Below are positions 1-64,000 of a DNA stretch of 64,000 nucleotides, one piece after another; position 1 is the stretch's first letter, and each line of letters begins with the position of its first letter. This DNA is from Neisseriaceae bacterium (GTDB taxonomy: Bacteria > Pseudomonadota > Gammaproteobacteria > Burkholderiales > UBA11063). Below the pieces are notes generated by a model. The model worked only from the letters and a program-made list of their open reading frames with translations. It was not told the origin of the DNA and searched no databases. The position numbers and the translations under genes were made by a program. The stretch spans positions 164,894-228,893 of the forward strand of contig RXJX01000014.1 of assembly GCA_003963245.1 (NCBI GenBank). The letters are read 5' to 3'.

Positions 1-1315
1 CTAACTCAGTTGCTAACTTATCCATTTGATCTTTATAACGAATAGTTTTAGATAGCAATCTATTTTTAGCTCGCTCTTGAAGCTCTTTGGCAACATCCTC
101 ATCAAAATCTTCAATCACCAGAAGGTCTTCAACATCAACGTATGCAACTTCTTCCAGCGAAGAGAAACCGTTATCTATCAACAACTCAGATATATCATCA
201 TCAACATCTAATGCATCGTTAAACATCGTGATTAAATCAGCGCGCTCATGTTGTTTTTTATCTTTAGCTTCAGTTTTACCAAAAATATTGATTGTACAGT
301 TGGTTAACTTACTCGCCAACCGAACATTAATACCATCAGGACCAATTGCTGAACCTAATTTGTCATCCTCAACAATTACATCAATAGTACGTTTTTCTTC
401 ATCAACTACCACGCTATCGATTTCAGCCGGAGCCAATGCGTTAAGTGCAAATTGAGCCAAATCGCTATCATAGTCAACCACATCAACTCGTTCACCAAAG
501 AGTTCCTTAGTAACACTGTCAATACGTTGATTTCTAAAACCAATTACTGCACCTTTAGCATCAATCCTAGCATCACCAGAACTAACTGCTACTTTAGAGC
601 GATTGCCTGCATCACGAGCGATTGCTTTAATTTCAATCCGCCCATTAGAAATTTCAGGTACGTTATTTTCTAAAAGTTTAGCTAAGAACCCAGTACTTGC
701 ACGAGAAATAGTCAAACGACCATTTTTAACTACTGGATTAGCTTTATCAAAGAATCCTTTTACTACATCACCAGGTTTTAAAACTTCTTTTTCAATTAAA
801 TCTGGTTTCATAATAATTGCTTCAATTTTACCGCAGTCAACAACTACGTTTCCACGTTCAAACTTACGTACTTTACCAACGATAATTCCATTATTACGCG
901 ATAAATATTCTGTCAGCACTTGCTCGCGTTCAGCATCTTTAATCCGCTGTGCAATAATATTGCGTGCAGTTTGCGCTGACACACGCCCTAAATCAACATT
1001 TTCAAGCTCTTCTTCAATTACATCACCAACTTTAACGTCACTACCATAACGCTCCGGATTTTCAGCGATATCAGATAAAGAAAGCTCTTTATCATCATCA
1101 TAAAAATCAATATCCGTTACAACATTCCATTTACGAATAGTTTTATATTTACCACTATGACGATCAATATGAACCTCAATTTCAGGAAACTCACCTTCAA
1201 AACTGCGTTTAGTAGCAAACGCCAAGGCTTTTTCTAAACTATCAAAAACTATTTCTTTGTCCAAGCTCTTTTCTTTAGCCAGCACATCAACCAGCATTAA
1301 TACTTCTTTACTCAT
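1..1315 (-). CDS. nusA: Transcription termination/antitermination factor NusA (3' end runs off the window)
   Basis: Missing from the ORF track because there is no stop in the window. ATG at 1315 overlaps the rimP stop (ATGA) and reads MSKEVLMLVDVLAKEKSLDKE, a typical NusA N-terminus. The frame is still open at positions 1-60 (LLSKTIRYKDQ). rimP-nusA synteny is conserved. Confidence 0.95.
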   Translation of the reverse strand, partial: MSKEVLMLVDVLAKEKSLDKEIVFDSLEKALAFATKRSFEGEFPEIEVHIDRHSGKYKTIRKWNVVTDIDFYDDDKELSLSDIAENPERYGSDVKVGDVIEEELENVDLGRVSAQTARNIIAQRIKDAEREQVLTEYLSRNNGIIVGKVRKFERGNVVVDCGKIEAIIMKPDLIEKEVLKPGDVVKGFFDKANPVVKNGRLTISRASTGFLAKLLENNVPEISNGRIEIKAIARDAGNRSKVAVSSGDARIDAKGAVIGFRNQRIDSVTKELFGERVDVVDYDSDLAQFALNALAPAEIDSVVVDEEKRTIDVIVEDDKLGSAIGPDGINVRLASKLTNCTINIFGKTEAKDKKQHERADLITMFNDALDVDDDISELLIDNGFSSLEEVAYVDVEDLLVIEDFDEDVAKELQERAKNRLLSKTIRYKDQMDKLATEL

Positions 1316-1773
1316 TTATTACCCCCTTTATTACTTTCTTTTGGTTTAGGTTCAAAAACTAATCTTCCACGACTAATACTTGCAAAGTCAACTTTAAACA
1401 CTTGCTTATCATCTAGCTCAAGGCTAACTATACTACCTTCAACAGCAATAATTCGTCCCTGAAAAACTTTTAAGCCATCAAATAATTCATTGGTTTTGAT
1501 TTTAGCTAACCGCCCCACAAAACGTTGATAGTCCTGAATTTTCTTTAATGGGCGTTCTAAACCTGGAGATGAAATTTCCAAGCGATTATAATCAATTTCT
1601 TCAACAACGAAAAGACGACTTAAATGATTGGAAACATCAGCGCAATCCTCAACACTAAGACCGCCCTCTTTATCAATAAATACACGAATAATTTTGGCTG
1701 GCGTAATTTCAATATCCACCAATTCAAAACCAAGTCCCGGAATCGTTTGCTCCAGTATTTGTTGTAACTTCAT
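1312..1773 (-). CDS. rimP: Ribosome maturation factor RimP
   Basis: IRVFIDKEGGLSVEDCADVS and YNRLEISSPGLERPL motifs; lies upstream of nusA. Confidence 0.96.
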   Translation of the reverse strand: MKLQQILEQTIPGLGFELVDIEITPAKIIRVFIDKEGGLSVEDCADVSNHLSRLFVVEEIDYNRLEISSPGLERPLKKIQDYQRFVGRLAKIKTNELFDGLKVFQGRIIAVEGSIVSLELDDKQVFKVDFASISRGRLVFEPKPKESNKGGNK

Positions 1774-1785
1774 TTTTTACCTAAC

Positions 1786-1812
1786 AAAAAAGTGAGCCTA
1801 AAGAGGCTCACT
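1786..1812 (-). terminator. Intrinsic terminator-like hairpin in the rimP-nusA leader
   Basis: Perfect 9-bp stem AGTGAGCCT-aaag-AGGCTCACT (1791-1812), followed by a 6-T run on the minus strand, 13 nt before the rimP ATG. Confidence 0.7.
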
Positions 1813-1836
1813 AGTTTTAATTTATTATACATCGCT

Positions 1837-1865
1837 ATTATAACAGAAATCGCATAAAATAACAA
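1837..1865 (-). promoter_or_regulatory. Sigma70 promoter for rimP-nusA
   Basis: Minus strand reads TTGTTA-17 nt-TATAAT with an extended -10 TG. Confidence 0.7.
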
Positions 1866-2035
1866 GCTAAATCAGCTCATCATATATATTGTGAATATAA
1901 GCTTCGCTATTTTCATGATAAGTCAAGTTATTACTCATTAATATTTCAAATACTATACCTATAGAATGATATTCTTCATTTTACCATGTTAAAATAGTTC
2001 AGATTGTAATTCGTTAATAAAAGGAGTCCTAGATA

Positions 2036-3176
2036 ATGTCAAAAAAACATTGAGAAATTTTGCATTATTTGCATTGTTGACTAGTCTATCAATATCTTGC
2101 ACATCAGGGAATGTCAACTCACTCAATTCATCGAGTATGTCGAAAACTTACGCTTACGTAATAGCACTCTCTGGCGACGAAAGTGACAACTTCTTTAATA
2201 AAACGTTAACCTATACACTTTCTGACAACGGGAAATTAACTCCAACTAACAATGCCATCATCAATAATGATATAAATGCGACCGTTATGGTTACTAATCC
2301 CAAGTTACCGTATGCATACATTGTTAATGATGATGGAGGAGCTGACGGAGGTTCAATAGCGATGTATAGCATAAGCGAGAGTGGAAACTTAATCCCACTT
2401 GATCCATTATTAGTAAGAACAGGGTTTAAACCGTACTCGCTAGCCATCAGCGCTAATGGCAATTATGGATATGTCGCCAATGATGACAGCACTATCTCAA
2501 TGTATTCAATTGTAAACGGTGCATTACTACCACTAACGCCAGAATCAGCACTATCTGAAAGCTTTGATTCTTCAATGGTGATCATCACACCTAATAGCAA
2601 ATATGCATATGCAAATAATTTTCTTAACAAATTACTATCTCGATGTATAATATTTCGACCAATGGTGCGCTCTCTCCAATGAGCGAATCTAGTATCTCAA
2701 CTCAAGCATTCCCTTATTATTTAACAATGCACCCATCAGGAAAATACTTATACTCCATAAATAGAGACGAAAATAGTATTAATATGTACAGTATCGATAG
2801 TAATGGATTCTTACAGCCGCTACAGCCTGAATCTTATATTGTAACCAATCCCCAACCTAAGTCAATGTCGATAAATTCATCCGGAACGGTAGCCTATGTA
2901 CTAAATGCGAATAATGAAATCTTAACTTACAGCATTAACAATAGCGGAGTTTTACAATTAGTCCCAAACACCACTATCGAAACAGGCGGAGAAACATCTA
3001 GCTTTACCATAGATCCCAGTGGAAAATACAGTTATATAACCGCTTTTGCGAACACAACTATGGTTACATACTCAATCGCCAATAGTGGAACATTAACTCA
3101 GTTATCTACTGAATCAGCTGGATATTTTAATAACTCAATTCCGATTGGCTTAACATTTTATGCCAATAGCAATTAG
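2036..3176 (+). pseudogene. Lactonase-family beta-propeller lipoprotein, interrupted by two apparent 1-bp deletions
   Basis: AAGGAG RBS then ATG at 2036. Adding one A to the A7 run (2041-2047) gives MSKKTLRNFALFALLTSLSISC (lipobox). Adding one A at 2629-2631 joins ORF 2050-2682 to ORF 2643-3176 (NKITISMYNISTNGAL). Repeated P.G.YAYV.N...ISMYSI..G.L blades occur on both sides of the break. Confidence 0.8.
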
Positions 3177-3187
3177 TTTTGATGACA

Positions 3188-3222
3188 AGGGTAGATTTTT
3201 ATTACAAATAAAAACCTACCCT
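3188..3222. terminator. Probable bidirectional terminator between the convergent lactonase-like gene and ppx
   Basis: AGGGTAGATTTTTA ... TAAAAACCTACCCT inverted repeat. Confidence 0.6.
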
Positions 3223-3239
3223 AAAAGATAAACATAGCG

Positions 3240-4757
3240 TTAATTATCGTCCTTAACTCCAACTAATTTTACTGTATAACCAAATGGAAGCCATTGCGCA
3301 ATTTCTTCATTTAACGAAAATAGTGTCAACGGATTATTGGTTAACCACTCTTTGCTCATTAATAAGCTAAAACCGGTTTTAGTTACATTATCTATTTTCA
3401 ATACTTCAATAAAATTAAAATCTTTGCGTCCACGATTTAAGATTACTGAAAGTCTAAATGAAATCAAAGCAAACACCACCGTCGTTTTAATCTTGTCTCG
3501 GTACATTTTACGAAGTTTTAAAAATATCTTACTTACACTACCACGATGAGCTTTAACCAATTCAGCGATAATCGTCTGTTCAGGCTTGGAAAAACCAGCC
3601 AAATCTGAATTCTGCAAAATATATGCGCCATGCTTATGATAATCATTATGTGAAATAGTCAAACCAATTTCATAGAGCTCACAGCCCCAGATCAATAATT
3701 TACGATTTTCATGATTGGTTTTTTCAGGGCGGATTAACTGGCTTTGCATATAAACAGCTAGGTTTGCAACTCGCTCGCCCTGAACTATATCAAGCCCATA
3801 CCGCTTTTTTAAATCAACAACCGTAACTTCACGCAAATCTGAATCGCTTTTTCTGCCCATCAAATCATACATCACGCCTTCGCGAAGTGAGCCATCAGCG
3901 ATAGTCATTTCCCGAATACCAAGCTCTTCAAAAATAGCCAGCATAATTGACAAACCACCCGCAATTACCGCACGTCTATCATCCTTGATTCCTGCAATTG
4001 TAATATTTTTAATTGATTTGGCGCGAATAAGCTTTTTCTTCAACTGCAGCATTCCATCATAACTTATCTGAGTTGACAAACCATTTTCAACGCACATATC
4101 ATACAAGGTTTTAGCCGTACCTGAAGTTCCAATTGCCAACAGCCAATCATGTTCAGCAAAGAGATGCTCCATACTCTGAATTTTACTTCTAGCAGCATAA
4201 ATCGCATTATTGAAATTAGCTTCAGTTAATTGCCCATCAGTGAAATAACGCCCAGTGTATGAAACGCAACCCATGGTAACACTTTCCATTATTTGTGGCT
4301 CGTAACCCTCGCCGATGATAAACTCAGTCGAACCACCACCGATATCAATTACCAAACGTTTTTCGGTCGTATAAGCCAATGAATGCATTGCGCCGATATA
4401 AATCAAACGAGCTTCCTCTTTTCCGGAAATCACTTCAATCGGAAAACCCAAAGCTTTATTGGCAATTGTGATAAATTCTGCTGCATTATTGGCAACCCGA
4501 AGCGTGCTAGTACCAACTACCCGCACTTGAGATTTCTTAAAGTTACTTAAACGTTCACTAAAACGAGTTAGAACTTCCAATGCAAATAGTTGAGATTCTT
4601 TAGTTAGATTATTTTTTGCATCCAAACCACTAGCCAAACGCACTGTTTCCTTGATCTGATCTAATGGAACAATCGTACCATCGTTATTAATTTTACCAAT
4701 TAATAACCGAAAGCTATTTGAACCAAGATCCACCGTTGCCAATAAATTAACAGTCAT
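3240..4757 (-). CDS. ppx: Exopolyphosphatase Ppx/GppA
   Basis: VDLGSNSFRL, IDIGGGSTE and SLREG motifs; 505 aa. Confidence 0.93.
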   Translation of the reverse strand: MTVNLLATVDLGSNSFRLLIGKINNDGTIVPLDQIKETVRLASGLDAKNNLTKESQLFALEVLTRFSERLSNFKKSQVRVVGTSTLRVANNAAEFITIANKALGFPIEVISGKEEARLIYIGAMHSLAYTTEKRLVIDIGGGSTEFIIGEGYEPQIMESVTMGCVSYTGRYFTDGQLTEANFNNAIYAARSKIQSMEHLFAEHDWLLAIGTSGTAKTLYDMCVENGLSTQISYDGMLQLKKKLIRAKSIKNITIAGIKDDRRAVIAGGLSIMLAIFEELGIREMTIADGSLREGVMYDLMGRKSDSDLREVTVVDLKKRYGLDIVQGERVANLAVYMQSQLIRPEKTNHENRKLLIWGCELYEIGLTISHNDYHKHGAYILQNSDLAGFSKPEQTIIAELVKAHRGSVSKIFLKLRKMYRDKIKTTVVFALISFRLSVILNRGRKDFNFIEVLKIDNVTKTGFSLLMSKEWLTNNPLTLFSLNEEIAQWLPFGYTVKLVGVKDDN

Positions 4758-4796
4758 GATTTCTCCCTGATTTTATTTTACTTTATTAAACTTCTT

Positions 4797-4921
4797 GCAT
4801 AAACAATTATTTTGTTCTTAGATTAGGAGTAAATTTTTTGAGGAGCGGAATGTACACAAGGTACATGAGCACCAGAAAAATATTTACGACGACGTATAAG
4901 GACTAAAGAAGCAGGTTATGC
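4797..4921. repeat. ~125-bp imperfect palindromic intergenic element abutting the rpiA stop codon
   Basis: Nested arms GCATAAAC/GTTATGC, TTCTTAG/CTAAAGAA and GTAAATTTTT/AAAAATATTTAC around a central hairpin ATGTAC-acaag-GTACAT (4850-4866). Confidence 0.6.
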
Positions 4922-5586
4922 TAAAAGTTTATTACTTCAACCACGCCATTACTACGCCCCAGCACTAATTCATTAGCACCGCGCATTGCAAATAATCCGT
5001 TGGTAACTACACCAACAATATTATTAATTTTTTGCTCTAGCTCAATTGGATTTAAAATTTGCAAGTTATGCACATCAATAATCCAATTGCCATTATCCGT
5101 AGTTACGCCTTCGCGCCAAACTGGCGTTCCGCCTAATTTAACTAACTCGCGTGCAACATAACTTCTTGCCATTGGGATAACTTCAACGGGCAAGGGAAAT
5201 TGCCCCAAAACTTTAACATATTTACTTTCATCAGCAATACAGATAAATTTTTTGGATGCTGCCGCAATAATTTTTTCACGAGTCAAGGCTGCTCCACCAC
5301 CTTTGGTCATATGTAAATTATGATCTATTTCATCTGCACCATCAATATATAAATCCAAGGTGCCTAATGAATTTAAATCATAGACCGCAATACCGTATGA
5401 TTTAAGCAATGCCGTTGATTGTTCAGAGCTTGAAACGGCGCCCTGAATTCGTCCTTTAATGCCAGCTAATGCATCAATAAAATATTTTACTGTGCTACCA
5501 GTCCCTACCCCCACCATCATATCATCATCGTTAATATATTTAATTGCATACTCACCAACCAATTTTTTTAATGCATTTTGATCCAT
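4921..5586 (-). CDS. rpiA: Ribose-5-phosphate isomerase A
   Basis: GVGTGST, DGADE and [12 protein letters not shown] motifs. Confidence 0.97.
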
Positions 5587-5609
5587 TAATTTATACCTTT
5601 ACTTATTAT

Positions 5610-6083
5610 TTACTTAACCAACAGTACAATAGCTTCCGCTATTGCCGCCTCGCCACGTCCGACTATGCCAATCTTCTCACTGGTTTTTGCTTTAATACTT
5701 ACCTGATCCAAACGTAAATTCAATAACTTAGCTATGGTTTCACGCATCGCGTCAATATAATCGCGTAATTTAGGTTTTTCGATAATAATCGTCGAATCAA
5801 TATTATTTACCACATAGCCGCGCTCAGTTATTAATTGATAAACATGAGCAAGAAGCTTCTTGCTATCTGCACCAGCATATTGAGGGTCAGTATCCGGGAA
5901 TAGATGTCCAATGTCTCCCAAGGCTGCCGCACCAATTAAGGCATCAATAATAGCGTGAATAAGCACATCAGCATCAGAATGACCATCTAATCCTTGGTGG
6001 TATGGAATCTCAACTCCACCAATAATTAAAGGGCGCCCCTCGACCAAGCGATGTAAATCAAAGCCTTGTCCAATTCTAAACAT
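5610..6083 (-). CDS. ispF: 2-C-methyl-D-erythritol 2,4-cyclodiphosphate synthase
   Basis: RIGQGFDLH, GHSDADVLIHA and LGDIG motifs; downstream of ispD. Confidence 0.97.
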   Translation of the reverse strand: MFRIGQGFDLHRLVEGRPLIIGGVEIPYHQGLDGHSDADVLIHAIIDALIGAAALGDIGHLFPDTDPQYAGADSKKLLAHVYQLITERGYVVNNIDSTIIIEKPKLRDYIDAMRETIAKLLNLRLDQVSIKAKTSEKIGIVGRGEAAIAEAIVLLVK

Positions 6084-6774
6084 AAATATTATCCTCTAAG
6101 TATGAATTTATAACTAATTCCGCTATTTGTAAATCAAACGGGAATGTAACCTTCAAATTTGGCTCACTACTCTCTATAATCTTCACAACTCCACCAGCTA
6201 ATTCGACAGCGCTCGCTTCATCCGTAACTAACGCTAAGTCAGCTCGAGATAGTGCATAGGTAAGCTCTTGATAACGAAACATTTGCGGGGTTTGTGCCAT
6301 ATAAATGTATTGCCGATCAAGTGTTTTTGAAACTTGTTTAGCAGAATCAACCTGCTTAATTGTATCCACTGCTTTAGTTGCCAAGACTCCACCGCTTGTG
6401 CCATTTTTTAATTGATTCACCAGCTTCCGGATATCATTTGGATGAATGCAGCAACGTGCCGCATCATGTACTAACACCCAATCATCCGGCATTAATTTTA
6501 GCTCACGTAAACCATTGTTAACACTCACAGCACGTGTTGCACCACCAACCTTAACAATTCTAACTTTAGTATATTTTGCAGCATAATCATCAATTAGCTC
6601 ATCATCAGGGCTTGCAACCAATAAAACTTGTTCAATTTCCATCACTGCTTCAAACGCGCGCAGAGTCCAATCCAAAACTGTTTTACCACATAAAGGATGA
6701 TACTGCTTGGCAAGCGCTGAACCAAAACGGCTTCCGCTTCCGGCACAAGGCAGTAATGCGATAAACTTACTCAT
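6076..6774 (-). CDS. ispD: 2-C-methyl-D-erythritol 4-phosphate cytidylyltransferase
   Basis: AGSGSRFG, VLVHDAAR, AQTPQMF and TDEASA motifs. Confidence 0.96.
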   Translation of the reverse strand: MSKFIALLPCAGSGSRFGSALAKQYHPLCGKTVLDWTLRAFEAVMEIEQVLLVASPDDELIDDYAAKYTKVRIVKVGGATRAVSVNNGLRELKLMPDDWVLVHDAARCCIHPNDIRKLVNQLKNGTSGGVLATKAVDTIKQVDSAKQVSKTLDRQYIYMAQTPQMFRYQELTYALSRADLALVTDEASAVELAGGVVKIIESSEPNLKVTFPFDLQIAELVINSYLEDNIYV

Positions 6775-7492
6775 TAATAAACTCTTTGGATTTATTGTAC
6801 CACACGCAAGAACCTTTGCTTGTCTTATCCAATTGTTTTAAATACTCAAAGTGAGCATGATGTTCTTCATCACTAAGTTTTGCCGCAATCAGGTTTAAAT
6901 CCGCAGAAGCAAAACTTTTGAATACTTTATTGGCGTTCGTTTGTTGTTTTGTTTCTTCAGCTAATAAACTAATTTGCTCTCGGGTTAAACCAATATAGAC
7001 ATGGGCTAACAACTCGCAATCAATTAATGCGCCATGATAACCACGATTGGAGCGATCCACATTGAAACGGTCACATAAAGCGTCTAGATTATTTTTAGCG
7101 CCAGGAAACTTATTGCGTGCCATAGTTAAGGTATCAATGGCAGTAGCTGCATAAGCAAGAGTTGGCTTTTTGCCTAATTCACTAAAATGATGATCCAAGA
7201 ACTTCAAGTCAAATTTAGCATTATGAATAATCAGCTCTGCACCATCGATATATTCAATAATTTGATCAACCCGCTCTTTAAAAACTGGTTCATGTACTAC
7301 ATCTTCCAATTTTATCCCGTGAACATTGGTTGCTTCTTGCGGTATATCCCGTTCAGGGTTAAAATAGAGATGCAAAGATTTGCCAGTTAACTCCCGATCA
7401 ATCATTTCTAATGCAGCAAACTCGATGATCCGATGCCCCTCACTGGGTTCAAAGCCAGTGGTTTCTGTATCTAATAATAATTGGCGAACCAT
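6767..7492 (-). CDS. dnaQ: DNA polymerase III epsilon subunit
   Basis: LDTETTG, IIHNAKFD and HGALIDC DEDDh exonuclease motifs. Confidence 0.95.
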   Translation of the reverse strand: MVRQLLLDTETTGFEPSEGHRIIEFAALEMIDRELTGKSLHLYFNPERDIPQEATNVHGIKLEDVVHEPVFKERVDQIIEYIDGAELIIHNAKFDLKFLDHHFSELGKKPTLAYAATAIDTLTMARNKFPGAKNNLDALCDRFNVDRSNRGYHGALIDCELLAHVYIGLTREQISLLAEETKQQTNANKVFKSFASADLNLIAAKLSDEEHHAHFEYLKQLDKTSKGSCVWYNKSKEFINE

Positions 7493-7495
7493 AAC

Positions 7496-7906
7496 TTAAA
7501 TCACCTTAAACTTGTATAACCAGCTCTTACAATTTAAACAAATATAATAGCGTGATTTAGATTGATTACCAAATAATCCGGTGTGAGTAATATGTTCAGC
7601 GCCACAAACATTACATAATACTTTACCATCACGATAAGCATTAGGATTATTTAATAAATACCCATCATAATCTGGTAAATTTTGATAACGCGAATATTTA
7701 CGGATAATTAACGCAGCATAAATAACCACTGCCAAAAGTAAAAACCAACCAATATTAATACTGAAGAAAATAATCAGGCTAAGCAAAACAACCCAAAATA
7801 AAATAAACCCAAAGCACCCAAACAAGCTTGGTAGGATAATCAAACTTAAAAGACTTAGCACCCCAAAAAAGATAAACCCACCAATGATTTCCATGATCAA
7901 CATCAT
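7496..7906 (-). CDS. Hypothetical membrane protein with a C-terminal zinc-ribbon
   Basis: Hydrophobic N-terminal half; CNVC...CLNC at the C-terminus; tightly packed between neighbouring genes. Confidence 0.65.
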   Translation of the reverse strand: MMLIMEIIGGFIFFGVLSLLSLIILPSLFGCFGFILFWVVLLSLIIFFSINIGWFLLLAVVIYAALIIRKYSRYQNLPDYDGYLLNNPNAYRDGKVLCNVCGAEHITHTGLFGNQSKSRYYICLNCKSWLYKFKVI

Positions 7907-7918
7907 AACACTTACTCT

Positions 7919-8587
7919 TTAATCAAAAAATTTTGTAAAAACTTCCAGTTCCTCACGCTCCGTACGATAACTATTAATCAACGCAGTTTTATCCTCGTAA
8001 CCCAACGCCATACCACACAATAAAATATCATCTTCTAGAGAATAGCCAAGATGCTCTTTGACAATCGCGGGGTATTCAGCCAATGCTGCCTGTGCACACG
8101 TTGCCAAACCTAACTCAGTTGCCATCAGCATTACTGATTGCAAAAACATTCCACAATCAAGATATGAGCCTTTTTCCAGCATTCTGTTAGTAAAGAAAAA
8201 TAAAACTACTGGTGCACCAAACGCGCTATAATTTTGTTCCCATTGTAATAATCTCTTATCGGTATCTTGACGAGTTATACCTAAGGTTTGATACATTTGC
8301 ATACCACAGGCAACACGCCTTAGCTGCATATCACGCGGTAACTTAGCTGGATAATAGTTATAGTCAAGATTTTTCTCTTGACCTGAACGAAAAGCAGCAA
8401 CTAATTTTTGGTCTAAGGCAGCTTTAGTTGCACCACTAACCACCGCTACTTGCCACGGCTGAGTATTGGTTCCCGAAGGAGAGCGCTTAGCATACTCAAG
8501 AATTTTAACAATATCATCATGTGCTGGCATTTTATCCAGAAATTTACGTACTGACTGGCGAGCTGCCAAAGCTTCATGAACTAACAT
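7919..8587 (-). CDS. Nitroreductase family protein
   Basis: RQSVRKF, SPSGTNTQPW and DCGMFLQSVML motifs; ATG at 8587 preferred over the upstream TTG. Confidence 0.9.
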   Translation of the reverse strand: MLVHEALAARQSVRKFLDKMPAHDDIVKILEYAKRSPSGTNTQPWQVAVVSGATKAALDQKLVAAFRSGQEKNLDYNYYPAKLPRDMQLRRVACGMQMYQTLGITRQDTDKRLLQWEQNYSAFGAPVVLFFFTNRMLEKGSYLDCGMFLQSVMLMATELGLATCAQAALAEYPAIVKEHLGYSLEDDILLCGMALGYEDKTALINSYRTEREELEVFTKFFD

Positions 8588-8617
8588 ATTTTGTTCCTTT
8601 TTTCGTTTCAAAACGCC

Positions 8618-9307
8618 TTACAAAGCAAAATCAACAGCAGCCAAGGCATGAATCCTTGCCGTTGCAAATAATGGCACCCTACAATCAGTTTGATTAATCA
8701 GCTGCTCAATCTCAGTACATCCTAATATAACACCGTCAGCACCGCGTGTAACTAATCTCTTTATTAAGTCTAGATAATATTGGCGGGAACTTTCACTAAT
8801 AACACCCTGACATAACTCATTATAAATAACATCATGAACCACTTTTCTCTCATCACAATCAGGAATAAGCACCTCAATCCCATAGTTATCACTCAAACGC
8901 TTCTTATAAAAATCCTGCTCCATCGTAAAGCGAGTACCTAATAAAGCAACCTTTTCTATTCCTGAAAGTTTGATCTGCTCAGCTGTAGTATCAGCTATGT
9001 GCAATAATGGGACTGTTACTGACTGTTGTATTTGATCAAAAACTTTATGCATAGTATTAGTTGCAACGATGATCAATTCTGCTCCTGCTAATTGTAGCGC
9101 ACGTGCAGTGTCACTTAAAATCAAAGCAGCACGCTCCCAGTCGCCATTTTTTTGCAATTGTTCAATTTCGGCAAAATCTACAGAATAAACAATACATTTT
9201 GCTGAATGATGTCCACCAAGCCGCCTCTTTACATCCTGATTAATAATCTGATAATAGCTCTGAGTTGATTCCCAACTCATGCCACCAATTATACCGATAG
9301 TTTTCAT
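8618..9307 (-). CDS. Aspartate/glutamate racemase family protein (YgeA/RacX-like)
   Basis: GIIGGMSWEST, ATNTMH and ILGCTEI motifs. Confidence 0.92.
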   Translation of the reverse strand: MKTIGIIGGMSWESTQSYYQIINQDVKRRLGGHHSAKCIVYSVDFAEIEQLQKNGDWERAALILSDTARALQLAGAELIIVATNTMHKVFDQIQQSVTVPLLHIADTTAEQIKLSGIEKVALLGTRFTMEQDFYKKRLSDNYGIEVLIPDCDERKVVHDVIYNELCQGVISESSRQYYLDLIKRLVTRGADGVILGCTEIEQLINQTDCRVPLFATARIHALAAVDFAL

Positions 9308-9309
9308 GG

Positions 9310-10476
9310 TTAAATTATTCTTAGTGTTACAGCATCTTCACTTTTAGCATTAAGCCCATCTGCTGAAGCTCGTTTGCTATCTAATTTAATGCGCATTTTT
9401 ATATCATTTAAGCTATCTGCATTTTTTAATGCTTCTTCGTAGCTAATTTTGCCAGCTTCGTAAAGTTCGAATAATGATTGATCAAAGGTTTGCATGCCTT
9501 GCTCTCGCGATTTAATCATTACTTCTCTAATCGGATCGATAGTTTGTTTAAAAATATAATCCGCAACAGTAGAACTATTCAACATTACCTCGATTGCGGC
9601 AGCACGACCTTTACCAGCTTCTAACGGAATCAGGCGTTGTCCGATTATCGCTTTTAAATTAAGCGCCAGATTCATATAAACCTGATGTTGTTTCTCAGAA
9701 GGGAATAAATTCACCACCCGCTCAATACTTTGCATACAGTTGGTTGCATGGATAGTTGCCACACATAAATGCCCGGTTTCGGCAAATTGTAAAGCATACT
9801 CCATCGCTTCTGCATCACGAATCTCACCAATTAACACTACATTTGGAGCTTGACGAAGTGCGGATTTTATTGCATTGTGCCAACATTCGGTATCAACACC
9901 AACTTCACGTTGAGACACGATACAATTTTGATGCTGATGGACAAATTCGACTGGATCTTCAATAGATAAAATATGTCCATATGAGTTTTTATTGCGATGA
10001 TCAATCATTGCCGCTAAAGTTGTAGATTTACCTGAGCCAGTTTGTCCAATTACTAGAATCAAGCCTTTACGCTCCATAGCCAACTCAGCCAAAACTGGAG
10101 GAACTTTTAAATCTTCCAAGGTTGGCACTTTGGTATTAATTTTACGCAGTACCATTGCTGTTTTATTTTGTTCACGATAGGCATTAACCCGAAAACGACC
10201 ACCATCAACGGCAATTGCAAAATTTAATTCTTTCTCGGCATCGTACTGCTTACGCTGCGCATCATTCATAATCGAATACACCAATAGACTTGCTTGCTCA
10301 GGAAGAAGCTTCTCACTAAATTGCGGAGTCATTTTTCCATCAATTTTAAATGACGGTGCAAAACCTGATATGATAAAAGTATCATCTGCACCGATTAACA
10401 AGGCTTGTTTTAGCAAATAGCTCATAAAAAGTTTTGCACTTGCTGACTCACGAATCATATTAACTTCAATAGCCAT
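9310..10476 (-). CDS. pilU: Type IV pilus retraction ATPase PilU
   Basis: GQTGSGKST Walker A, IEDPVEF, ALRQAP, GEIRD; directly downstream of pilT. Confidence 0.9.
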   Translation of the reverse strand: MAIEVNMIRESASAKLFMSYLLKQALLIGADDTFIISGFAPSFKIDGKMTPQFSEKLLPEQASLLVYSIMNDAQRKQYDAEKELNFAIAVDGGRFRVNAYREQNKTAMVLRKINTKVPTLEDLKVPPVLAELAMERKGLILVIGQTGSGKSTTLAAMIDHRNKNSYGHILSIEDPVEFVHQHQNCIVSQREVGVDTECWHNAIKSALRQAPNVVLIGEIRDAEAMEYALQFAETGHLCVATIHATNCMQSIERVVNLFPSEKQHQVYMNLALNLKAIIGQRLIPLEAGKGRAAAIEVMLNSSTVADYIFKQTIDPIREVMIKSREQGMQTFDQSLFELYEAGKISYEEALKNADSLNDIKMRIKLDSKRASADGLNAKSEDAVTLRII

Positions 10477-10490
10477 CAGCTATATCTCCT

Positions 10491-11537
10491 CTATAGGTCA
10501 AAAAATAATTCTTTTTGTACTGCATAAACCGAAGCAGCTTCTGCTGAAATATCTCCACTTTTTACCGCTTTAATTAACGCCTGATCCATAGTTTGCATTC
10601 CGTATTGCTGTCCAGTTTGCAGAGCCGAATTAATTTGTGAAACTTTATTCTCGCGGATTAAGTTTTTAATTGCCGAGTTAACCAGCATAATTTCATGCAC
10701 CGCCACACGTCCTGAGTCATCTTTCTTTTTAATAAGAAGCTGTGAAATCACTGCCCGTAGGCTCTCTGATAACATCACTCGCACCATATCTTTCTCAGCA
10801 GCTGGAAACACATCAATTACTCGATCAATTGTTTTTGCCGCGGATGACGTATGCAGTGTACCAAAAACCAAATGTCCGGTTTCGGCTGCAGTTAATGCCA
10901 AACGAATTGTTTCAAGATCACGCATCTCCCCCACCAAAACACAATCCGGATCTTCACGAAGTGCTGATTTTAGTGCATTAGCAAAGCTTTTGGTATGCGT
11001 GTTAAGTTCACGTTGATTAATCAGACTGCGCTTACTAACGTGGACAAATTCCACTGGGTCTTCGACAGTTAAAATATGCTGATAATCCGTTTCATTGATA
11101 TAATCGACCATAGCCGCCAAGGTTGTTGATTTACCAGAACCCGTTGGACCTGTTACCAAAACAATACCTTTGGTAAAAGAGGCTATTTCTTTAAAAATAT
11201 TAGGGGCATTAAGTTTTTCCAGAGATAATATTTTAGATGGAATACTTCTGAAGACCGCGCCTACTCCCCGAGTTTGCATAAAAATATTCGCCCGAAAACG
11301 CGATACATTAGGAATCTCAAACGCAAAGTCAACCTCCATGTTTTGTTCAAAAACTTTGCGAGTATTATCATTCATGATGTCATACACCATATTTTTTACT
11401 TCGGCAGAGTCTAATGGCGGTAGATTTACCTTGCGAATTTCACCATTAACCCTAAGCATCGGAGGTAATCCACTTGATAGATGCATATCCGAGGCCTTAT
11501 TTGCAACACCAAAAGTAAGTAATTCAGTAATATCCAT
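10491..11537 (-). CDS. pilT: Type IV pilus retraction ATPase PilT
   Basis: GPTGSGKST, ALREDPD, GEMRD, AETGHL and AIKNLIRE motifs. Confidence 0.95.
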   Translation of the reverse strand: MDITELLTFGVANKASDMHLSSGLPPMLRVNGEIRKVNLPPLDSAEVKNMVYDIMNDNTRKVFEQNMEVDFAFEIPNVSRFRANIFMQTRGVGAVFRSIPSKILSLEKLNAPNIFKEIASFTKGIVLVTGPTGSGKSTTLAAMVDYINETDYQHILTVEDPVEFVHVSKRSLINQRELNTHTKSFANALKSALREDPDCVLVGEMRDLETIRLALTAAETGHLVFGTLHTSSAAKTIDRVIDVFPAAEKDMVRVMLSESLRAVISQLLIKKKDDSGRVAVHEIMLVNSAIKNLIRENKVSQINSALQTGQQYGMQTMDQALIKAVKSGDISAEAASVYAVQKELFFDL

Positions 11538-11594
11538 GGAAGAACCTTAAAAAGAGAACGAGTTAATGACTATGCATGCAAGCTGGGAACAAAT

Positions 11595-12176
11595 TTATTT
11601 AGCATAGTATGACGGATAATTAAAAATCAATTTGCTAATATCAAATCCTTGTTTTTCAGCAAGAGAAATTAGGCGCTGAATATCTTCAAGTGCAGGAGTC
11701 TCTTCACGAGAAAAAATCCACAGATATTTTTTATCTGGACTTGCCACCATTGTATAAGATGCATCTGCGTAAATTACCCAATAGTCGCTCAACCCAAGAT
11801 GAGTCCAACGTAACCATGCTGGAAAGGATGTAACAACCAATCGACCATCACCGTTTAAGTTACTTTCAGACAAATATGCAATACCATCCCGTGTATAAAG
11901 ATCACCCGAGAGCGTAGCACAACTATTAGTGACTTGTATTTCGTCACCTTTATGTGCATATTCTATAGTTATGGGCGCCACACAACGCTTTTCAAAATAA
12001 GCTGGCAGCCTAGCAATTTCAAACCACTTACCCATATATTTATCTACCGCAAAGTCATTGATCGCAACAATTTTGCCAGACTCATTACCAACTGCTGCAC
12101 TGGAAAGAGAGGTGCTTGACTCAGCAGCAAAACAACTTCCAGCAACAGACAAAAAGATTAATAATAAACTTTTCAT
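11595..12176 (-). CDS. Lipocalin family protein (Blc-like)
   Basis: Signal peptide; YMGKWFEIARLP lipocalin motif; YLWIFSRE. Confidence 0.85.
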   Translation of the reverse strand: MKSLLLIFLSVAGSCFAAESSTSLSSAAVGNESGKIVAINDFAVDKYMGKWFEIARLPAYFEKRCVAPITIEYAHKGDEIQVTNSCATLSGDLYTRDGIAYLSESNLNGDGRLVVTSFPAWLRWTHLGLSDYWVIYADASYTMVASPDKKYLWIFSREETPALEDIQRLISLAEKQGFDISKLIFNYPSYYAK

Positions 12177-12299
12177 TTAAATATCATTTACCATTTAATA
12201 ATTCAAATTAATCGTTGATAGCAAAACTTTAATTTTAACACATACACTATTTAACAGAGATAGGTAAATTACTATAATTTAACTATCTCTAATATAACC

Positions 12300-13646
12300 C
12301 TACATTTTTGGCATAAGATGTTTGAAATTCTTCATCATTTTCATGATACCACCTCCACCGCTAAATTTTTTCATCATGCCACTGATTTGCTCATATTGTT
12401 TCAAGAGTTGATTAACTTCTTGTACTGAAGTACCACTACCCAATGCTATTCTTCGTTTTCGTGAAGCTTTTAATAGCTCAGGCTTTTGACGTTCCAGTTG
12501 GGTCATTGAATCAATAATTGCGACATTTTTTTTGATCATTTTATCATTAATAATCTGTGGCGCTTTTTCTGCAATATTGCCGGGTAATTTATCCAAAATT
12601 TTACCCATTCCACCCATATTATTCATTTGTTCAAACTGCATCTTAAAGTCGTTAAGATCGAACCCTTTCCCTTTTTTAACCTTATCCATTAATTTTTTGG
12701 CTTCGGCTTCGTCCACATTGCCCTTAACTTCATCAATCAGCGAAAGGATATCACCCATTCCCAAAATTCGTGATGCCATCCGGTCTGGATAAAAAGGTTC
12801 TAACCCATTAATTTTTTCTGACACACCGATAAATTTAATTGGTTTACCAGTAATATTTCTGATTGATAAGGCTGCACCACCACGCGCATCGCCATCCATT
12901 TTGGTCAGAATAACCCCAGTCAATGCCAATGCATCATTGAACGCCTTAGCAGTATTTACCGCATCTTGTCCAAGCATTGCATCGACTACAAATAAAGTCT
13001 CAACTGGATTAAGTGATTTATGTAAATCTTTAATCTCGTTCATCATAAATTCATCGACACTCAAGCGCCCTGCGGTATCGACAATCAACACATCAAAATA
13101 ATGTTTGCGAGCATAATCTAGCGCACTTAGTGCAATTTCCTTGGGTTGTTGCTGTTCAGTTGAAGGAAAACATTCCACATTCAAACTTTGGGCTAATGTT
13201 TTCAACTGCTCAATCGCTGCAGGACGATAGACATCGGCACTAACTACCAATACTTTTTTCTTATCGTTATCTTTCAGACGTTTCGCAAGTTTACCGACTG
13301 TAGTAGTTTTACCTGCACCCTGCAAGCCCGCCATCAAAATTACCGCTGGTGGCACAGCACTCAAATCTAATTGGTTATTAAATTCCCCCATGAGCGAAGT
13401 TAGTTTTTTATTAACTACATCAATTAATGCCTGCCCCGGAGTAAGACTACCAACAACCTTTTCACCCAGCGCTTCTTCTTTAACATCAACGATAAATTGT
13501 TTCACTACTGGTAATGCAACATCTGCTTCAAGTAAAGCAATCCGAATTTCACGTAGCGCATCAGCGATATTACTTTCTGTCAAGCGTGAATTACCCGATA
13601 AGGTTTTTACTACTCCTGAGAGTCTCGAGGATAAATTTTCAAACAT
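12300..13646 (-). CDS. ffh: Signal recognition particle protein Ffh
   Basis: GLQGAGKTT, DTAGR and TKMDG GTPase motifs; Met-rich M domain. Confidence 0.98.
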   Translation of the reverse strand: MFENLSSRLSGVVKTLSGNSRLTESNIADALREIRIALLEADVALPVVKQFIVDVKEEALGEKVVGSLTPGQALIDVVNKKLTSLMGEFNNQLDLSAVPPAVILMAGLQGAGKTTTVGKLAKRLKDNDKKKVLVVSADVYRPAAIEQLKTLAQSLNVECFPSTEQQQPKEIALSALDYARKHYFDVLIVDTAGRLSVDEFMMNEIKDLHKSLNPVETLFVVDAMLGQDAVNTAKAFNDALALTGVILTKMDGDARGGAALSIRNITGKPIKFIGVSEKINGLEPFYPDRMASRILGMGDILSLIDEVKGNVDEAEAKKLMDKVKKGKGFDLNDFKMQFEQMNNMGGMGKILDKLPGNIAEKAPQIINDKMIKKNVAIIDSMTQLERQKPELLKASRKRRIALGSGTSVQEVNQLLKQYEQISGMMKKFSGGGGIMKMMKNFKHLMPKM

Positions 13647-13656
13647 ATATGTGTTC

Positions 13657-14298
13657 CTATAACAATGATAGTCTATCTGACAACTGACTAATCCACGTAT
13701 TAAAATGTGGACATTTAACTTTAATTTTATCTATATCACAATATAAAGCAAAGTTACTTGCTCCCTTGGTATAAGCAAATTTCTCCAGCTGTTTTGCCGG
13801 ATATTTGCTTGGTATTGTATTTATATTCTCTGGGTTTGAGGCATGATCTTGTAGAATTTGCTCAATTTTGTTTTTGTTTCTGGCTAGCAATGGATCACTT
13901 TGCGTTAATGCCTCAATATCTGCAAAACATAATGCTTCAAATTCATGTGGTTGGACGTAAGGAATTATATTGCGACAACTCGCCGCATTGGCAATTATCT
14001 GCTCTACTTGTATGGATTTATCTTGCGAAGATAAGTTGGGGCTTGCTATAATTTCGCCATAATTACCTAATTTAGCAGCACCAAGACCAACTAAATCAAT
14101 CAATGTCGTAACAATATCGTATTGCGGAGCTACATTTTTCAGCCTATCAATCAGCTTATTATACAAAATACCGCCTTGTAAATTTTGCACATCAATATTT
14201 AGCGTCTTACTTACTTTATTTCGCAGATATACACTTAGCTTATGCTTAACAAAATTTTCTTCGGCGTATCCCTCGACAATAAAACATAAATTAATCAC
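13657..14298 (-). CDS. DUF4276-family (TOPRIM-like) protein
   Basis: GTG at 14298 overlaps the ATPase stop (GTGA). Motifs FIVEGYAE, LIDLVG, QPHEFEALCFAD and CPHFNTW resemble DUF4276. Confidence 0.75.
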   Translation of the reverse strand: MINLCFIVEGYAEENFVKHKLSVYLRNKVSKTLNIDVQNLQGGILYNKLIDRLKNVAPQYDIVTTLIDLVGLGAAKLGNYGEIIASPNLSSQDKSIQVEQIIANAASCRNIIPYVQPHEFEALCFADIEALTQSDPLLARNKNKIEQILQDHASNPENINTIPSKYPAKQLEKFAYTKGASNFALYCDIDKIKVKCPHFNTWISQLSDRLSLL

Positions 14299-15455
14299 GG
14301 TCTGCCACCAATAACATTGGTTTCCCATAATTCGCCAAGTGTGTAACTTTCTAGCCATTTCGCCAAATCATGATTATTCAGACGCTTAAATTCGCTATAT
14401 TTGTCTTTTTTATCAACCACGATCACATCATCTGGCTCAAATTGGCTAAGCAATGTTGCCGATTGAGTGCTAATGATTACTTGACGTTGCAAAGATGCAC
14501 GTTTAATTAACCCAGACAAAACATTTAACGCAGTGGGATGTAACCCAATTTCTGGCTCATCAATAATAATGACTTGTGGCTGTAGCTCACTTGGCATTAA
14601 TAACAATACTGCCAGAGCAATAAAACGTAATGAACCATCTGATAAATAATACGCTTTCCATGGGATATCAACGTTGTTTTTATTATACCACTCTAAGCTT
14701 AAAAACTCACTATCGTGGCGAATCACAAAATCATGAAAATCTGGCACGACATTACGAATCGTATCTATGATTGTCTTGTAATATTTTGGATATTTATCGT
14801 TAATTAATTTAATCATGCAGGCTAAGTTTTGTCCATCAGCACGGAGGAATAAATTATCATTATTTGCAACCATTGCTTTTAGTGGCGATGTATCGCTAGT
14901 GTCGTGAAAATGAAAAACCTGAATGTTTGGAACATCAGGGTAAAATACATCACCTAAAAGCAAATCAAATTCATGCAGGTTGCAATTTTCAATGTCATTT
15001 AATGAGGAAATAAACGAATCAGACAATTTAGTTTCATAACTTTTATTATTTAAGTTTAACTGCTCAATCCCATCTGGTAATAAATCACTATGCATGACTT
15101 CAGTATCAAATCTGAAAATATTTTCATTAGTGAGCGTTAAAGTAAAACCATAGCTAAGCCAAGCATTTATATCATATTCTTTATATATAGTTTGAAACTT
15201 TATCTTTGCACTTATAAACTTAGACCATTTACTACCATAATATAAAAATGTTTCTTGCCCACCTTTATCTAAAACATAACCACGTAAATTTTCTTTAATA
15301 ATATTCTGTAAAAAATTAAAAAAACTAATGAAATTACTTTTACCAGCACCATTACTACCAATTAGTACATTTAGTGGTTTTAATTCTAAATCAAGTTTTT
15401 TAATTGATTTATAATTTTCTAGCGTAATGTGTTTGATAAAGTTATTTTTATCCAT
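14295..15455 (-). CDS. ABC/SMC-type AAA ATPase (AAA_21/AAA_15-like)
   Basis: ITLENYKSI, Walker A GSNGAGKSN, signature LSDGSLRF, Walker B IIIDEPE, GLHP D-loop. Confidence 0.88.
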   Translation of the reverse strand: MDKNNFIKHITLENYKSIKKLDLELKPLNVLIGSNGAGKSNFISFFNFLQNIIKENLRGYVLDKGGQETFLYYGSKWSKFISAKIKFQTIYKEYDINAWLSYGFTLTLTNENIFRFDTEVMHSDLLPDGIEQLNLNNKSYETKLSDSFISSLNDIENCNLHEFDLLLGDVFYPDVPNIQVFHFHDTSDTSPLKAMVANNDNLFLRADGQNLACMIKLINDKYPKYYKTIIDTIRNVVPDFHDFVIRHDSEFLSLEWYNKNNVDIPWKAYYLSDGSLRFIALAVLLLMPSELQPQVIIIDEPEIGLHPTALNVLSGLIKRASLQRQVIISTQSATLLSQFEPDDVIVVDKKDKYSEFKRLNNHDLAKWLESYTLGELWETNVIGGRP

Positions 15456-15473
15456 TATATAAACCTAATTAAC

Positions 15474-16403
15474 CTACCTTAATTCACTTGGGAGAGCAAA
15501 AGTCATATGCTCTTCAACTACATTTAGAGTTTCGGTGGTATTAAATCCTTCTTGTTGCAGGCGCTTAATTACTCCCTCAACCAACACCTCTGGTGCAGAA
15601 GCTCCAGCCGTAACACCAACATTGCTAACTTGATCCAACCACTCACTTTTTATTTCGTAATCAAAATCAATTAAATAAGATTTTACACCCAAGTTTTCCG
15701 CTAGTTCTTTCAAACGGTTAGAGTTAGAACTATTTTTACTACCAATCACCAACACCGCATCACAACTTTTTGCCATTTCCTTGACTGCATCCTGACGGTT
15801 CTGCGTAGCATAGCAAATATCTTCATTTTTAGGTAAGCGCAGATTAGGAAAAGTTTCTTTTAACCGAGCAATAATTGACTTGGTTTCATCGACTGATAAA
15901 GTAGTCTGAGTAACTACCGCGATTTTTTCAATATCACGATCTAATGACAAGGTCGCGACATCAGCTTCGGACTCAACTAAATGAATATGATCTTTAACCT
16001 GCCCCATCGTACCTTCAACTTCAGGATGACCACGGTGTCCAATCATAATAATCGTGTAATTTTGTTTGTGCAAATTTTTAATTTCAACATGCACCTTACT
16101 TACCAGCGGACAAGTTGCATCAAAAATCATAGTTAAATTTTTTGCCATCGCTTCTTCACGCACGGATAAAGGAACACCATGCGCTGAATAAATTAAAATG
16201 CTCCCCTCGGGAACATCTTTAATCTCTTCAATGAAAATAGCACCACGCTCTTGTAAACCGTCCACAACATATTTATTGTGCACCACCTCATGACGCACAT
16301 AAACTGGGGCTCCATATTTTTCCAGAGCAGTTTCAACAATCGTAATCGCACGATCAACCCCAGCACAAAAGCCGCGCGGATTAGCCAAAATAATTTTTTT
16401 CAT
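15474..16403 (-). CDS. ispH: 4-hydroxy-3-methylbut-2-enyl diphosphate reductase
   Basis: PRGFCAGV, DATCPLV, ICYATQNRQ and SSNSN motifs. Confidence 0.97.
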   Translation of the reverse strand: MKKIILANPRGFCAGVDRAITIVETALEKYGAPVYVRHEVVHNKYVVDGLQERGAIFIEEIKDVPEGSILIYSAHGVPLSVREEAMAKNLTMIFDATCPLVSKVHVEIKNLHKQNYTIIMIGHRGHPEVEGTMGQVKDHIHLVESEADVATLSLDRDIEKIAVVTQTTLSVDETKSIIARLKETFPNLRLPKNEDICYATQNRQDAVKEMAKSCDAVLVIGSKNSSNSNRLKELAENLGVKSYLIDFDYEIKSEWLDQVSNVGVTAGASAPEVLVEGVIKRLQQEGFNTTETLNVVEEHMTFALPSELR

Positions 16404-16411
16404 TTAGTACC

Positions 16412-16894
16412 TTATTTTTTACTAAAAAATAAACTTTCAATTACCAATAAGGTAACGCCAACACAGATAAAACTATCCGCCAGATTGAATGCTGGCCAGT
16501 GATGAGTGCCAACATACCAGTCGATAAAATCAGTAACTTTACCAGCAGTAATACGATCAACCAGATTACCCAGTGCACCACCTAAAATAAAACTAAACGC
16601 AATTCCTGCAATCATTTGGTATGATTTACGCAGAATAAAGTAAATCAAAGCCGCAGAGACCACAATCGCAAATCCAGCAAACATAATTTTTTGCCAACCA
16701 CCTTGATTACCAAGAAAACTAAAAGCAGCTCCTTCGTTGTACATTAAAGTCCAGTTCCACGAAGGCAAAAATGCTTTAGGAGTATAAAGTACTAGTGAGC
16801 TACGTGCAAAATGCTTACTGATTTGATCAAGAATAATCACAATAATACTAACACCAAGTAAACCCACTCGGCATGCGCTTGAAATTTTTTTCAT
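16412..16894 (-). CDS. lspA: Lipoprotein signal peptidase II
   Basis: NEGAAFS, GALGNLVDR, VTDFI and FNLADS motifs. Confidence 0.97.
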   Translation of the reverse strand: MKKISSACRVGLLGVSIIVIILDQISKHFARSSLVLYTPKAFLPSWNWTLMYNEGAAFSFLGNQGGWQKIMFAGFAIVVSAALIYFILRKSYQMIAGIAFSFILGGALGNLVDRITAGKVTDFIDWYVGTHHWPAFNLADSFICVGVTLLVIESLFFSKK

Positions 16895-16918
16895 TTCGAT
16901 ATTTTTACCTTTATACGA

Positions 16919-19705
16919 TTAAGCATTATGGCGGATTTCACCGCTACCAGCCACATTTTTGACACAACGTGCACAGATAGTTGGATGCTCTGAGTTGCTA
17001 CCAACATCTGCTGTATAATGCCAGCAACGCTCACATTTTTGTTGTTCACTTACCAGCACTTCAACACTAGTCGCATCTGCCGCAACTAAAGTAATTTTGG
17101 ATACCATATACGCAAACTTTAAATCCACACCAACTGAATTTAGCAATGCATAAAGCTCTGCATCCGCATTAATTACCAGTTCTGCTTGCAAGGAAGCTCC
17201 AATCAAACCTGCTGTACGTTTATTTTCCAGTTCCTTCAAAACTAAAATCCGGAATTCTTGAATCTTAGACCATTTCGCAAGCAATTCACTCGCATTATCT
17301 AGTACAGGAAGTTGATGGTGAACATGATATAAAGTTGAGTCACTCCCATCATTAACCAATACTTCCCATGCTTCATCACTAGTAAAAGCTAAAATTGGTG
17401 ATAACATTCCTAGTAGTGCACGAGTAATATGGTAGAGTGCGGTTTGAGCCGAACGGCGTGCATGACCATCCGCTTTAGAAGTATACAAGCGATCTTTTAA
17501 AACATCTAGGTAGAATCCACCCAATTCTTCAGAACAGTAAGTTACTAATTCTTGCACAATCAAATGGAACTGATAGCTTGAATACAATCCAGTAGTTGGA
17601 TTAGTAATTTTATCTTGTAACTGAGTTGCATAAGCTAAAGCATAACGGTCAACTTCAACCATCTCGCTCAGCGCTACACTATCTTTTGCTGCATCAAAAT
17701 CATTCAGATTTGCTAATAAGAAGCGCAAGGTATTTCTAATCCGGCGATATGAATCAGTAATTCGTTTCATGATTTCATCAGAGAACGCAATATCCCCTGA
17801 ATAATCAGTACTAGCTACCCATAAACGTAAAATATCCGCACCATATTTTTTCACGCCATCAGGAATTGAAATGATATTCCCTTTGGATTTGGACATTTTA
17901 TAACCATCACCATCAACCAAGAAGCCATGAGTCAATAGCTGTTTGTACGGTGCGCGACCACGTACTGCACAACCAGTCAATAACGATGACTGGAACCAAC
18001 CACGATGTTGATCCGAACCTTCCAAATATAAATCGGCAGGCCATTGTAAGCCTGTGCGTTGGTTTAACACAGTTAAATGAGTAGTGCCTGAATCAAACCA
18101 AACATCCAAAGTATCTTTTAATTTTACATAATCGGTTAAATCAAACTCTGGTAAATCTGCCGCATTTAATCCAAACCATGCATCAATTCCACTAACCTCA
18201 ATTTTTTGCGCTATAGCTTGTAAGATATCATAACTTTGCCGATGCAATTCACCAGTTTCCTTATGAACAAAGAATGTCATTGGGCTACCCCATTGACGTT
18301 GGCGCGAAACGCACCAATCCGGCCGATTCTTAATCATTGCCTCTAAACGCGCACGTCCCCATGCTGGATAAAATTCAGTAGCATCTACAGCAGCTTCGGC
18401 TTGTTCGCGCAAAGTTTTGCCAGTTACGCCTACTTTATCCATTCCGATAAACCATTGTCCGGTAGTGCGGAAAATAATTTTGGTTTTATGACGCCAGCAG
18501 CATGGATAACTGTGAGTAATATCAGCTTTGTTCATCAATCGCTGTTTTTCAGTTAATATTTCAACAACTTTAGCATTAGCGTCAAAAACATTCATCCCGG
18601 CAAATAATTCAGTTGTGCTGATATAACAACCATCATTACCAACTGGATTATGTAAATCCAAATCATATTTTAAACCAACATGATAATCATCCATACCATG
18701 TGCTGGTGCAGTATGCACTAAACCAGTACCCGCATCATCCGTTGCATGATCCCCCAAGATCAATGGAACTTGCCGATTATAAAATGGATGTTCAAATTTT
18801 AATAATTCTAGTTTATCACCTGTAACCGTTGCAACAACTTTAGATTCAGTAATAAAAGAATAACGCTTAATCGCCTCTTCAACCAAATTTTTAGCAACCA
18901 ATATATAATCACACTCAGTTTGAACTAAAGCATACTCAACTTCAGGTCCGGCGCAAATTGCTTGATTAGCAGGTAATGTCCATGGAGTAGTCGTCCAGAT
19001 TACAGCAAAAATAGCTTTATTCTCAGGAAGCGTAACACCAAATACATTTGCAACCGCAGCTGAGTCAACTGCTTTAAACGCAACATCAATTGCTGGTGAA
19101 ACTTTGTCGTAATATTCAACTTCGGCTTCAGCAAGTGCAGAACCACAATCGACACACCAATGCACTGGTTTTACACCGCTATATAAGTAGCCTTGTTTAT
19201 AAATCTCGCCCAAAGCACGGACAATTCCAGCTTCGGTACTAAATTCCATTGTTTTATATGGATTGTCCCACTCCCCAAGAACTCCCAAGCGAATAAAGTC
19301 AACTTTTTGTTGCTCGATCTGAGCATTGGCATACTCGCGGCATTTATTGCGAAAATCTAGCGGTTCTAAATTTTTACCAAACTGTTTTTCAATATTCAAT
19401 TCAATCGGTAAACCATGACAATCCCAACCCGGCACGTAAGGCGCATCAAATCCTGCCAAAGTTTTACTACGAATAATGATATCTTTTAAAATTTTGTTGG
19501 AAGCATGACCAATATGTAATTGACCATTAGCATAAGGAGGTCCATCATGCAAAATAAATTTATCGCGTCCGCTGCATACCTGACGTAATTTTTGATAGCG
19601 CTGTTGCTGATTCCATTTATCCAGCATTGCAGGTTCGCGTTTGGCTAAATCACCACGCATTGGAAACGGGGTATCAAGTAAGTTAACTGTGTTTTTATAA
19701 TCCAT
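16919..19705 (-). CDS. ileS: Isoleucine-tRNA ligase
   Basis: GPPYANG, HIGH, KMSKS and C-terminal Zn-finger CERC motifs. Confidence 0.98.
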
Positions 19706-19710
19706 CTAAT

Positions 19711-20652
19711 TTATTCCTTGTTTTCATGCTTCGCGAAAAAGGCGCGCGCATCATCTAAATCTTTGTACATTTGCTTAAATAACGGTTCTAGCCCCTCAAA
19801 TTTCAGTTCTGGGCGTAAATAGTGCAGTATTTCAACGGTGGCAATTTTACCATACAAGTCTAAATCGACATCCAATAAATGGGTTTCAATCTTATAGACC
19901 TTACCCTCACTAACCGTTGGGTTTTTGCCGATATTGGTCACACCTAAATAACGCTTACCTTCAATATAAACATACGAAGTGTAAATCCCCCAAAGCACAG
20001 GGCGAATTTTATACAAATTAAGATTTATCGTCGGAAAATTCCACTTACGCGCCAATTGATTACCCTTAACGACTCTGGAGCTATACCAAATATTACGCCC
20101 CAAATAATCCCTGATTAAATCAATATTCTGCTCTGCTGCCAACTCACGGATCAGAGAACTAGATACGCGCACTTGATTATGTCTCAGCTCAGCAAATTCA
20201 GTCGTCTTAATCCCACTATCTATTAAATCAAAAATCGTACCCTCAGCCATATAGCCAAAACGAAAGTCATGACCAACAATCATTTCGCTAACATTAAGCT
20301 TTCTTATTAGAATATTATGGATAAACTCTGTTGCTTTAAGCTTAGCCATATGCTGGCTAAAATGCAAAATTACTACTTCATCAACTAAATTACTTTGCTG
20401 TAAAATTGCAATCTTATCGCGTAAAAGTCCAATTCGGGGGGCACGAAGCACTCCTTTTTTGTCTGCAAAATACTCATGTGGCAAAACATCAAACGTGATT
20501 AACATTCGCCATGCCTTATTCGCTTCCGCTTGCTGAGTTAATTGACCTAAGAGCTCAAGATGCCCCAAGTGTAAACCATCAAAATTACCGATAGTTGCAA
20601 TTACTTTCTGTTTACTGTCTTTAGGCTTTGCACTCAATTGAATTTGATACAT
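19711..20652 (-). CDS. ribF: Bifunctional riboflavin kinase/FAD synthetase
   Basis: GNFDGLHLGH, VGHDFRFG, VSSSLIR, FPTINL and ETHLLD motifs; ribF-ileS-lspA-ispH synteny; ATG at 20652 chosen. Confidence 0.94.
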   Translation of the reverse strand: MYQIQLSAKPKDSKQKVIATIGNFDGLHLGHLELLGQLTQQAEANKAWRMLITFDVLPHEYFADKKGVLRAPRIGLLRDKIAILQQSNLVDEVVILHFSQHMAKLKATEFIHNILIRKLNVSEMIVGHDFRFGYMAEGTIFDLIDSGIKTTEFAELRHNQVRVSSSLIRELAAEQNIDLIRDYLGRNIWYSSRVVKGNQLARKWNFPTINLNLYKIRPVLWGIYTSYVYIEGKRYLGVTNIGKNPTVSEGKVYKIETHLLDVDLDLYGKIATVEILHYLRPELKFEGLEPLFKQMYKDLDDARAFFAKHENKE

Positions 20653-20665
20653 ATGCTCATTCACA

Positions 20666-20694
20666 AATAAAAATCCCACACGCTTTGTGTGGGA
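20666..20694 (-). terminator. Intrinsic terminator of the OmpA-family gene
   Basis: TCCCACAC-gcttt-GTGTGGGA stem followed by TTTTTATTT on the minus strand. Confidence 0.65.
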
Positions 20695-20718
20695 AGTTGA
20701 AAATCTGAATATTATTAC

Positions 20719-21459
20719 TTATTCAGTTACGACCTCAGTTTCAGTTTGCTCAACAACTATTTCCACACGACGATCTGCAGCGGCACACTTAATCAAGCCC
20801 GCATATTTGTTGTTATACTCTTCATGCAGACGCTTAGATTCGGCTGGAGTTGCAGCGTTATCAGCAACCGAAAGGGCGCTGTTAACCTCAGCATTACTCA
20901 CATTATATTTTTTAAAACAACTATCTGAAACTAAAGAATTTTGGTATCCCATACCTGTTGCCGTTATTTTACCACTAGGTATGCCTAAGCTAATTAGAAA
21001 ATCTTTGACATTAGTAGCTCGCTCTGCAGACAACTCCTGGTTTACTTCTTCTGTACCTATTTTATCCGTATGACCAGTTACAATTACTTTAGTCAACGTA
21101 TCCAATGAACCATCACCTTTTGCCACGTTTACAAGCTTAGTTAGCTCCTGTTTACCTGTGCTGGATAAATCTGCTGAAAAGAAATCAAATAAATTAACGC
21201 CAGACTCACTAAAAGTCACCTTTGTCACATATTTATTAACCTTAACTTTAGGTGCTTCATCGCATTGATTCAACCCATATGTAGGTTGCCAATAAGCATT
21301 ATGCAAACATTGTCCATATGCAGTCTTTACAACACTACTCCCTGAAGCTGGAGTATAAACATAACCTGGAATTTCTCCTGAATCATCCGCAAAAACGAAT
21401 CCCACAGCACTCACAAGCACAGCCATCATAAATGAATTAAACTTTGTCATAATATCCAC
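20719..21459 (-). CDS. OmpA/RmpM-family peptidoglycan-binding outer-membrane protein
   Basis: Signal peptide; VTGHTDKIG, NQELSAERA, GMG and DRRVEI motifs. Confidence 0.9.
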   Translation of the reverse strand: MDIMTKFNSFMMAVLVSAVGFVFADDSGEIPGYVYTPASGSSVVKTAYGQCLHNAYWQPTYGLNQCDEAPKVKVNKYVTKVTFSESGVNLFDFFSADLSSTGKQELTKLVNVAKGDGSLDTLTKVIVTGHTDKIGTEEVNQELSAERATNVKDFLISLGIPSGKITATGMGYQNSLVSDSCFKKYNVSNAEVNSALSVADNAATPAESKRLHEEYNNKYAGLIKCAAADRRVEIVVEQTETEVVTE

Positions 21460-21519
21460 CTAAAATTAATCAAAATTACTCGCAATATTATACACAACGG
21501 CTCTATTATCTCGCAATCC

Positions 21520-22191
21520 TTATTTGGTAAATATGCCTAATAACCAGTTGCGGATTACAACAATCTCTTCATAACAAACACTATGTTCCATCGGATATTC
21601 ATGCCAATCGTATTTCAAGCCAAGCTGCTGCAAATGCTTTGTTGCTAAACCTGCCATGGCGATATTTACGACTGGATCATGAGTACCATGACAAATCAAG
21701 ATTTGCAAATTTAACTTATGTTGTATTTTAGCTACGTCAATCAATGAAACATCTGGCAAATAACTCGATAACACCATTAACCCACCCAGATTATAATCAC
21801 TAACTAACGCAGTATAGTAACTGATTACACCACCTTGCGAGAATCCAGCAATAATAATCTGCTCACTATTAAAACCTTCGGCAATTAGTTCATCAATCAA
21901 AGTAGCAATTTGCTCGACGCTTGTGATAATACCTTTACTATCAACTTCACGGTGCAAGTCGCTAAAATCCAAAATATCATACCATGCACGCATTTTGTAG
22001 CCATTGTTAATCGTAACAGGAATCACTGGTGCATTAGGAAATACAAATTTCAATCCAATTGGCAATTGAAGTTCATTAACCACAGGTACAAAATCGTTAT
22101 AATCGGCACCAAGTCCATGCAACCAAATTACTGCACCAACAGGTTTCTCATTTGGCTTATTTAGTACAATTTTAGTTTCAAGCTTATTCAT
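21520..22191 (-). CDS. Carboxylesterase/phospholipase (alpha/beta hydrolase, YpfH/EstB-like)
   Basis: WLHGLGAD, MRAWYDI, GFSQGG, HGTHD and MEHSV motifs. Confidence 0.92.
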   Translation of the reverse strand: MNKLETKIVLNKPNEKPVGAVIWLHGLGADYNDFVPVVNELQLPIGLKFVFPNAPVIPVTINNGYKMRAWYDILDFSDLHREVDSKGIITSVEQIATLIDELIAEGFNSEQIIIAGFSQGGVISYYTALVSDYNLGGLMVLSSYLPDVSLIDVAKIQHKLNLQILICHGTHDPVVNIAMAGLATKHLQQLGLKYDWHEYPMEHSVCYEEIVVIRNWLLGIFTK

Positions 22192-22387
22192 AGTAATTCT
22201 CCGATATAGTTATAAATTTCTATAGCCCCAGATTTTACAGTATTTTGCAGCAACTACGTAAATTTGAAACAAATTAGTCTTTCCCTAAACACACGAACAT
22301 AAAAGCATTTATAATATTGGTGTTATTTTGCTAAAACCACTAATTTTTAAACCCTTACAAACCCAAAACAGACAAAAGGTAACCTAG

Positions 22388-23314
22388 ATGCTGCAATCCC
22401 TTCATCAAATTTTTATGTCATTAGTTCCGGTTTCATTTATTGTCTTTCTGGGGTGGCTGGCTGGTTATAAAAAAATTGTTGATAACCAACACAGCCACAC
22501 CTTAGCAACTTATGTAATGAGCTTTAGCTTCCCTTGCGCTCTTTTTGTACTAACTGCAACAAGCAAGCCCAAAGAGCTTCTTAATGGCGAATTTGTTATG
22601 GCATTCTGGCTTGGCTTAGTTGGAATGTTTATTCTGAGTTTCGCCATTTATAAATTTTTGCTAAAGCGCAATAATAGGGATTGTGCACAAGGAGCATTTG
22701 TGTGCTCATTTCCAGACATGGCATTTATGGGGATTCCTATTTTTTCAGCGTTACTTGGCAAACAAGCGCTACTCTCTATCGCGATTGGTAATATTTGTAC
22801 CAGCTTGATTATAATACCAATAGTCACAATTTTCTTAAGCACAGGAAACAGCAGAGAGAGTATTCAAAAAACCATCCGCAAAGTTATAAGTAAACCGTTA
22901 GTATTCGCACCAATTTTGGGCACAATCTACTCACTACTAAATTTACAACTACCTGAAATAATTAAAAACTCGTTAAATCTAATTGGCAGCACAACTTCTG
23001 GAGTATCATTATTTGCTTTGGGACTAATGATGTCTTGTTTTGCCATACGCTTTAGCAAGCTAGCGCTAATGAATATTGCATTAAAAAATATTGTTCACCC
23101 ACTTTTAATGCTAGCATTGGTAGCTATATTTGGAATTAGTGGCATATTTGCAAAAGAAGCGATTTTATTATGTGCCATGCCAACTGCAACAATGACGGCA
23201 ATGTTTGCACTTAAATATGAAACACTCGCAGAAGAAAGTACCACCAGTGCAATTTTGGGCACTCTCATCTCATTACTTACTTTGACGATTTTCATGATTA
23301 TACTCAAGGTCTAG
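22388..23314 (+). CDS. AEC (auxin efflux carrier) family transporter
   Basis: Multi-TM protein; FPDMAFMGIPI and AMPTA motifs. Confidence 0.85.
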   Translation: MLQSLHQIFMSLVPVSFIVFLGWLAGYKKIVDNQHSHTLATYVMSFSFPCALFVLTATSKPKELLNGEFVMAFWLGLVGMFILSFAIYKFLLKRNNRDCAQGAFVCSFPDMAFMGIPIFSALLGKQALLSIAIGNICTSLIIIPIVTIFLSTGNSRESIQKTIRKVISKPLVFAPILGTIYSLLNLQLPEIIKNSLNLIGSTTSGVSLFALGLMMSCFAIRFSKLALMNIALKNIVHPLLMLALVAIFGISGIFAKEAILLCAMPTATMTAMFALKYETLAEESTTSAILGTLISLLTLTIFMIILKV

Positions 23315-23357
23315 CGTAGATCAATATCCCAAAACAACTCGGATAAACGCAAGCAGT

Positions 23358-23675
23358 TTATGCAATTAATTTCTGCAATGTATCCATAAAAACCTGAGCA
23401 TCGCCCCTCAATAGAACGCGCTTGTTACGAGATTTCTCACCACTGATTAATTCCACGTCACGTCGCGCAATATCAAATAATTTAGCAAAAAAGTCAATTA
23501 CCTCTTGGTTAGCTTTACCATCAACTGGTGGCGAGCTAATTTTAATTTTTAGTCGCTCACCATGACAACCAATAACTTGACTAACTTTCGCACCAGGTTG
23601 TACATAAAGCTCAACAATAAGTTCGTTTGCTGATTTTAATTGAAATTTATCATTTACCACGAATTTTTCTCTCAC
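23358..23675 (-). CDS. yggU: DUF167/YggU family protein
   Basis: VQPGAK, PPVDGKAN and GEKSRNK motifs. Confidence 0.85.
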   Translation of the reverse strand: MREKFVVNDKFQLKSANELIVELYVQPGAKVSQVIGCHGERLKIKISSPPVDGKANQEVIDFFAKLFDIARRDVELISGEKSRNKRVLLRGDAQVFMDTLQKLIA

Positions 23676-23860
23676 TTGTTAAACCAGTAATTTTACCTGA
23701 CTTAGTCTGGATAACTTAAACATTTACCACAACATCATGGAAATCACCTCAAAGTAAACATAGTTTATTTTCAAGCTTCAAATTCAATTCTAGACAGAAC
23801 AAATGGTATAATATATGCTATAATCCCACCGCTTAATAATTTACTATGAAAGGTCATTAA

Positions 23861-25102
23861 ATGCAAAAAATTAAAGTTGCAAACCCAGTCGTCGAACTTG
23901 ATGGCGATGAGATGACGCGAATCATTTGGGCGTTTATTAAACAAAAATTAATTTTACCCTATCTTGATTTGGACATTAAATATTACGATCTAGGTATTGA
24001 GAACCGCGATAAAACTGAAGATAGAGTATCAGTAGAATCTGCAGAAGCAATCAAAAAGTATAATGTGGGTATTAAATGTGCAACTATCACTCCGGATGAG
24101 GCACGTGTAAAAGAATTCAACCTAAAAAAAATGTGGAAATCTCCAAACGGAACTATTCGCAATATTTTGGATGGAACAGTATTCCGTGAACCAATTGTAT
24201 GTAACAATATTCCACGCCTAATCCCTAACTGGACCGCACCGATTGTAATTGGACGCCATGCTCATGCTGACCAATATAAAGCTTATGATTTTGTGACTAA
24301 AGGAAAAGGTAAATTAACCATTACCTTCACACCTGAAAATGGCACACCGGAAGTACATGAAGTGTTTAACTACGAACATGACGGGGTTGCGCTAGGTATG
24401 TACAATACTGACGAATCAATCCGCGGTTTTGCTTATGCCTGCTTTAATATGGCGTTAGACAAAAAATGGCCTTTATACCTTTCAACTAAAAATACTATTT
24501 TGAAAAAATATGACGGTCGCTTTAAAGATATTTTTCAAGAAATTTATGAAAATGAATTTAAAGAAAAATTCATTAAAAACCGGATTACTTATGAACACCG
24601 TCTAATTGACGATATGGTTGCTTCGGCGCTTAAATGGCACGGTAACTTTATCTGGGCATGTAAAAACTATGATGGTGATGTACAATCTGATATCGTTGCG
24701 CAAGGTTTTGGTTCACTAGGTTTAATGACTTCAGTTTTAGTTACACCAGATGGTAAGACTATTGAATCGGAAGCAGCACACGGAACAGTTACACGTCATT
24801 ACCGCTTACACCAACAAGGTAAAAAAACTTCAACAAATCCAATTGCTTCAATCTTTGCATGGACTCGTGGTTTAGAGCATCGTGGTAAATTGGATGGTAA
24901 TAAAGACTTGATAAATTTCTGCCACACTTTGGAAAAAGTATGTGTAGAAACTGTAGAATCAGGCAAAATGACCAAAGATTTAGCGGTTTGTATTCATGGT
25001 GACCAACTAAATGAAAGTCAATACCTAACTACTGAAGACTTCTTAGATGTAATCAGTAAAAACCTTGATAAAAAACTTAAAGGAAAAACATTTAAGCTTT
25101 AA
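23861..25102 (+). CDS. icd: NADP-dependent isocitrate dehydrogenase (eukaryote-like class)
   Basis: [33 protein letters not shown] and [10 protein letters not shown] motifs. Confidence 0.96.
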
Positions 25103-25161
25103 TTATCCTTTTACATAGCTTATATTTTTATCAAAAATTCTTTTTTTGAGCATAACATTAG

Positions 25162-25198
25162 AAAACCACCGACAACTATATTCGGTGGTTTTTCTTTT
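25162..25198 (+). terminator. Intrinsic terminator after icd
   Basis: AAAACCACCGA ... TCGGTGGTTTT stem followed by TTCTTTT. Confidence 0.75.
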
Positions 25199-25374
25199 AG
25201 AACATGATTCATTATGCTTGATTTGATCAACTAAAATTCACACAACACAATAAAATTCAAATCTTATCGTTATTTATCCGTTTTGGATGAGACAGCAGTT
25301 ATAATGTTATGCTACACTTAGAGACATAATGACTACTATCTCATAGATTAACTATTATAAGGTCTCATCAAATA

Positions 25375-28300
25375 ATGAATTCTTCACTGTCTTTAAAAAG
25401 AAAATTGTTATTACATTTTGTCTCTGGTGCTCTTGCTATTGCCAGCATTACGTCTTGTAGTGGATCTAGTACTACTAGTGATAATGGCGGAGGTTCTCCA
25501 GCAATTGCACCAGCTACGATAACAATAGACAATGCAGGAGTTGTTCCTGTATTCGCAAATAGCTCAACATCAACTGTAGTATATGTACACAACAACAGTA
25601 ATAGTACAGTACGAGGAATAAATTACTCATCTGTAACTACAAACACAGAATTAAGAGAAAACCTAAGTAACAAAATTTTAAGTCTATTTGGTTCAAATAA
25701 AACAAATAATTATTCTTTAAGTACGGTTAGCGGTAATCAATGTTCAACAATTGCCGCTGGTCAATCTTGCCCTTTATCAATAACAACTCCAGTGCTAAGT
25801 GGAGCCATGACTCAAGGATCAATGGAAATAAGAGCCAATTACATTGAAAATAATAAATCAATAATATTTACTCAAGTAATTAATTACGCTCAAGTACAAA
25901 ACAATCTACAAGTATCAGGGGCTAAATTCCAAGCAGGTGTTAGTATCTCAAACTATGGAAATTCGACTGGTTATGGTACAGTTTACTTGTATGGTAGTGG
26001 TCAGAATCAGATTTATAATGTTTCTAGCATAACGACCAATAAACCTGCGGTAACAATTATAAATGGTAATATTAGTAATCATCAGATTCAATCTGGCTTT
26101 GTTCAAGCAGTAGAATTAGCTTCTCCAGCTTCAAGCTCCTCAATTAGCGCAACAATTACAGTTAACTCTAGCACGCTAGATAGTGGCTCTGTAAAAAGCA
26201 GTAAATTATCTATAAGTAAAGGTACTGTTACCGGAAAATCTTTGTTGGAAGCTAGTCAATTTAGTAACAGCGTAGACATAGCTGTTGAACCAATTTCTGC
26301 GGGGGCAATTTTAACTACAGGTTATGTACCCTTAATTAATACCACTAACGGCACATCGGGTAGTATGTTTATTCGCAATGCAGGTAACCAGTCCGCAGCA
26401 ATCAGCACAATTACAGCTGATGCAGGAATCAATAACTTGTCTGGATGTAGCAATACTACATTAGCATCAGGTGAAACTTGTACAGTTACGTTTAATGTAA
26501 CTGAGTCCGGCGGTAACGCAAATATTACGATACCATATAGTGGAGGAAGTGCTGCTAGTGTTATTGGTAATGTTACTTGGTTTAATGGAACAGGTGCAGC
26601 TTTAGTCTCAATGTCCAGTTCAGAAAACCCAATCACATTTGCGGCTACTGAGGTTGGTAGCACAACTATTACGATTACTAATATCGGTGGTTATACTTTA
26701 ACTAACATCAAAATTCCTTCACCAATAGTAGTTAGCGGTAATGCTACCGCTACGCTGGGATCAAACAATTGCGCCGTAATAGAATCGCTACCTATTAATG
26801 GCCATTGTGAATATGTTGTTAATCTAGAAGATAGCAAAACTGATATAGGTAAGCAAATTAATGTTGGCTTTAGTGCAAGCTATGCTGGGGTTGGAGGAAC
26901 TAAGACGTATAGTCGAATTTTACCAGTGAGTTATATTTCAACATCAAATGGAGCGGTTATTACGATTAGCCCAACAAACCCTAATTTGACAATTAGTGGA
27001 AATAGTATTGAATCTACAATACAGGTTTTAACGATTAGTAATAGCGGTAATTTGCCTGCGAATATCTCTACCTCTTTGACAAGTAATCCAGCTTATTTGA
27101 CAGAGAGCTCAACTAGCTGTGGCGCTACGTTAGCAGCGGAGTCTTCCTGTACTAGCACAATCCAGTTCGGTCCTACGTATAGTTCTTCTGGTGCTAGTGG
27201 AGTTAGTTCTTATACAGTGAATTACACAGCAGGTGGTCAAACACCTTCAGGAAGTGTTGTGAGCAACCTTGATTGGACAGTACAAAGTTATTCTCAAAGC
27301 ATCTCATTAGAAAGCTACGCAGCATTTGGACATACCAGTGGAAATGGCGAAACGGAAGAGACTCAATATGAATTTACTGCTCGTGGGCGAGATGTTGTTG
27401 GTAAATCTATTACTTTAAAATATGCAAACACAGGGACCGGAGCTTTAAAAATAACTGGCATTCAAGATACTAACTCTGTCTATACTTGGCAAATTGGTGG
27501 CGATGGAACTAGCTGCTTTGCTGGTACTATACTACAGCCAAATGATACTTGTGAAATTGTTTATACTAATGTTTTTGAATCCAACATATTAGCCTTAGGT
27601 GCTTCAGTTGGAACTACCTATCAAGAAAACTTGATAGTTCCAACACTGATTTATCAGGACAATAACAATTCGAATGTACAGTTCAATAATCAGCCTAATT
27701 TACCATTTGGTGGAATAACAATTTATGCACAGTCTAATCAGGCTACGTTGGCAAATATGGTTACAGTTAATGAGCTAGGCACTGTAAATGAAAGTGTTAC
27801 CGTTAGTCATTTATTGGCAAATGCAGATGATGCTCTAAATGTCACAATCAAGAGCAGAATGGAAAATTACTTTGTTATTCCGCCTACAGTTGGACTGAGT
27901 GAATGTACTTTAGATGCCGTTGATGGTATTCTAACTCAAACGTGTATTATGGGTAAAGATAATTTATCAATGTCTGCGACTTACATGGTTAATCAAACAT
28001 TATTGAATCAAAATACAAACTTGATTCTTAGTACCTTGTTTAGTACTGACTCAGCAAGTCAAATTGTGTCAATGAATCCATTATACACCGTTAATAATCT
28101 GGGATTAGCACCACAATGTAATCCATGTCATATTTTTGTTACTAATGGAATACATAATGGTAATCTGAGTCAGGAGTGTACCGGAGCTGAATGCGCTACA
28201 TCCTCTGAATCTGGAGTACTTGGAGCAGATGCCATTTGTCAAGCTGAAGCAGGGACAAATCATATTGCAGGTACTTTTAAAGCAGTAGTATTAGCAACTA

Positions 28301-28794
28301 CACGCTATCCATGTGATGCTAGTGGTGAATGTGGTGCTTCATATATGAGTGACTGGGTGATTCATGCAAATACAGTTTATGAGAATTTAGCTGGGGATTT
28401 AGTGGCAACTAGCAGTGATCAATATGTATTACCGCAACCAACAGAGTGGCCAAGCTATGCGGATGGAACAGCTATAAATTCTGACCCCATCTTCACAGGC
28501 ATCTCTGTCGGGCGGGTTAACGCAGATAAAACTGATATTGATGCTTGGAGTCCATTTAATATCAATAGTTCAGTTTCTGGTTATTCTTTGCAAAATTGTA
28601 ACAATTGGACATCTGCTGATGTAAGTACTAGCGCAGTGTCCGCAGCTCCTACTTCTTGGTTTGGGACTAATGGTAATGCTTCAAATTGGTATGCGGGTTG
28701 GGGTAATAGTAGTTCTTACTATGCATTTAGCCAATGGTTTAACTCAGCTCAGCCTTGTGCGAACCAGTACGCTCTTATATGTGCGCAACAATAG
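25375..28794 (+). CDS. Large surface lipoprotein with Ig-like repeats and a C-terminal DUF1554/endostatin-like domain
   Basis: Lipobox ITSC; Ser/Thr/Asn-rich beta repeats with C..L..G.SC motifs; C-terminal IFVTNG...GNL...GADAICQ...GTFKAVV. Confidence 0.75.
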   Translation: MNSSLSLKRKLLLHFVSGALAIASITSCSGSSTTSDNGGGSPAIAPATITIDNAGVVPVFANSSTSTVVYVHNNSNSTVRGINYSSVTTNTELRENLSNKILSLFGSNKTNNYSLSTVSGNQCSTIAAGQSCPLSITTPVLSGAMTQGSMEIRANYIENNKSIIFTQVINYAQVQNNLQVSGAKFQAGVSISNYGNSTGYGTVYLYGSGQNQIYNVSSITTNKPAVTIINGNISNHQIQSGFVQAVELASPASSSSISATITVNSSTLDSGSVKSSKLSISKGTVTGKSLLEASQFSNSVDIAVEPISAGAILTTGYVPLINTTNGTSGSMFIRNAGNQSAAISTITADAGINNLSGCSNTTLASGETCTVTFNVTESGGNANITIPYSGGSAASVIGNVTWFNGTGAALVSMSSSENPITFAATEVGSTTITITNIGGYTLTNIKIPSPIVVSGNATATLGSNNCAVIESLPINGHCEYVVNLEDSKTDIGKQINVGFSASYAGVGGTKTYSRILPVSYISTSNGAVITISPTNPNLTISGNSIESTIQVLTISNSGNLPANISTSLTSNPAYLTESSTSCGATLAAESSCTSTIQFGPTYSSSGASGVSSYTVNYTAGGQTPSGSVVSNLDWTVQSYSQSISLESYAAFGHTSGNGETEETQYEFTARGRDVVGKSITLKYANTGTGALKITGIQDTNSVYTWQIGGDGTSCFAGTILQPNDTCEIVYTNVFESNILALGASVGTTYQENLIVPTLIYQDNNNSNVQFNNQPNLPFGGITIYAQSNQATLANMVTVNELGTVNESVTVSHLLANADDALNVTIKSRMENYFVIPPTVGLSECTLDAVDGILTQTCIMGKDNLSMSATYMVNQTLLNQNTNLILSTLFSTDSASQIVSMNPLYTVNNLGLAPQCNPCHIFVTNGIHNGNLSQECTGAECATSSESGVLGADAICQAEAGTNHIAGTFKAVVLATTRYPCDASGECGASYMSDWVIHANTVYENLAGDLVATSSDQYVLPQPTEWPSYADGTAINSDPIFTGISVGRVNADKTDIDAWSPFNINSSVSGYSLQNCNNWTSADVSTSAVSAAPTSWFGTNGNASNWYAGWGNSSSYYAFSQWFNSAQPCANQYALICAQQ

Positions 28795-28809
28795 TAACAT
28801 CATTTATTT

Positions 28810-28842
28810 AAAGACAACAGCTTGGATTGGGCAGTTGTCTTT
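28810..28842 (+). terminator. Hairpin after the first large lipoprotein gene
   Basis: AAAGACAAC ... GTTGTCTTT inverted repeat. Confidence 0.5.
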
Positions 28843-29121
28843 GTGATCTTACCACAAATTAAGATAATTAACTATGATTAGCCCATTTTTTGCTATGAAA
28901 ACTTTTATGTAAATTCAACTTTACTCTTAAGATCACAACAAGCATACTTGGCTATCGCATTAAAAGGAATGGGGATTTTTAATGGTTGTTCTGATGTTCG
29001 CATGATCATGATGCTAATATATAGCCTTACTCTCATTAGCGATTTATCTTAATGTTATTCGGAGAGCTCATTTTACACATGTTATCCAATTTAATGTATT
29101 AACATCAGTTATGAGTAAAGC

Positions 29122-32100
29122 ATGAGAAAACTACTTAAATCTCGATATTTCAACTACAAATGGCTGATGTTTGTTACCTTTATCGCATTATTAACAGCCT
29201 GTGGTGGCTCTACGACAGAAAACAACTCAGGAAGTGACACTTCATTGCAAACTACAGGTGCTGCGATTACTATTGATAATGCTGGTGTAATTCCTGTCTT
29301 TGCTAATCATGTAACTTCGACGATAATTTATGTTCATAATAATACGAGCAGTACGATTAGTGGAATTAATTATAATCTAGATAATGAAGATTCTAATAAT
29401 GCAGGCAGTATCGATGATAGTCAATGTATCGCTATTGCTGCTGGTCAAAGCTGTGCGCTTAAAATTATTACACCCAAATTATCTACACAACAAGCCCAAG
29501 GCTCAATGTCAATTAGAGCTAGCTATAATTTCGCAAATAAACCCAATTCATTTAGCCAATTGATCAATTATGCGTTACTTGATCCAAAATCAGAACAAAT
29601 TGGCGATGGTGTGAAATTCAAATCTGGAGCAAGCATCTCTGCTTATGGTAATAAAAGTGGATACGCGATGCTTTATCTATATGCTAGCGGAAGTAACCAA
29701 AACTATATCATTTCTGACATTACTATAAATAAACCTTCTTTAAGACTAGATAAGAACTATAATCAATCTACACTTGCAGCTAATACCGTGCAAGCAATTG
29801 AAGTCAGTTCCCCAATAACGCCTTTATCAATTGATGCGACTGTAACCATCAAATCAAGTTTAATTACCTCTGCTAACGTGACGACAAATAATGTAAATTT
29901 AACTAATTCCGATCAGAAAAATTCAGATTCCCAAAAATCATTATCTAATATTCAGTTTAGCAACAGCACTCATTTGGCAGTTCAGCCAGTCTCTGCAGGT
30001 GCTATACTAACCACTGGAATAGTTCCTTTAATCAATACAGTGAATGGAACTAATGCAAGCATGTTAATTCAAAATGCTGGTAATCACAATGCTGTAATCG
30101 GTAGTATTAGCGCTGAAACTGGCATTAGCAGCTTATCCGGATGTAGTAATACAACTTTAGCTTCTGGCGATGTATGCACAATTAATTTTAGTGTGACAGA
30201 AACTGGTGGAAGCGCTAATATTAATATTCCATACACAGGAGGAAGCAGCAATAGTATAACGGGCAATGTAACATGGTTTAATGGTGCTGGAGCCGCCTTA
30301 GTTTCTATCGCTGCTATGAATAACCCTCTATCTTTTTCAGCTACTCTTGGTGCAACAACGCAAGTTACTATTACTAATATCGGTGGTTATACCCTAAGTA
30401 ACATAACTATATCTACCCCTAGAGTTTTAGGAGGACAAGCCACCGCAGTAATAGTAACTACGCAAGGATCTGACACGTGTACCGGACAAGAATTAGATGT
30501 TGGTGCATCTTGTAGTTACGTTGTTTCGGTAAATGATGATGCTACGGACTTAAATCAGCAAATAAATCTTGGTTTTAACGCTAATTATGCGGGTAGTAAT
30601 GGCACTACTAGCTATAGCAGAGTTATGCCACTAACTTATAACTCAACTGCCTATGGTGCAATTATTACCCTGTCATCACTCTCAAATATGTCTATTAGTG
30701 GTGATAATATTGAGTCAGAAATTCAAAATTTAACCATTAGCAATAATGGTGCGGCCGATGCTACACTTACCAGCATTGGCTTGGTTGATAATCCAGCCTA
30801 TTTACTTGCGAATAACGGTGACTGTGGGGCTTCACTAGCAGCAGGTAATAGTTGCACCTTAGCGCTTAAACTAGGTCCAACCTATAATAGTAGTTCAACT
30901 GAGTCCACTGGCACTGCTAATTACCTAGTAAATTATGCTGCAGTTGGACAAACTCCGGCAGGAGTAGAATCAACCAGCGTTGCTTGGAGCGTATCTTCCA
31001 ATATAATTCAACCACCGATCATAAGCATGGTAGCTAGTGTAACTGGCTGTGCAAGCGGTAATGGTATAACAACTACCTGCATGGACAACCCTACCGCCAC
31101 GGGTGGGACAGCAGGAAATATACAAGTAGTGCTAACCTTTAGTAATAGCAGTACAGTCACCGCAGCAAATACAATTAGCTTACCTGAAAGCTCCAGTTCA
31201 CTATTTACTGTACCAGGCTATACCTTAGCAAGTAATTCATGTGCCAATGGCGCAAGCGCTAATAATGGAAGCTGTACCATAGTCTACAATTTACCAAGTA
31301 GTGTTTCTGCATCTGCATTTCAATCCAATCTGAGTCAGGATAATTTTGCCTATGATTATACTTATGGCGCCAGTGGTGAGTTATCTGGTTCAGGTACAAA
31401 TAACTTAGCAACAATGATTAATATAGTTATGCCAACTTTAGCAATCGAATCAATTAATACAATCGCTCAAACTGAATCATATACTGCAATTATTAATTGG
31501 AGCAATTTATATCAAGCGACTACGCCATCCACTGCCACCAGTGCAACTGAAAGTAATGGTAGCGTGGTAACAGGTTTGAGTAGCGCTACACCAGCAACTT
31601 GTAGCTCAGTTGCAAGTAATATTGCAAGCTGTACCGCTCTGATTACGACGACTAACTCCACACCAGTTGCTACCGGTTATTTATTAAAGGCAACAGCAGC
31701 AGGTGGGTTAAGTGCCACACCTGAGTCCTTCAGCATAAATTTCAAACAATGTCATTTTTGTGACCAATGGCACATGGAAGGGAAGTCTCGGTGGTTATTC
31801 AGGAGCAGATGCTAAATGTAATGCTGACGGTAAGAAACCAAAAGGAAGTGCGGCTGGTGCTGGAAAAACCTATAAAGCTCTAGTAAATGGAAATAATGCG
31901 ACAACGTATGGTGTTCGTTATTATCGTACAGATGGTTTAACCTTGATTGCAACTGCAACTGGCGGTAATTTGGTCGGAAGTAGTAGTTTATCGAATGCAA
32001 TTAATTCAGCTTCTCCTAAAAATGCTTGGACTGGTGCTGGTAATAACTGCAGCACTTGGACATCTGAATCTGGCACCTCTATCTCCATAGGTGCGAGCAC

Positions 32101-32179
32101 TGCTAACACTTCAAGCTGGTGGGCAGCGAGCGTATCTAGTTGTAGTGTTTCGAATGCGTTGTATTGTGTGGCACAATAA
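29122..32179 (+). pseudogene. Paralogous large surface lipoprotein with a +1 frameshift just before its DUF1554-like domain
   Basis: Lipobox LTAC; N-terminal ~500 aa clearly paralogous to 25375-28794. Removing one base at about 31735-31743 (ATAAATTTC) fuses ORF 29122-31815 to SNNVIFVTNGTWKGSLGGYSGADAKC (ORF 31760-32179). Confidence 0.8.
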
Positions 32180-32222
32180 ACATACTAACACTCCTAATTT
32201 ATTTGTAATTGAAGCTCAAATT

Positions 32223-32320
32223 AAGGGTGTCTTTAAAAATTTATGAATTTTTAAAGCAGCGCAACAGCCAAATGCATCAAGCAAATTGATGCATTTGGCT
32301 ACATATTTAAGACACTTCTT
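32223..32320. repeat. ~100-bp palindromic intergenic element
   Basis: Outer arms AAGGGTGTCTTTAA/TTAAGACACTTCTT; inner perfect hairpins CTTTAAAAATT-tatg-AATTTTTAAAG (32231-32256) and AGCCAAATGCATCAA-gcaaa-TTGATGCATTTGGCT (32266-32300). Confidence 0.65.
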
Positions 32321-32543
32321 GTGCAAAGCACAATAGTTTTAGCACCTCTCTTGCGGAAGAGTAAATTTAATTCAAAAAAACCAATTCACCATCAGCTGGG
32401 TTATAGTAGAATAATGAAAGAGCCTCTGAAAAACAGAGCAGTTCGCCGACTAATTTGTTGAATAAACCATTTTTACTCAATAAGCTAGCCTGTTAATTAG
32501 TTTTCAATTCTATTAGTTGTAATAATTTTATTGGAGTACGCAG

Positions 32544-33836
32544 ATGTCAAGTCGTGAACAACAAATCGCCGCCCTAGAACAAGATTGGAAAAATAATCCT
32601 CGTTGGACAGGAATCAAACGCAATTACACAGCTGAAGATGTAGTTCGCTTGCGCGGGTCACTCGCAGTTGAGCATACTATTGCTAAAACTGGCGCAATTA
32701 AATTATGGAATTTGGTTAACAATGAACCGTTCATCAATGCTCTTGGTGCGTTGACTGGTAACCAAGCAATGCAACAGGTCAAGGCTGGATTGAAAGCTAT
32801 TTATTTATCAGGCTGGCAAGTAGCAGGAGATGCCAATGTCGCAGGTGAAATGTATCCAGATCAATCTCTTTACCCAGCTAATTCAGTACCATTGGTGGTA
32901 AAAAGAATTAATAACACATTAACCCGCGCTGATCAGATTCAATGGTCAGAAGGCAAAAATGACATCGACTATTTTGCACCAATTGTAGCAGATGCCGAAG
33001 CTGGCTTTGGTGGTGTGTTGAATGCTTTTGAATTAATGAAAGCGATGATTGAAGCTGGTGCTTCAGGCGTACATTTTGAAGATCAATTAGCTTCAGTAAA
33101 AAAATGCGGTCACATGGGTGGAAAAGTATTGGTTCCAACGCGTGAAGCTGTTGAAAAATTAAATGCGGCGCGTTTAGCTGCTGATGTAATGGGTGTACCG
33201 ACTTTGATCGTTGCGCGCACTGATGCTGAGGCTGCTGATTTATTAACCTCAGATATAGATGCAAACGACAAACCATTTTTAACTGGTGAACGTACTGTTG
33301 AAGGTTTCTTCAAAACCAAACCAGGTTTAGAACAAGCAATCTCACGTGGTTTAGCTTACGCACCGTATGCAGATTTAGTATGGTGTGAGACTGGTAAGCC
33401 AGACTTAGCTTACGCTAAAGCATTTGCCGAAGCTATCCACGCTAAATTCCCAGGTAAATTATTGGCTTATAACTGCTCTCCATCATTCAACTGGAAGAAA
33501 AATCTGGATGATGCAACCATTGCTAAATTCCAAATTGAATTGGGTAAATTGGGTTATAAATTCCAATTCATTACCTTAGCTGGATTCCATTCATTAAATT
33601 ACAGTATGTTTAATTTAGCGCATGGCTATGCACGAAACCAAATGTCTGCATTCGTTGAATTGCAAGAAGCAGAATTTGCAGCTGCAGAAAAAGGCTTTAC
33701 TGCTGTTAAACATCAACGTGAAGTTGGTACTGGTTATTTTGATGCTGTAACTCAAGCAATTCAGCAAGGACAGTCTTCTACTACAGCGCTGCATGGTTCG
33801 ACGGAAGATGAACAGTTCTTTGAAGCTAAACATTAA
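32544..33836 (+). CDS. aceA: Isocitrate lyase
   Basis: KKCGHMGGK signature; DAEAGFGG motif. Confidence 0.98.
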
Positions 33837-33937
33837 TACTCCGAGTATTATTTTAATGCTGGAATTTTAAATTTTGAATACCGTTGGTTAATCTTGCCAG
33901 CGGTATTTTTATTAAAGAATATAAAGGATATACAATC

Positions 33938-35524
33938 ATGACTTCAATCAAACTACCTCATGGTATGGAAATCAATGCGCCAATTAATGCTGACTATGCC
34001 AAAATTTTAACTCCTGAAGCATTAGAGTTAGTAGCAAAACTAAGCCGCAAATTTGAGCCCCGTCGTCAGGAACTACTAGCAGCACGCGTTATCCGTGCTA
34101 AAGAGTTGGACGATGGCGCATTACCAGATTTTTTACCAGAAACTAAATCAATCCGCGAAAGCAACTGGACAATTGCACCGATTCCTAAAGCATTAGAATG
34201 TCGTCGCGTGGAAATAACCGGACCAGTTGAGCGTAAAATGGTAATTAATGCACTTAATTCAGGTGCTGATAGTTACATGACGGATTTCGAAGATTCAAAT
34301 ACGCCAAATTGGGATAATCAAATCACTGGGCAACTCAATATGATTGAGGCAGTGCGTAAAACAATTAGCCTAGAGCAAAATGGTAAAACTTATAAACTTA
34401 ATGATAAAACCGCAACTTTGGTAGTTCGTCCGCGTGGTTGGCATTTAGATGAAAAACATGTTTTAGTTGATGGTAAACGTGTTTCTGGTGGGATCTTTGA
34501 TTTTGCCTTATTCATGTATCATAATGCCAAAGAACAGTTGGCACGTGGCGCAGGACCATATTTCTATCTACCAAAAATGGAATCTCATCTTGAAGCGCGT
34601 TTATGGAATGACATTTTTATTATGACTCAGCAAGAATTAGGAATCCCTCAAGGTAGCATCAAGGCAACCGTATTGATTGAGACGATTTTAGCTGCCTTTG
34701 AGATGGATGAAATCCTTTATGAATTACGCGAACATTCATCAGGACTAAATGCTGGACGTTGGGATTATATTTTTAGTGGAATCAAAAAATTCAAGCTTAA
34801 CAAAGACTTCTGTTTAGCAGACCGCGCAAAAGTAACCATGACTGCACCATTTATGCGTGCCTATGCCCTGCTCTTGCTTAAAACCTGCCATAAACGTAAT
34901 GCACCGGCAATCGGTGGGATGTCTGCGCTAATTCCGATTAAAAACGATCCAGAGAAAAATGAAATCGCAATGGGTGGAGTTCGTTCGGATAAAGCCCGTG
35001 ATGCAACGGATGGTTATGATGGTGGTTGGGTAGCACATCCTGGATTAGTTGAATTAGCGATGACAGAATTTACCAAAGTATTAGGCGATCAACCCAATCA
35101 AATTGCTAAAAAACGTGATGATGTGGTGGTAACAGCTGCAGAATTACTTGAATTTAAGCCAGAGACCCCAATTACTGAAGCTGGACTACGTTACAATATC
35201 AATGTCGGGATTCATTATTTAGGATCATGGTTAGCTGGTAATGGTTGCGTGCCAATTCATAATCTAATGGAAGATGCAGCAACGGCAGAAATTAGCCGTT
35301 CACAAGTATGGCAATGGATTCGCTCGCCTAAAGGCATTTTGGAAGACGGACGTAAAGTAACGGCAGACATGGTGCGCGCAATGATTCCTGAAGAATTAAC
35401 CAAGGTTAAAGCAGTAGTTGGTAACAGTAGGACTTATGATCGCGCTGCGGTAATTTTTGAAGAAATGTCAACTTCTGCAACTTTTGCCGAATTCTTGACA
35501 TTGCCATTATACGAAGAAATTTAA
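33938..35524 (+). CDS. aceB: Malate synthase A
   Basis: RRVEITGP, DFEDS, LNAGRWDY and LMEDAATAEI motifs; ATG at 33938 after an AAGGA RBS. Confidence 0.97.
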   Translation: MTSIKLPHGMEINAPINADYAKILTPEALELVAKLSRKFEPRRQELLAARVIRAKELDDGALPDFLPETKSIRESNWTIAPIPKALECRRVEITGPVERKMVINALNSGADSYMTDFEDSNTPNWDNQITGQLNMIEAVRKTISLEQNGKTYKLNDKTATLVVRPRGWHLDEKHVLVDGKRVSGGIFDFALFMYHNAKEQLARGAGPYFYLPKMESHLEARLWNDIFIMTQQELGIPQGSIKATVLIETILAAFEMDEILYELREHSSGLNAGRWDYIFSGIKKFKLNKDFCLADRAKVTMTAPFMRAYALLLLKTCHKRNAPAIGGMSALIPIKNDPEKNEIAMGGVRSDKARDATDGYDGGWVAHPGLVELAMTEFTKVLGDQPNQIAKKRDDVVVTAAELLEFKPETPITEAGLRYNINVGIHYLGSWLAGNGCVPIHNLMEDAATAEISRSQVWQWIRSPKGILEDGRKVTADMVRAMIPEELTKVKAVVGNSRTYDRAAVIFEEMSTSATFAEFLTLPLYEEI

Positions 35525-35527
35525 TCG

Positions 35528-35632
35528 ATACTCAATCAGATTCATCATACTGGGTCGTTGCCAAGCTCTTCACTTACTAGTTGTAGGCTTCGTCGCTTGT
35601 CGCCTACCAGCGTTTCAAATCAGTTTGAGTGT
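35528..35632. repeat. ~105-bp imperfect palindromic element directly after the aceB stop
   Basis: Outer arms ATACTCAATCAGATT/AATCAGTTTGAGTGT (12/15); the minus-strand core GCCTAC-aacta-GTAAGTGA resembles the core of the 4797-4921 element. Confidence 0.6.
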
Positions 35633-35663
35633 TATTGGGGGCATAACGCCCCAAAAAGATAAG

Positions 35664-35683
35664 ATTTTCTGTTAAAATAGCGC
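35664..35683 (+). repeat. attL core
   Basis: ATTTTCTGTTAAAATAGCGC, identical to 54107-54126. Confidence 0.88.
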
Positions 35684-35706
35684 AAATAACAGAATTAATT
35701 AACGGA

Positions 35707-35732
35707 CATATGTCACTATCATGTGTTACTAT
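35707..35732 (+). promoter_or_regulatory. Candidate arm-type integrase binding sites (tandem 13-mers)
   Basis: CATATGTCACTAT/CATGTGTTACTAT (11/13); inverted partners TGACATAT at 35863-35870 and AGTGACATAT at 53923-53932. Confidence 0.45.
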
Positions 35733-35744
35733 GTTCGTTATTGA

Positions 35745-35773
35745 TTGTTGAGTTTTTGTTTTTTTGATATAAT
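35745..35773 (+). promoter_or_regulatory. Sigma70 promoter inside the left end of the element
   Basis: TTGTTG-17 nt-TATAAT with an extended TG. Confidence 0.55.
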
Positions 35774-35888
35774 CTTTGTTGTAGCTTATAGTATTTATGA
35801 TTTTGATCCTGTGTGCTAGGGTTAATTAATTGTTACGAGAACTGCTAATTCTCGCACAATCATGACATATTTTAAGTTTCGAAAAATG

Positions 35889-35920
35889 CCCGAATAGACT
35901 CAAATCTATTCGGGTTTGTT
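35889..35920 (+). terminator. Intrinsic terminator upstream of the integrase
   Basis: Perfect 10-bp stem CCCGAATAGA-ctcaaa-TCTATTCGGG followed by TTTGTT. Confidence 0.65.
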
Positions 35921-36052
35921 CTCCTAACCCCTAAATTTATCATATTTTTATTTTTTTGTTAAAAAAATTTTTATTTTTGGTTGACATACTACATTCAAAA
36001 TTCATAAACTGAAATATATTATAACTTATTCATCAATTTAGAGTGTTTATAT

Positions 36053-37177
36053 ATGTTTCCAGAATCAGAATTGATTTTACCGCTAAAACTAGCATTTAGA
36101 GATCTTAATCATAACGCTACCACCGATGCTGACGCTTGCCAGTTGATAACATGGCTAAAAGAAAATAACAATTGTGCCAAGGCAACTGCAAGAGTGTACC
36201 GTACTATTATTTTACGTTTTTATCTTTATGTGAAGTTTGATCAAAAATTAACATTAGATCAAGTAAAGCGCGGTAACATCATAGATTATCAGATTTTTTT
36301 AAGAAATCCGCCTAAGGAATGGCAAGGTACCTTTCGCCCGCTTGAACATCAATTATGGCGTCCATTTTCATGCAAAAAACTAATCTCAAAAACGATTGCT
36401 TACAACGTTCAGGTTATACAGCAATTATTTTTGTATCTGAAAAATACTGAATATCTGAAATCAACGCCAGCAGCAATACCATTGAAAGTCAAATATGATA
36501 AAGATAGTGATAGCATCCTTAATAAATATTTTACAGAGAAAGAATATCCACAAATAAGTGCTTTCATTAAAAATCAGACAACAAAGACTGATAAGCAGGA
36601 AGAATTAAAGGTCCGTGGTACATGGATATTTAGCCTTTTAATTGGAACCGGAGCTCGAAGATCTGAAGTTGCAAATGCAACAATGAATGATGTAGTATTC
36701 AATGAAGATAGAATATGGCTTAAGGTTCTTGGAAAAGGAAATAAATCTGGAACAATTCCCATTACAAATCAAATTGAGATGGCTCTTAATGAGTACCGTG
36801 CATACTATAATCTGCCACCAATTAGGCAGAGAATAGAATCAGAAAAAAATATTCCGTTAATAATAAAAACTTTCAAAAACGGGAAATACATGACATTTAA
36901 TAGTGCTTTAATAGGCTGGCAGTTGAAGAAAATTGGGCAAGACATGATAAAATCCAAACTAGATATTTGTCACTCTTTCCGAACTAAGCTACAGAATATT
37001 TCTACTCACTGGATGCGGCATACTTCTGCAACAATCCAAGCCAACTGTGGCATAGATATCAGATATGTTCAAAAAAATCTTCGACATGCATCAATTGAAA
37101 CAACAATGAGATACCAACATGTGGAAAAAAATGTACAGCATTTAGAGACCTGCAGTAAATTTGTACTTGATTTGTAA
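36053..37177 (+). CDS. Tyrosine recombinase/integrase
   Basis: Catalytic R (TGARRSE), K (GKGNK), HxxR (HWMRH), H (LRHAS) and Y (TMRY); N-terminal SAM-like region with WRPF. Confidence 0.93.
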   Translation: MFPESELILPLKLAFRDLNHNATTDADACQLITWLKENNNCAKATARVYRTIILRFYLYVKFDQKLTLDQVKRGNIIDYQIFLRNPPKEWQGTFRPLEHQLWRPFSCKKLISKTIAYNVQVIQQLFLYLKNTEYLKSTPAAIPLKVKYDKDSDSILNKYFTEKEYPQISAFIKNQTTKTDKQEELKVRGTWIFSLLIGTGARRSEVANATMNDVVFNEDRIWLKVLGKGNKSGTIPITNQIEMALNEYRAYYNLPPIRQRIESEKNIPLIIKTFKNGKYMTFNSALIGWQLKKIGQDMIKSKLDICHSFRTKLQNISTHWMRHTSATIQANCGIDIRYVQKNLRHASIETTMRYQHVEKNVQHLETCSKFVLDL

Positions 37178-37273
37178 TTTATCAGACAATACCTGTGCTT
37201 TTATGAAATTATATTAAAAAATCAAAGATACGTAATTGTTTAGGTTAATTATAATTTTTAAAAAGAGATTATT

Positions 37274-38830
37274 ATGAAAATATTGAAACATTGTTTGACG
37301 CTTCTGATTCCTGTGATTGTTACAGCATGTAATGGTGGTGGCGCTTCTGGTGATAGCCCTGCACCAACTCCTACTCAGGCACCAACTCCTACTCCAACCA
37401 CTATCGCTCCATTACAGGTTGAAGTTGTACAACAAACAGCGGATCTAGGAACAGTTAATTGGATTGATTTACGGAAAGTTGGAAGCACTACTAATTTTAA
37501 ACTTAAATTTACCAATACAAATAGTGTGCCAGTTGGGTTTTATGGTGATTCAATTGTAGGTGAAAGCAAAGAGCAGATAAATTTTTTAAATCTTCAAATT
37601 AACTCCATGCATAATATATATTTTGCCAATAATTCATCAACAGACTCTAGTAATTGTGCTTATTATCAACTTCTTAATGGGTATAAAACAACTGAATCTG
37701 GTAAAACAATTTACAACTGGCAAAACGGTAACTCCATGCTTAATCCTGGACAATCTTGTTATTTCAACGTTTTTGCCTACTCTTTTCTCAATATGACTGA
37801 ATCTGATATTTTTAATGTCGCGTTATATTATAACTTACATACCAGTAAATATGACCCGAATGGACTATACAACACGGCAGATTATACAAAATATTACGAG
37901 TCGAACATCATTAACATGAAGCTAGTAAAACTAACGCCTGTTAACGATACTGTAACTAAATCTGTATTCTGGGGTAGCTCTCCAACTATCTCGTTAGATG
38001 GGAAGTATGCTGCTACATCTTCTGTATCTGGTAGTAATGTAACTGTCACTCGATACAATGTTAGCTATGATAATGTTAATGGATTAAATTACACCTCACC
38101 AATCACATTTGTGGTTCCAAATTGTAACTATGCTGGATATGGCGGTATTGGAGCCGCATCATTATCTCCAACCGGTGATGCCGCATTTGTTTCATGTTCT
38201 TATTCAGATCAGCAATGGGTACAAATTTGGAAAATTAATTCCGATGCAACTGCACAATATGAATCATACCTGAATTATTATGGAGCATATTGGATTAGCG
38301 GTTTTGACTATAATGTTTATGCGACACCATCTTATAATGCTACAGCATTTTTTAAATTCAATAATAATAGCTACCAGTTTAGTTCAACTGGCCTCATTAA
38401 CCCGCTCACTTACTTTACAAGTGAGATTAATACCGATGGTACAATTATTCAAGCTAACGGTAGCTATAACTGGCAATGTTTAAATAGTGATGGTAGTGTA
38501 GTTCCTTTAACTGGTTTAGGAGATAATTTCAATGTTTATAACTATAATAATTCAGACTATTTAACTAATTTAGATACAGCACGATTGAGCATTAAATTAC
38601 AATATCCATCAATTCCAATTGAACAATATTCTGATGGCACGGTTTTTAAATATCAACCAAACCTAGTAGGATTAGCAAAAGTTAATACGAGTAATGGTAA
38701 CTGTTATATTGAAAGCAATAACTTTATAAACACTACACAAACAATCGCATTTTACATAACTCCAGATTATGTTGCTATTCCTTACGATGGTACCATATAC
38801 GTCACCAGCAGCAACAATCTAGCTAAGTAA
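37274..38830 (+). CDS. Hypothetical surface lipoprotein with a Pro/Thr linker
   Basis: Lipobox VTAC; PAPTPTQAPTPTPT linker (16-bp DNA repeat at 37361 and 37379); Tyr/Asn-rich beta-structured body. Confidence 0.75.
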   Translation: MKILKHCLTLLIPVIVTACNGGGASGDSPAPTPTQAPTPTPTTIAPLQVEVVQQTADLGTVNWIDLRKVGSTTNFKLKFTNTNSVPVGFYGDSIVGESKEQINFLNLQINSMHNIYFANNSSTDSSNCAYYQLLNGYKTTESGKTIYNWQNGNSMLNPGQSCYFNVFAYSFLNMTESDIFNVALYYNLHTSKYDPNGLYNTADYTKYYESNIINMKLVKLTPVNDTVTKSVFWGSSPTISLDGKYAATSSVSGSNVTVTRYNVSYDNVNGLNYTSPITFVVPNCNYAGYGGIGAASLSPTGDAAFVSCSYSDQQWVQIWKINSDATAQYESYLNYYGAYWISGFDYNVYATPSYNATAFFKFNNNSYQFSSTGLINPLTYFTSEINTDGTIIQANGSYNWQCLNSDGSVVPLTGLGDNFNVYNYNNSDYLTNLDTARLSIKLQYPSIPIEQYSDGTVFKYQPNLVGLAKVNTSNGNCYIESNNFINTTQTIAFYITPDYVAIPYDGTIYVTSSNNLAK

Positions 38831-38835
38831 CCAAA

Positions 38836-38860
38836 AAAGAGCTTCAACAAGAAGCTCTTT
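38836..38860. terminator. Bidirectional terminator between the convergent lipoprotein and PilV-like genes
   Basis: AAAGAGCTTC-aacaa-GAAGCTCTTT with A and T tails. Confidence 0.7.
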
Positions 38861-38866
38861 ATTTTA

Positions 38867-40615
38867 TTACGGTGTCTGGGTATTAAGTTTGGAGGGATCA
38901 TTGGTTATAGTTACATAGTCAAGATTAACAATATGGCTTAATCTAGTTCCGCCATTAGTGTACCAACCGGAGCACCAAGCTGGTGAACCCCATGAATACG
39001 ACTGAAAATTATATTGCTGGGCATTAATTGTAACTGGCACGCCATGACTATTATACGTATATCTTCCACCACCGCCAACATAACTTGCACCTAAATAGCG
39101 CCATGCACCATAACCTCGTTCAGTATCCATAAACCCTCCTTTTTGGTCGCAACCAACAGCAAGATTGTTTGGTGATGGATTGTCACCACATCCAGCTCCT
39201 GGACAATTAGTTATCGCATATGGTGCATTGGGTTGGAATGGATCACTGGTTTCATAATTAATGATAAAGAAGCCTTTAGGAGCCGTATAAGTAGTTGGAT
39301 TGCTCGGATGCGTCCTTATCACTACATTACTGGTAGGGAGGTAACAATAGCCATCATCTGATGAGCAGAGAGGGTTGTACTGGCACATTACTTGTGCTGT
39401 AAATAACTTGGTGTACTGTCCATCATCTGGTTGCATTTGGGCAATGCGGCCAATATTTTCTTTGTGGTATTGATCACAGGTTAGGCTTGATCCTTGTGCG
39501 CTTCCGTCTGTATCTACTGGAATCTTGAGCGTTGGTTGTAATGATAAAACTTGCAAAGAGCCAACGTACGGATTTTGATTAGGGTTATTATTTGGAGCAT
39601 TTGCGCTCTTATTGAATCCTGTTATTTGAACAACTTTTCTGCCGTCATTAGAGGTTGAATAGGCGATTGAGAGTTGTTTGTTAATATTATTTTCCGTATC
39701 TAAACATTGAGAGTCCGATGGTGGACAATTTGGATTATTTTGGAATATTAAGGCGTAATGCTTATTGTATAGAAGGTGTGGTCCTTTTGGCGCTTCCGGA
39801 TTAGGGTGATCCGCACTATTATCCCCTGTTGCATCCATGATTAACTGACCTGTCATAACATTACCATTATCCTTATCGTCTGGATTATCCGTACCATTAT
39901 CAGTAAATCTATGAACAGCGTTATCTGGCTGCAGCATGTCATTATTACGTGACATCCCTATAAGATTAAGTAGAATGCTGTTGTTAGCAATTGAGTTACC
40001 AGCACACTTATAACTATTCTCATTAAGTCCTGTTTGGTCCATATATATATTTTGCGATTGAGATATTTGGTATGGATTAATGACTTTAGTATTATTAAGC
40101 CATAAATCTGGGTTTAAGTTCCAACCTCTACCGTTACTATATATATTATTATCAATAACTGAACCAGCAACATTACCTAGTTGATTAAGCGCAGCACTAA
40201 TTTCTCTTGTGCTCATTGCTTGGGTTTTAGTTGTACTATCACCGCGAAGGACAATTACACCTTGCACCATATTGTTACTGTCTAACGATATCTCTAAACA
40301 TGGAATTTGCTTATAGTTAGTGAGTAATGGCGTATTTTTAGATACATAAGCTTGATCAATTAATGTTTGAATCGGAATCTGGATCTGTGAACCTTGAGCG
40401 CTATTCTGCAGCACGTTGGATAACGCCGTAAAATTATTGGTTATGTACCTTGAATATGCAACAGCAATTGGCTGTAGTGAATTAGCTAGTTTTTCTCCTT
40501 TGTCTTTAAGATAATAATTCTTAATAATAGGATAAGTTGCAGCAGATAAGATCCCAATAATCATTAATGAAATGGAAAGCTCTATAAGAGTGAAACCTGA
40601 ATATTTACTTCTCAT
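38867..40615 (-). CDS. Shufflon-PilV-like pilus tip adhesin (prepilin N-terminus)
   Basis: Class III signal G|FTLIEL plus a TM helix; N-terminal domain pattern AYSRYITNNF...IQTLIDQAYV...QGVIVLRG...LNQLGNVAGSV resembles R64 PilV; Cys/Gly/Trp-rich C-terminal domain. Confidence 0.75.
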   Translation of the reverse strand: MRSKYSGFTLIELSISLMIIGILSAATYPIIKNYYLKDKGEKLANSLQPIAVAYSRYITNNFTALSNVLQNSAQGSQIQIPIQTLIDQAYVSKNTPLLTNYKQIPCLEISLDSNNMVQGVIVLRGDSTTKTQAMSTREISAALNQLGNVAGSVIDNNIYSNGRGWNLNPDLWLNNTKVINPYQISQSQNIYMDQTGLNENSYKCAGNSIANNSILLNLIGMSRNNDMLQPDNAVHRFTDNGTDNPDDKDNGNVMTGQLIMDATGDNSADHPNPEAPKGPHLLYNKHYALIFQNNPNCPPSDSQCLDTENNINKQLSIAYSTSNDGRKVVQITGFNKSANAPNNNPNQNPYVGSLQVLSLQPTLKIPVDTDGSAQGSSLTCDQYHKENIGRIAQMQPDDGQYTKLFTAQVMCQYNPLCSSDDGYCYLPTSNVVIRTHPSNPTTYTAPKGFFIINYETSDPFQPNAPYAITNCPGAGCGDNPSPNNLAVGCDQKGGFMDTERGYGAWRYLGASYVGGGGRYTYNSHGVPVTINAQQYNFQSYSWGSPAWCSGWYTNGGTRLSHIVNLDYVTITNDPSKLNTQTP

Positions 40616-41031
40616 TTATTTCTCCGCTTCTCGAACATTCTTCTTTGTCCTTGGTCAATGATCTCTTGGAATTCGGTGCCGTACAATCCACTATATGATA
40701 TTGTCTCTATTTTTTTTCCGATTTTTGCTTCGATTTCTTCGAGCTTTTTATTAAATTCCATAATGTAAAAACAAAACAATGCTTTATGTGCTGATCTTAG
40801 TGCTACACCGTCGAATCTATCTTGACCTAATACCAAGGGTACCAACGCACCCCACTGATATATTCGGTGATTACGTTCTTTACGTGCTTTGGCTTTATCA
40901 GCTTTTTGTTTTTCTTTTTCTTTTTGAGCATTCAATTGATTTTCGAGTTTTTCTTTCGCTTTTTGAATTTTATTAAGTTCGCGATTAACCAGTTTAATCT
41001 TCTGTTTTGTTTCATTTAATTTATCGTTCAT
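40612..41031 (-). CDS. Mobilization helper protein (TraD/MobC-like coiled coil)
   Basis: N-terminal coiled coil then RKERNHRIYQWGALV, similar to TraD-type RxxRLIxLGGLV; directly downstream of the relaxase. Confidence 0.6.
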   Translation of the reverse strand: MNDKLNETKQKIKLVNRELNKIQKAKEKLENQLNAQKEKEKQKADKAKARKERNHRIYQWGALVPLVLGQDRFDGVALRSAHKALFCFYIMEFNKKLEEIEAKIGKKIETISYSGLYGTEFQEIIDQGQRRMFEKRRNK

Positions 41032-41049
41032 GATTTTCCCTTTTAATTA

Positions 41050-42363
41050 TTAATTCATGATTCCTATGATGTCTAATTTGTGTTTTTGTTTGCTTTTTTG
41101 TAATTTTTTGGTTTCAAGTTTTTTTTGATGATCTTGGTTTTTTAATTCTACGTTTTTATATTTTTCATTATTTGCAATTATATCAATAGCTTGATCGATA
41201 AATCCATCGTTACCAACCAAATTTAATTGATTGCCGAACTGACGTTGTGCTAATTCGATTGCTAATTCAATTGATGGCCTTGAATCTGGATCCATAATCT
41301 GAATTTCTTTTTTTGAATACTTTATTTTTTTGTCTTTCGTTATCCAGATTGGAGTTTTATTTATGTGATCATAATACCGTGTGAAGTATTGGCCATATTC
41401 ACGAGCGAAATCAAATAATACAATTAAATCAGTAGAATATATGCATGCATGTTTTTTTATGTATTTTCTTTTTTTTGTTTTTTCATTATTGATTGGATCT
41501 GGGGATTGTCTTTTTGTTTCATTTATTTTAATTTCTTTTTTTAATTCTTTTTCAATTTCATTTTTTTCTTTTTCTAATTTTTTAGCTTTTTTTTGCCAAT
41601 ATTTTTTTGAAAAATTCAAATTAAATAATTCTCGATAGTATTGGTCAATTTGGCGATTGTGGTCGCCATTATTGGTTTGAATTCCTTGGCGTTCTAGTTG
41701 TGTAGCCTCCCGACCTAGGTGCTTTTTGACTGTTTGTCGGTCCAGTTTCTTTGAGCAACACACTTCTTGGTCAACTCCAGCCAGTTGGAGGTGCCGATTC
41801 TGAATTGTCTCCCAGTCTAGTCTTATTTGTTTAATTTGATCTTGGGTTATAGCCTTACCCTCCTTAATTAATCGTCCATTATCTAGTTCTATGTCAGTCT
41901 TAGCCTTGAGTTGGTATGTGTTAGAGTCGAATATTCTAGTTGTGGTTAATATGTGTGCATGCACATTACCATTATCATCAGATTCATTGTGGATGGCCCA
42001 GTCCGCGACATTCTTGTATCGTGACGTAATTAGCCGTGCGAATTCCCTAGTTAGCTCAATATTCTGTCTAATGGTTAACTCCTGAGGCAGTGCGATTACA
42101 TACTCCCGAGCAGTTCTACTGTTGCTTCGATTATCCGCAGCCTCCGCAGCATTCCATATCTCTGACCGATGTATTGTGTCAATAGTTGTATCTCCATGCG
42201 TAATCTCACTCCACATCAGATCTGTCGACTTCCTGGTGTAGTTATGAATTTTAGATGTGCGGTCGTCGGTGATTATGGCTCGCGCGATGTACGCAATCTT
42301 GGCCGTCGCTGAATGTCCGTCACTGCGCGACACAGTCTTAATTTGCAGGTTATATATAGCCAT
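41050..42363 (-). CDS. mobA: MobA/MobL (MOBQ) relaxase with an LPD7-like C-terminal domain
   Basis: ATG at 42363: MAIYNLQIKTVSRSDGHSATAKIAY (catalytic Tyr), AREYVIALPQEL, WAIHN...NVHAHIL HUH motif; C-terminal IELAIELAQRQFGNQLNLVGNDGF. Confidence 0.9.
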   Translation of the reverse strand: MAIYNLQIKTVSRSDGHSATAKIAYIARAIITDDRTSKIHNYTRKSTDLMWSEITHGDTTIDTIHRSEIWNAAEAADNRSNSRTAREYVIALPQELTIRQNIELTREFARLITSRYKNVADWAIHNESDDNGNVHAHILTTTRIFDSNTYQLKAKTDIELDNGRLIKEGKAITQDQIKQIRLDWETIQNRHLQLAGVDQEVCCSKKLDRQTVKKHLGREATQLERQGIQTNNGDHNRQIDQYYRELFNLNFSKKYWQKKAKKLEKEKNEIEKELKKEIKINETKRQSPDPINNEKTKKRKYIKKHACIYSTDLIVLFDFAREYGQYFTRYYDHINKTPIWITKDKKIKYSKKEIQIMDPDSRPSIELAIELAQRQFGNQLNLVGNDGFIDQAIDIIANNEKYKNVELKNQDHQKKLETKKLQKSKQKHKLDIIGIMN

Positions 42364-42379
42364 TTTTCCTTTCCTTTTT

Positions 42380-42440
42380 GTTACTTTTGTCCCAAAAGTA
42401 ACGCACTGAGAACTGCAAGTTCTCGTATAGTGCGCATTCA
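42380..42440 (+). promoter_or_regulatory. MOBQ-type origin of transfer (oriT)
   Basis: GAGAACT-gca-AGTTCTC (42408-42424) followed by GTATAGTGCG^CA. This matches the MOBQ layout of an IR followed by TAAGTGCG^C (RSF1010/pIP501). A second IR GTTACTTTTG-tcc-CAAAAGTAAC lies at 42380-42402. Confidence 0.8.
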
Positions 42441-42449
42441 CTGTTATAT

Positions 42450-42900
42450 TTTCGCAATTTCAATTTTTGATTTTTTAAGTAAATTAGCAAATATGCTACA
42501 ATTATTATAACACGACATTTTATTTATTTTATATTTTTTATATTTAAACTTATTGATTGATTGTTTTGTAATATAAAAATTTTTATATTATATATTAGTA
42601 TATTATATGCGTTAAAAATATTATATTTTCATATAAATACTTTTAAATTCTGTTATTATGTTTTAATAATCATATAATATGTTGCGTTTATATATTCTTT
42701 TACATAAAATTTTATTTTTTTATATTACTGTTTTGTATATATATTATGCTAATTTAATATTTTTATATTTTTTACATGGTAAAATGTTTTAAATTATTGT
42801 ATAATGTTTCGTTTTAACTATATTATGTTTTATTATGTTTCAGTAAATATAAGTTGCCAAAGCATAAAATAAAATGCTAAGATAAGAATATTTATTTTAA
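42450..42900. other. Extremely AT-rich non-coding tract
   Basis: About 10-15% GC by eye (6/60 in the line starting 42541); recurring TATTATG. Confidence 0.7.
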
Positions 42901-42915
42901 TAAACAGAGAAATTT

Positions 42916-43572
42916 ATGAAATATAATGAGTACCAAAAATTAAAGGAAAGTAAAAAGATTAGGGAATTTCTTAACATAAAGATTCTTACAGAAGAATCAT
43001 TAGTTGGACTAGTCCCTATAGAGCTAAGTAAAAAAATCTGCAATTCTAGGTTAAACGATGATTGCCGAAAAGGTATAGTATATGTTGCACTAATAATTGA
43101 ACAAATTGGAATAGACCCGAATTTACTAGTTAAAGTAGTAAATCCATTTTTATTTGTAGGCTCTGACTCAATAGTAAGTCTTTCAATGTATTTAAGAGGT
43201 AATGAGGAAGAAAAGCAGAAGATAGTAGGACTTCTAAATAAGTTTGACTTTTCTTATGGCGAATATATCGGCGATATGTTTACGTTGATATTAACTATGG
43301 CTAAGGATAGCATTTCCGAAAGAATTTTGGCAGATATAATTGAATTTGCTCGTGATCCTAATGTCAGTTATGGTAATAAAATATTCGCATATGAAACTAT
43401 TTGGAAAGAATACATCCGGTTATCAAATATGTCAAATCATAATATGCAACTAAGAGTTAAAGAAATTCTAAATAAAGATATGGTGCAAAAAGCAGTAGAT
43501 TATTATTATCTAATCTCCTCAATTTGTAAGCCAGGTACTATTGATAAGATACAAAACATATTACAACATTAA
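42916..43572 (+). CDS. Hypothetical protein (helical)
   Basis: 218-aa ORF with an AGAG-like RBS; no recognised motif. Confidence 0.7.
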   Translation: MKYNEYQKLKESKKIREFLNIKILTEESLVGLVPIELSKKICNSRLNDDCRKGIVYVALIIEQIGIDPNLLVKVVNPFLFVGSDSIVSLSMYLRGNEEEKQKIVGLLNKFDFSYGEYIGDMFTLILTMAKDSISERILADIIEFARDPNVSYGNKIFAYETIWKEYIRLSNMSNHNMQLRVKEILNKDMVQKAVDYYYLISSICKPGTIDKIQNILQH

Positions 43573-43598
43573 TAATTTATATTTAGAGGAATAAAATT

Positions 43599-43934
43599 AT
43601 GCAACCAAAATCAGAATGCAGCGTATATAACAGTGAGGTCACGACTATAGATGTGCGCAAATATTACAAGTTAAAAAAAATCATTCATGGAAATTCCGCG
43701 ATAACAATTGTCGATAAAATCATTATGAATTTTGCATCAAATAAAAAAGTAGTTTTGAATTATTCTAACGTAATTATTGAAAATCCGATAGATGTCGGAA
43801 CTTCATTCAAAAATATTATAGGCCTGCTTTATAATTTTTATGGCCTTGACTACATCAAAAAAAATCTATTAGTCCAAGCTAACCCTGAAATTACTTACTT
43901 ATTTAATTATATTGTGACGGCTTCAAGTCAATGA
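43599..43934 (+). CDS. STAS-like (DUF4325-like) small protein
   Basis: GAGG RBS; VVLNYSNV...TSFKNIIGLLY...DYIKKNL resembles the DUF4325 pattern. Confidence 0.5.
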   Translation: MQPKSECSVYNSEVTTIDVRKYYKLKKIIHGNSAITIVDKIIMNFASNKKVVLNYSNVIIENPIDVGTSFKNIIGLLYNFYGLDYIKKNLLVQANPEITYLFNYIVTASSQ

Positions 43935-44026
43935 TTTTAATATCATCTCATTAATGAAAATCATTAAAATGTGTGCACTTTGTACGTACATGATATAATA
44001 TCACAATAATTTATGGAGGTTATATC

Positions 44027-44554
44027 ATGCAAGATCGTTTAACAATAAGAAGCAGTCAGCGCAGTGCACCATTAATCGCTCGAGTGGAAGAAATAGCCAA
44101 ACAACGCAACTTTGGGAAGGTAACTCCAGCCCTGCTCGATATACTCGAGCTTGGCTTGAAATCTTTTGATTCAGGTTATCGGTTAGTAGATGGCAAACTA
44201 TTAACCGTTGATGAATTACCAAGTGTTGTCAGTATTGAAAAAGAAGTAGCTAAAAGCCTGTACGGACAATTAACTGGTGAATTAGTAAACCTAGAATACT
44301 ACGAGGAAGAAAAACCACAACCAGACCAGCAAAAACTAGGTTTTTATTTGTTAATCCGTAAAGCGCTGCGAGTAGAACAATCTGGATTTTATAAGCTTAC
44401 GGTTGAACAGGCAATTGCCCGACAGAACACTTTCACGTCACCAATTTTGTTAGCTCTACGAAGCGTTGATACCCCAGAAGAAGTCGAGCGTATTATTTTT
44501 GAATATGAAGCTGAGTTTTTAGAACTAATTCAAAAAACCGGTGTTAGCTTATGA
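44027..44554 (+). CDS. Putative antitoxin with an N-terminal ribbon-helix-helix-like domain
   Basis: GGAGG RBS; beta strand RLTIR then two helices; stop overlaps the zeta toxin start (ATGA). Confidence 0.55.
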   Translation: MQDRLTIRSSQRSAPLIARVEEIAKQRNFGKVTPALLDILELGLKSFDSGYRLVDGKLLTVDELPSVVSIEKEVAKSLYGQLTGELVNLEYYEEEKPQPDQQKLGFYLLIRKALRVEQSGFYKLTVEQAIARQNTFTSPILLALRSVDTPEEVERIIFEYEAEFLELIQKTGVSL

Positions 44555-45369
44555 GCTTTGATCAAAAAATTGCAGACCTAATTTTGCGTAAAGCTCGGCA
44601 GGATTTAGACTTATCAAACAAAACACCCAGTGATAATCCAACTCTTGTTGTTCTAGGTGGTCAGCCTGGTGCTGGAAAATCATCAATTATTGATTTAATT
44701 GATGAACGCTTTAGCGGGAATGTTGCCGTCTTAAATGGTGATGAGCTTAAGCCTTATTATCCGGGATACAAAAGGTTGTTGAAAGAAGATCCAGACAAAG
44801 CCAGTAGAATTGTTCAAGAATATAGCAATTATGCAATTGATGCTATTAAACAAGAGCTGATGCAGCGCCAATATAACTTAATTATTGAAGGTACCATGCG
44901 GAATCCTAATATACCAATAGGAACTGCAAAATCAGCAAGAAGTAACGGTTACTCAGTTGAAGCATGTATAGTAGCAACTAACTATTACGCAAGTCGAGTT
45001 GGTTGCATCAAACGTTATGAACTTGATGTGGCGGTGAGCGGAGTTGGTAGAAGTGTTCCAGTTGCAAGTCATGACGAGGCATATAATAATATTCCTTCAA
45101 CCATTGCAGCATTGGTTGAGTCCAAGCAGTTTGATAATATTCAGATATTCTCGCGTAATGGTGAAATTTTAGGCAATATTATTGATGGTAATGAACTAGC
45201 TCAAATCTATAGCCGCCATCGAGAAAATCTTTCATCAGAGTTATATCAAGAAATATTGCAAAATCTAGACACAACAAAATATATGAAAAATTCCAGAGCC
45301 GCTCCCAGTGATGAATTATTTGAATTAGATAGTTTAAAAGATGAATTTTTGGCAAAATATAGATTATGA
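44551..45369 (+). CDS. Zeta toxin family kinase (PezT/zeta-like)
   Basis: GGQPGAGKS P-loop, NGDELK, IIEGTMRN, KRYE and GRSVP correspond to zeta catalytic motifs. Confidence 0.88.
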   Translation: MSFDQKIADLILRKARQDLDLSNKTPSDNPTLVVLGGQPGAGKSSIIDLIDERFSGNVAVLNGDELKPYYPGYKRLLKEDPDKASRIVQEYSNYAIDAIKQELMQRQYNLIIEGTMRNPNIPIGTAKSARSNGYSVEACIVATNYYASRVGCIKRYELDVAVSGVGRSVPVASHDEAYNNIPSTIAALVESKQFDNIQIFSRNGEILGNIIDGNELAQIYSRHRENLSSELYQEILQNLDTTKYMKNSRAAPSDELFELDSLKDEFLAKYRL

Positions 45370-45433
45370 AATCTAAAAGCCTAAATTTCTGTTCAAACGT
45401 TCCTAAAACTTAAATGTATTTCAGAAGGCTTTT

Positions 45434-45895
45434 ATGAATTTACAAGAGAAAATATTAAGATCATACGAGCTGGGATTAGTTAGTTGTATTCACACAGTAG
45501 AACCGTTCAATATCACTTCATTAAATCAAAATATCATCTTGGATTTTGACTTGAGTAAAATCGAACCACTTAATTTTCCTTTATGTTTATTTGCTGAAAT
45601 ATTTCAAATTGAAGGAAAAAATATCGATATAACTCTCAATGACATATCAATTCATCTACAAAATTCATTTAAGCAAGGACAAATTTCACGGCAAATACTA
45701 ATTTTTCGTAATCTAGATGTATGGCGAGCTACTTCTTTTGGTTCAAAAACGATTGCCGGATTACGGACGTTGTTAGATTTAAACAAAGAATCGTTATTTT
45801 CTGTAATAACATATTCTTCAAAAGAAAATTTATTAACTGAATATGACAATGTCAAATTACCATTTTTTAGGTTTGGTTTGATTGTATGTAAATAA
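45434..45895 (+). CDS. Hypothetical protein resembling the C-terminal half of a P-loop ATPase
   Basis: ILIFRNLD (Walker-B-like), LRTLLD...VITYSS...PFFRFG; no Walker A. Confidence 0.45.
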   Translation: MNLQEKILRSYELGLVSCIHTVEPFNITSLNQNIILDFDLSKIEPLNFPLCLFAEIFQIEGKNIDITLNDISIHLQNSFKQGQISRQILIFRNLDVWRATSFGSKTIAGLRTLLDLNKESLFSVITYSSKENLLTEYDNVKLPFFRFGLIVCK

Positions 45896-46260
45896 CTCAA
45901 TTTAAGCTCTCACATTACAGGGGTATAGGGAGTGTTGTTGTGTGAGCTCGTCGAGCCCCCATATATGCGTACCATCTACCTAAAAAGCACTTTTTTATCG
46001 CGGTTTAACTCCAGTTTACCGAAAACCTTCCCGCGCTCTAATTACTGTTTTGTTGCTTCATTTAAGAATAACTCACAGCTTTATAGAATATCTTGTTATT
46101 AACTTCTTATTTGCAGAGGTTTCATAATATATGATCATTTAATGGAATTAAAAATGACAAAAAAACATGGTCAACTTTGATTAGTGGCCAAAAAAAGCTA
46201 AGACTTATCAATCTATTCACATTATGTTTTAAGAACGATTAAATATGTTGAAAAGCTAAT

Positions 46261-47943
46261 TCATTTTTTAGATTTGAAATTACTCGATATATAATTCAAA
46301 TCTAACTTATCATAGTTTATCATTCTACCATAAATATACCCTTGAATTTTAGGATATGACGGCAACTCTGATATTGCAGTATTTAAACACCAACAATACT
46401 CGCTTGATGTCCACATATCTCTTGCTGAGTTTGCAATATTACATAGAATTAAGGATTCAAATCCGCTAGGGAGTACTATACTAGATCGATTTTGTTTATA
46501 TTTTTTACTTGAATAATTTATATAACATTTAATTTTATAATAAATAGATACATTATTACAGCCTAAACCAAAGCATTCTAACAACATTGAAAAGATTGAA
46601 AGTTCCTTAAAATGTTCAACAAAATGTTTATTATAGAACTTCTCCCAGTTCGGTATCCTTTGTTCTTTAACAACGCTAAGGTTATATAAAATAAAAAAAT
46701 AATACAGAAATTGTTTATGCTTTTTTTTGCTGGTGGAATAGATTTCGAGAATTTTATTCATAAGATTTGTCAAATCATTAATTTTACCGATCTGAAGTTG
46801 TACCATAAACGCGTTCAATCTTAGTACAGCCTGTTCTTCTGTAAAGTTTTCATGTTGCCACACCCATAGTTCTGGGGACAGCTCTGCATTCATTATTCCA
46901 GGTAAATTTGACCGCCAGTTATACTTTTCATGTTTAACCTTTGGCAATTTATGTACAACGTTCATGATAACATGTCTAACGAGCCTAAACAAACCAGAAA
47001 ATGTTAAATATGGCTGCCCAAATACAATTAATGAGTCTATTTTAGACATCTGTATCATTTTTAATTGCATTGGAACACTATCTAAACCATGAACAAATCT
47101 AGATCTAATGTTATAAGTATTTAGTAACGATTGCTTTAGTTGACTAAACGGAATAGGGTTTTGAACATTAATTGTACCAGATGTAAAAAATGATTCATCA
47201 ATGTTATCTTCAATAAAAGTAATAAATGATTGTTGCGCCTTTGGATGCTGAGATTCGATTAATATACGTTTAATCTCATGAATATTGCTAAGCGATATAT
47301 CTTTGAATACAACGCCTAATTGATGCCTAATTTTCTCATCAATGTCGTTCCAAGTAGTTCTTGTATTACCAATGTTACCAGCCAAAGATTCTAAACAATA
47401 CACCAATAAACTATATGCCATTTCAAAGTTATAATTTAATACTTCAATAGAATCTTGTACGGTTCGTATAGATGATATTATTTTTTGATAACTATTTCTC
47501 TCGAGTCCAATTATTTCATCAACAAACTTTGTTAAAAATTCGGTTTCAGCTAATGTCAACGTTCGATTGAATTTAACGATTTGGGGAAGTATTTCAGCTG
47601 GTAATACACCGTTGGATTCAGCTGATTTATTTTGATTACATATACTTAATACATGTTCCCTAGTTCTGGAGAAGTAGGCATTAAACCCAAAACTACAAAT
47701 AATCTTAAACTGTTCAAGTATCTCACTATCTCCAACACGAACTAGAAAACCATCACGCTCGATTCTGTTCACATAATTGAATACGTAGGTCGCTACTCTA
47801 TCCTGAGTAATTATAGGTTCTAAATCCCCAACAACAGTCTCAATCTTACTAACCCAACTGACATTAGAAAATAATACTCCTTTCCCATGATTAATTTCAA
47901 GATCATTAGAAGAGAAAAATTTGCCACTAATAATTTGTAACAT
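46261..47943 (-). CDS. HEPN-domain (ApeA-like) protein, putative defence RNase
   Basis: LLVYCLESL ... YNIRSRFVHG (Rx4H) motif; located in a defence cluster. Confidence 0.65.
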   Translation of the reverse strand: MLQIISGKFFSSNDLEINHGKGVLFSNVSWVSKIETVVGDLEPIITQDRVATYVFNYVNRIERDGFLVRVGDSEILEQFKIICSFGFNAYFSRTREHVLSICNQNKSAESNGVLPAEILPQIVKFNRTLTLAETEFLTKFVDEIIGLERNSYQKIISSIRTVQDSIEVLNYNFEMAYSLLVYCLESLAGNIGNTRTTWNDIDEKIRHQLGVVFKDISLSNIHEIKRILIESQHPKAQQSFITFIEDNIDESFFTSGTINVQNPIPFSQLKQSLLNTYNIRSRFVHGLDSVPMQLKMIQMSKIDSLIVFGQPYLTFSGLFRLVRHVIMNVVHKLPKVKHEKYNWRSNLPGIMNAELSPELWVWQHENFTEEQAVLRLNAFMVQLQIGKINDLTNLMNKILEIYSTSKKKHKQFLYYFFILYNLSVVKEQRIPNWEKFYNKHFVEHFKELSIFSMLLECFGLGCNNVSIYYKIKCYINYSSKKYKQNRSSIVLPSGFESLILCNIANSARDMWTSSEYCWCLNTAISELPSYPKIQGYIYGRMINYDKLDLNYISSNFKSKK

Positions 47944-48036
47944 AACGACTCGTTTTTAACACAATGATAATTTTACTTGGTAGCTTATTCTTAATATTAT
48001 TAGTAAATTTAAGTTAACTTGTGATATAAATCAGAT

Positions 48037-49251
48037 TTAACTATTACTTGTCTGTCTGTTATATAATAAGTGAATAAAAGTATCTAAGTTAATAATCCAA
48101 TCCTGTTGTGATGCCGAATAACTACTATGAATACTACTTGGTAAAACTAACTGCACGTTTTTAGATATCATTTCGTTAGTCTGATTTTCACTAATTCCTG
48201 GTTCTAGAGTAAATAGGTGTTTATTATTTATTCGATTAGCTTCTGGCAATATTTGCCGCCAACGATCTTTACAAGTGGACTTTGCACCTAACATAGATAA
48301 TAACTCTTCTGGAAATGCTGGATTATGATAACTCGCTATATCTGGAAAAATAAAATCTGGTTTATTTCTATTTTCGGTTATCGCCGTACGACTATAACTA
48401 ATATTCTTTATCTTAAAAATTTGCTCTAAATGATTTTCTAGTGAACCACCAGCCCTCGATTTACGTCGATTTTGTACACTGAGTGAATATGATACAAATG
48501 AATCAACATCATCATCAAATCCCTGCCGCAATCTATCACCAATAATATGTCTTTCTAGGGTTCTAAATAAAACTTCTTCACGTTCTAACCACGCCATAAT
48601 AATTTCGTCTGCGCTACCCGTAAGATCAATGTCTGAAATCGTTGATCTTGCATATTCAGAGAAAATTCGCGTCGTAGGAAATGATCCATCGAATTTTTCT
48701 AGCATCTGTTCGAGGTAGTTTTCATCTGTCGTCTGGACTTCGATACCAATTTGCTCAAGTATATACCTTGAAGCAAATTCTAGCCTAACCTGATCACTTT
48801 CCAACTCGCCCTTAACTGAAAAACCAGGATGCGTCAAATCGCTAAAACCAAATAACCATAATATCTGATTCTCAATAGTTGACTCTGCTTCAGCTATTAT
48901 TAATAATATAGAATTATCTGGTCTGCGTCCAATAACCAATAAATCACCTTCATTAGCATTACTTGATACATTGGTAGTTGGGAAATATAACCTAAACTCA
49001 GTTCTGATAGGATGATTTTCTCTAGCATCATACCAAGTCAGCGTTGATCTTTCTGTTATTGGTTCTGGATCATCGTCACTAAGATAAATAAAGGTTGTCC
49101 CGTAGGTTTTCCTATCTGTTCCAAACATACCTTTCAAACCTTTATCACCATTGAATTCGTGCTGATTAGAACGATGTGGGTGGGCTTCTACTGCACTAAG
49201 CCTTTTAGTTGCTACATGCGTAAAATACTCGGATAGGTAACCTCTTTTCAT
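48037..49251 (-). CDS. EcoRII-family type II restriction endonuclease
   Basis: RRKSRAGGSLENHL, KPDFIFP, AKSTCKDRWRQIL and HLFTLEPGIS; N-terminal KRLS effector-like domain. Confidence 0.92.
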   Translation of the reverse strand: MKRGYLSEYFTHVATKRLSAVEAHPHRSNQHEFNGDKGLKGMFGTDRKTYGTTFIYLSDDDPEPITERSTLTWYDARENHPIRTEFRLYFPTTNVSSNANEGDLLVIGRRPDNSILLIIAEAESTIENQILWLFGFSDLTHPGFSVKGELESDQVRLEFASRYILEQIGIEVQTTDENYLEQMLEKFDGSFPTTRIFSEYARSTISDIDLTGSADEIIMAWLEREEVLFRTLERHIIGDRLRQGFDDDVDSFVSYSLSVQNRRKSRAGGSLENHLEQIFKIKNISYSRTAITENRNKPDFIFPDIASYHNPAFPEELLSMLGAKSTCKDRWRQILPEANRINNKHLFTLEPGISENQTNEMISKNVQLVLPSSIHSSYSASQQDWIINLDTFIHLLYNRQTSNS

Positions 49252-49289
49252 AAATAAACCTCTATGATATTAAAATAAGCCAGACAACT

Positions 49290-50552
49290 TCAAACCACAA
49301 GTTGCTCTTGTACCATCTTAGATTTTTCTACTAAAGATAAAATATGCGGCTGCATGATTTTTGCAACATGCTCAATAAGCGGCACTACGACAGAATTACC
49401 AAATTGCTTATATGCTCTAGTGTCAGAAACAATAATTTTGAATGAATCATCAAACCCCATCAGTCTCGCACACTCCCTAGGCGTTAGCCTACGAGGATTT
49501 TTTCCAGGACCTCTAGTGATAAGAATTTCCGAGCCATCTTTATAATAGCGCGCAGATAATGTTCTTGCTGTATCATTAGGTCCAACAACACTACAACCAA
49601 ACCCATTACCTAAAGCTTTATGTTTTGCAGCATAAGCTTGGAGGTACGCCCATAGCTTATCAGTAAGTACATATTTAGAACATACTTTACCTGAATTACC
49701 AACTATAAACCTTCCTTCATCAATATCTAACTCTGTTGCATCTTCTGCATGAAGAATATCACTCAGTTTAGGCGAATCAATTGTAATATCGGGTAAAGGG
49801 ATGGAATTCCAATCAAATTCGACTTTGTCTTTAAACCCTACGATAATAATACGTTCGCGATTTTGTGGAGTAAAATGTTTACCGTTAATAACTTTATAAC
49901 TAATATGATAGCCAAGCTGATTTTCTAATGTATCTTTAATTACAGCAAAAGTATTACCTTTATCATGAGAAAGTAAATTTTTAACATTCTCTAATAAAAA
50001 TGCTTTTGGCTGTTTCTCAGCAATGATTCTAGCCACGTCAAAGAATAATGTACCCTGGGTTGTACACTCAAAGCCATGAGGTTTACCTAATGCATTTTTT
50101 TTGGAAACGCCTGCAATACTAAAAGGTTGACAAGGAAATCCTGCTAATAAAACATCATGATCAGGAATATCACTAGCATTAACTTGGGTAATATCTCCAG
50201 CTATAGGATGCTCATCACCAAAATTTGCGGCATAAGTCTTTTGTGCATAAAAATCCCACTCAGAAGTAAAAACACATTTACCACCAATTGACTCAAAACC
50301 CAAACGAATCCCGCCAATGCCAGCGAATAAATCAATGAAAGTAAATGCTTCACTAGTAAGATTTGACTTCTTATTTCCTTGTAGTATTTCTTTAAGAGCT
50401 GGAACAACTGCAATAGGGATCTGTGTTTGACCAGATTCCCAACGAGAGATATGCCGTGGAGAATAGTCTAAAAAATGAGCAAGCTCTTTTTGGGAGTACA
50501 CCTTTCGCAACTGAGAAAGAATGCGTGGAGCTTCTATATTTGATAACTTCAT
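49290..50552 (-). CDS. dcm: Dcm/M.EcoRII-like C5 cytosine methyltransferase with an N-terminal HTH
   Basis: FIDLFAGIGG, GFPCQ, ENVKNL, QNRER, TLSARYYKDG and QFGNSV; N-terminal SQKELA...ISRWESG HTH; Dcm-like TRD suggests CCWGG. Confidence 0.93.
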   Translation of the reverse strand: MKLSNIEAPRILSQLRKVYSQKELAHFLDYSPRHISRWESGQTQIPIAVVPALKEILQGNKKSNLTSEAFTFIDLFAGIGGIRLGFESIGGKCVFTSEWDFYAQKTYAANFGDEHPIAGDITQVNASDIPDHDVLLAGFPCQPFSIAGVSKKNALGKPHGFECTTQGTLFFDVARIIAEKQPKAFLLENVKNLLSHDKGNTFAVIKDTLENQLGYHISYKVINGKHFTPQNRERIIIVGFKDKVEFDWNSIPLPDITIDSPKLSDILHAEDATELDIDEGRFIVGNSGKVCSKYVLTDKLWAYLQAYAAKHKALGNGFGCSVVGPNDTARTLSARYYKDGSEILITRGPGKNPRRLTPRECARLMGFDDSFKIIVSDTRAYKQFGNSVVVPLIEHVAKIMQPHILSLVEKSKMVQEQLVV

Positions 50553-50737
50553 GTTATTTATCCTGGAATTTTATATGACATTATATCATTGAATAATACC
50601 ATTAGTAAATGAAGTTATTTAGTTTGCTAAATAAATTTATTTTTATTTATTTAGATGGCGCTAAAACAAATCCAAAATTCGGTAATAATAGTGGTTACGG
50701 ATAACTTCTTTTTTAGCAACTCTACAGCTAATTTTGT

Positions 50738-51108
50738 TTATGATAAGAAACCCGATAATAGCTTATTTATTATGATTAGCACACACAATACCAACGATGC
50801 TAGCTCTATTCCGATATGTATATTCATTAGCTTAATAAATCGCTGGGTATCCCAGATAAATGTCCTAAAATCAAAAAAATCCGAAACTAATAAAAAGACC
50901 GTAAAAATAATGTCTATTATCAATACAACCGTAAGTAACTTGGTTATATAATATTCGTTACCCCACAAGCTATATATTAATAGCGCATCGCTTGCTATAC
51001 AAATGTAAGACTCAGCATATATTTTTTAATTAATGAATCTTCATCTGAATTAGGATTAAAAAACCATGATTTAAAATAATCAATCAACTTCTGGATAGTA
51101 TTCTTCAT
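50738..51108 (-). pseudogene. Small membrane protein with an apparent 1-bp deletion
   Basis: ATG at 51108 gives MKNTIQKLIDYF...MLSLTFV*. A -1 shift at about 50998 continues IASDALLIYSLWGNEYY... into ORF 50738-50968. Confidence 0.45.
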
Positions 51109-51254
51109 ATAATTTATCTGTAAATTGGAACTTTGTTATATCTCTAGCGAACTCTAAACATGCGACGAATTCTTCTGATTTGTTCATCTGTATAGTTTTG
51201 CCTATGTAAAGATTCGTCATCTGTATGTATCACATAGTATACTCTAATATTACA

Positions 51255-51335
51255 CGTTGCAAACCGTCAAATAACGTAATAATAGACTTATATTATTAAG
51301 ATAAATACATCATGTCTTATATGTTATAATTCCTA
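51255..51335. promoter_or_regulatory. Possible res site/promoter of the WGR-resolvase unit
   Basis: CGTCAAATAA...ATAGAC and TGTCTTAT half-site-like sequences upstream of the serine recombinase operon. Confidence 0.3.
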
Positions 51336-51410
51336 TTATTACAAATTAAGCCATTTTATTACGCCTTTTATCTTACCCACATCAAATGTAGATAGCCACT
51401 GAGTACCACC

Positions 51411-51692
51411 ATGATATATATGATAAATCCGCATAAGAATAGATTCTATTGGATAATGTTACAGCAAGATTTATTTGGCACATGGTGTATTATTAAAGTT
51501 TATGGTGGATTGCATAATAATCATTGCCACAAACAAGTAATTGCATACCCAAATGAGGAGCTAGCTTTGCAAGCGCTATCTGAAATTGAATCGATCCGTC
51601 GAGCACGTGGCTATGAGTATAGTAGCAATTACCTTACTGATTATTTTCATTTAAAACCCCAAACACTAACTGAGGTATTAAATAAGAATTAA
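51411..51692 (+). CDS. WGR-domain protein
   Basis: RFYWIMLQQDLFGTWCIIKVYGG...A.......RRARGY. Confidence 0.8.
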   Translation: MIYMINPHKNRFYWIMLQQDLFGTWCIIKVYGGLHNNHCHKQVIAYPNEELALQALSEIESIRRARGYEYSSNYLTDYFHLKPQTLTEVLNKN

Positions 51693-51695
51693 AAC

Positions 51696-52274
51696 ATGAC
51701 TAAAAAATCAACAGGAAAAAATATTGGCTATGTTCGCGTTAGTACCGTCGAACAAAATACTAGCCGACAATTAGAAGAAATATCTCTCGATAAAAAGTTT
51801 ATTGATAAATGCTCTGGCAAGGATACAAATCGACCTAGCCTACAACTCATGTTAGATTATGTTCGAGATGGTGATATTGTTTATGTTCACTCAATGGATA
51901 GGTTAGCTCGTAACTTAGAAGACTTACGAAAGATCATAAGTACTTTGGCCGAGAAAAAAGTCAAGATACATTTTGTTAAAGAATCACTGATCTTCAATGG
52001 TGAAGATTCGCCAATGGCTAACTTCATGTTAAATATCATGGGAGCATTTGCTGAGTTTGAACGAGCGTTGATCCGAGAGCGACAAAAAGAAGGGATTGCA
52101 ATCGCTAAAAAAGATGGTAAATATCATGGGCGTAGTAAATGTTTAACCTCTGAACAATTACAAGAAATCAAACAGCTAGTAGCAGATAGATATAAGAAAA
52201 CTGAGATCGCTGAAAGATTCGGAATCAGCCGTGACACCTTATATCGTTATCTTCGGAATAATAAATCGCAGTAA
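51696..52274 (+). CDS. Serine recombinase (resolvase/invertase family)
   Basis: GYVRVST, DRLARN, AEFERALIRERQ and C-terminal HTH IAERFGISRDTLYRYL. Confidence 0.95.
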   Translation: MTKKSTGKNIGYVRVSTVEQNTSRQLEEISLDKKFIDKCSGKDTNRPSLQLMLDYVRDGDIVYVHSMDRLARNLEDLRKIISTLAEKKVKIHFVKESLIFNGEDSPMANFMLNIMGAFAEFERALIRERQKEGIAIAKKDGKYHGRSKCLTSEQLQEIKQLVADRYKKTEIAERFGISRDTLYRYLRNNKSQ

Positions 52275-52562
52275 TTACTAGATAAACCCCATCTGTCACA
52301 AAGCATAAAAATGTCCTAGCCCCGTACAATAGAACTATTCAAGATTTTACAATTCCGGGAACTGAGCAAAAATACCCATTATGCGGTAGGTTACAAAATA
52401 TTCAGAAAATCCTTGGCGTTCTGTAAAGCCCAAATAAAGATATCTAAACCTTGTTGCTTTCGGCAACTAGTGTTATAGAAACATTATTGCTACCAATTTT
52501 TCCACAACTTTTGTGGGTTAGTATTTTTTTGATAATTACTTCAGTGGTCAAAAATTATTTAC

Positions 52563-52790
52563 ATGGAAAATCACAAAAGTCAAAAATTTTATTGGATGAC
52601 AGTCAAACAAGACTTGTTTGGTAACTGGTGCATTCATAAGATTTATGGTGGTGTCTTCACAATAATCACCACCACTCAAATTAACCCCCTGTATTGACAA
52701 AAATGAGTTTAAGCAAACACGGTTAAAATGTGGCGACATATATTCTTTACTAAACACTTCTTAGAAACAATTCAGACTATTATGCACTAA
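52563..52790 (+). pseudogene. Degenerate second WGR-domain gene
   Basis: MENHKSQKFYWMTVKQDLFGNWCIHKIYGG, then a frameshift (GGTGGTGTCTTCACAATAAT; the intact copy encodes GGLHNN) and a stop at 52697. Confidence 0.75.
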
Positions 52791-52956
52791 AGCTACAAAC
52801 GATATCTAATATAAGCTATATTACCTTTTGCTGTAACCGTGTATTACTTGTATTAATGTAGGCTATACTTTTCTCGAAATAATCTTGAGTGGCTGAATAT
52901 TTTCAGAGCCACACTTGTCGCATTTATATTCCATTTTATCCTCTACTAAACACATA

Positions 52957-53307
52957 TCAATTATTGATTTTATGATAATTGCTGGAATTGGAACATCCAA
53001 ACCAATTCATAAACATTTCATTATCTTTAACCATTTTTATGACACCCATACCGCCGCTACCATCTATTACTAAATTTTTATCATCAACTACAGATAAAGT
53101 CTTCTGTACTGGTTTTGGATTTTTTTGTCCCAATAAACGCGCCTGAACATTTTCATATGAAAGCTTATAAGCATCACCATCTTTAAATATTTTCACTGGA
53201 AAATCTTTCCCACAATCATCATTTACCCACGTACCAACAAACTTATCAGCAGATTTAGTACAACCAACGGCTAAAACACAAGTTAACAGGAATAAAGATT
53301 TTTTCAT
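52957..53307 (-). CDS. Small hypothetical lipoprotein
   Basis: Lipobox LAVGC; KFVGTW motif; 116 aa. Confidence 0.75.
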   Translation of the reverse strand: MKKSLFLLTCVLAVGCTKSADKFVGTWVNDDCGKDFPVKIFKDGDAYKLSYENVQARLLGQKNPKPVQKTLSVVDDKNLVIDGSGGMGVIKMVKDNEMFMNWFGCSNSSNYHKINN

Positions 53308-53336
53308 AATGCACCTCGAAAATAATAAAACATGGT

Positions 53337-53880
53337 TCCGGGACTATGGATTTCGCTACGCGACCGCGGAATAACCTATTAGCTGCCTATGGACAGACAA
53401 GCTGACCACAGGACAGCTAACAAGTTATTTCCGCTACTCCACAGCCCCGTCAAATATAAACGATTATAATAAAATTTTTTGGATGATTCTGGTTCGCTTC
53501 AAAAATACAATAACGTACCAACCAAAACCACAAGCCGAAAATAATGCGCAAGCGCATGCCGAGATTCGGCCGGGAGCCTCATCATCGAGGCAATATTAAC
53601 CCTATATCCACGCCAAATAAAGCATGAATCCGAAGTATCAAGAGGCAAGACCAATTCGTTAATTGTGGCCTATAGTTGATGCTTTATTGCGATTAACCGC
53701 ACTGCTAGAATTGCCATCAACGCCGTTAATGTCGCATCGTATGATATTTATTGCTCTTGTACCACTTGATACGAAGCTCACAAAAATACGCATATATGCG
53801 GTATAATTACGACTACAACCCAATTGCCCCTATCTAGCTGCCAACTCGTGTGGGGCTTTCTTTCATTGAGGGGGAAATTC
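53337..53880. other. ORF-free, hairpin-dense, GC-elevated segment (candidate single-strand origin or structured RNA)
   Basis: Nested ~113-nt stem-loop at 53337-53449; hairpins ATGCGC-aa-GCGCAT, GCCGA-gat-TCGGC, GCCTC-atcatc-GAGGC; palindrome CGCATATATGCG. Confidence 0.55.
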
Positions 53881-54106
53881 GATGAGAGCTGGGACCATAT
53901 CAGGGAGCCTATCCCCGTGGTAAGTGACATATAGCATCGACAAAAACCCAAAAAAATAAAAAATTTTATATGTTTACTTTTTTGTTTAATTTTTAGGGTG
54001 GTCGAAGCTTGAGAAAGTAATTTAATTTATTTGATTTATTAAAAGTACTTGATATACTTAGCCAAAATACAAATAAATATTGATTATTTTTAATATTAAA
54101 CTTGCT

Positions 54107-54126
54107 ATTTTCTGTTAAAATAGCGC
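54107..54126 (+). repeat. attR core, overlapping the probable ybaB extended -10
   Basis: ATTTTCTGTTAAAATAGCGC identical to attL; lies in the perfect IR GCTATTTT-ctgtt-AAAATAGC; contains TGnTAAAAT about 35 nt before the ybaB ATG. Confidence 0.88.
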
Positions 54127-54156
54127 CTAATCTAAATTTATTAAGAAAGATCACAG

Positions 54157-54486
54157 ATGTTCGATAAAGGTCAATTAGCTGGCTTAATGAAAAAAGCCCA
54201 AGAGATGCAAAAAAACCTAGAAAAAGCTCAGGAAGAAGTTGCAAAATTAGAAGTTGAAGGTGAATCTGGTGCCGGGATGGTCAAGGTACTGATGACTGGC
54301 AAACATGATTTAAAAAAAGTTACGATTGATCAAGCTGTAATGGATGATAAGGAAATGCTAGAAGACTTAATTGCAGCGGCAGTTAATGATGCCAATCGTA
54401 AAGTCGAAGAACAATCGCAAGCTAAAATGGGTAGTGCAACCGCTGGTATGCCTGCTATGCCTGGTGGATTTAAGTTCCCATTCTAA
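54157..54486 (+). CDS. ybaB: YbaB/EbfC nucleoid-associated protein
   Basis: [10 protein letters not shown] and [11 protein letters not shown] motifs. Confidence 0.96.
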
Positions 54487-54593
54487 GAAAAATTTTTGTG
54501 TGATCCATGGTTTGTCACTTTAGCAAAATATGTTAGAATGATGTCTATGAATCACACATATTAAGTAAAGAAATTTACTACAAAGGAGTTAGG

Positions 54594-54707
54594 GTGTCTA
54601 TGAAAGGAATGGTAACAAAAGTGGAGACTTCTATAAATCAAGTTGAAGTTCTAGAGAAAAATATTAAAAGTTATGTACGACCTAGTATAACCGTATCATC
54701 AGCATAA
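54594..54707 (+). CDS. Small ORF (35-37 aa), possibly the 5' remnant of a decayed gene
   Basis: Promoter TTGTCA-16 nt-TAGAAT (54512-54539), AAGGAG RBS, GTG at 54594/ATG at 54600. Confidence 0.35.
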   Translation: MSMKGMVTKVETSINQVEVLEKNIKSYVRPSITVSSA

Positions 54708-54934
54708 GAGATAACATAAAATAACTCTGGGAGCGGAACCGATTTTGATACATTCGCATCATAATTCGCTATTAACCAAACAAAACTCTAATGAAAACGT
54801 TGAGAGAATTTAATACAAATAGTGCTTCCTCTCCGAATGTACATTGCTAAATTGAGATATTTCCGTACTTAATTCTTAAATTGAGTCCAAATACTTGAAC
54901 ATCATCAAAAATGTACACTCTGTTTTTATAACTC

Positions 54935-54986
54935 AAAAAAAACATGCCTAGATTTTAATGAAATATCGTATTTCTAATCTAGGCAT
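54935..54986 (-). terminator. Terminator of the gcvTHP operon
   Basis: ATGCCTAGATT ... AATCTAGGCAT 11-bp stem followed by a T8 run on the minus strand. Confidence 0.65.
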
Positions 54987-55012
54987 ATCACAAAAATTAA
55001 TTATATCTACAA

Positions 55013-57832
55013 TTAATTCAAATCAAAACAGCTACACGTAAAATTACGATCACCATGTGCATCATCAATCCGATTTACCGAAGGAAATACTTTACTCTGC
55101 TCAAGATTACTCATTGGAAAACAAGCAACTTTTTGCGAATATGGTTTATCCCAGGTCATCAAATCTGCTAAAGTGTGCGGTGCATTCTTCAATGGATTAT
55201 TAAGTTTATCAAAACCACCATTTAACACTTGTTGTACTTCGGCATAAATTGAAGCCATTGCTTGAATAAAGCGATCCAATTCTTCTTTTGATTCGCTCTC
55301 GGTTGGTTCAATCATCAAGGTTCCCGGCACAGGAAAGGACATTGTTGGCGCATGGAAACCATAATCCATTAAACGCTTGGCAAAATCTACCTCAGTAATA
55401 CCGCTTTCTGCTTTTAGCGGACGCAAATCAATAATGCACTCATGAGCAACTCTTTGGTTTTGCCCAGTATATAAAATCGGATAACCAATTTTTGCCAAAT
55501 GATGCGCAACATAATTAGCATTTAAGATTGCCGCTTTGGTTGATTGTTCAAGACCATATTCACCAAGCATAGTGATGTACATCCAAGAGATTGCCAAGAT
55601 TGAAGCACTACCAAATGGAGCGCTAGAAACAGCACTACGAGTTACATCAAAAGCAGCATCAAAAATTGGATTTAATGGGAGGAAATCAACCAAGTGTTGC
55701 TTAACACCAATTGGACCCATACCAGGTCCACCGCCGCCATGAGGAATCGCAAAAGTTTTATGCAGATTCATATGCGAAACATCCGCACCAAGTTCTGCAG
55801 ATTTTACCAGACCAACCAAAGCATTCAAATTAGCGCCATCCATATAAACCTGACCGCCATTATCATGAATAATCTGACAAATTTCCTTGATACTTGCTTC
55901 AAATACTCCATGAGTTGATGGATAGGTAATCATTAGGCACGATAAACGTTCACGATATTGCTCAGCTTTAGCACGCATATCAGCAACCTCAACATTACCA
56001 GAATCATCACAATTAACCACCACAACTTCCATACCCATCATTTGCGCAGTTGCCGGATTAGTACCATGCGCAGAACGTGGAATCAAACAAACATCACGAC
56101 CCGCTTGTCCAAGACTCGCCTGATAGCGACGAATTGCCAATAAACCAGTATATTCTCCTTGCGCACCAGAATTTGGTTGCATGCAAACGTCATCAAAGCC
56201 AGTAATATCTTTAAGTTGTTGTTTAAGACTGTTGATCAATGTGATGTACCCCTGAACACTTTCACGTGGAGCAAAAGGATGAATATTTGCCATTTGCGGC
56301 CAAGACAATGGCTCCAGCTCGGCAGCAGCATTTAATTTCATGGTACACGAACCAAGTGGAATCATACTGTGCACTAAAGAAATATCTTTGTTCTCCAAAT
56401 ATTTCAAATAGCGCATCATCTTCGTTTCGCTATGGTAGCTGCTAAATACCTCATGAGCTAAGATTGTATCTTGGCGATAAAGAGATAGCTGCTGTGTTAA
56501 TAGCACTTCAGGCTCAATAACGATTAGTTCTTGATCATTACAAATCAGACGTACCAAATCTTCGATTTCTGGTAAAGAAGCACTTTCACCAACCGAAATA
56601 AATAATTTACCTTCATGCGAGCCAATAGCATAACCGTTGTCATTTAACTTGGTCATAAGCGCAGCAGCATCAGCATGCTCAAAACTTAAAGTGTCAAATA
56701 GGCAATCTTGATTAAATACTTTAACTCCATAATGACGTAAATTATGTGCCAATAAATTTGCCAAATAAGTGATACGTTTAGCAATTGCTTTTAGTCCATC
56801 CGCACCATGATACGTCGCGTAGAATCCAGCCATATTAGCCAGTAATACCTGAGCTGTACAAATATTTGAAGTAGCCTTTTCACGACGAATATGCTGTTCA
56901 CGAGTTTGCAATGCCATCCGTAAAGCTTTTTTACCACGGCTGTCAACCGATACACCAATAATCCGTCCTGGCATTAAGCGTTTATAAGCATCCTTAGTTG
57001 CCATATACGCGGCAGAAGGACCTCCAAAACCAATCGGAATACCAAAGCGCTGAGTTGAGCCAATTGCAATGTCAGCCCCTTGTGTTGCAGGAGATTTAAA
57101 CAACACCAAAGACATAATATCACAAGCCATAACCACAATTAGTTTTGGCGCCTGTTGTTTCCACTCGCTAATTTGACTAGTGAAATCATTAGTTGTACCA
57201 TACAAATCTGGGTTTTGAATAAAACAACCAAACCCCTGAGTTGCGTCAACTTGGCTGATATCTGTTACTACTAATTCAATTTCCAGATACTGTGCCCGAG
57301 TTTGCATAACGCTTAACGTTTGCGGAAAAATATTTTGGTCAACAAAAAACTTATTTCCTGCATTTGGGTTTACTCGTTTAGCCATCGCCATTGCCTCCGC
57401 AGCCGCGGTTGCTTCATCCAACAAAGATGCATTCGCTAAATCAAATCCAGTTAAATCAATTAACATTTGTTGATAGTTTAGTAACGCTTCCAAGCGACCT
57501 TGCGAAACTTCAGCCTGATATGGCGTATATGCGGTATACCACCCCGGATTTTCAAAAACATTGCGCCGAATTACTGCTGGTGTAATCGTATCGTAGTAAC
57601 CTAAACCAATATAGTTTTTATAAACGGTATTGGCATCCAAAATCGCTTTGATTTCTGCTAATGCCTGATCTTCACTTAGCCCTATTTTTTGTGTAGTTTT
57701 GGTTTGACTAATTAAATCAGATGGTATAACCTGCCCAATAAATTGATCCAAGCTATTACAGCCTAAATCATTCAACATTGCCACTTGCTGCTGTTGACTA
57801 AGCCCAATATGGCGTTTACAAAATTCATTCAT
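55013..57832 (-). CDS. gcvP: Glycine dehydrogenase (decarboxylating), P protein
   Basis: YTPYQAEVSQGRLE, LGSCTMK and HMNLHKTF (PLP lysine) motifs. Confidence 0.98.
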   Translation of the reverse strand: MNEFCKRHIGLSQQQQVAMLNDLGCNSLDQFIGQVIPSDLISQTKTTQKIGLSEDQALAEIKAILDANTVYKNYIGLGYYDTITPAVIRRNVFENPGWYTAYTPYQAEVSQGRLEALLNYQQMLIDLTGFDLANASLLDEATAAAEAMAMAKRVNPNAGNKFFVDQNIFPQTLSVMQTRAQYLEIELVVTDISQVDATQGFGCFIQNPDLYGTTNDFTSQISEWKQQAPKLIVVMACDIMSLVLFKSPATQGADIAIGSTQRFGIPIGFGGPSAAYMATKDAYKRLMPGRIIGVSVDSRGKKALRMALQTREQHIRREKATSNICTAQVLLANMAGFYATYHGADGLKAIAKRITYLANLLAHNLRHYGVKVFNQDCLFDTLSFEHADAAALMTKLNDNGYAIGSHEGKLFISVGESASLPEIEDLVRLICNDQELIVIEPEVLLTQQLSLYRQDTILAHEVFSSYHSETKMMRYLKYLENKDISLVHSMIPLGSCTMKLNAAAELEPLSWPQMANIHPFAPRESVQGYITLINSLKQQLKDITGFDDVCMQPNSGAQGEYTGLLAIRRYQASLGQAGRDVCLIPRSAHGTNPATAQMMGMEVVVVNCDDSGNVEVADMRAKAEQYRERLSCLMITYPSTHGVFEASIKEICQIIHDNGGQVYMDGANLNALVGLVKSAELGADVSHMNLHKTFAIPHGGGGPGMGPIGVKQHLVDFLPLNPIFDAAFDVTRSAVSSAPFGSASILAISWMYITMLGEYGLEQSTKAAILNANYVAHHLAKIGYPILYTGQNQRVAHECIIDLRPLKAESGITEVDFAKRLMDYGFHAPTMSFPVPGTLMIEPTESESKEELDRFIQAMASIYAEVQQVLNGGFDKLNNPLKNAPHTLADLMTWDKPYSQKVACFPMSNLEQSKVFPSVNRIDDAHGDRNFTCSCFDLN

Positions 57833-57917
57833 ACTAAATATCCTAATTTATTCTATGTTAAAAACTAAACGTATAAAAAAACCCCGTTCAAAATTAAACA
57901 GGGTCTTCAATGGTGTG

Positions 57918-58295
57918 TTAGCCAATTAGCGCTTTATACTTATCTGCACTCATTAAGCCGTCTAATTCTGCCACATCTGCTAATTTTACTTTGAATAACC
58001 ACCCTGCAGCATGTGGTTCAGTATTTGCCAAAGTTGGATCAGCGACTACAGCATCATTAACCTCTACTACCTCACCAGCAATCGGTGAATATAAATCTGA
58101 AGCAGCTTTCACCGATTCAACTACGCCAATTGTATCACCAGTAGCAATACTCGCACCTACCGCAGGCAATTCAACATAAACTAAATCACCCAAAAGTTCT
58201 TGAGCATGATTGGTAATTCCTACACTGGCAATTCCATCAGCTTCAAGTCTAACCCATTCGTGTGTATCGACAAATTTCATATCATTGCTATACAT
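57918..58295 (-). CDS. gcvH: Glycine cleavage system H protein
   Basis: [12 protein letters not shown] and VESVKAASD lipoyl motif; ATG at 58295 chosen. Confidence 0.97.
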
Positions 58296-58342
58296 AACTA
58301 CTCCTTCAATCATTAATTAAATATTTCTATAACTATAAAACC

Positions 58343-58447
58343 AACTACCAGGATATAAAGCACTAGCCAAGCACAAAGCGCCGAAATGTATGATGAAAAG
58401 TACATGGAAAGCCTTGTAACAACGCTAATGTGATATAATCTGTAGTT
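58343..58447. repeat. ~105-bp imperfect palindromic element abutting the gcvT stop codon
   Basis: Arms AACTACCAGGATATA/ATATAATCTGTAGTT and CACTAGC/GCTAATGTG; central ATGTA-10 nt-TACAT hairpin like the one in 4797-4921. Confidence 0.55.
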
Positions 58448-59531
58448 AGAACATTTTTTTACCATTACGAACAAATGGTAAACTGATTATTTTTACCGCT
58501 TCATGATTGCCACGAATATCTACAGTTGCGGCATCAACCTCAATCGCAGCACTGATTCTTGCAATCGCAATCGAAACTTTTAAACTAGGTGAAAAAGTAC
58601 CACTCGTAACTACTCCGCATTCAGCGCCATCAACATAGACTTTTTGTCCATCACGCAACACGCCTTTGCCTTGCAGAACTAAACCAACCTGTTTATATTG
58701 ATCAGTCGAAATTTTAGCTAGTTGATACGCTCTTTTACCAATAAAATCCCTATTTTCATCACTTAGATCAACTACCCAATCCATTCCGCAAGCAAGCGGA
58801 GTAATCATCTCATCCATCTCATGTCCATATAAATTCATCCCTGCTTCTAAGCGCAAAGTATCCCTAGCACCAAGACCACATGGAGCTACACCATGCTCTA
58901 ATAGCAAACTCCAAAATGCGTTAGCTTCGGTACGCGGCAACATTATTTCCAAGCCATTTTCTCCAGTATAACCAGTTCTGGCATAGAAATAACTACCTTC
59001 CTCAACAGCGACAAATGGCTTTAGCTGCTCCAATTTATCTTTCATATGCGGATGAGCTGCAATAACTCTTTTAATCGCATTTGGCCCCTGTACCGCGAGC
59101 ATTGCCAAATCACGCCGTGGAAATAACTCTACTTTAAAACTTACCGCAACTTGCTTAATCCAGTTCATATCTTTTGCTTCAGTCGCGGCATTTGTCACTA
59201 AACGATAGCCAAATGGCATCAGATAAACGATTAAATCATCAATAACCCCAGCTTCACGATTAAGTAGCCCGGAGTATAATGCTTTACCAATCCCAAATTT
59301 ATCTAATTTTGCAACATCATTACTAATCAAATGGCGGAAAAAATCTTTAGCTTCAACGCCATGAACATCCGTAACCACCATATGCGAGACATCAAACATT
59401 CCTGCATCGTTACGAACTTGCTCATGCTCTTTTATTTGTGAACCATAATTGACAGGCAATGCCCAACCACCAAAATCAACAACTTTACCATTACTATCCA
59501 GATGACTTTGATAAAAAGGAGTATAGTTCAT
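58446..59531 (-). CDS. gcvT: Glycine cleavage system T protein (aminomethyltransferase)
   Basis: MFDVSHM, RTGYTGE and GLGARDTLRLEAG motifs. Confidence 0.97.
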   Translation of the reverse strand: MNYTPFYQSHLDSNGKVVDFGGWALPVNYGSQIKEHEQVRNDAGMFDVSHMVVTDVHGVEAKDFFRHLISNDVAKLDKFGIGKALYSGLLNREAGVIDDLIVYLMPFGYRLVTNAATEAKDMNWIKQVAVSFKVELFPRRDLAMLAVQGPNAIKRVIAAHPHMKDKLEQLKPFVAVEEGSYFYARTGYTGENGLEIMLPRTEANAFWSLLLEHGVAPCGLGARDTLRLEAGMNLYGHEMDEMITPLACGMDWVVDLSDENRDFIGKRAYQLAKISTDQYKQVGLVLQGKGVLRDGQKVYVDGAECGVVTSGTFSPSLKVSIAIARISAAIEVDAATVDIRGNHEAVKIISLPFVRNGKKMF

Positions 59532-59843
59532 GTACTAGCCTTAAAAAATTTGAATCGCATAATTATACAGCTTTTTTGCCCGAATGAGCTAGAATAATAA
59601 ATTATTTGGGAATAGTTTCAATTGTGCAACTGCTCGGTACTCTCGATTATGAGGTGCATTATAGAAACTATTACAGCACAAGAGTAGTACCCACACCTAA
59701 AAAAGTGCTATTAGTAAGTAGAGAGATTTACAACACCTACTAACATGAAAAGGTATTAGGTTACTAATAAATCAGGCTTGAGTTATTAGCTTATTAATCT
59801 TATAATAACCACTTAACTAATAATTCACACGAAAGCAGCAGTT

Positions 59844-62459
59844 ATGCAAAATCAATCAACAGTTAAACACCTCAAAGATTACCAACAACCCAACTATTTC
59901 CCACAAACCATTCAACTTTGCTTTGAAATTTTGGACCAGCAAGTTATTGTAAAAACTGACACGCACTACCGACAAAATCCAGATCAAACAGGTGGAATTT
60001 TAAAACTTGGCGGAAGTGCCAAGCTACTTGAACTAAAAGTCAATGATAAAACTCATCCAGATTATACCTTGGCAAATGATGCATTAATAATTAATAATTT
60101 ACCTACAGAATTCACTCTATCCATCACCACTGAAGTTGATGCTTTTAATAACAAAAGCTGCATGGGATTGTACGCTTCACAAGGAAATTTATTTACTCAA
60201 TGTGAACCAGAAGGCTTTAGAAAAATTACCTATTACCTAGATCGCCCGGATGTGATGGCACTTTTTACCACGACAATTATTGCCAATGCGCAAAATTATC
60301 CGGTACTGCTCTCAAATGGAAATAAGATTACCGAAGAACAATTGCCTGATGGGCGAGCTAAGGTAGTATGGCAAGACCCTTTTAAAAAGCCAAGTTATCT
60401 GTTTGCTTTGGTTGCTGGTAAATTTAGTAAAATTGAGACTAACTATACTACTGCTTCGGGGCGTAAAGTTCTGCTTGAAGTATATAGCGAACCTGAATCA
60501 ATCGATCAATGCCAGCATTGCCTAGATTCACTTGAAAGAGCTATGCGCTGGGATGAACAACGCTTTAACCTAGAATATGATCTTGAACGCTACATGATAG
60601 TTGCCAGTGGTGATTTTAATATGGGTGCCATGGAAAACAAAGGGCTGAATATTTTCAATACAAAATATGTTCTGGCAGAAACAAAAACGGCTACTGACAC
60701 TGACTTCATCAACGTTGAAGCGGTAGTTGGACATGAGTATTTTCACAATTGGACCGGCAATCGGGTTACTTGTCGTGACTGGTTTCAGCTATCCTTAAAA
60801 GAAGGGCTTACCGTTTTTCGGGATCAGGAATTTACCGCAGATTTGCACGCGCGTGACGTTAAACGAATTCAAACAGTTAAAGTCCTCCGGCAAAACCAAT
60901 TTCCCGAAGATGCGTCACCATTAGCACATCCGGTACGTCCGGCATCCTACTTGGAAATTAACAATTTCTACACGGTAACGATCTACGAAAAAGGCGCTGA
61001 AGTTGTACGAATGTATCAAACACTTTTGGGGCGTAGTGGTTTTGAACGGGGAATGAAACTTTATTTTGAACGCCACGATGGCTCTGCAGTAACCTGTGAT
61101 GATTTTTGTCAGGCAATGGCAGATGCAAATAATTTTGATCTTAGTCAATTCATGCTCTGGTATTCTCAAGCTGGTACACCAACTTTAAAAATTAGTGACA
61201 GTTATGATTCTACAAATGAAACTTACACTCTAAATATTGAGCAACATATTCCTGATACCGCAGATATGCAAAATAAGCAAGCAATGCTAATTCCACTTGA
61301 ATTGGGATTAATCAACGCGGATGGACAAGAGTTAGAATTCAGCGTTATTAATGGAGAGGTAATTTACCCAGAAGGCAAAGCTGTTTTACTCGTTCGTAAG
61401 CCAAGCAATCAATTTAAAATTAAAGTAGCTCAAATACCTACTCCATCATTATTACGTGGTTTCTCAGCTCCGGTAATTCTTGATTACGCTTATACTCCTA
61501 TACAATTATTGAATTTAGCGGCGCATGATAGCGACTCATTCAATCGCTGGGAAGCAATGCAAAAACTTTATCAACAAGCCATCATCTCGATATATGAGAA
61601 TCCAGAAACTGTCAACAGCCTAATTTTTACCGAATTAAGCAATGCATTGAGCAAAACATTGCAAGATAATACACTCAATCCAAGCATTCAAAACTTGATT
61701 AGTGGCTTACCTAGCTTTGGCGAACTATGTGCGCAATTAAAATCCGTTGACGTTGCCAAATTAAATCAAGCGATAGTTGTGCTTAAATCTTATCTGGCAG
61801 ATTCGTTAGAGCAACTTTGGTTAGCAACTTATCAGCAAAACCAATGTTCAAGCTATGATTTTAACGATGCAGGTAAACGGGCGCTAAAAAATACAGCTTT
61901 AGTTTATTTGCTAATCAGTAAAAATGCTAGCAAATACCTTGATTTGGTTCAAAAGCAATATCTGGCAGCCGACAATATGACAGACAAGCTTGCAGCGTTG
62001 ATAGCCGTTAACGATACTGATAATAATTTACGGGCTAAATTACTCGCTCAATTTAATGATGAATATCAAAATTATCCACTAGTGATGGATAAATGGTTTA
62101 CACTACAAAGCCAAAGCTCACGCGCTGACACTTTGGAGCAAGTAAAAAAACTAACTGCTCACCCGCAATATGATAATGCTAACCCGAATAAGCTCTATTC
62201 CTTGATTCGTGCTTTTACGGGGAATAGCGTACATTTTAATACTACAGAAGGTTATAAATTTATTGCCTCAGAGATACTTCGAGTTGATAAATTTAATTCT
62301 GGGGTTAGCGCAAGGATCGCACATGGATTTAGTATTTTAACCAGTCTGGCACCGAAATATCAGCAATTGGCAAAACCAATTTTAAGCGATATTCTGGCGA
62401 CAGAAAAACTATCAAACGATGTTTATGAACTAATTTCTAAAACTATAAACCAGTTATAA
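59844..62459 (+). CDS. pepN: Aminopeptidase N
   Basis: GAMEN and HEYFH...E zinc motif. Confidence 0.97.
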   Translation: MQNQSTVKHLKDYQQPNYFPQTIQLCFEILDQQVIVKTDTHYRQNPDQTGGILKLGGSAKLLELKVNDKTHPDYTLANDALIINNLPTEFTLSITTEVDAFNNKSCMGLYASQGNLFTQCEPEGFRKITYYLDRPDVMALFTTTIIANAQNYPVLLSNGNKITEEQLPDGRAKVVWQDPFKKPSYLFALVAGKFSKIETNYTTASGRKVLLEVYSEPESIDQCQHCLDSLERAMRWDEQRFNLEYDLERYMIVASGDFNMGAMENKGLNIFNTKYVLAETKTATDTDFINVEAVVGHEYFHNWTGNRVTCRDWFQLSLKEGLTVFRDQEFTADLHARDVKRIQTVKVLRQNQFPEDASPLAHPVRPASYLEINNFYTVTIYEKGAEVVRMYQTLLGRSGFERGMKLYFERHDGSAVTCDDFCQAMADANNFDLSQFMLWYSQAGTPTLKISDSYDSTNETYTLNIEQHIPDTADMQNKQAMLIPLELGLINADGQELEFSVINGEVIYPEGKAVLLVRKPSNQFKIKVAQIPTPSLLRGFSAPVILDYAYTPIQLLNLAAHDSDSFNRWEAMQKLYQQAIISIYENPETVNSLIFTELSNALSKTLQDNTLNPSIQNLISGLPSFGELCAQLKSVDVAKLNQAIVVLKSYLADSLEQLWLATYQQNQCSSYDFNDAGKRALKNTALVYLLISKNASKYLDLVQKQYLAADNMTDKLAALIAVNDTDNNLRAKLLAQFNDEYQNYPLVMDKWFTLQSQSSRADTLEQVKKLTAHPQYDNANPNKLYSLIRAFTGNSVHFNTTEGYKFIASEILRVDKFNSGVSARIAHGFSILTSLAPKYQQLAKPILSDILATEKLSNDVYELISKTINQL

Positions 62460-62477
62460 TTTAAAGAGGATAATACT

Positions 62478-63128
62478 ATGAAAAAAATTGCAGTTGTTTT
62501 AGCCGGTTGTGGACGGATGGATGGTTCTGAAATTCATGAATCAGTGCTGACATTGTTATCTATTGAGCAAGCTGGCGCAAGCTATCAATGCTTTAGCCCC
62601 GATTTGGCACAGGACCACGTTACTAACCACTTAAATAATGAAACGGTTAACGAAAGTCGCAATATGTTAGTCGAATCAGCACGGATTGCCCGCGGAAATG
62701 TAAAAAAACTTGAAGAGCTAAATAGCAATGATTATGATGCTCTGATTATCCCCGGTGGAAATGGCGTTGCTGCCAATCTATTTACATTAGCACAGGATGG
62801 TGCTAACTATACAGTTAATTCAACACTTAGTCAAATTGCACAAGAGTTTACTGCCGCGGGTAAAGCAGTTGGATTCATTTGTATTGCGCCAGTGATGATT
62901 CCAGCAATTTATAATTTCCCAGTAAATATGACTATTGGCAATGATACCGAAACTGCAGCACTGGTAACTAAACGTGGCGCTATCCATCACCCTCGCAAGG
63001 TTGATGAAATTTGTATTGATGAAAAATACAAGATTGTATCAACTGCTGCATACATGCTAGCAGGAAACATTCTTGAAGCATACACAGGAATTAATAAGTT
63101 AGTGCATAAAGTCATTGAATTAGCCTGA
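62478..63128 (+). CDS. elbB: ElbB (DJ-1/PfpI-type glyoxalase)
   Basis: LAGCGRMDGSEIHES, ESARIARG and CIAP motifs. Confidence 0.92.
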   Translation: MKKIAVVLAGCGRMDGSEIHESVLTLLSIEQAGASYQCFSPDLAQDHVTNHLNNETVNESRNMLVESARIARGNVKKLEELNSNDYDALIIPGGNGVAANLFTLAQDGANYTVNSTLSQIAQEFTAAGKAVGFICIAPVMIPAIYNFPVNMTIGNDTETAALVTKRGAIHHPRKVDEICIDEKYKIVSTAAYMLAGNILEAYTGINKLVHKVIELA

Positions 63129-63141
63129 GTTATTAATTCAA

Positions 63142-64000
63142 ATGTTTGAAAATACTCATTTAAAGCCAAGTAAGTGCGCACTATTGATTTTACTCAGTGG
63201 TGTGCTTGGCGCATGTTCGCAATCCACTGAACCACTTAATTGTAATAACCCAGAGATTGAAGAACAACTTATCCAAGCTACTAAACTTGATAGTTCCATT
63301 CCGTTATATGTAAGCGCAAAAGTCATAGCTATGCAAGACGAGGATTCCCATCAAATGCAAGAGAAAAACCAAGTGCTTAAGTGTAAAACTACTATTCAAT
63401 ATAGTCATAATATATTTCCGGAACAAAACTTTCTGGCTAAATACACCTACGCTATCAACAAAGAGCATCAAGTAATTGCAATAACCCCGATTAGCACTCA
63501 AAATACTTTGGATTTTCAAAACTGGCTTACAAAATTACCCATTGTTACTAGTTCACAAAAGATTACTGTAGGTAATTTAGTCGTCATTCAATCAAATAAT
63601 AGTGCAAAAACAAAAACTCACAACCAAATTCAGCAGCTAGTACTTAATCAACAGTTAATAAATTTACCCCAAGGAAAAATTTTTTCAACAATTACCATTG
63701 ATAAGAACTTTTCCCAAGATGGCAAGGATGTGTTTTTACTCTCAGCATACTATAATGATGCTCGTGATAATGAACTAAATCACAATTACTTTATAACGAT
63801 TGAATCTGCTACCAAATATGTCATAAGTCAAAGCTTTAGCTATCAAGATGGGAGTATGAATCAAGATGAATCAGGTATCGTATTTTCTGGCTATAAACAG
63901 TATCCGTTTTCTGAATCAAATGACTTCCCACTTTATCGCTTGGTATCAGGAAATATCCAAATAAGTCGTCCAGCACATGATCTTAACTATTATCGACAAA
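63142..64000 (+). CDS. Hypothetical lipoprotein (3' end runs off the window)
   Basis: Missing from the ORF track because there is no stop. ATG at 63142 gives MFENTHLKPSKCALLILLSGVLGAC (lipobox); the frame is open to 64000. Confidence 0.75.
   Translation, partial: MFENTHLKPSKCALLILLSGVLGACSQSTEPLNCNNPEIEEQLIQATKLDSSIPLYVSAKVIAMQDEDSHQMQEKNQVLKCKTTIQYSHNIFPEQNFLAKYTYAINKEHQVIAITPISTQNTLDFQNWLTKLPIVTSSQKITVGNLVVIQSNNSAKTKTHNQIQQLVLNQQLINLPQGKIFSTITIDKNFSQDGKDVFLLSAYYNDARDNELNHNYFITIESATKYVISQSFSYQDGSMNQDESGIVFSGYKQYPFSESNDFPLYRLVSGNIQISRPAHDLNYYRQ

Follow-up and report, generated by a model that had tools for sequence, protein, structure and literature searches.

A probable 18.4-kb integrative mobilizable element at the extended -10 sequence of ybaB, with a core that appears to be a dnaX relic

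Integration of mobile elements at ebfC, the gene also named ybaB, is already known, and so is promoter-directed insertion, which is represented by TnGBS. The ebfC integrations of streptococci comprise an ICE in S. parasanguinis FW213, IME_SdyRE378_ebfC, IME_SiniSF1_ebfC and the GBSInt8 prophages. These elements lie within the coding sequence, at its 5' end, and for the ebfC case the authors report replacement of the promoter (PMC4701971, PMC5704250, PMC7487436). The conjugative transposons of the TnGBS1/TnGBS2 family use a DDE transposase and, as cited in PMC4701971, target sigma-A promoters, with insertion points 15-16 bp upstream of the -35 box. A third group of described systems consists of the integrative mobilizable elements (IMEs) with a tyrosine integrase and a MobA/MobL relaxase (Guedon et al. 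2017, PMC5704250). Like the element described here, they combine att repeats and a relaxase with the lack of mating-pore genes, carry toxin-antitoxin and restriction-modification cargo and presumably depend on a helper conjugative element.

The window, i.e. the whole stretch of 64,000 nucleotides that was analyzed, contains a comparable locus. Positions 35664-54126 very probably represent an 18.4-kb IME, inserted by its integrase at a core that is the extended -10 sequence of ybaB and a relic of dnaX. The features of the locus are as follows.

33884-35524, + strand: aceB (malate synthase; Pfam MS_TIM-barrel, MS_N, MS_C), left chromosomal flank
35528-35630, no strand: copy of a dispersed repeat of ~100 bp (REP/MITE-like), between aceB and attL
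35664-35683, + strand: attL core (20 bp), with TGTTAAAAT at 35670-35678 directed into the element
35780-35919, + strand: conserved structured RNA unit in the interval between core and int (covariance model R1 match at G000:C1:200673-200812)
36053-37177, + strand: tyrosine integrase, 374 aa (PF00589; R202, K228, H319, R322, H345, Y354)
37274-38830, + strand: 518-aa protein, cargo, no family match
38867-40615, - strand: 582-aa protein with prepilin-type N-terminal methylation motif (PF07963, TIGR02532)
40612-41031, - strand: 139-aa protein downstream of the relaxase, no significant family match
41050-42441, - strand: MobA/MobL-family relaxase, mobilization function (PF03389, E 4.9e-40)
44027-45369, + strand: 175-aa partner and zeta toxin (44551-45369; PF06414, E 2.8e-43)
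46261-47943, - strand: 560-aa protein, no family match
48037-49251, - strand: EcoRII-C type II restriction endonuclease (PF09019; PADLOC REase_II)
49290-50552, - strand: HTH-fused C5 cytosine methyltransferase (PF00145, PF01381)
51411-52274 region, + strand: 93-aa protein (weak WGR match), together with the resolvase
51696-52274, + strand: small serine recombinase (resolvase; PF00239, PF02796)
53308-54106, no strand: right arm of the element, non-coding (no ORF of at least 60 aa with a family match)
54107-54126, + strand: attR core (20 bp), with the extended -10 TGTTAAAAT at 54113-54121 directed towards ybaB
54157-54486, + strand: ybaB/ebfC nucleoid-associated protein gene (PF02575), right chromosomal flank

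The GC content between the repeats is mostly 29-36%, compared with 37-41% in the flanks. The dispersed repeat at 35528-35630 occurs in dozens of copies with 75-93% identity in this genome and the sister genomes. It is chromosomal and lies outside the element; conspecific empty sites carry it too.

The 20-bp repeat given in the preliminary description, ATTTTCTGTTAAAATAGCGC, was found exactly at both ends of the element. The window contains exactly two copies and no further one with up to 2 mismatches, and shuffled sequences gave an expectation of none. Elsewhere in the whole genome the sole near match has 2 mismatches. The spacing between the two copies is 18,443 bp. The perfect inverted repeat postulated for the right copy, GCTATTTT-CTGTT-AAAATAGC, was confirmed at 54104-54124, with the right arm contributing GCT (54104-54106) to its left half. 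The extended -10 sequence that had been proposed upstream of ybaB is likewise present, 35 nt in front of the ATG at 54157; from the end of the attR core to this ATG the distance is 30 nt. Short variable coupling sequences, as in low-specificity integration of the Tn916 type, were not observed, the 20-bp cores being identical at both ends.

ybaB is a target of integration as had been proposed, but not a new one in view of the streptococcal ICEs, IMEs and prophages. As in the streptococcal ebfC elements, the DNA upstream of the gene is swapped at integration. In contrast to them, the -10 box would be the place of crossover and is retained, and the hosts are Firmicutes there, whereas the present genome carries a Burkholderiales label. 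The element differs from the IMEs of PMC5704250 in its target, a promoter -10 box in place of tRNA genes or the 3' ends of protein genes, and in the conserved structured RNA between core and int. Promoter-directed insertion at many genes without their inactivation links TnGBS to the relatives of the element. However, a tyrosine recombinase is used here instead of a DDE transposase, and the site is the -10 and not the DNA upstream of the -35; TnGBS has no long shared core.

The att site had been described as intergenic and unrelated to tRNA genes. Its coincidence with the predicted ybaB promoter stands, but the site is more than intergenic DNA. In 19 genomes of the genus dnaX is located directly upstream of ybaB, and the extended -10 sequence TGnTAnAAT is strictly kept in the last dnaX codons. 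There the motif is in frame within the dnaX tail (FSAKI..), and amino acid changes among K, T and I in this tail still yield TAAAAT, TACAAT or TATAAT. The sequence TTTCTGnTAnAAT has a single occurrence in 27 of the 30 ybaB loci of the genus. Five genomes have dnaX unlinked from ybaB. In these the true dnaX tail reads TTTGCAGCC, TTTGCTGCC, TTTGCGGCT, TTCGCGGCT or TTCGCGACT and has lost TGnTAnAAT in all five cases, while the relic next to ybaB retains the motif, always 35 nt away from the ATG. The core of the present element is such a relic: in this clade ~35 bp of the dnaX 3' end were left attached to ybaB after separation of the genes. The dnaX tail relic provides a clean natural experiment: a promoter in the last dnaX codons constrains synonymous sites of dnaX.

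Conservation of the motif in the genus gives comparative support to the earlier proposal that insertion keeps the predicted extended -10 promoter of ybaB. A simple promoter scanner did not call the core site, because a -35 match is missing. Extended -10 promoters function without a -35 box. Since such a promoter needs no -35 and everything from the TG onwards is retained, ybaB should keep a usable promoter after insertion. The right arm additionally contains a promoter-like site facing outward (54031-54058, promoter scan), which could drive ybaB when the site is occupied.

Alternatively, the core might be conserved only as left-over dnaX coding sequence or as an integrase binding site, its likeness to a -10 box being a by-product of AT richness. 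The genome is indeed AT-rich, integrase half-sites of the AWWATAGC type inevitably resemble -10 boxes, and the missing scanner call points in the same direction. We nevertheless regard this explanation as unlikely, because the tail of unlinked dnaX has changed at synonymous sites and lost the motif, whereas the non-coding relic on the ybaB side keeps both motif and distance. Preservation of TAnAAT across the genus despite amino acid replacements in the dnaX tail also argues against it.

It had been suggested that relatives without the cargo should show aceB and ybaB joined by a single core. This arrangement was found in conspecific contigs and in four sister species. In L094 and L096, two metagenome contigs of the same species, alignment to the window runs as far as position 35683 (99.87% identity) and is taken up again at 54107; the part shared by both flank alignments is exactly the 20-bp core. 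The sister species G013, G014, G020 and G045 have aceB, a single core and ybaB. The left flanks of 99.87% identity in strains lacking the element point to its recent gain or loss, and this polymorphism between nearly identical strains gives indirect support to excision and mobilization. Occupied contigs are 100% identical to the window and originate from another set of runs than the empty ones. For this element itself, one insertion is on record.

Several of these observations would also be explained by a one-time mobilizable plasmid or IME that underwent a single integration, has become fixed and has lost excision, with the repeats as a historical scar. The element encodes plasmid-type functions (resolvase, zeta toxin, MobA/MobL relaxase), and no excisionase-like gene was recognized in it. 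Moreover, an exact search of the JGI metagenome contigs with the core plus the int-proximal arm, which is common to attL and attP, gave no match, so that no attP junction was detected there, and every occupied contig comes from one group of runs. On the other hand, the integrase ORF is intact with complete catalytic residues, the two 20-bp cores are identical, and the nearly identical strains mentioned above lack the element. A fixed remnant therefore seems quite improbable. Hardly credible is an origin of the repeats as a transposase target-site duplication or by homologous recombination: empty sites would likewise show a single copy, but neither a transposase nor terminal inverted repeats were found in the element, 20 bp is far above the usual duplication length, the reconstructed attP has the perfect 8-5-8 dyad symmetry that characterizes tyrosine recombinase cores, and the integrase lies 369 bp from the core, likewise in relatives.

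For the preferred reading, an IME inserted by its integrase, the following course of events is proposed. The tyrosine integrase would have acted on the chromosomal site and a circular form of the element, recombining the two. The attP core on this circle would be the perfect dyad of the two half-sites around CTGTT, and the target would be the extended -10 of ybaB. Crossover at a position within the common 20 bp would leave one copy of the core at each end, and all DNA upstream of the TG would be swapped while the promoter element stays in place. The second copy, attL, would face the conserved structured RNA and int. Excision would yield an 18,443-bp circle and restore the order aceB, core, ybaB. 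The relaxase may allow a co-resident conjugative system to move the circle.

The gene content fits the proposed class of an integrative mobilizable element. The element has its own recombinase with att repeats and its own relaxase (PF03389), and no ORF between the cores gave a Pfam, NCBIfam or PHROG match to a T4SS or T4CP; a mating pore or coupling protein of its own was thus not found. Contig C2 of the genome carries a VirB4-like and a VirD4-like gene outside the element, which could serve as a helper. A tblastn search of the genome with F-type TraC, TraB and T4CP from related ICE-like regions yielded no match. The 175-aa protein in front of the zeta toxin gave no match in family searches; judging from the gene arrangement, both likely form a toxin-antitoxin stabilization pair. 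A function of the 518-aa protein as replication initiator was considered and rejected: it is unlike the RepA_C protein encoded beside a related integrase and has no family match. An origin as prophage or satellite was also rejected, because PHROGs gave no relevant match. Family searches detected no DDE transposase domain of the TnGBS type in the element. The element proteins are singletons at 90% identity and come from one set of runs only. Megablast of the whole element against the PLSDB plasmids gave no match.

The tyrosine recombinase, which had been placed about 370 bp inside the left end, is encoded by the ORF 36053-37177 and starts 369 bp in. Its catalytic residues listed above do not vary among the 18 sequences of a family alignment. 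XerC/XerD-like NCBIfam matches are sub-threshold (TIGR02224, 93.5 bits versus a cut-off of 335; TIGR02225, 82.6 versus 330). A role as XerC/XerD chromosome-dimer resolvase was rejected, since the scores fall below the equivalog cut-offs and the gene lies inside a strain-variable island. The nearest solved structures by sequence are XerD (1a0p), XerA (5hxy), XerH (5jjv) and the integron integrase IntI4 (2a3v). The element shares with Xer-type simple tyrosine recombinases a core of two inverted half-sites around a short spacer. Unlike these, the integrase belongs to a mobile element, and its length exceeds theirs by 70-80 residues. The earlier statement that such integrases usually reside on plasmids or chromids holds for distant relatives (28-31% identity) only; closer ones belong to ICE-like regions, small plasmid-like contigs and chromosomal islands. 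In contrast to the IMEs of PMC5704250, the integrase clade is confined to this genus and metagenomes. Of the 38 genomes of the genus, 6 carry its RNA-marked subfamily, which is absent from all others among the 167 genera sampled within the order. A locus search of the genome contigs with the integrase alone returned one irrelevant match.

Related integrases have the same motif type at a fixed distance from int; this and the dnaX relic core are the new aspects of the system. Three empty-site comparisons (typA, HAD hydrolase, 253-aa protein) placed the junctions exactly on ATATG(C/T)TATAAT. There is about an even chance that the extended -10 sequence (TGnTAnAAT) is the recombination core of the whole subfamily, and that IMEs and ICE-like elements enter between the -35 and -10 of many housekeeping promoters. 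The targets, in either orientation, would then be ybaB, typA, mdh, hemB, maa and the genes of the HAD hydrolase and the 253-aa protein. The -10 would be duplicated on insertion; the host gene would keep a -35-independent promoter and the other copy would read into the element. At the attR side of the related elements, where contigs are short, no direct repeat of at least 13 bp was detected within 30 kb. The search for the far end of a related element gave a 12-bp match on G014:C5, and no clear right junction was seen for the typA element on G013:C2. The hemB locus has a genomic context differing from that of the present genome.

The usual way to locate integrative elements is a scan of tRNA genes and of conserved genes at their 3' ends. 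If promoter targeting by the subfamily holds true, a recombinase clade with a -10 box as core would escape such scans and form the tyrosine recombinase counterpart of the DDE-based TnGBS targeting. It would explain why an element located in front of a gene like ybaB, which is essential or growth-regulated, does not silence it, and it would couple element genes to host promoters. The compact integrase would then have a target class, extended -10 boxes, which recurs many times in any genome.

Rfam contains no match to the structured RNA unit and no family for any other stretch of the element. The unit has its own predicted promoter (TTGTTG-17-TATAAT), which begins near 35745, and its 3' end is a terminator hairpin at 35888-35915 (terminator scan). 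In an 11-sequence alignment the RNA of ~140 nt shows covariation, with compensatory changes in 14 of 24 pairs.

The 20-mer ATTTTCTGTTAAAATAGCGC was found exactly twice in the window, at 35664-35683 (attL) and 54107-54126 (attR), with a start-to-start spacing of 18,443 bp. No third copy was detected in the window when up to two mismatches were allowed, and none is expected by chance; the whole 2.8-Mb assembly contained one further near match with two mismatches. The right core is preceded by GCT, which completes a perfect dyad GCTATTTT-CTGTT-AAAATAGC at 54104-54124. It carries TGTTAAAAT at 54113-54121, 35 nt ahead of the ybaB ATG (54157). The open reading frame of the integrase Int (374 aa, PF00589) starts 369 bp inward of the left core. 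Thus, the exact terminal repeat, the inverted repeat around ctgtt, the TGnTAAAAT motif just upstream of ybaB and the tyrosine recombinase about 370 bp inside the left end were all recovered as the preliminary description had them. The element lies between aceA/aceB (left flank) and ybaB (right flank), and no tRNA gene was found in the window. The GC content is mostly 29-36% between the repeats versus 37-41% outside.

Two further features were observed near the ends. A REP/MITE-like repeat of ~100 bp lies between aceB and attL (35528-35630); dozens of copies with 75-93% identity occur in G000, the genome of the window, and in several sister genomes, and metagenome contigs are often broken inside it. 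In the right arm a promoter-like site (TTGATT-16-TATACT with an upstream TG, 54031-54058) faces outward 50 bp ahead of the core. In the integrated state this site could contribute to the transcription of ybaB; in the circular form it could instead read over attP toward int.

The exact YbaB protein was present on 23 public contigs. Two of these, L094 (78 kb) and L096, aligned to window positions 29713-35683 with 99.87% identity, and the alignment resumed at 54107, the left and right parts overlapping by exactly the 20-bp core. This junction is the empty attB of a same-species strain. The identical junction was observed in three further contigs of 93-96% identity (L093, L101, L102), and the four sister species G013, G014, G020 and G045 show aceB, a single core and ybaB. 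Hence the arrangement set beforehand as a test, one core joining aceB to ybaB in relatives without the cargo, was found in these contigs and in the four sister species. The element itself was present at 100% identity in L092, L095 and L097, contigs from another run group, and its proteins are singletons at 90% identity. Taken together, the empty and occupied contigs, the sister-species sites and the singleton proteins mark the element, at the sequence level, as a recent, strain-variable insertion with precise bounds. A search of JGI contigs with the core plus int-proximal arm, common to attL and attP, gave no match. The right flank of L094 and L096 (window 54107-60457) is only 95.8-96.6% identical, compared with 99.87% on the left (29713-35683). 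Strain divergence therefore changes sharply at the att site, and this step may be the boundary of a recombination tract.

Between the repeats the following features were annotated, from left to right:

Promoter-to-terminator unit of ~140 nt, between the att core and int (RNA unit 35745-35919, model match 35780-35919)
Integrase, right of the ~140-nt unit
518-aa orphan protein
582-aa protein with prepilin-type N-terminus
139-aa protein
MobA/MobL relaxase
Three small orphan proteins, the last one coupled to a zeta toxin
153-aa orphan and 560-aa orphan, right of the zeta toxin
EcoRII-C endonuclease and HTH-fused C5 methyltransferase
Small resolvase
Non-coding DNA of ~800 bp, right end of the element

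Profile searches between the repeats revealed no T4SS component, coupling protein, replication initiator, transposase or phage protein. The predicted gene content is that of an integrative mobilizable element (IME). VirB4-like and VirD4-like genes were detected elsewhere in G000 (contig C2, 34769-46725), and this locus may represent a helper conjugative element for the island; a partial integrase (C2:71978-72718) and a maa-type gene lie nearby. Homologues of the F-type transfer proteins of related ICE-like regions were not found in G000. The gene for the 582-aa protein with its prepilin-type N-terminal methylation motif (38867-40615) immediately follows the relaxase operon; genes for a pilus or for secretion are lacking on the element. 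The 518-aa protein was considered as a replication initiator and rejected, being unrelated to the RepA_C protein beside a related integrase.

The six catalytic residues and the W(R/K)PF motif are invariant across an alignment of 18 integrases. Profiles of XerC, XerD, XerA and integron integrases matched far below their cut-offs, and the nearest solved structure is XerD (E 1e-9, 45 residues covered). The closest relatives (47-53% identity) come from metagenome contigs of small size, in one case with a RepA_C protein adjoining. A 38% relative, next to recC, has F-type transfer genes as neighbours. Relatives of 28-31% identity are common on Burkholderia megaplasmids. The proposed preference of the family for plasmids and chromids thus holds only for these distant members; closer ones are located on chromosomal islands, in ICE-like regions or on small contigs of plasmid type. 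A paralogue of 37-40% identity occurs once per genome in 22/22 high-quality genomes and in almost all genomes of the genus (for example G000:C39:141810-142835 and G041:C1:1901495-1902517). The two contexts examined are non-syntenic, and no RNA unit adjoins the paralogue. It may be a recombinase that has been domesticated or that is carried universally.

The origin of the core was traced through 38 genomes of the genus, in most of which dnaX lies directly upstream of ybaB. There the core homologue falls within the last dnaX codons, which read ..NNFSAKI(I/T)PNSIKP.*. The pattern TTTCTGnTAnAAT occurs once each in 27 of 30 ybaB loci and in frame within dnaX in 19 genomes. The codons TTT TCT GCT are invariant; where the residues behind them change (K, T, I), TAAAAT, TACAAT or TATAAT is still kept behind TGn. 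In the window clade (G000, G013, G014, G020, G045) dnaX is intact and located elsewhere, in G000 on contig C40, with the tail NFAAKI(V/I)PNSIKPL*. At the motif position these tails read TTTGCAGCC, TTTGCTGCC, TTTGCGGCT, TTCGCGGCT and TTCGCGACT; synonymous sites have drifted and none of the five contains TGnTAnAAT. The relic of ~35 bp beside ybaB no longer codes (old-frame reading FSVKIAPNLNL) and retains TGTTAAAAT, always 35 nt away from the ybaB ATG. In G011 and G052 ybaB is likewise unlinked from dnaX with the relic retained, an independent-looking second case that suggests another rearrangement in which the promoter was carried along. Both relics (G011:C54 and G052:C204, loci L075 and L079) have TGCTAAAAT, and in G052 the relic adjoins a divergent gene. 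The unlinking of dnaX is the strongest evidence here for the motif as the ybaB promoter, a well supported reading, and the core would be conserved because the relic carries this promoter. Since a -35 element is dispensable for extended -10 promoters, and none was recognisable at the right spacing at either the empty or the occupied site, ybaB should tolerate the exchange of its upstream DNA. These comparisons support the promoter part of the earlier proposal that integration keeps the extended -10 and swaps the DNA upstream.

The conserved unit upstream of mobile-type integrases comprises a TTGTTG-17-TATAAT promoter, ~140 nt with three helices, and a terminator. Compensatory changes were found in 14 of 24 predicted pairs, and Rfam gave no match. 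A covariance model detected 12 instances in 6/38 genomes of the genus, every one beside a mobile-type integrase; no match was obtained beside the conserved paralogue or more distant integrases, or across 166 other genera of the order. Outside the genus genomes the unit occurs on a few metagenome contigs. The RNA may serve to attenuate or regulate int.

IMEs with a tyrosine integrase and a MOB relaxase are a well-described class (PMC5704250). The ybaB homologue ebfC is an integration site of streptococcal ICEs, IMEs and prophages, which use the 5' end of the gene and in the ebfC case replace its promoter (PMC4701971, PMC5704250, PMC7487436). TnGBS elements insert at the promoters of many genes by a DDE transposase, 15-16 bp upstream of the -35 (cited in PMC4701971). 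In contrast to these systems, the tyrosine recombinase here has the -10 box itself as its shared core, the core is derived from the dnaX tail, and a genus-restricted structured RNA is associated with it. No description of integration at the dnaX tail or the ybaB -10 was found in the open-access literature. The repeat and the element are confirmed and the interpretation as an IME at the ybaB promoter is supported: the element is of an ordinary type, and its location is uncommon.

TGnTAnAAT was also present ~100-120 nt upstream of the RNA start in 11 of the 12 genus instances and at the same position in the metagenome contigs L114, L118, L026 and L103. For this element and those most closely related to it, the motif is on the int strand. 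A second group has it on the opposite strand at exactly -104, and there the adjoining chromosomal gene is divergent, starting 29-45 nt past the motif:

typA/bipA, G013:C5
mdh, G002:C58
hemB, L118
maa-type acetyltransferase, G014:C5
HAD hydrolase, G014:C113
253-aa protein, G013:C38

G000 provides the empty site for three of these loci. Occupied and empty sites share only (A)ATATG(C/T)TATAAT at the -10 and the downstream leader, the DNA upstream being wholly different. The mdh gene of G000 has the orthologous TGCTAAAAT at the same distance from its ATG, and G002:C58 and L114 have nearly the same int-proximal arm with different left flanks. Because of these comparisons, elements of this subfamily seem to recombine at the extended -10 boxes of several genes. 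For ybaB the reading of the core as a promoter is well supported; that the entire integrase subfamily shares this property is plausible, with the chances about evenly balanced. AT-rich half-sites of the form AWWATAG(C) are naturally -10-like, a caveat on this reading, and no far ends of related elements were found in this small sample. Otherwise near-identical 'type A' elements are completely different over the ~20 nt that separate the -10 motif from the conserved arm, which is not expected under simple core-type recombination; the difference lies right of ATTATA(G/A)CATA in L197, L195 and L204 (G013:C5, G014:C113, G013:C38).

A third group (G041, L026, G043:C19, G014:C29, G013:C2, G002:C1) carries a perfect palindrome, TTCACTATTAT-(TGTT or AACA)-ATAATAGTGAA. 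All copies have an identical left half, unlike what is expected of a hybrid attL. The palindrome occupies the core position in six elements (L026 ~9590, L057 9298-9319 from G041, L199, L201, L202, L205); the 4-bp spacer is TGTT in two and AACA in four, that is, inverted relative to int. Finally, on L104, a contig with a 50%-identical integrase, 17 nt at 2306-2322, directly upstream of the -35 box of the RNA unit, equal the dnaX-tail consensus of the genus, TTTCTGCTAAAATAACC, and GCTAT-CTGTT-TGATT stands ~45 nt further upstream at the canonical core position.

What the first reader, a model, noticed from the sequence alone, without database searches (positions are those of the whole stretch)
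38867..42440. Mobilization operon ending in a PilV-like pilus-tip adhesin on an element with no pilus or T4SS
Seen in sequence: oriT, the MOBQ relaxase, a TraD/MobC-like helper (18-bp gap with RBS) and a prepilin-type 582-aa protein (ATGA overlap) form one tightly coupled unit. No pilin assembly, coupling-protein or T4SS genes lie between the att sites. Established: in IncI1 R64, PilV is the type IV pilus tip adhesin whose C-terminus sets recipient specificity by binding LPS, and mobilizable elements borrow mating machinery in trans. Inference: this element may load its own tip adhesin onto a helper plasmid's pilus or the host pilus, steering which cells it is delivered to. The host has pilT/pilU at 9310-11537, and the short G|FTLIE leader is type IVa-like. 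I do not know of this being described for mobilizable elements, which makes it the best new-system candidate here.
Basis: partly seen in the sequence, partly recalled or inferred. Interest (0 to 1): 0.85.

Follow-up and report, generated by a model that had tools for sequence, protein, structure and literature searches.

The report
Mobilizable island carrying its own PilV adhesin
An 18-kb mobilizable island with no pilus or secretion machinery carries a mating-pilus adhesin gene (PilV family) and a partner lipoprotein gene behind its DNA-transfer genes; it probably mounts this adhesin on the thin pilus of a conjugative element in the same genome, a layout already recorded but unexplained in ROD21-like islands of enterobacteria.

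Summary
On the minus strand, an oriT-like hairpin plus core is followed by a MobA/MobL (MOBQ) relaxase. After an 18-nt gap with a ribosome-binding site comes a 139-aa gene, then, in an ATGA overlap, a 582-aa prepilin. A two-way terminator shared with a convergent lipoprotein gene closes the unit. No pilus-assembly, coupling-protein or T4SS gene lies between the 20-bp att repeats.

The 582-aa protein misses Pfam Shufflon_N directly. Its subfamily profile matches annotated plasmid PilV proteins over about 250 N-terminal residues (hhalign 98.3%, E 1.3e-14). Its closest full-length relatives lie just after pilS in R64-type thin-pilus clusters, followed by the same convergent lipoprotein. So the island holds a PilV-plus-lipoprotein cartridge taken from such a cluster.

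The same genome has an ICE (contig C2) with a VirB-type T4SS, a coupling protein, a full thin-pilus cluster and paralogous cartridges. In this genus, five further small elements carry such PilV genes without pilus genes.

The helper-pilus reading is plausible but untested. The novelty claim is overstated: ROD21-like (EARL) islands are published with MOBQ, TraD and PilS/PilV genes and no pilus machinery. SGI1 shows the principle with TraN/TraG/TraH.

Verdict: new variant of a known kind, interest about 0.58.

The parts
35664..35683 (.). Left copy of the 20-bp direct repeat (candidate attL) that bounds the 18.4-kb island
   Evidence: Exact repeat ATTTTCTGTTAAAATAGCGC, second copy at 54107-54126
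36053..37177 (+). Tyrosine recombinase (XerC/D-like integrase) of the island
   Evidence: Pfam Phage_integrase 76.8 bits. It is 35% identical to the integrase of the ICE on C2 and 43.5% to the integrase of the G017:C58 element
37274..38830 (+). 518-aa lipoprotein, the constant partner of this PilV type. It has a lipobox (LIPVIVTA|CNGGG) followed by a Pro/Thr-rich linker.
   Evidence: No Pfam, NCBIfam or PDB sequence match. It is 29-31% identical over its full length to the convergent gene after PilV#2 in the thin-pilus clusters L074 and L075. In 38 genomes of the genus, 12 of the 13 strongest hits (E <= 4e-26) lie next to a PilV-like gene
38836..38860 (.). Two-way intrinsic terminator between the convergent lipoprotein and PilV-like genes
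   Evidence: Perfect 10-bp stem with T-runs on both strands
38867..40615 (-). 582-aa prepilin: a divergent PilV-family minor pilin (the 'PilV#2' type) with a Cys-rich, variable C-terminal half
   Evidence: N_methyl / TIGR02532 hits. hhalign of its subfamily against annotated PilV: 98.3%, E 1.3e-14, residues 4-256. Paralogues in the ICE thin-pilus cluster. Closest relatives lie in thin-pilus clusters. In the AF2 model, residues 10-220 have pLDDT 80-90 and form a long N-terminal helix followed by a beta-sheet
40612..41031 (-). 139-aa coiled-coil protein, a possible TraD-like relaxosome accessory factor, translationally coupled to the PilV-like gene
   Evidence: ATGA overlap with the pilV start; 18-nt gap with an RBS after the relaxase. 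Homologues lie next to the related relaxases on C19, G019:C16 and L063. No HMM hit
41050..42363 (-). MOBQ (MobA/MobL) relaxase with a C-terminal LPD7-like region
   Evidence: Pfam MobA_MobL 138 bits; NCBIfam MobQ 163.7 bits (below its 200 cut-off); TraA_Ti N-terminal region 180 bits. The start MAIY and the motif HAHILTTTR are conserved in homologues
42394..42424 (-). oriT-like site: inverted repeat GAGAACT-TGC-AGTTCTC, then AG, then the core TGCGTTACTTTT
   Evidence: Sequence read. The same repeat and core lie beside the relaxase of plasmid C19. A compensated repeat with the same core lies on the G019 plasmid
54107..54126 (.). Right copy of the 20-bp direct repeat (candidate attR)

Best explanation
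What it is (shown). The 582-aa gene encodes a divergent member of the PilV family, the large minor pilins of R64/ICE-type thin (type IVb) conjugative pili. With the convergent 518-aa lipoprotein gene it forms a two-gene cartridge. In related bacteria this cartridge lies inside the thin-pilus cluster, just after pilS and a first PilV. Here it sits on an 18.4-kb integrative mobilizable element. It is fused to the element's transfer operon (oriT, MOBQ relaxase, 139-aa accessory gene, pilV), and a shared two-way terminator closes the unit. The element has no pilus-assembly, coupling-protein or T4SS genes. The same genome has an ICE (contig C2) with a VirB-type T4SS, a VirD4 coupling protein, a MOBP-like relaxase/primase, a complete PilL-N-O-P-Q-R-S thin-pilus cluster and its own PilV and lipoprotein genes. 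The genome has one prepilin peptidase.

How it most likely works (inferred). When the mob operon is expressed, the prepilin is made together with the relaxase and cut by the host peptidase. It is then built into the ICE-encoded thin pilus as an alternative or additional adhesin subunit. Its variable Cys-rich C-terminal half adds or changes the recipient surface that the pilus binds. This stabilises mating pairs through which the element's relaxase-bound DNA leaves via the ICE's coupling protein and T4SS. The lipoprotein is a cognate partner, for example a docking or assembly factor or a self-exclusion factor; its role is unknown.
For: Family:
- Class III signal peptide.
- The subfamily profile matches annotated plasmid PilV at 98.3%, E 1.3e-14, over residues 4-256.
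- Paralogues of 25% identity (E 6e-24) lie in the ICE cluster, and one of those reaches the Shufflon_N gathering score.
- The AF2 N-terminal domain is confident and pilin-like in secondary structure.

Origin of the cartridge:
- The closest full-length relatives, P0003 and P0004, lie at the second PilV position of clusters ordered secretin, PilO, PilP, PilQ, PilR, PilS.
- Each is followed by a convergent homologue of the window's lipoprotein.
- In 13 genomes of the genus, PilV-like genes directly follow pilS.
- 12 of the 13 strongest lipoprotein homologues lie next to a PilV-like gene.

Coupling to transfer:
- ATGA overlap and an 18-nt gap with an RBS.
- No internal terminator; a shared terminal terminator.
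- The oriT is shared with a sibling MOBQ plasmid.

Helper in the same cell:
- T4SS and coupling protein on C2.
- Thin-pilus genes on C2.
- A single prepilin peptidase.

Recurrence on small elements without pilus genes:
- G000:C17, an island with MOBQ, lipoprotein, a PilV 53% identical to the ICE's, and TrbL.
- G019:C16, a Rep3 plasmid with MOBQ, TrbL and two PilV genes.
- G017:C58, with an integrase 43.5% identical to the window's, PilV, and a TrbL 61.5% identical to the ICE's.
- G012:C39, a Rep3 plasmid with PilV and lipoprotein.
- G037:C42, a Rep3 plasmid with three PilV genes and a lipoprotein.

Precedents:
- SGI1 replaces helper TraN/TraG/TraH with its own (PMC5389848).
- An R64 thin pilus added to RP4 improves liquid mating (PMC13732124).
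Against:
- The protein does not hit Shufflon_N directly and has no match among plasmid records.
- Foldseek found no PDB match for the model.
- It is only 25% identical to the ICE's own PilV proteins, so fit with that particular pilus is uncertain.
- Three nearly complete genomes (G012, G017, G037) carry such PilV genes but have no pilS and no thin-pilus ATPase. The gene therefore persists without a resident helper pilus.
- A PilV-lipoprotein pair also sits alone between purB and glmS in G033, so the link to mobilization is not obligatory.
- For EARL islands the literature favours a benefit to the host rather than to the island (PMC10763509).
Confidence: 0.5

Rival explanations
1. Host-benefit cargo. 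The PilV-like pilin, with its lipoprotein, is built into the host's chromosomal type IVa pilus (pilT/pilU lie in the window; pilB and pilD lie elsewhere). There it serves adhesion, aggregation or DNA uptake for the host, with no role in the element's own transfer.
For: - The leader is short and the N-terminal helix resembles type IVa pilins (FTLIEL...IIGILSAA); there are weak hits to PpdD and GspG models.
- There is one shared prepilin peptidase.
- Three nearly complete genomes carry such PilV genes with no thin-pilus genes.
- A chromosomal stand-alone pair exists in G033.
- This is the reading offered in the literature for EARL islands (PMC10763509).
Against: - Every close relative in a pilus context lies beside pilS of type IVb clusters, never in a type IVa minor-pilin operon.
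- Translational coupling to the relaxase operon ties its expression to transfer.
- Sibling elements pair the PilV gene with a TrbL/VirB6 gene, which is a conjugation part.
Confidence: 0.18
2. Passenger remnant. The cartridge is a piece of a thin-pilus cluster picked up by recombination with an ICE. It is kept by linkage only and has no function on the island.
For: - The cartridge has the same gene pair and orientation as in the clusters L074 and L075.
- The nearest relative, on L001, is a 5'-truncated copy that lacks the pilin domain.
- Partial PilV fragments are common in the genus.
Against: - Both genes are intact, with a signal peptide and a lipobox.
- The pilin gene is precisely overlapped with the mob operon and has a clean terminator.
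- At least six small elements with different backbones (XerC-like integrase, P4-like integrase, Rep3 plasmids) keep intact PilV genes of very different sequence types, which argues for repeated selection.
Confidence: 0.12
3. Interference or exclusion. The island's PilV and lipoprotein do not extend the helper's reach. They compete with or cap the helper's pilus, or the lipoprotein masks the receptor. This would bias transfer towards the island, or keep donors from mating with cells that already carry it.
For: - Hitchers commonly manipulate or inhibit helpers; examples are SGI1's TraG substitution that escapes exclusion and its inhibition of IncC transfer (PMC5389848, PMC13635750).
- The strict pairing of adhesin and outer-membrane-type lipoprotein fits a ligand plus blocker pair.
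- PilV and lipoprotein identities fall together across five pairs.
Against: - The same pair occurs inside the helpers' own clusters, where self-sabotage makes little sense.
- There is no similarity to known exclusion proteins.
Confidence: 0.1

Closest known systems
EARL (Enterobacterales-associated ROD21-like) genomic islands, e.g. ROD21 of Salmonella Enteritidis and ICEKp258.2 of Klebsiella pneumoniae ST258 (PMC10763509, PMC3976249)
   Same: They are excisable, mobilizable islands with an integrase, a MOBQ relaxase, a small TraD gene followed in the same direction by type IV pilin genes (including a PilV-like protein of about 520 aa), often a restriction-modification system, and no pilus-assembly or T4SS genes. 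ROD21 moves by conjugation using functions encoded outside the island.
   Different: EARL islands insert at tRNA-Asn genes and use a P4-type integrase with an RDF; this island has a XerC/D-like integrase and no tRNA at its ends. EARL islands also carry a PilS-like major pilin; this one does not. Here the pilin gene overlaps the mob operon and has an obligate lipoprotein partner. The host belongs to a low-GC genus in which one member MAG is labelled Burkholderiales. Sequence relatedness to EARL proteins could not be tested with the collections at hand.
PilV of IncI1 R64 / IncI2 TP114 thin pili, with the shufflon (PMC12282955, PMC10654706)
   Same: It is a large minor pilin of a type IVb conjugative thin pilus. 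It has a conserved N-terminal pilin region, homologous by profile comparison, and a variable C-terminal part that sets recipient recognition in liquid mating.
   Different: There is no shufflon: no sfx-like repeats, no Rci and no alternative C-terminal segments. The C-terminal half is an unrelated Cys-rich domain that ends in a conserved ITCTND-like motif. Diversity comes from several separate PilV genes and dispersed cartridges. The direct Shufflon_N HMM hit is absent.
SGI1 and the IncA/IncC helper plasmids (PMC5389848)
   Same: It is an integrative mobilizable element that encodes its own versions of helper mating-apparatus parts (TraN mating-pair stabiliser, TraG, TraH), which replace the helper's and favour the island's own spread. 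Sibling elements here carry TrbL/VirB6 copies, one of them 61.5% identical to the ICE's.
   Different: SGI1 replaces T4SS (MPF-F) subunits, not a type IV pilus adhesin. Its substitution is shown by experiment; here it is only inferred.
PAPI-1 / ICEclc-type ICEs with a type IVb pilus (PMC5297154)
   Same: These are ICE-borne pilL-to-pilV thin-pilus clusters that recognise recipient LPS to start transfer. The ICE on contig C2 is of this general design.
   Different: In PAPI-1 the PilV gene stays on the self-transmissible element. The C2 ICE uses a VirB-type T4SS.

Membership tests
PilV / Shufflon_N minor pilins of thin (type IVb) conjugative pili | Class III (prepilin) signal: Gly at -1, hydrophobic +1, Glu at +5 | tested here: met
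   MRSKYSG|FTLIE; N_methyl 29.1 bits, TIGR02532 28 bits
PilV / Shufflon_N minor pilins of thin (type IVb) conjugative pili | Direct match to Pfam PF04917 (Shufflon_N) at the gathering score | tested here: not met
   No hit at E <= 0.1 for the window protein. Only 4 of 22 family members hit. The paralogue C2 PilV493 reaches 37.4 bits against a 27.5 cut-off
PilV / Shufflon_N minor pilins of thin (type IVb) conjugative pili | Homology of the N-terminal constant region to bona fide PilV | tested here: met
   hhalign of 17 subfamily members (none of which hits Shufflon_N) against 4 annotated plasmid PilV proteins: probability 98.3%, E 1.3e-14, 213 columns, residues 4-256
PilV / Shufflon_N minor pilins of thin (type IVb) conjugative pili | Gene located after pilS in a pilL-to-pilV type cluster | tested here: not met
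   The window gene follows a relaxase operon. Its closest relatives and the genus-wide homologues do follow pilS
PilV / Shufflon_N minor pilins of thin (type IVb) conjugative pili | Shufflon (sfx repeats plus Rci) that swaps C-terminal segments | tested here: not met
   No inverted or direct repeats flank the 3' end, and the next gene is the convergent lipoprotein. The island's only extra recombinase is a serine resolvase 11 kb away
PilV / Shufflon_N minor pilins of thin (type IVb) conjugative pili | Type IV pilin fold of the N-terminal domain | tested here: inconclusive
   AF2 with a 22-sequence alignment: residues 10-220 have pLDDT 80-90 and form a helix (10-60) followed by beta-strands. Foldseek against the PDB gave no match with E < 1
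PilV / Shufflon_N minor pilins of thin (type IVb) conjugative pili | Presence in thin pili and binding to recipient surface (LPS) | not testable with these tools
   Needs pilus preparation and binding or mating assays
MOBQ (MobA/MobL) relaxases | MobA_MobL domain with an N-terminal catalytic Tyr and a His-rich motif | tested here: met
   PF03389 138 bits. MAIY start and HAHILTTTR are conserved in three homologues. NCBIfam MobQ scores 163.7 bits, under its 200-bit equivalog cut-off
EARL (ROD21-like) genomic islands | Insertion at a tRNA-Asn gene, with a P4-type integrase and an RDF | tested here: not met
   No tRNA in the 64-kb window. The integrase's best hits are XerC/XerD models. An RDF was not searched for
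EARL (ROD21-like) genomic islands | TraD plus MOBQ relaxase module | tested here: inconclusive
   The MOBQ relaxase is present. The 139-aa gene resembles TraD only by motif, with no HMM hit
EARL (ROD21-like) genomic islands | PilS-like and PilV-like genes without pilus machinery | tested here: inconclusive
   A PilV-like gene is present without machinery, but the island has no PilS-like gene
Helper-reshaping mobilizable islands (SGI1-like strategy) | The island encodes a homologue of a mating-apparatus part that the helper also encodes | tested here: met
   The window PilV matches ICE PilV494 at 25% identity, E 6e-24. C17 PilV matches ICE PilV494 at 53%. G017 TrbL matches ICE TrbL at 61.5%
Helper-reshaping mobilizable islands (SGI1-like strategy) | The island's part functionally replaces or complements the helper's and raises island transfer | not testable with these tools
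   Needs mating assays with deletion mutants

The most novel reading that the evidence does not exclude
In this genus the shufflon is replaced by a distributed set of PilV-plus-lipoprotein cartridges. Conjugative elements hold two or three. Mobilizable islands, small Rep3 plasmids and even chromosomal sites each hold their own. Each hitcher brings its own recipient-recognition cartridge, and in some cases its own VirB6, to a shared ICE-encoded thin pilus and T4SS. Which cells receive DNA would then be set by the hitcher rather than the helper. The lipoprotein would be the cognate partner that docks the adhesin or marks cells that already carry the element.
Probability: 0.25. Interest if true: 0.8.

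Novelty: new variant of a known kind. Interest (0 to 1): 0.58.

Why it matters
Recipient choice in conjugation is usually credited to the self-transmissible element, through TraN or through PilV and its shufflon. If mobilizable elements bring their own pilus adhesin, the hitcher would help decide where genes flow.

That would also give a testable role to the orphan PilS/PilV genes conserved in ROD21-like islands, including ICEKp258.2 of K. pneumoniae ST258, whose function is still open.

This genome offers a compact natural system for the test. It has one ICE with the machine, two islands with different cartridges, and one sibling MOBQ plasmid without a cartridge as a built-in control. The strict PilV-lipoprotein pairing is also an unexplained feature of these thin pili.

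Tried and rejected
- AF2 on the single sequence failed (pLDDT 33). The alignment-based model gave a good N-terminal domain, but Foldseek against the PDB found nothing.
- A profile search of PDB sequences matched only the N-terminal pilin helix. The lipoprotein had no PDB sequence match.
- tblastn of the window protein against 72,556 plasmids found no match.
- The word-indexed protein search found only one outside relative, a 5'-truncated copy.
The metagenome scan added five distant loci, one of them in a full pil cluster; the other four showed no pil-machinery gene in the stretch held.
- I suspected that the 18,677-bp Logan contig was the excised circle, because its size is close to the island's. 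Its end runs into the chromosomal flank beyond attL, so it is the integrated form.
- The 573-aa protein on G037:C42 looked MOBV-like (HEDETSTHFHY), but Pfam gave no hit, so I do not count it as a relaxase.
- My first alignment of oriT regions missed the C19 copy. A pattern search then found it.
- The organism's name could not be obtained. The only label is that of a MAG from the same genus, 'Burkholderiales bacterium'.

Full report
**1. What is in the sequence.**
Between an exact 20-bp direct repeat (35664-35683 and 54107-54126) lies an 18.4-kb island.

Its ORFs of at least 100 aa are:
- a XerC/D-like tyrosine recombinase (36053-37177);
- a 518-aa lipoprotein (37274-38830, +);
- on the minus strand, a 582-aa prepilin (38867-40615), a 139-aa coiled-coil protein (40612-41031) and a MobA/MobL relaxase (41050-42441 as an ORF);
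- then two unknowns, an antitoxin-like gene with a zeta toxin, two more unknowns, an EcoRII-C endonuclease, an m5C methylase, a serine resolvase and a small unknown.

None is a pilus-assembly, coupling-protein or T4SS gene.

The relaxase probably starts at the ATG at 42363, because three homologues all begin MAIY.

- relaxase stop, 18 nt containing AAGGGA, then the ATG of the 139-aa gene;
- the 139-aa stop overlaps the pilin start in ATGA.

No terminator-like site lies inside the unit on the minus strand. A perfect 10-bp two-way terminator (38836-38860) fills the 36-bp gap to the convergent lipoprotein gene.

Upstream of the relaxase, the inverted repeat GAGAACT-TGC-AGTTCTC is followed by the core TGCGTTACTTTT.
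- The same repeat and core stand beside a 49%-identical relaxase on a 7.4-kb circular contig (C19) of the same genome.
- A related plasmid (G019:C16) has a different, self-complementary repeat in front of the same core.

This is the pattern expected of an oriT.

**2. What the 582-aa protein is.**
Pfam and NCBIfam see only the prepilin signal (MRSKYSG|FTLIE). Shufflon_N does not hit.

A full HMMER scan of 1.8 billion representative proteins found 62 relatives. About 17 of them are full-length proteins of 510-610 aa at 26-39% identity.

The own genome holds three paralogues of 491-494 aa.
- Two lie in one cluster on contig C2. Its gene order is a TcpQ/PilL-like gene, secretin, two unknown genes, T2SSE ATPase, T2SSF platform, PilS (PF08805), a 189-aa gene, PilV, and then lipoprotein and PilV.
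- One of these paralogues reaches the Shufflon_N gathering score. By tblastn it matches genes annotated as 'shufflon system plasmid conjugative transfer pilus tip adhesin PilV'.

To test the window's own subfamily, I aligned its 17 members, none of which hits Shufflon_N. I compared this profile with four annotated plasmid PilV proteins. hhalign gave 98.3% probability and E 1.3e-14 over residues 4-256, including the HRF...N.M...L.MD motif at the end of the constant region.

An AF2 model built on 22 sequences is confident for residues 10-220 (pLDDT 80-90). It shows a 50-residue N-terminal helix and a beta-sheet. The C-terminal half is poor, and Foldseek found no PDB match.

So homology to the PilV constant region is established by profile comparison. 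The fold test is inconclusive.

The C-terminal half has 12 cysteines and a variable stretch at about residues 450-545. It is unrelated to R64 PilV. No shufflon repeats or Rci are present.

**3. Where the gene comes from.**
The two closest full-length relatives lie in metagenomic contigs with a complete thin-pilus cluster. The order there is secretin, PilO-like, PilP-like, PilQ ATPase, PilR, PilS, a 229-aa gene, a first PilV (687-756 aa), then the relative of the window protein. Next comes a convergent gene of about 505 aa and a third PilV.

The convergent gene is 29-31% identical over its full length to the window's lipoprotein. The island therefore holds the 'second PilV plus convergent lipoprotein' piece of such a cluster, in the same relative orientation.

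In the 38 species genomes of this genus:
- 18 have PilV-like genes;
- in 13 of them the genes directly follow pilS, in arrays of two to five;
- 12 of the 13 strongest lipoprotein homologues (E <= 4e-26) lie next to a PilV-like gene. The thirteenth (G037:C7) has none on its contig.

PilV and lipoprotein identities fall together across five pairs (PilV / lipoprotein):

| Pair | PilV identity | Lipoprotein identity |
|---|---|---|
| window vs L001 | 72% | 59% |
| C17 vs C2 | 53% | 40% |
| window vs L074 | 38% | 31% |
| window vs L075 | 34% | 29% |
| window vs C2 | 25% | about 24% |

The pair is inherited as a unit.

**4. A helper in the same genome.**
Contig C2 carries:
- the thin-pilus cluster;
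- VirB4, VirB8, VirB9, VirB10, TrbL/VirB6, VirB11, a lytic transglycosylase and a VirD4-type coupling protein;
- an 1849-aa protein with the C-terminal part of a TraI/MobP relaxase model, LPD7 and Toprim;
- a tyrosine recombinase 35% identical to the island's.

It is a self-transmissible element with a relaxase type different from the island's.

The genome has a single prepilin peptidase, next to the host pilB-like gene. The ICE's PilS and PilV have leaders as short as the window protein's. The leader therefore does not say which pilus the protein joins.

**5. Recurrence.**
Besides the window island, five small elements in the genus carry PilV-like genes and no pilus-assembly genes.

| Element | Backbone | Relevant genes |
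|---|---|---|
| G000:C17, an island next to mnmE | P4-like integrase | MOBQ relaxase, lipoprotein, a PilV 53% identical to the ICE's, TrbL/VirB6 |
| G019:C16, a 16.8-kb plasmid | Rep3, ParA | TraD-like gene, MOBQ relaxase 48% identical to the window's, TrbL, two PilV genes |
| G017:C58 | Integrase 43.5% identical to the window's, a resolvase | Small lipoprotein, PilV, a TrbL 61.5% identical to the ICE's |
| G012:C39, a 7.9-kb plasmid | Rep3 | PilV and lipoprotein |
| G037:C42, a 19.8-kb plasmid | Rep3 | Lipoprotein convergent with an 887-aa PilV, plus two more PilV genes |

These PilV genes are of very different sequence types, so the cartridge was acquired or kept several times.

Three of these host genomes (G012, G017, G037) are at least 99% complete. 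They have neither pilS nor a thin-pilus ATPase. In G033, a PilV-lipoprotein pair sits alone between purB and glmS.

So the cartridge travels and persists apart from the machine. This fits a part that acts in trans. It also leaves room for a role that does not need the thin pilus.

**6. Mechanism.**
Shown:
- family membership by profile comparison;
- origin of the cartridge in thin-pilus clusters;
- tight coupling to the mob operon;
- absence of machinery on the island;
- presence of a complete machine on a co-resident ICE;
- recurrence on other hitchers.

Inferred:
- The prepilin is made with the relaxase and processed by the host peptidase.
- It is built into the ICE's thin pilus as an extra or alternative adhesin.
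- This helps to form mating pairs through which the island leaves by way of the ICE's coupling protein and T4SS.

The lipoprotein's role is unknown. Docking or assembly of the adhesin, or self-exclusion, are the obvious options.

I put this reading at 0.5. The rivals are a host-benefit adhesin on the type IVa pilus (0.18), a functionless remnant (0.12) and interference or exclusion (0.10).

**7. Comparison with what is known.**
- EARL islands, among them ROD21 and ICEKp258.2, have as their conserved backbone an integrase with an RDF, TraD with a MOBQ relaxase, and pilus-related genes. They have no pilus machinery.
- In ICEKp258.2 the order is TraD, a type IV major pilin, then a 519-aa 'type II secretion system protein', all in one direction (PMC10763509).
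- ROD21 is described as carrying MobA, TraD, PilS and PilV homologues. It transfers by conjugation using functions encoded outside the island (PMC3976249).

Those authors lean towards a benefit for the host.

The principle that a hitcher replaces helper mating parts is shown for SGI1 (PMC5389848). PilV and the shufflon are established as recipient-specificity devices (PMC12282955, PMC10654706).

Two further literature searches found no paper that shows a mobilizable element loading its own PilV on a helper pilus.

This island is not an EARL member by its integration module. Sequence relatedness could not be tested.

New here are:
- the overlap of the pilin gene with the mob operon;
- the obligate lipoprotein partner;
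- the clear origin of the cartridge inside thin-pilus clusters;
- the co-resident ICE with paralogous cartridges;
- the sibling elements that add a VirB6 copy.

**8. Verdict.**
- Observation: confirmed.
- Novelty: new variant of a known kind.
- Interest: 0.58.

The natural set in one genome (an ICE, two islands with different cartridges, and one MOBQ plasmid without a cartridge) makes the hypothesis directly testable.

Noticed in passing
G000 contig C2, about 5.8-72.7 kb (loci L011, L062, L067): A self-transmissible element. It has a thin-pilus cluster, a VirB4/8/9/10/6/11 T4SS, a VirD4 coupling protein, topoisomerase III, an 1849-aa relaxase/primase-like polyvalent protein and a XerC-like integrase. 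A VapBC-like pair is inserted between its two PilV genes.
   Followed up: partly
G000 contig C17:139-155 kb (locus L012): A second mobilizable island next to mnmE. It has a P4-like integrase, a lipoprotein, a PilV 53% identical to the ICE's, a TrbL/VirB6 copy, a Fic-like/HTH pair, a MOBQ relaxase and a divergent TraD-like gene.
   Followed up: partly
G000 contig C19 (7,457 bp; locus L069): Probably a circular small plasmid, because the relaxase ORF runs across the contig ends. Its MOBQ relaxase is 49% identical to the window's, and it has the same oriT inverted repeat and core. It has no PilV gene, so it is a natural control for the cartridge.
   Followed up: partly
window 51696-52274 (+): A serine resolvase/invertase (Resolvase plus HTH_7) near the right end of the island. 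A similar one lies on the G017:C58 element. Its role (multimer resolution or inversion) was not examined.
   Followed up: no
L001 (ENA ERZ3756521 contig, 3,245 bp) 373-1482: The closest relative of the window pilin (68-73% identity) lacks the first 218 residues, that is, the pilin domain. It still has the convergent lipoprotein gene, which is 59% identical to the window's. It may be a truncated remnant or a silent cassette.
   Followed up: partly
Thin-pilus clusters of G006, G009, G016, G026 and G035: Short ORFs of about 200-260 aa match only the central Cys-rich part (profile positions about 300-490) of the PilV family. They lie between the first and second PilV genes. They may be split genes in MAGs or separate domain-only proteins.
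   Followed up: no
L051 = G033:C9:5001-25000, at 10555-13995: A PilV-lipoprotein pair lies alone between purB and glmS, with no mobile-element genes within 10 kb. That genome's pil cluster is on another contig.
   Followed up: partly
window 46261-50552 (-): An HTH-m5C methylase, an EcoRII-C endonuclease and a 560-aa protein with no family match lie in one orientation on the island. A zeta toxin with a 175-aa upstream partner lies at 44027-45369.
   Followed up: no
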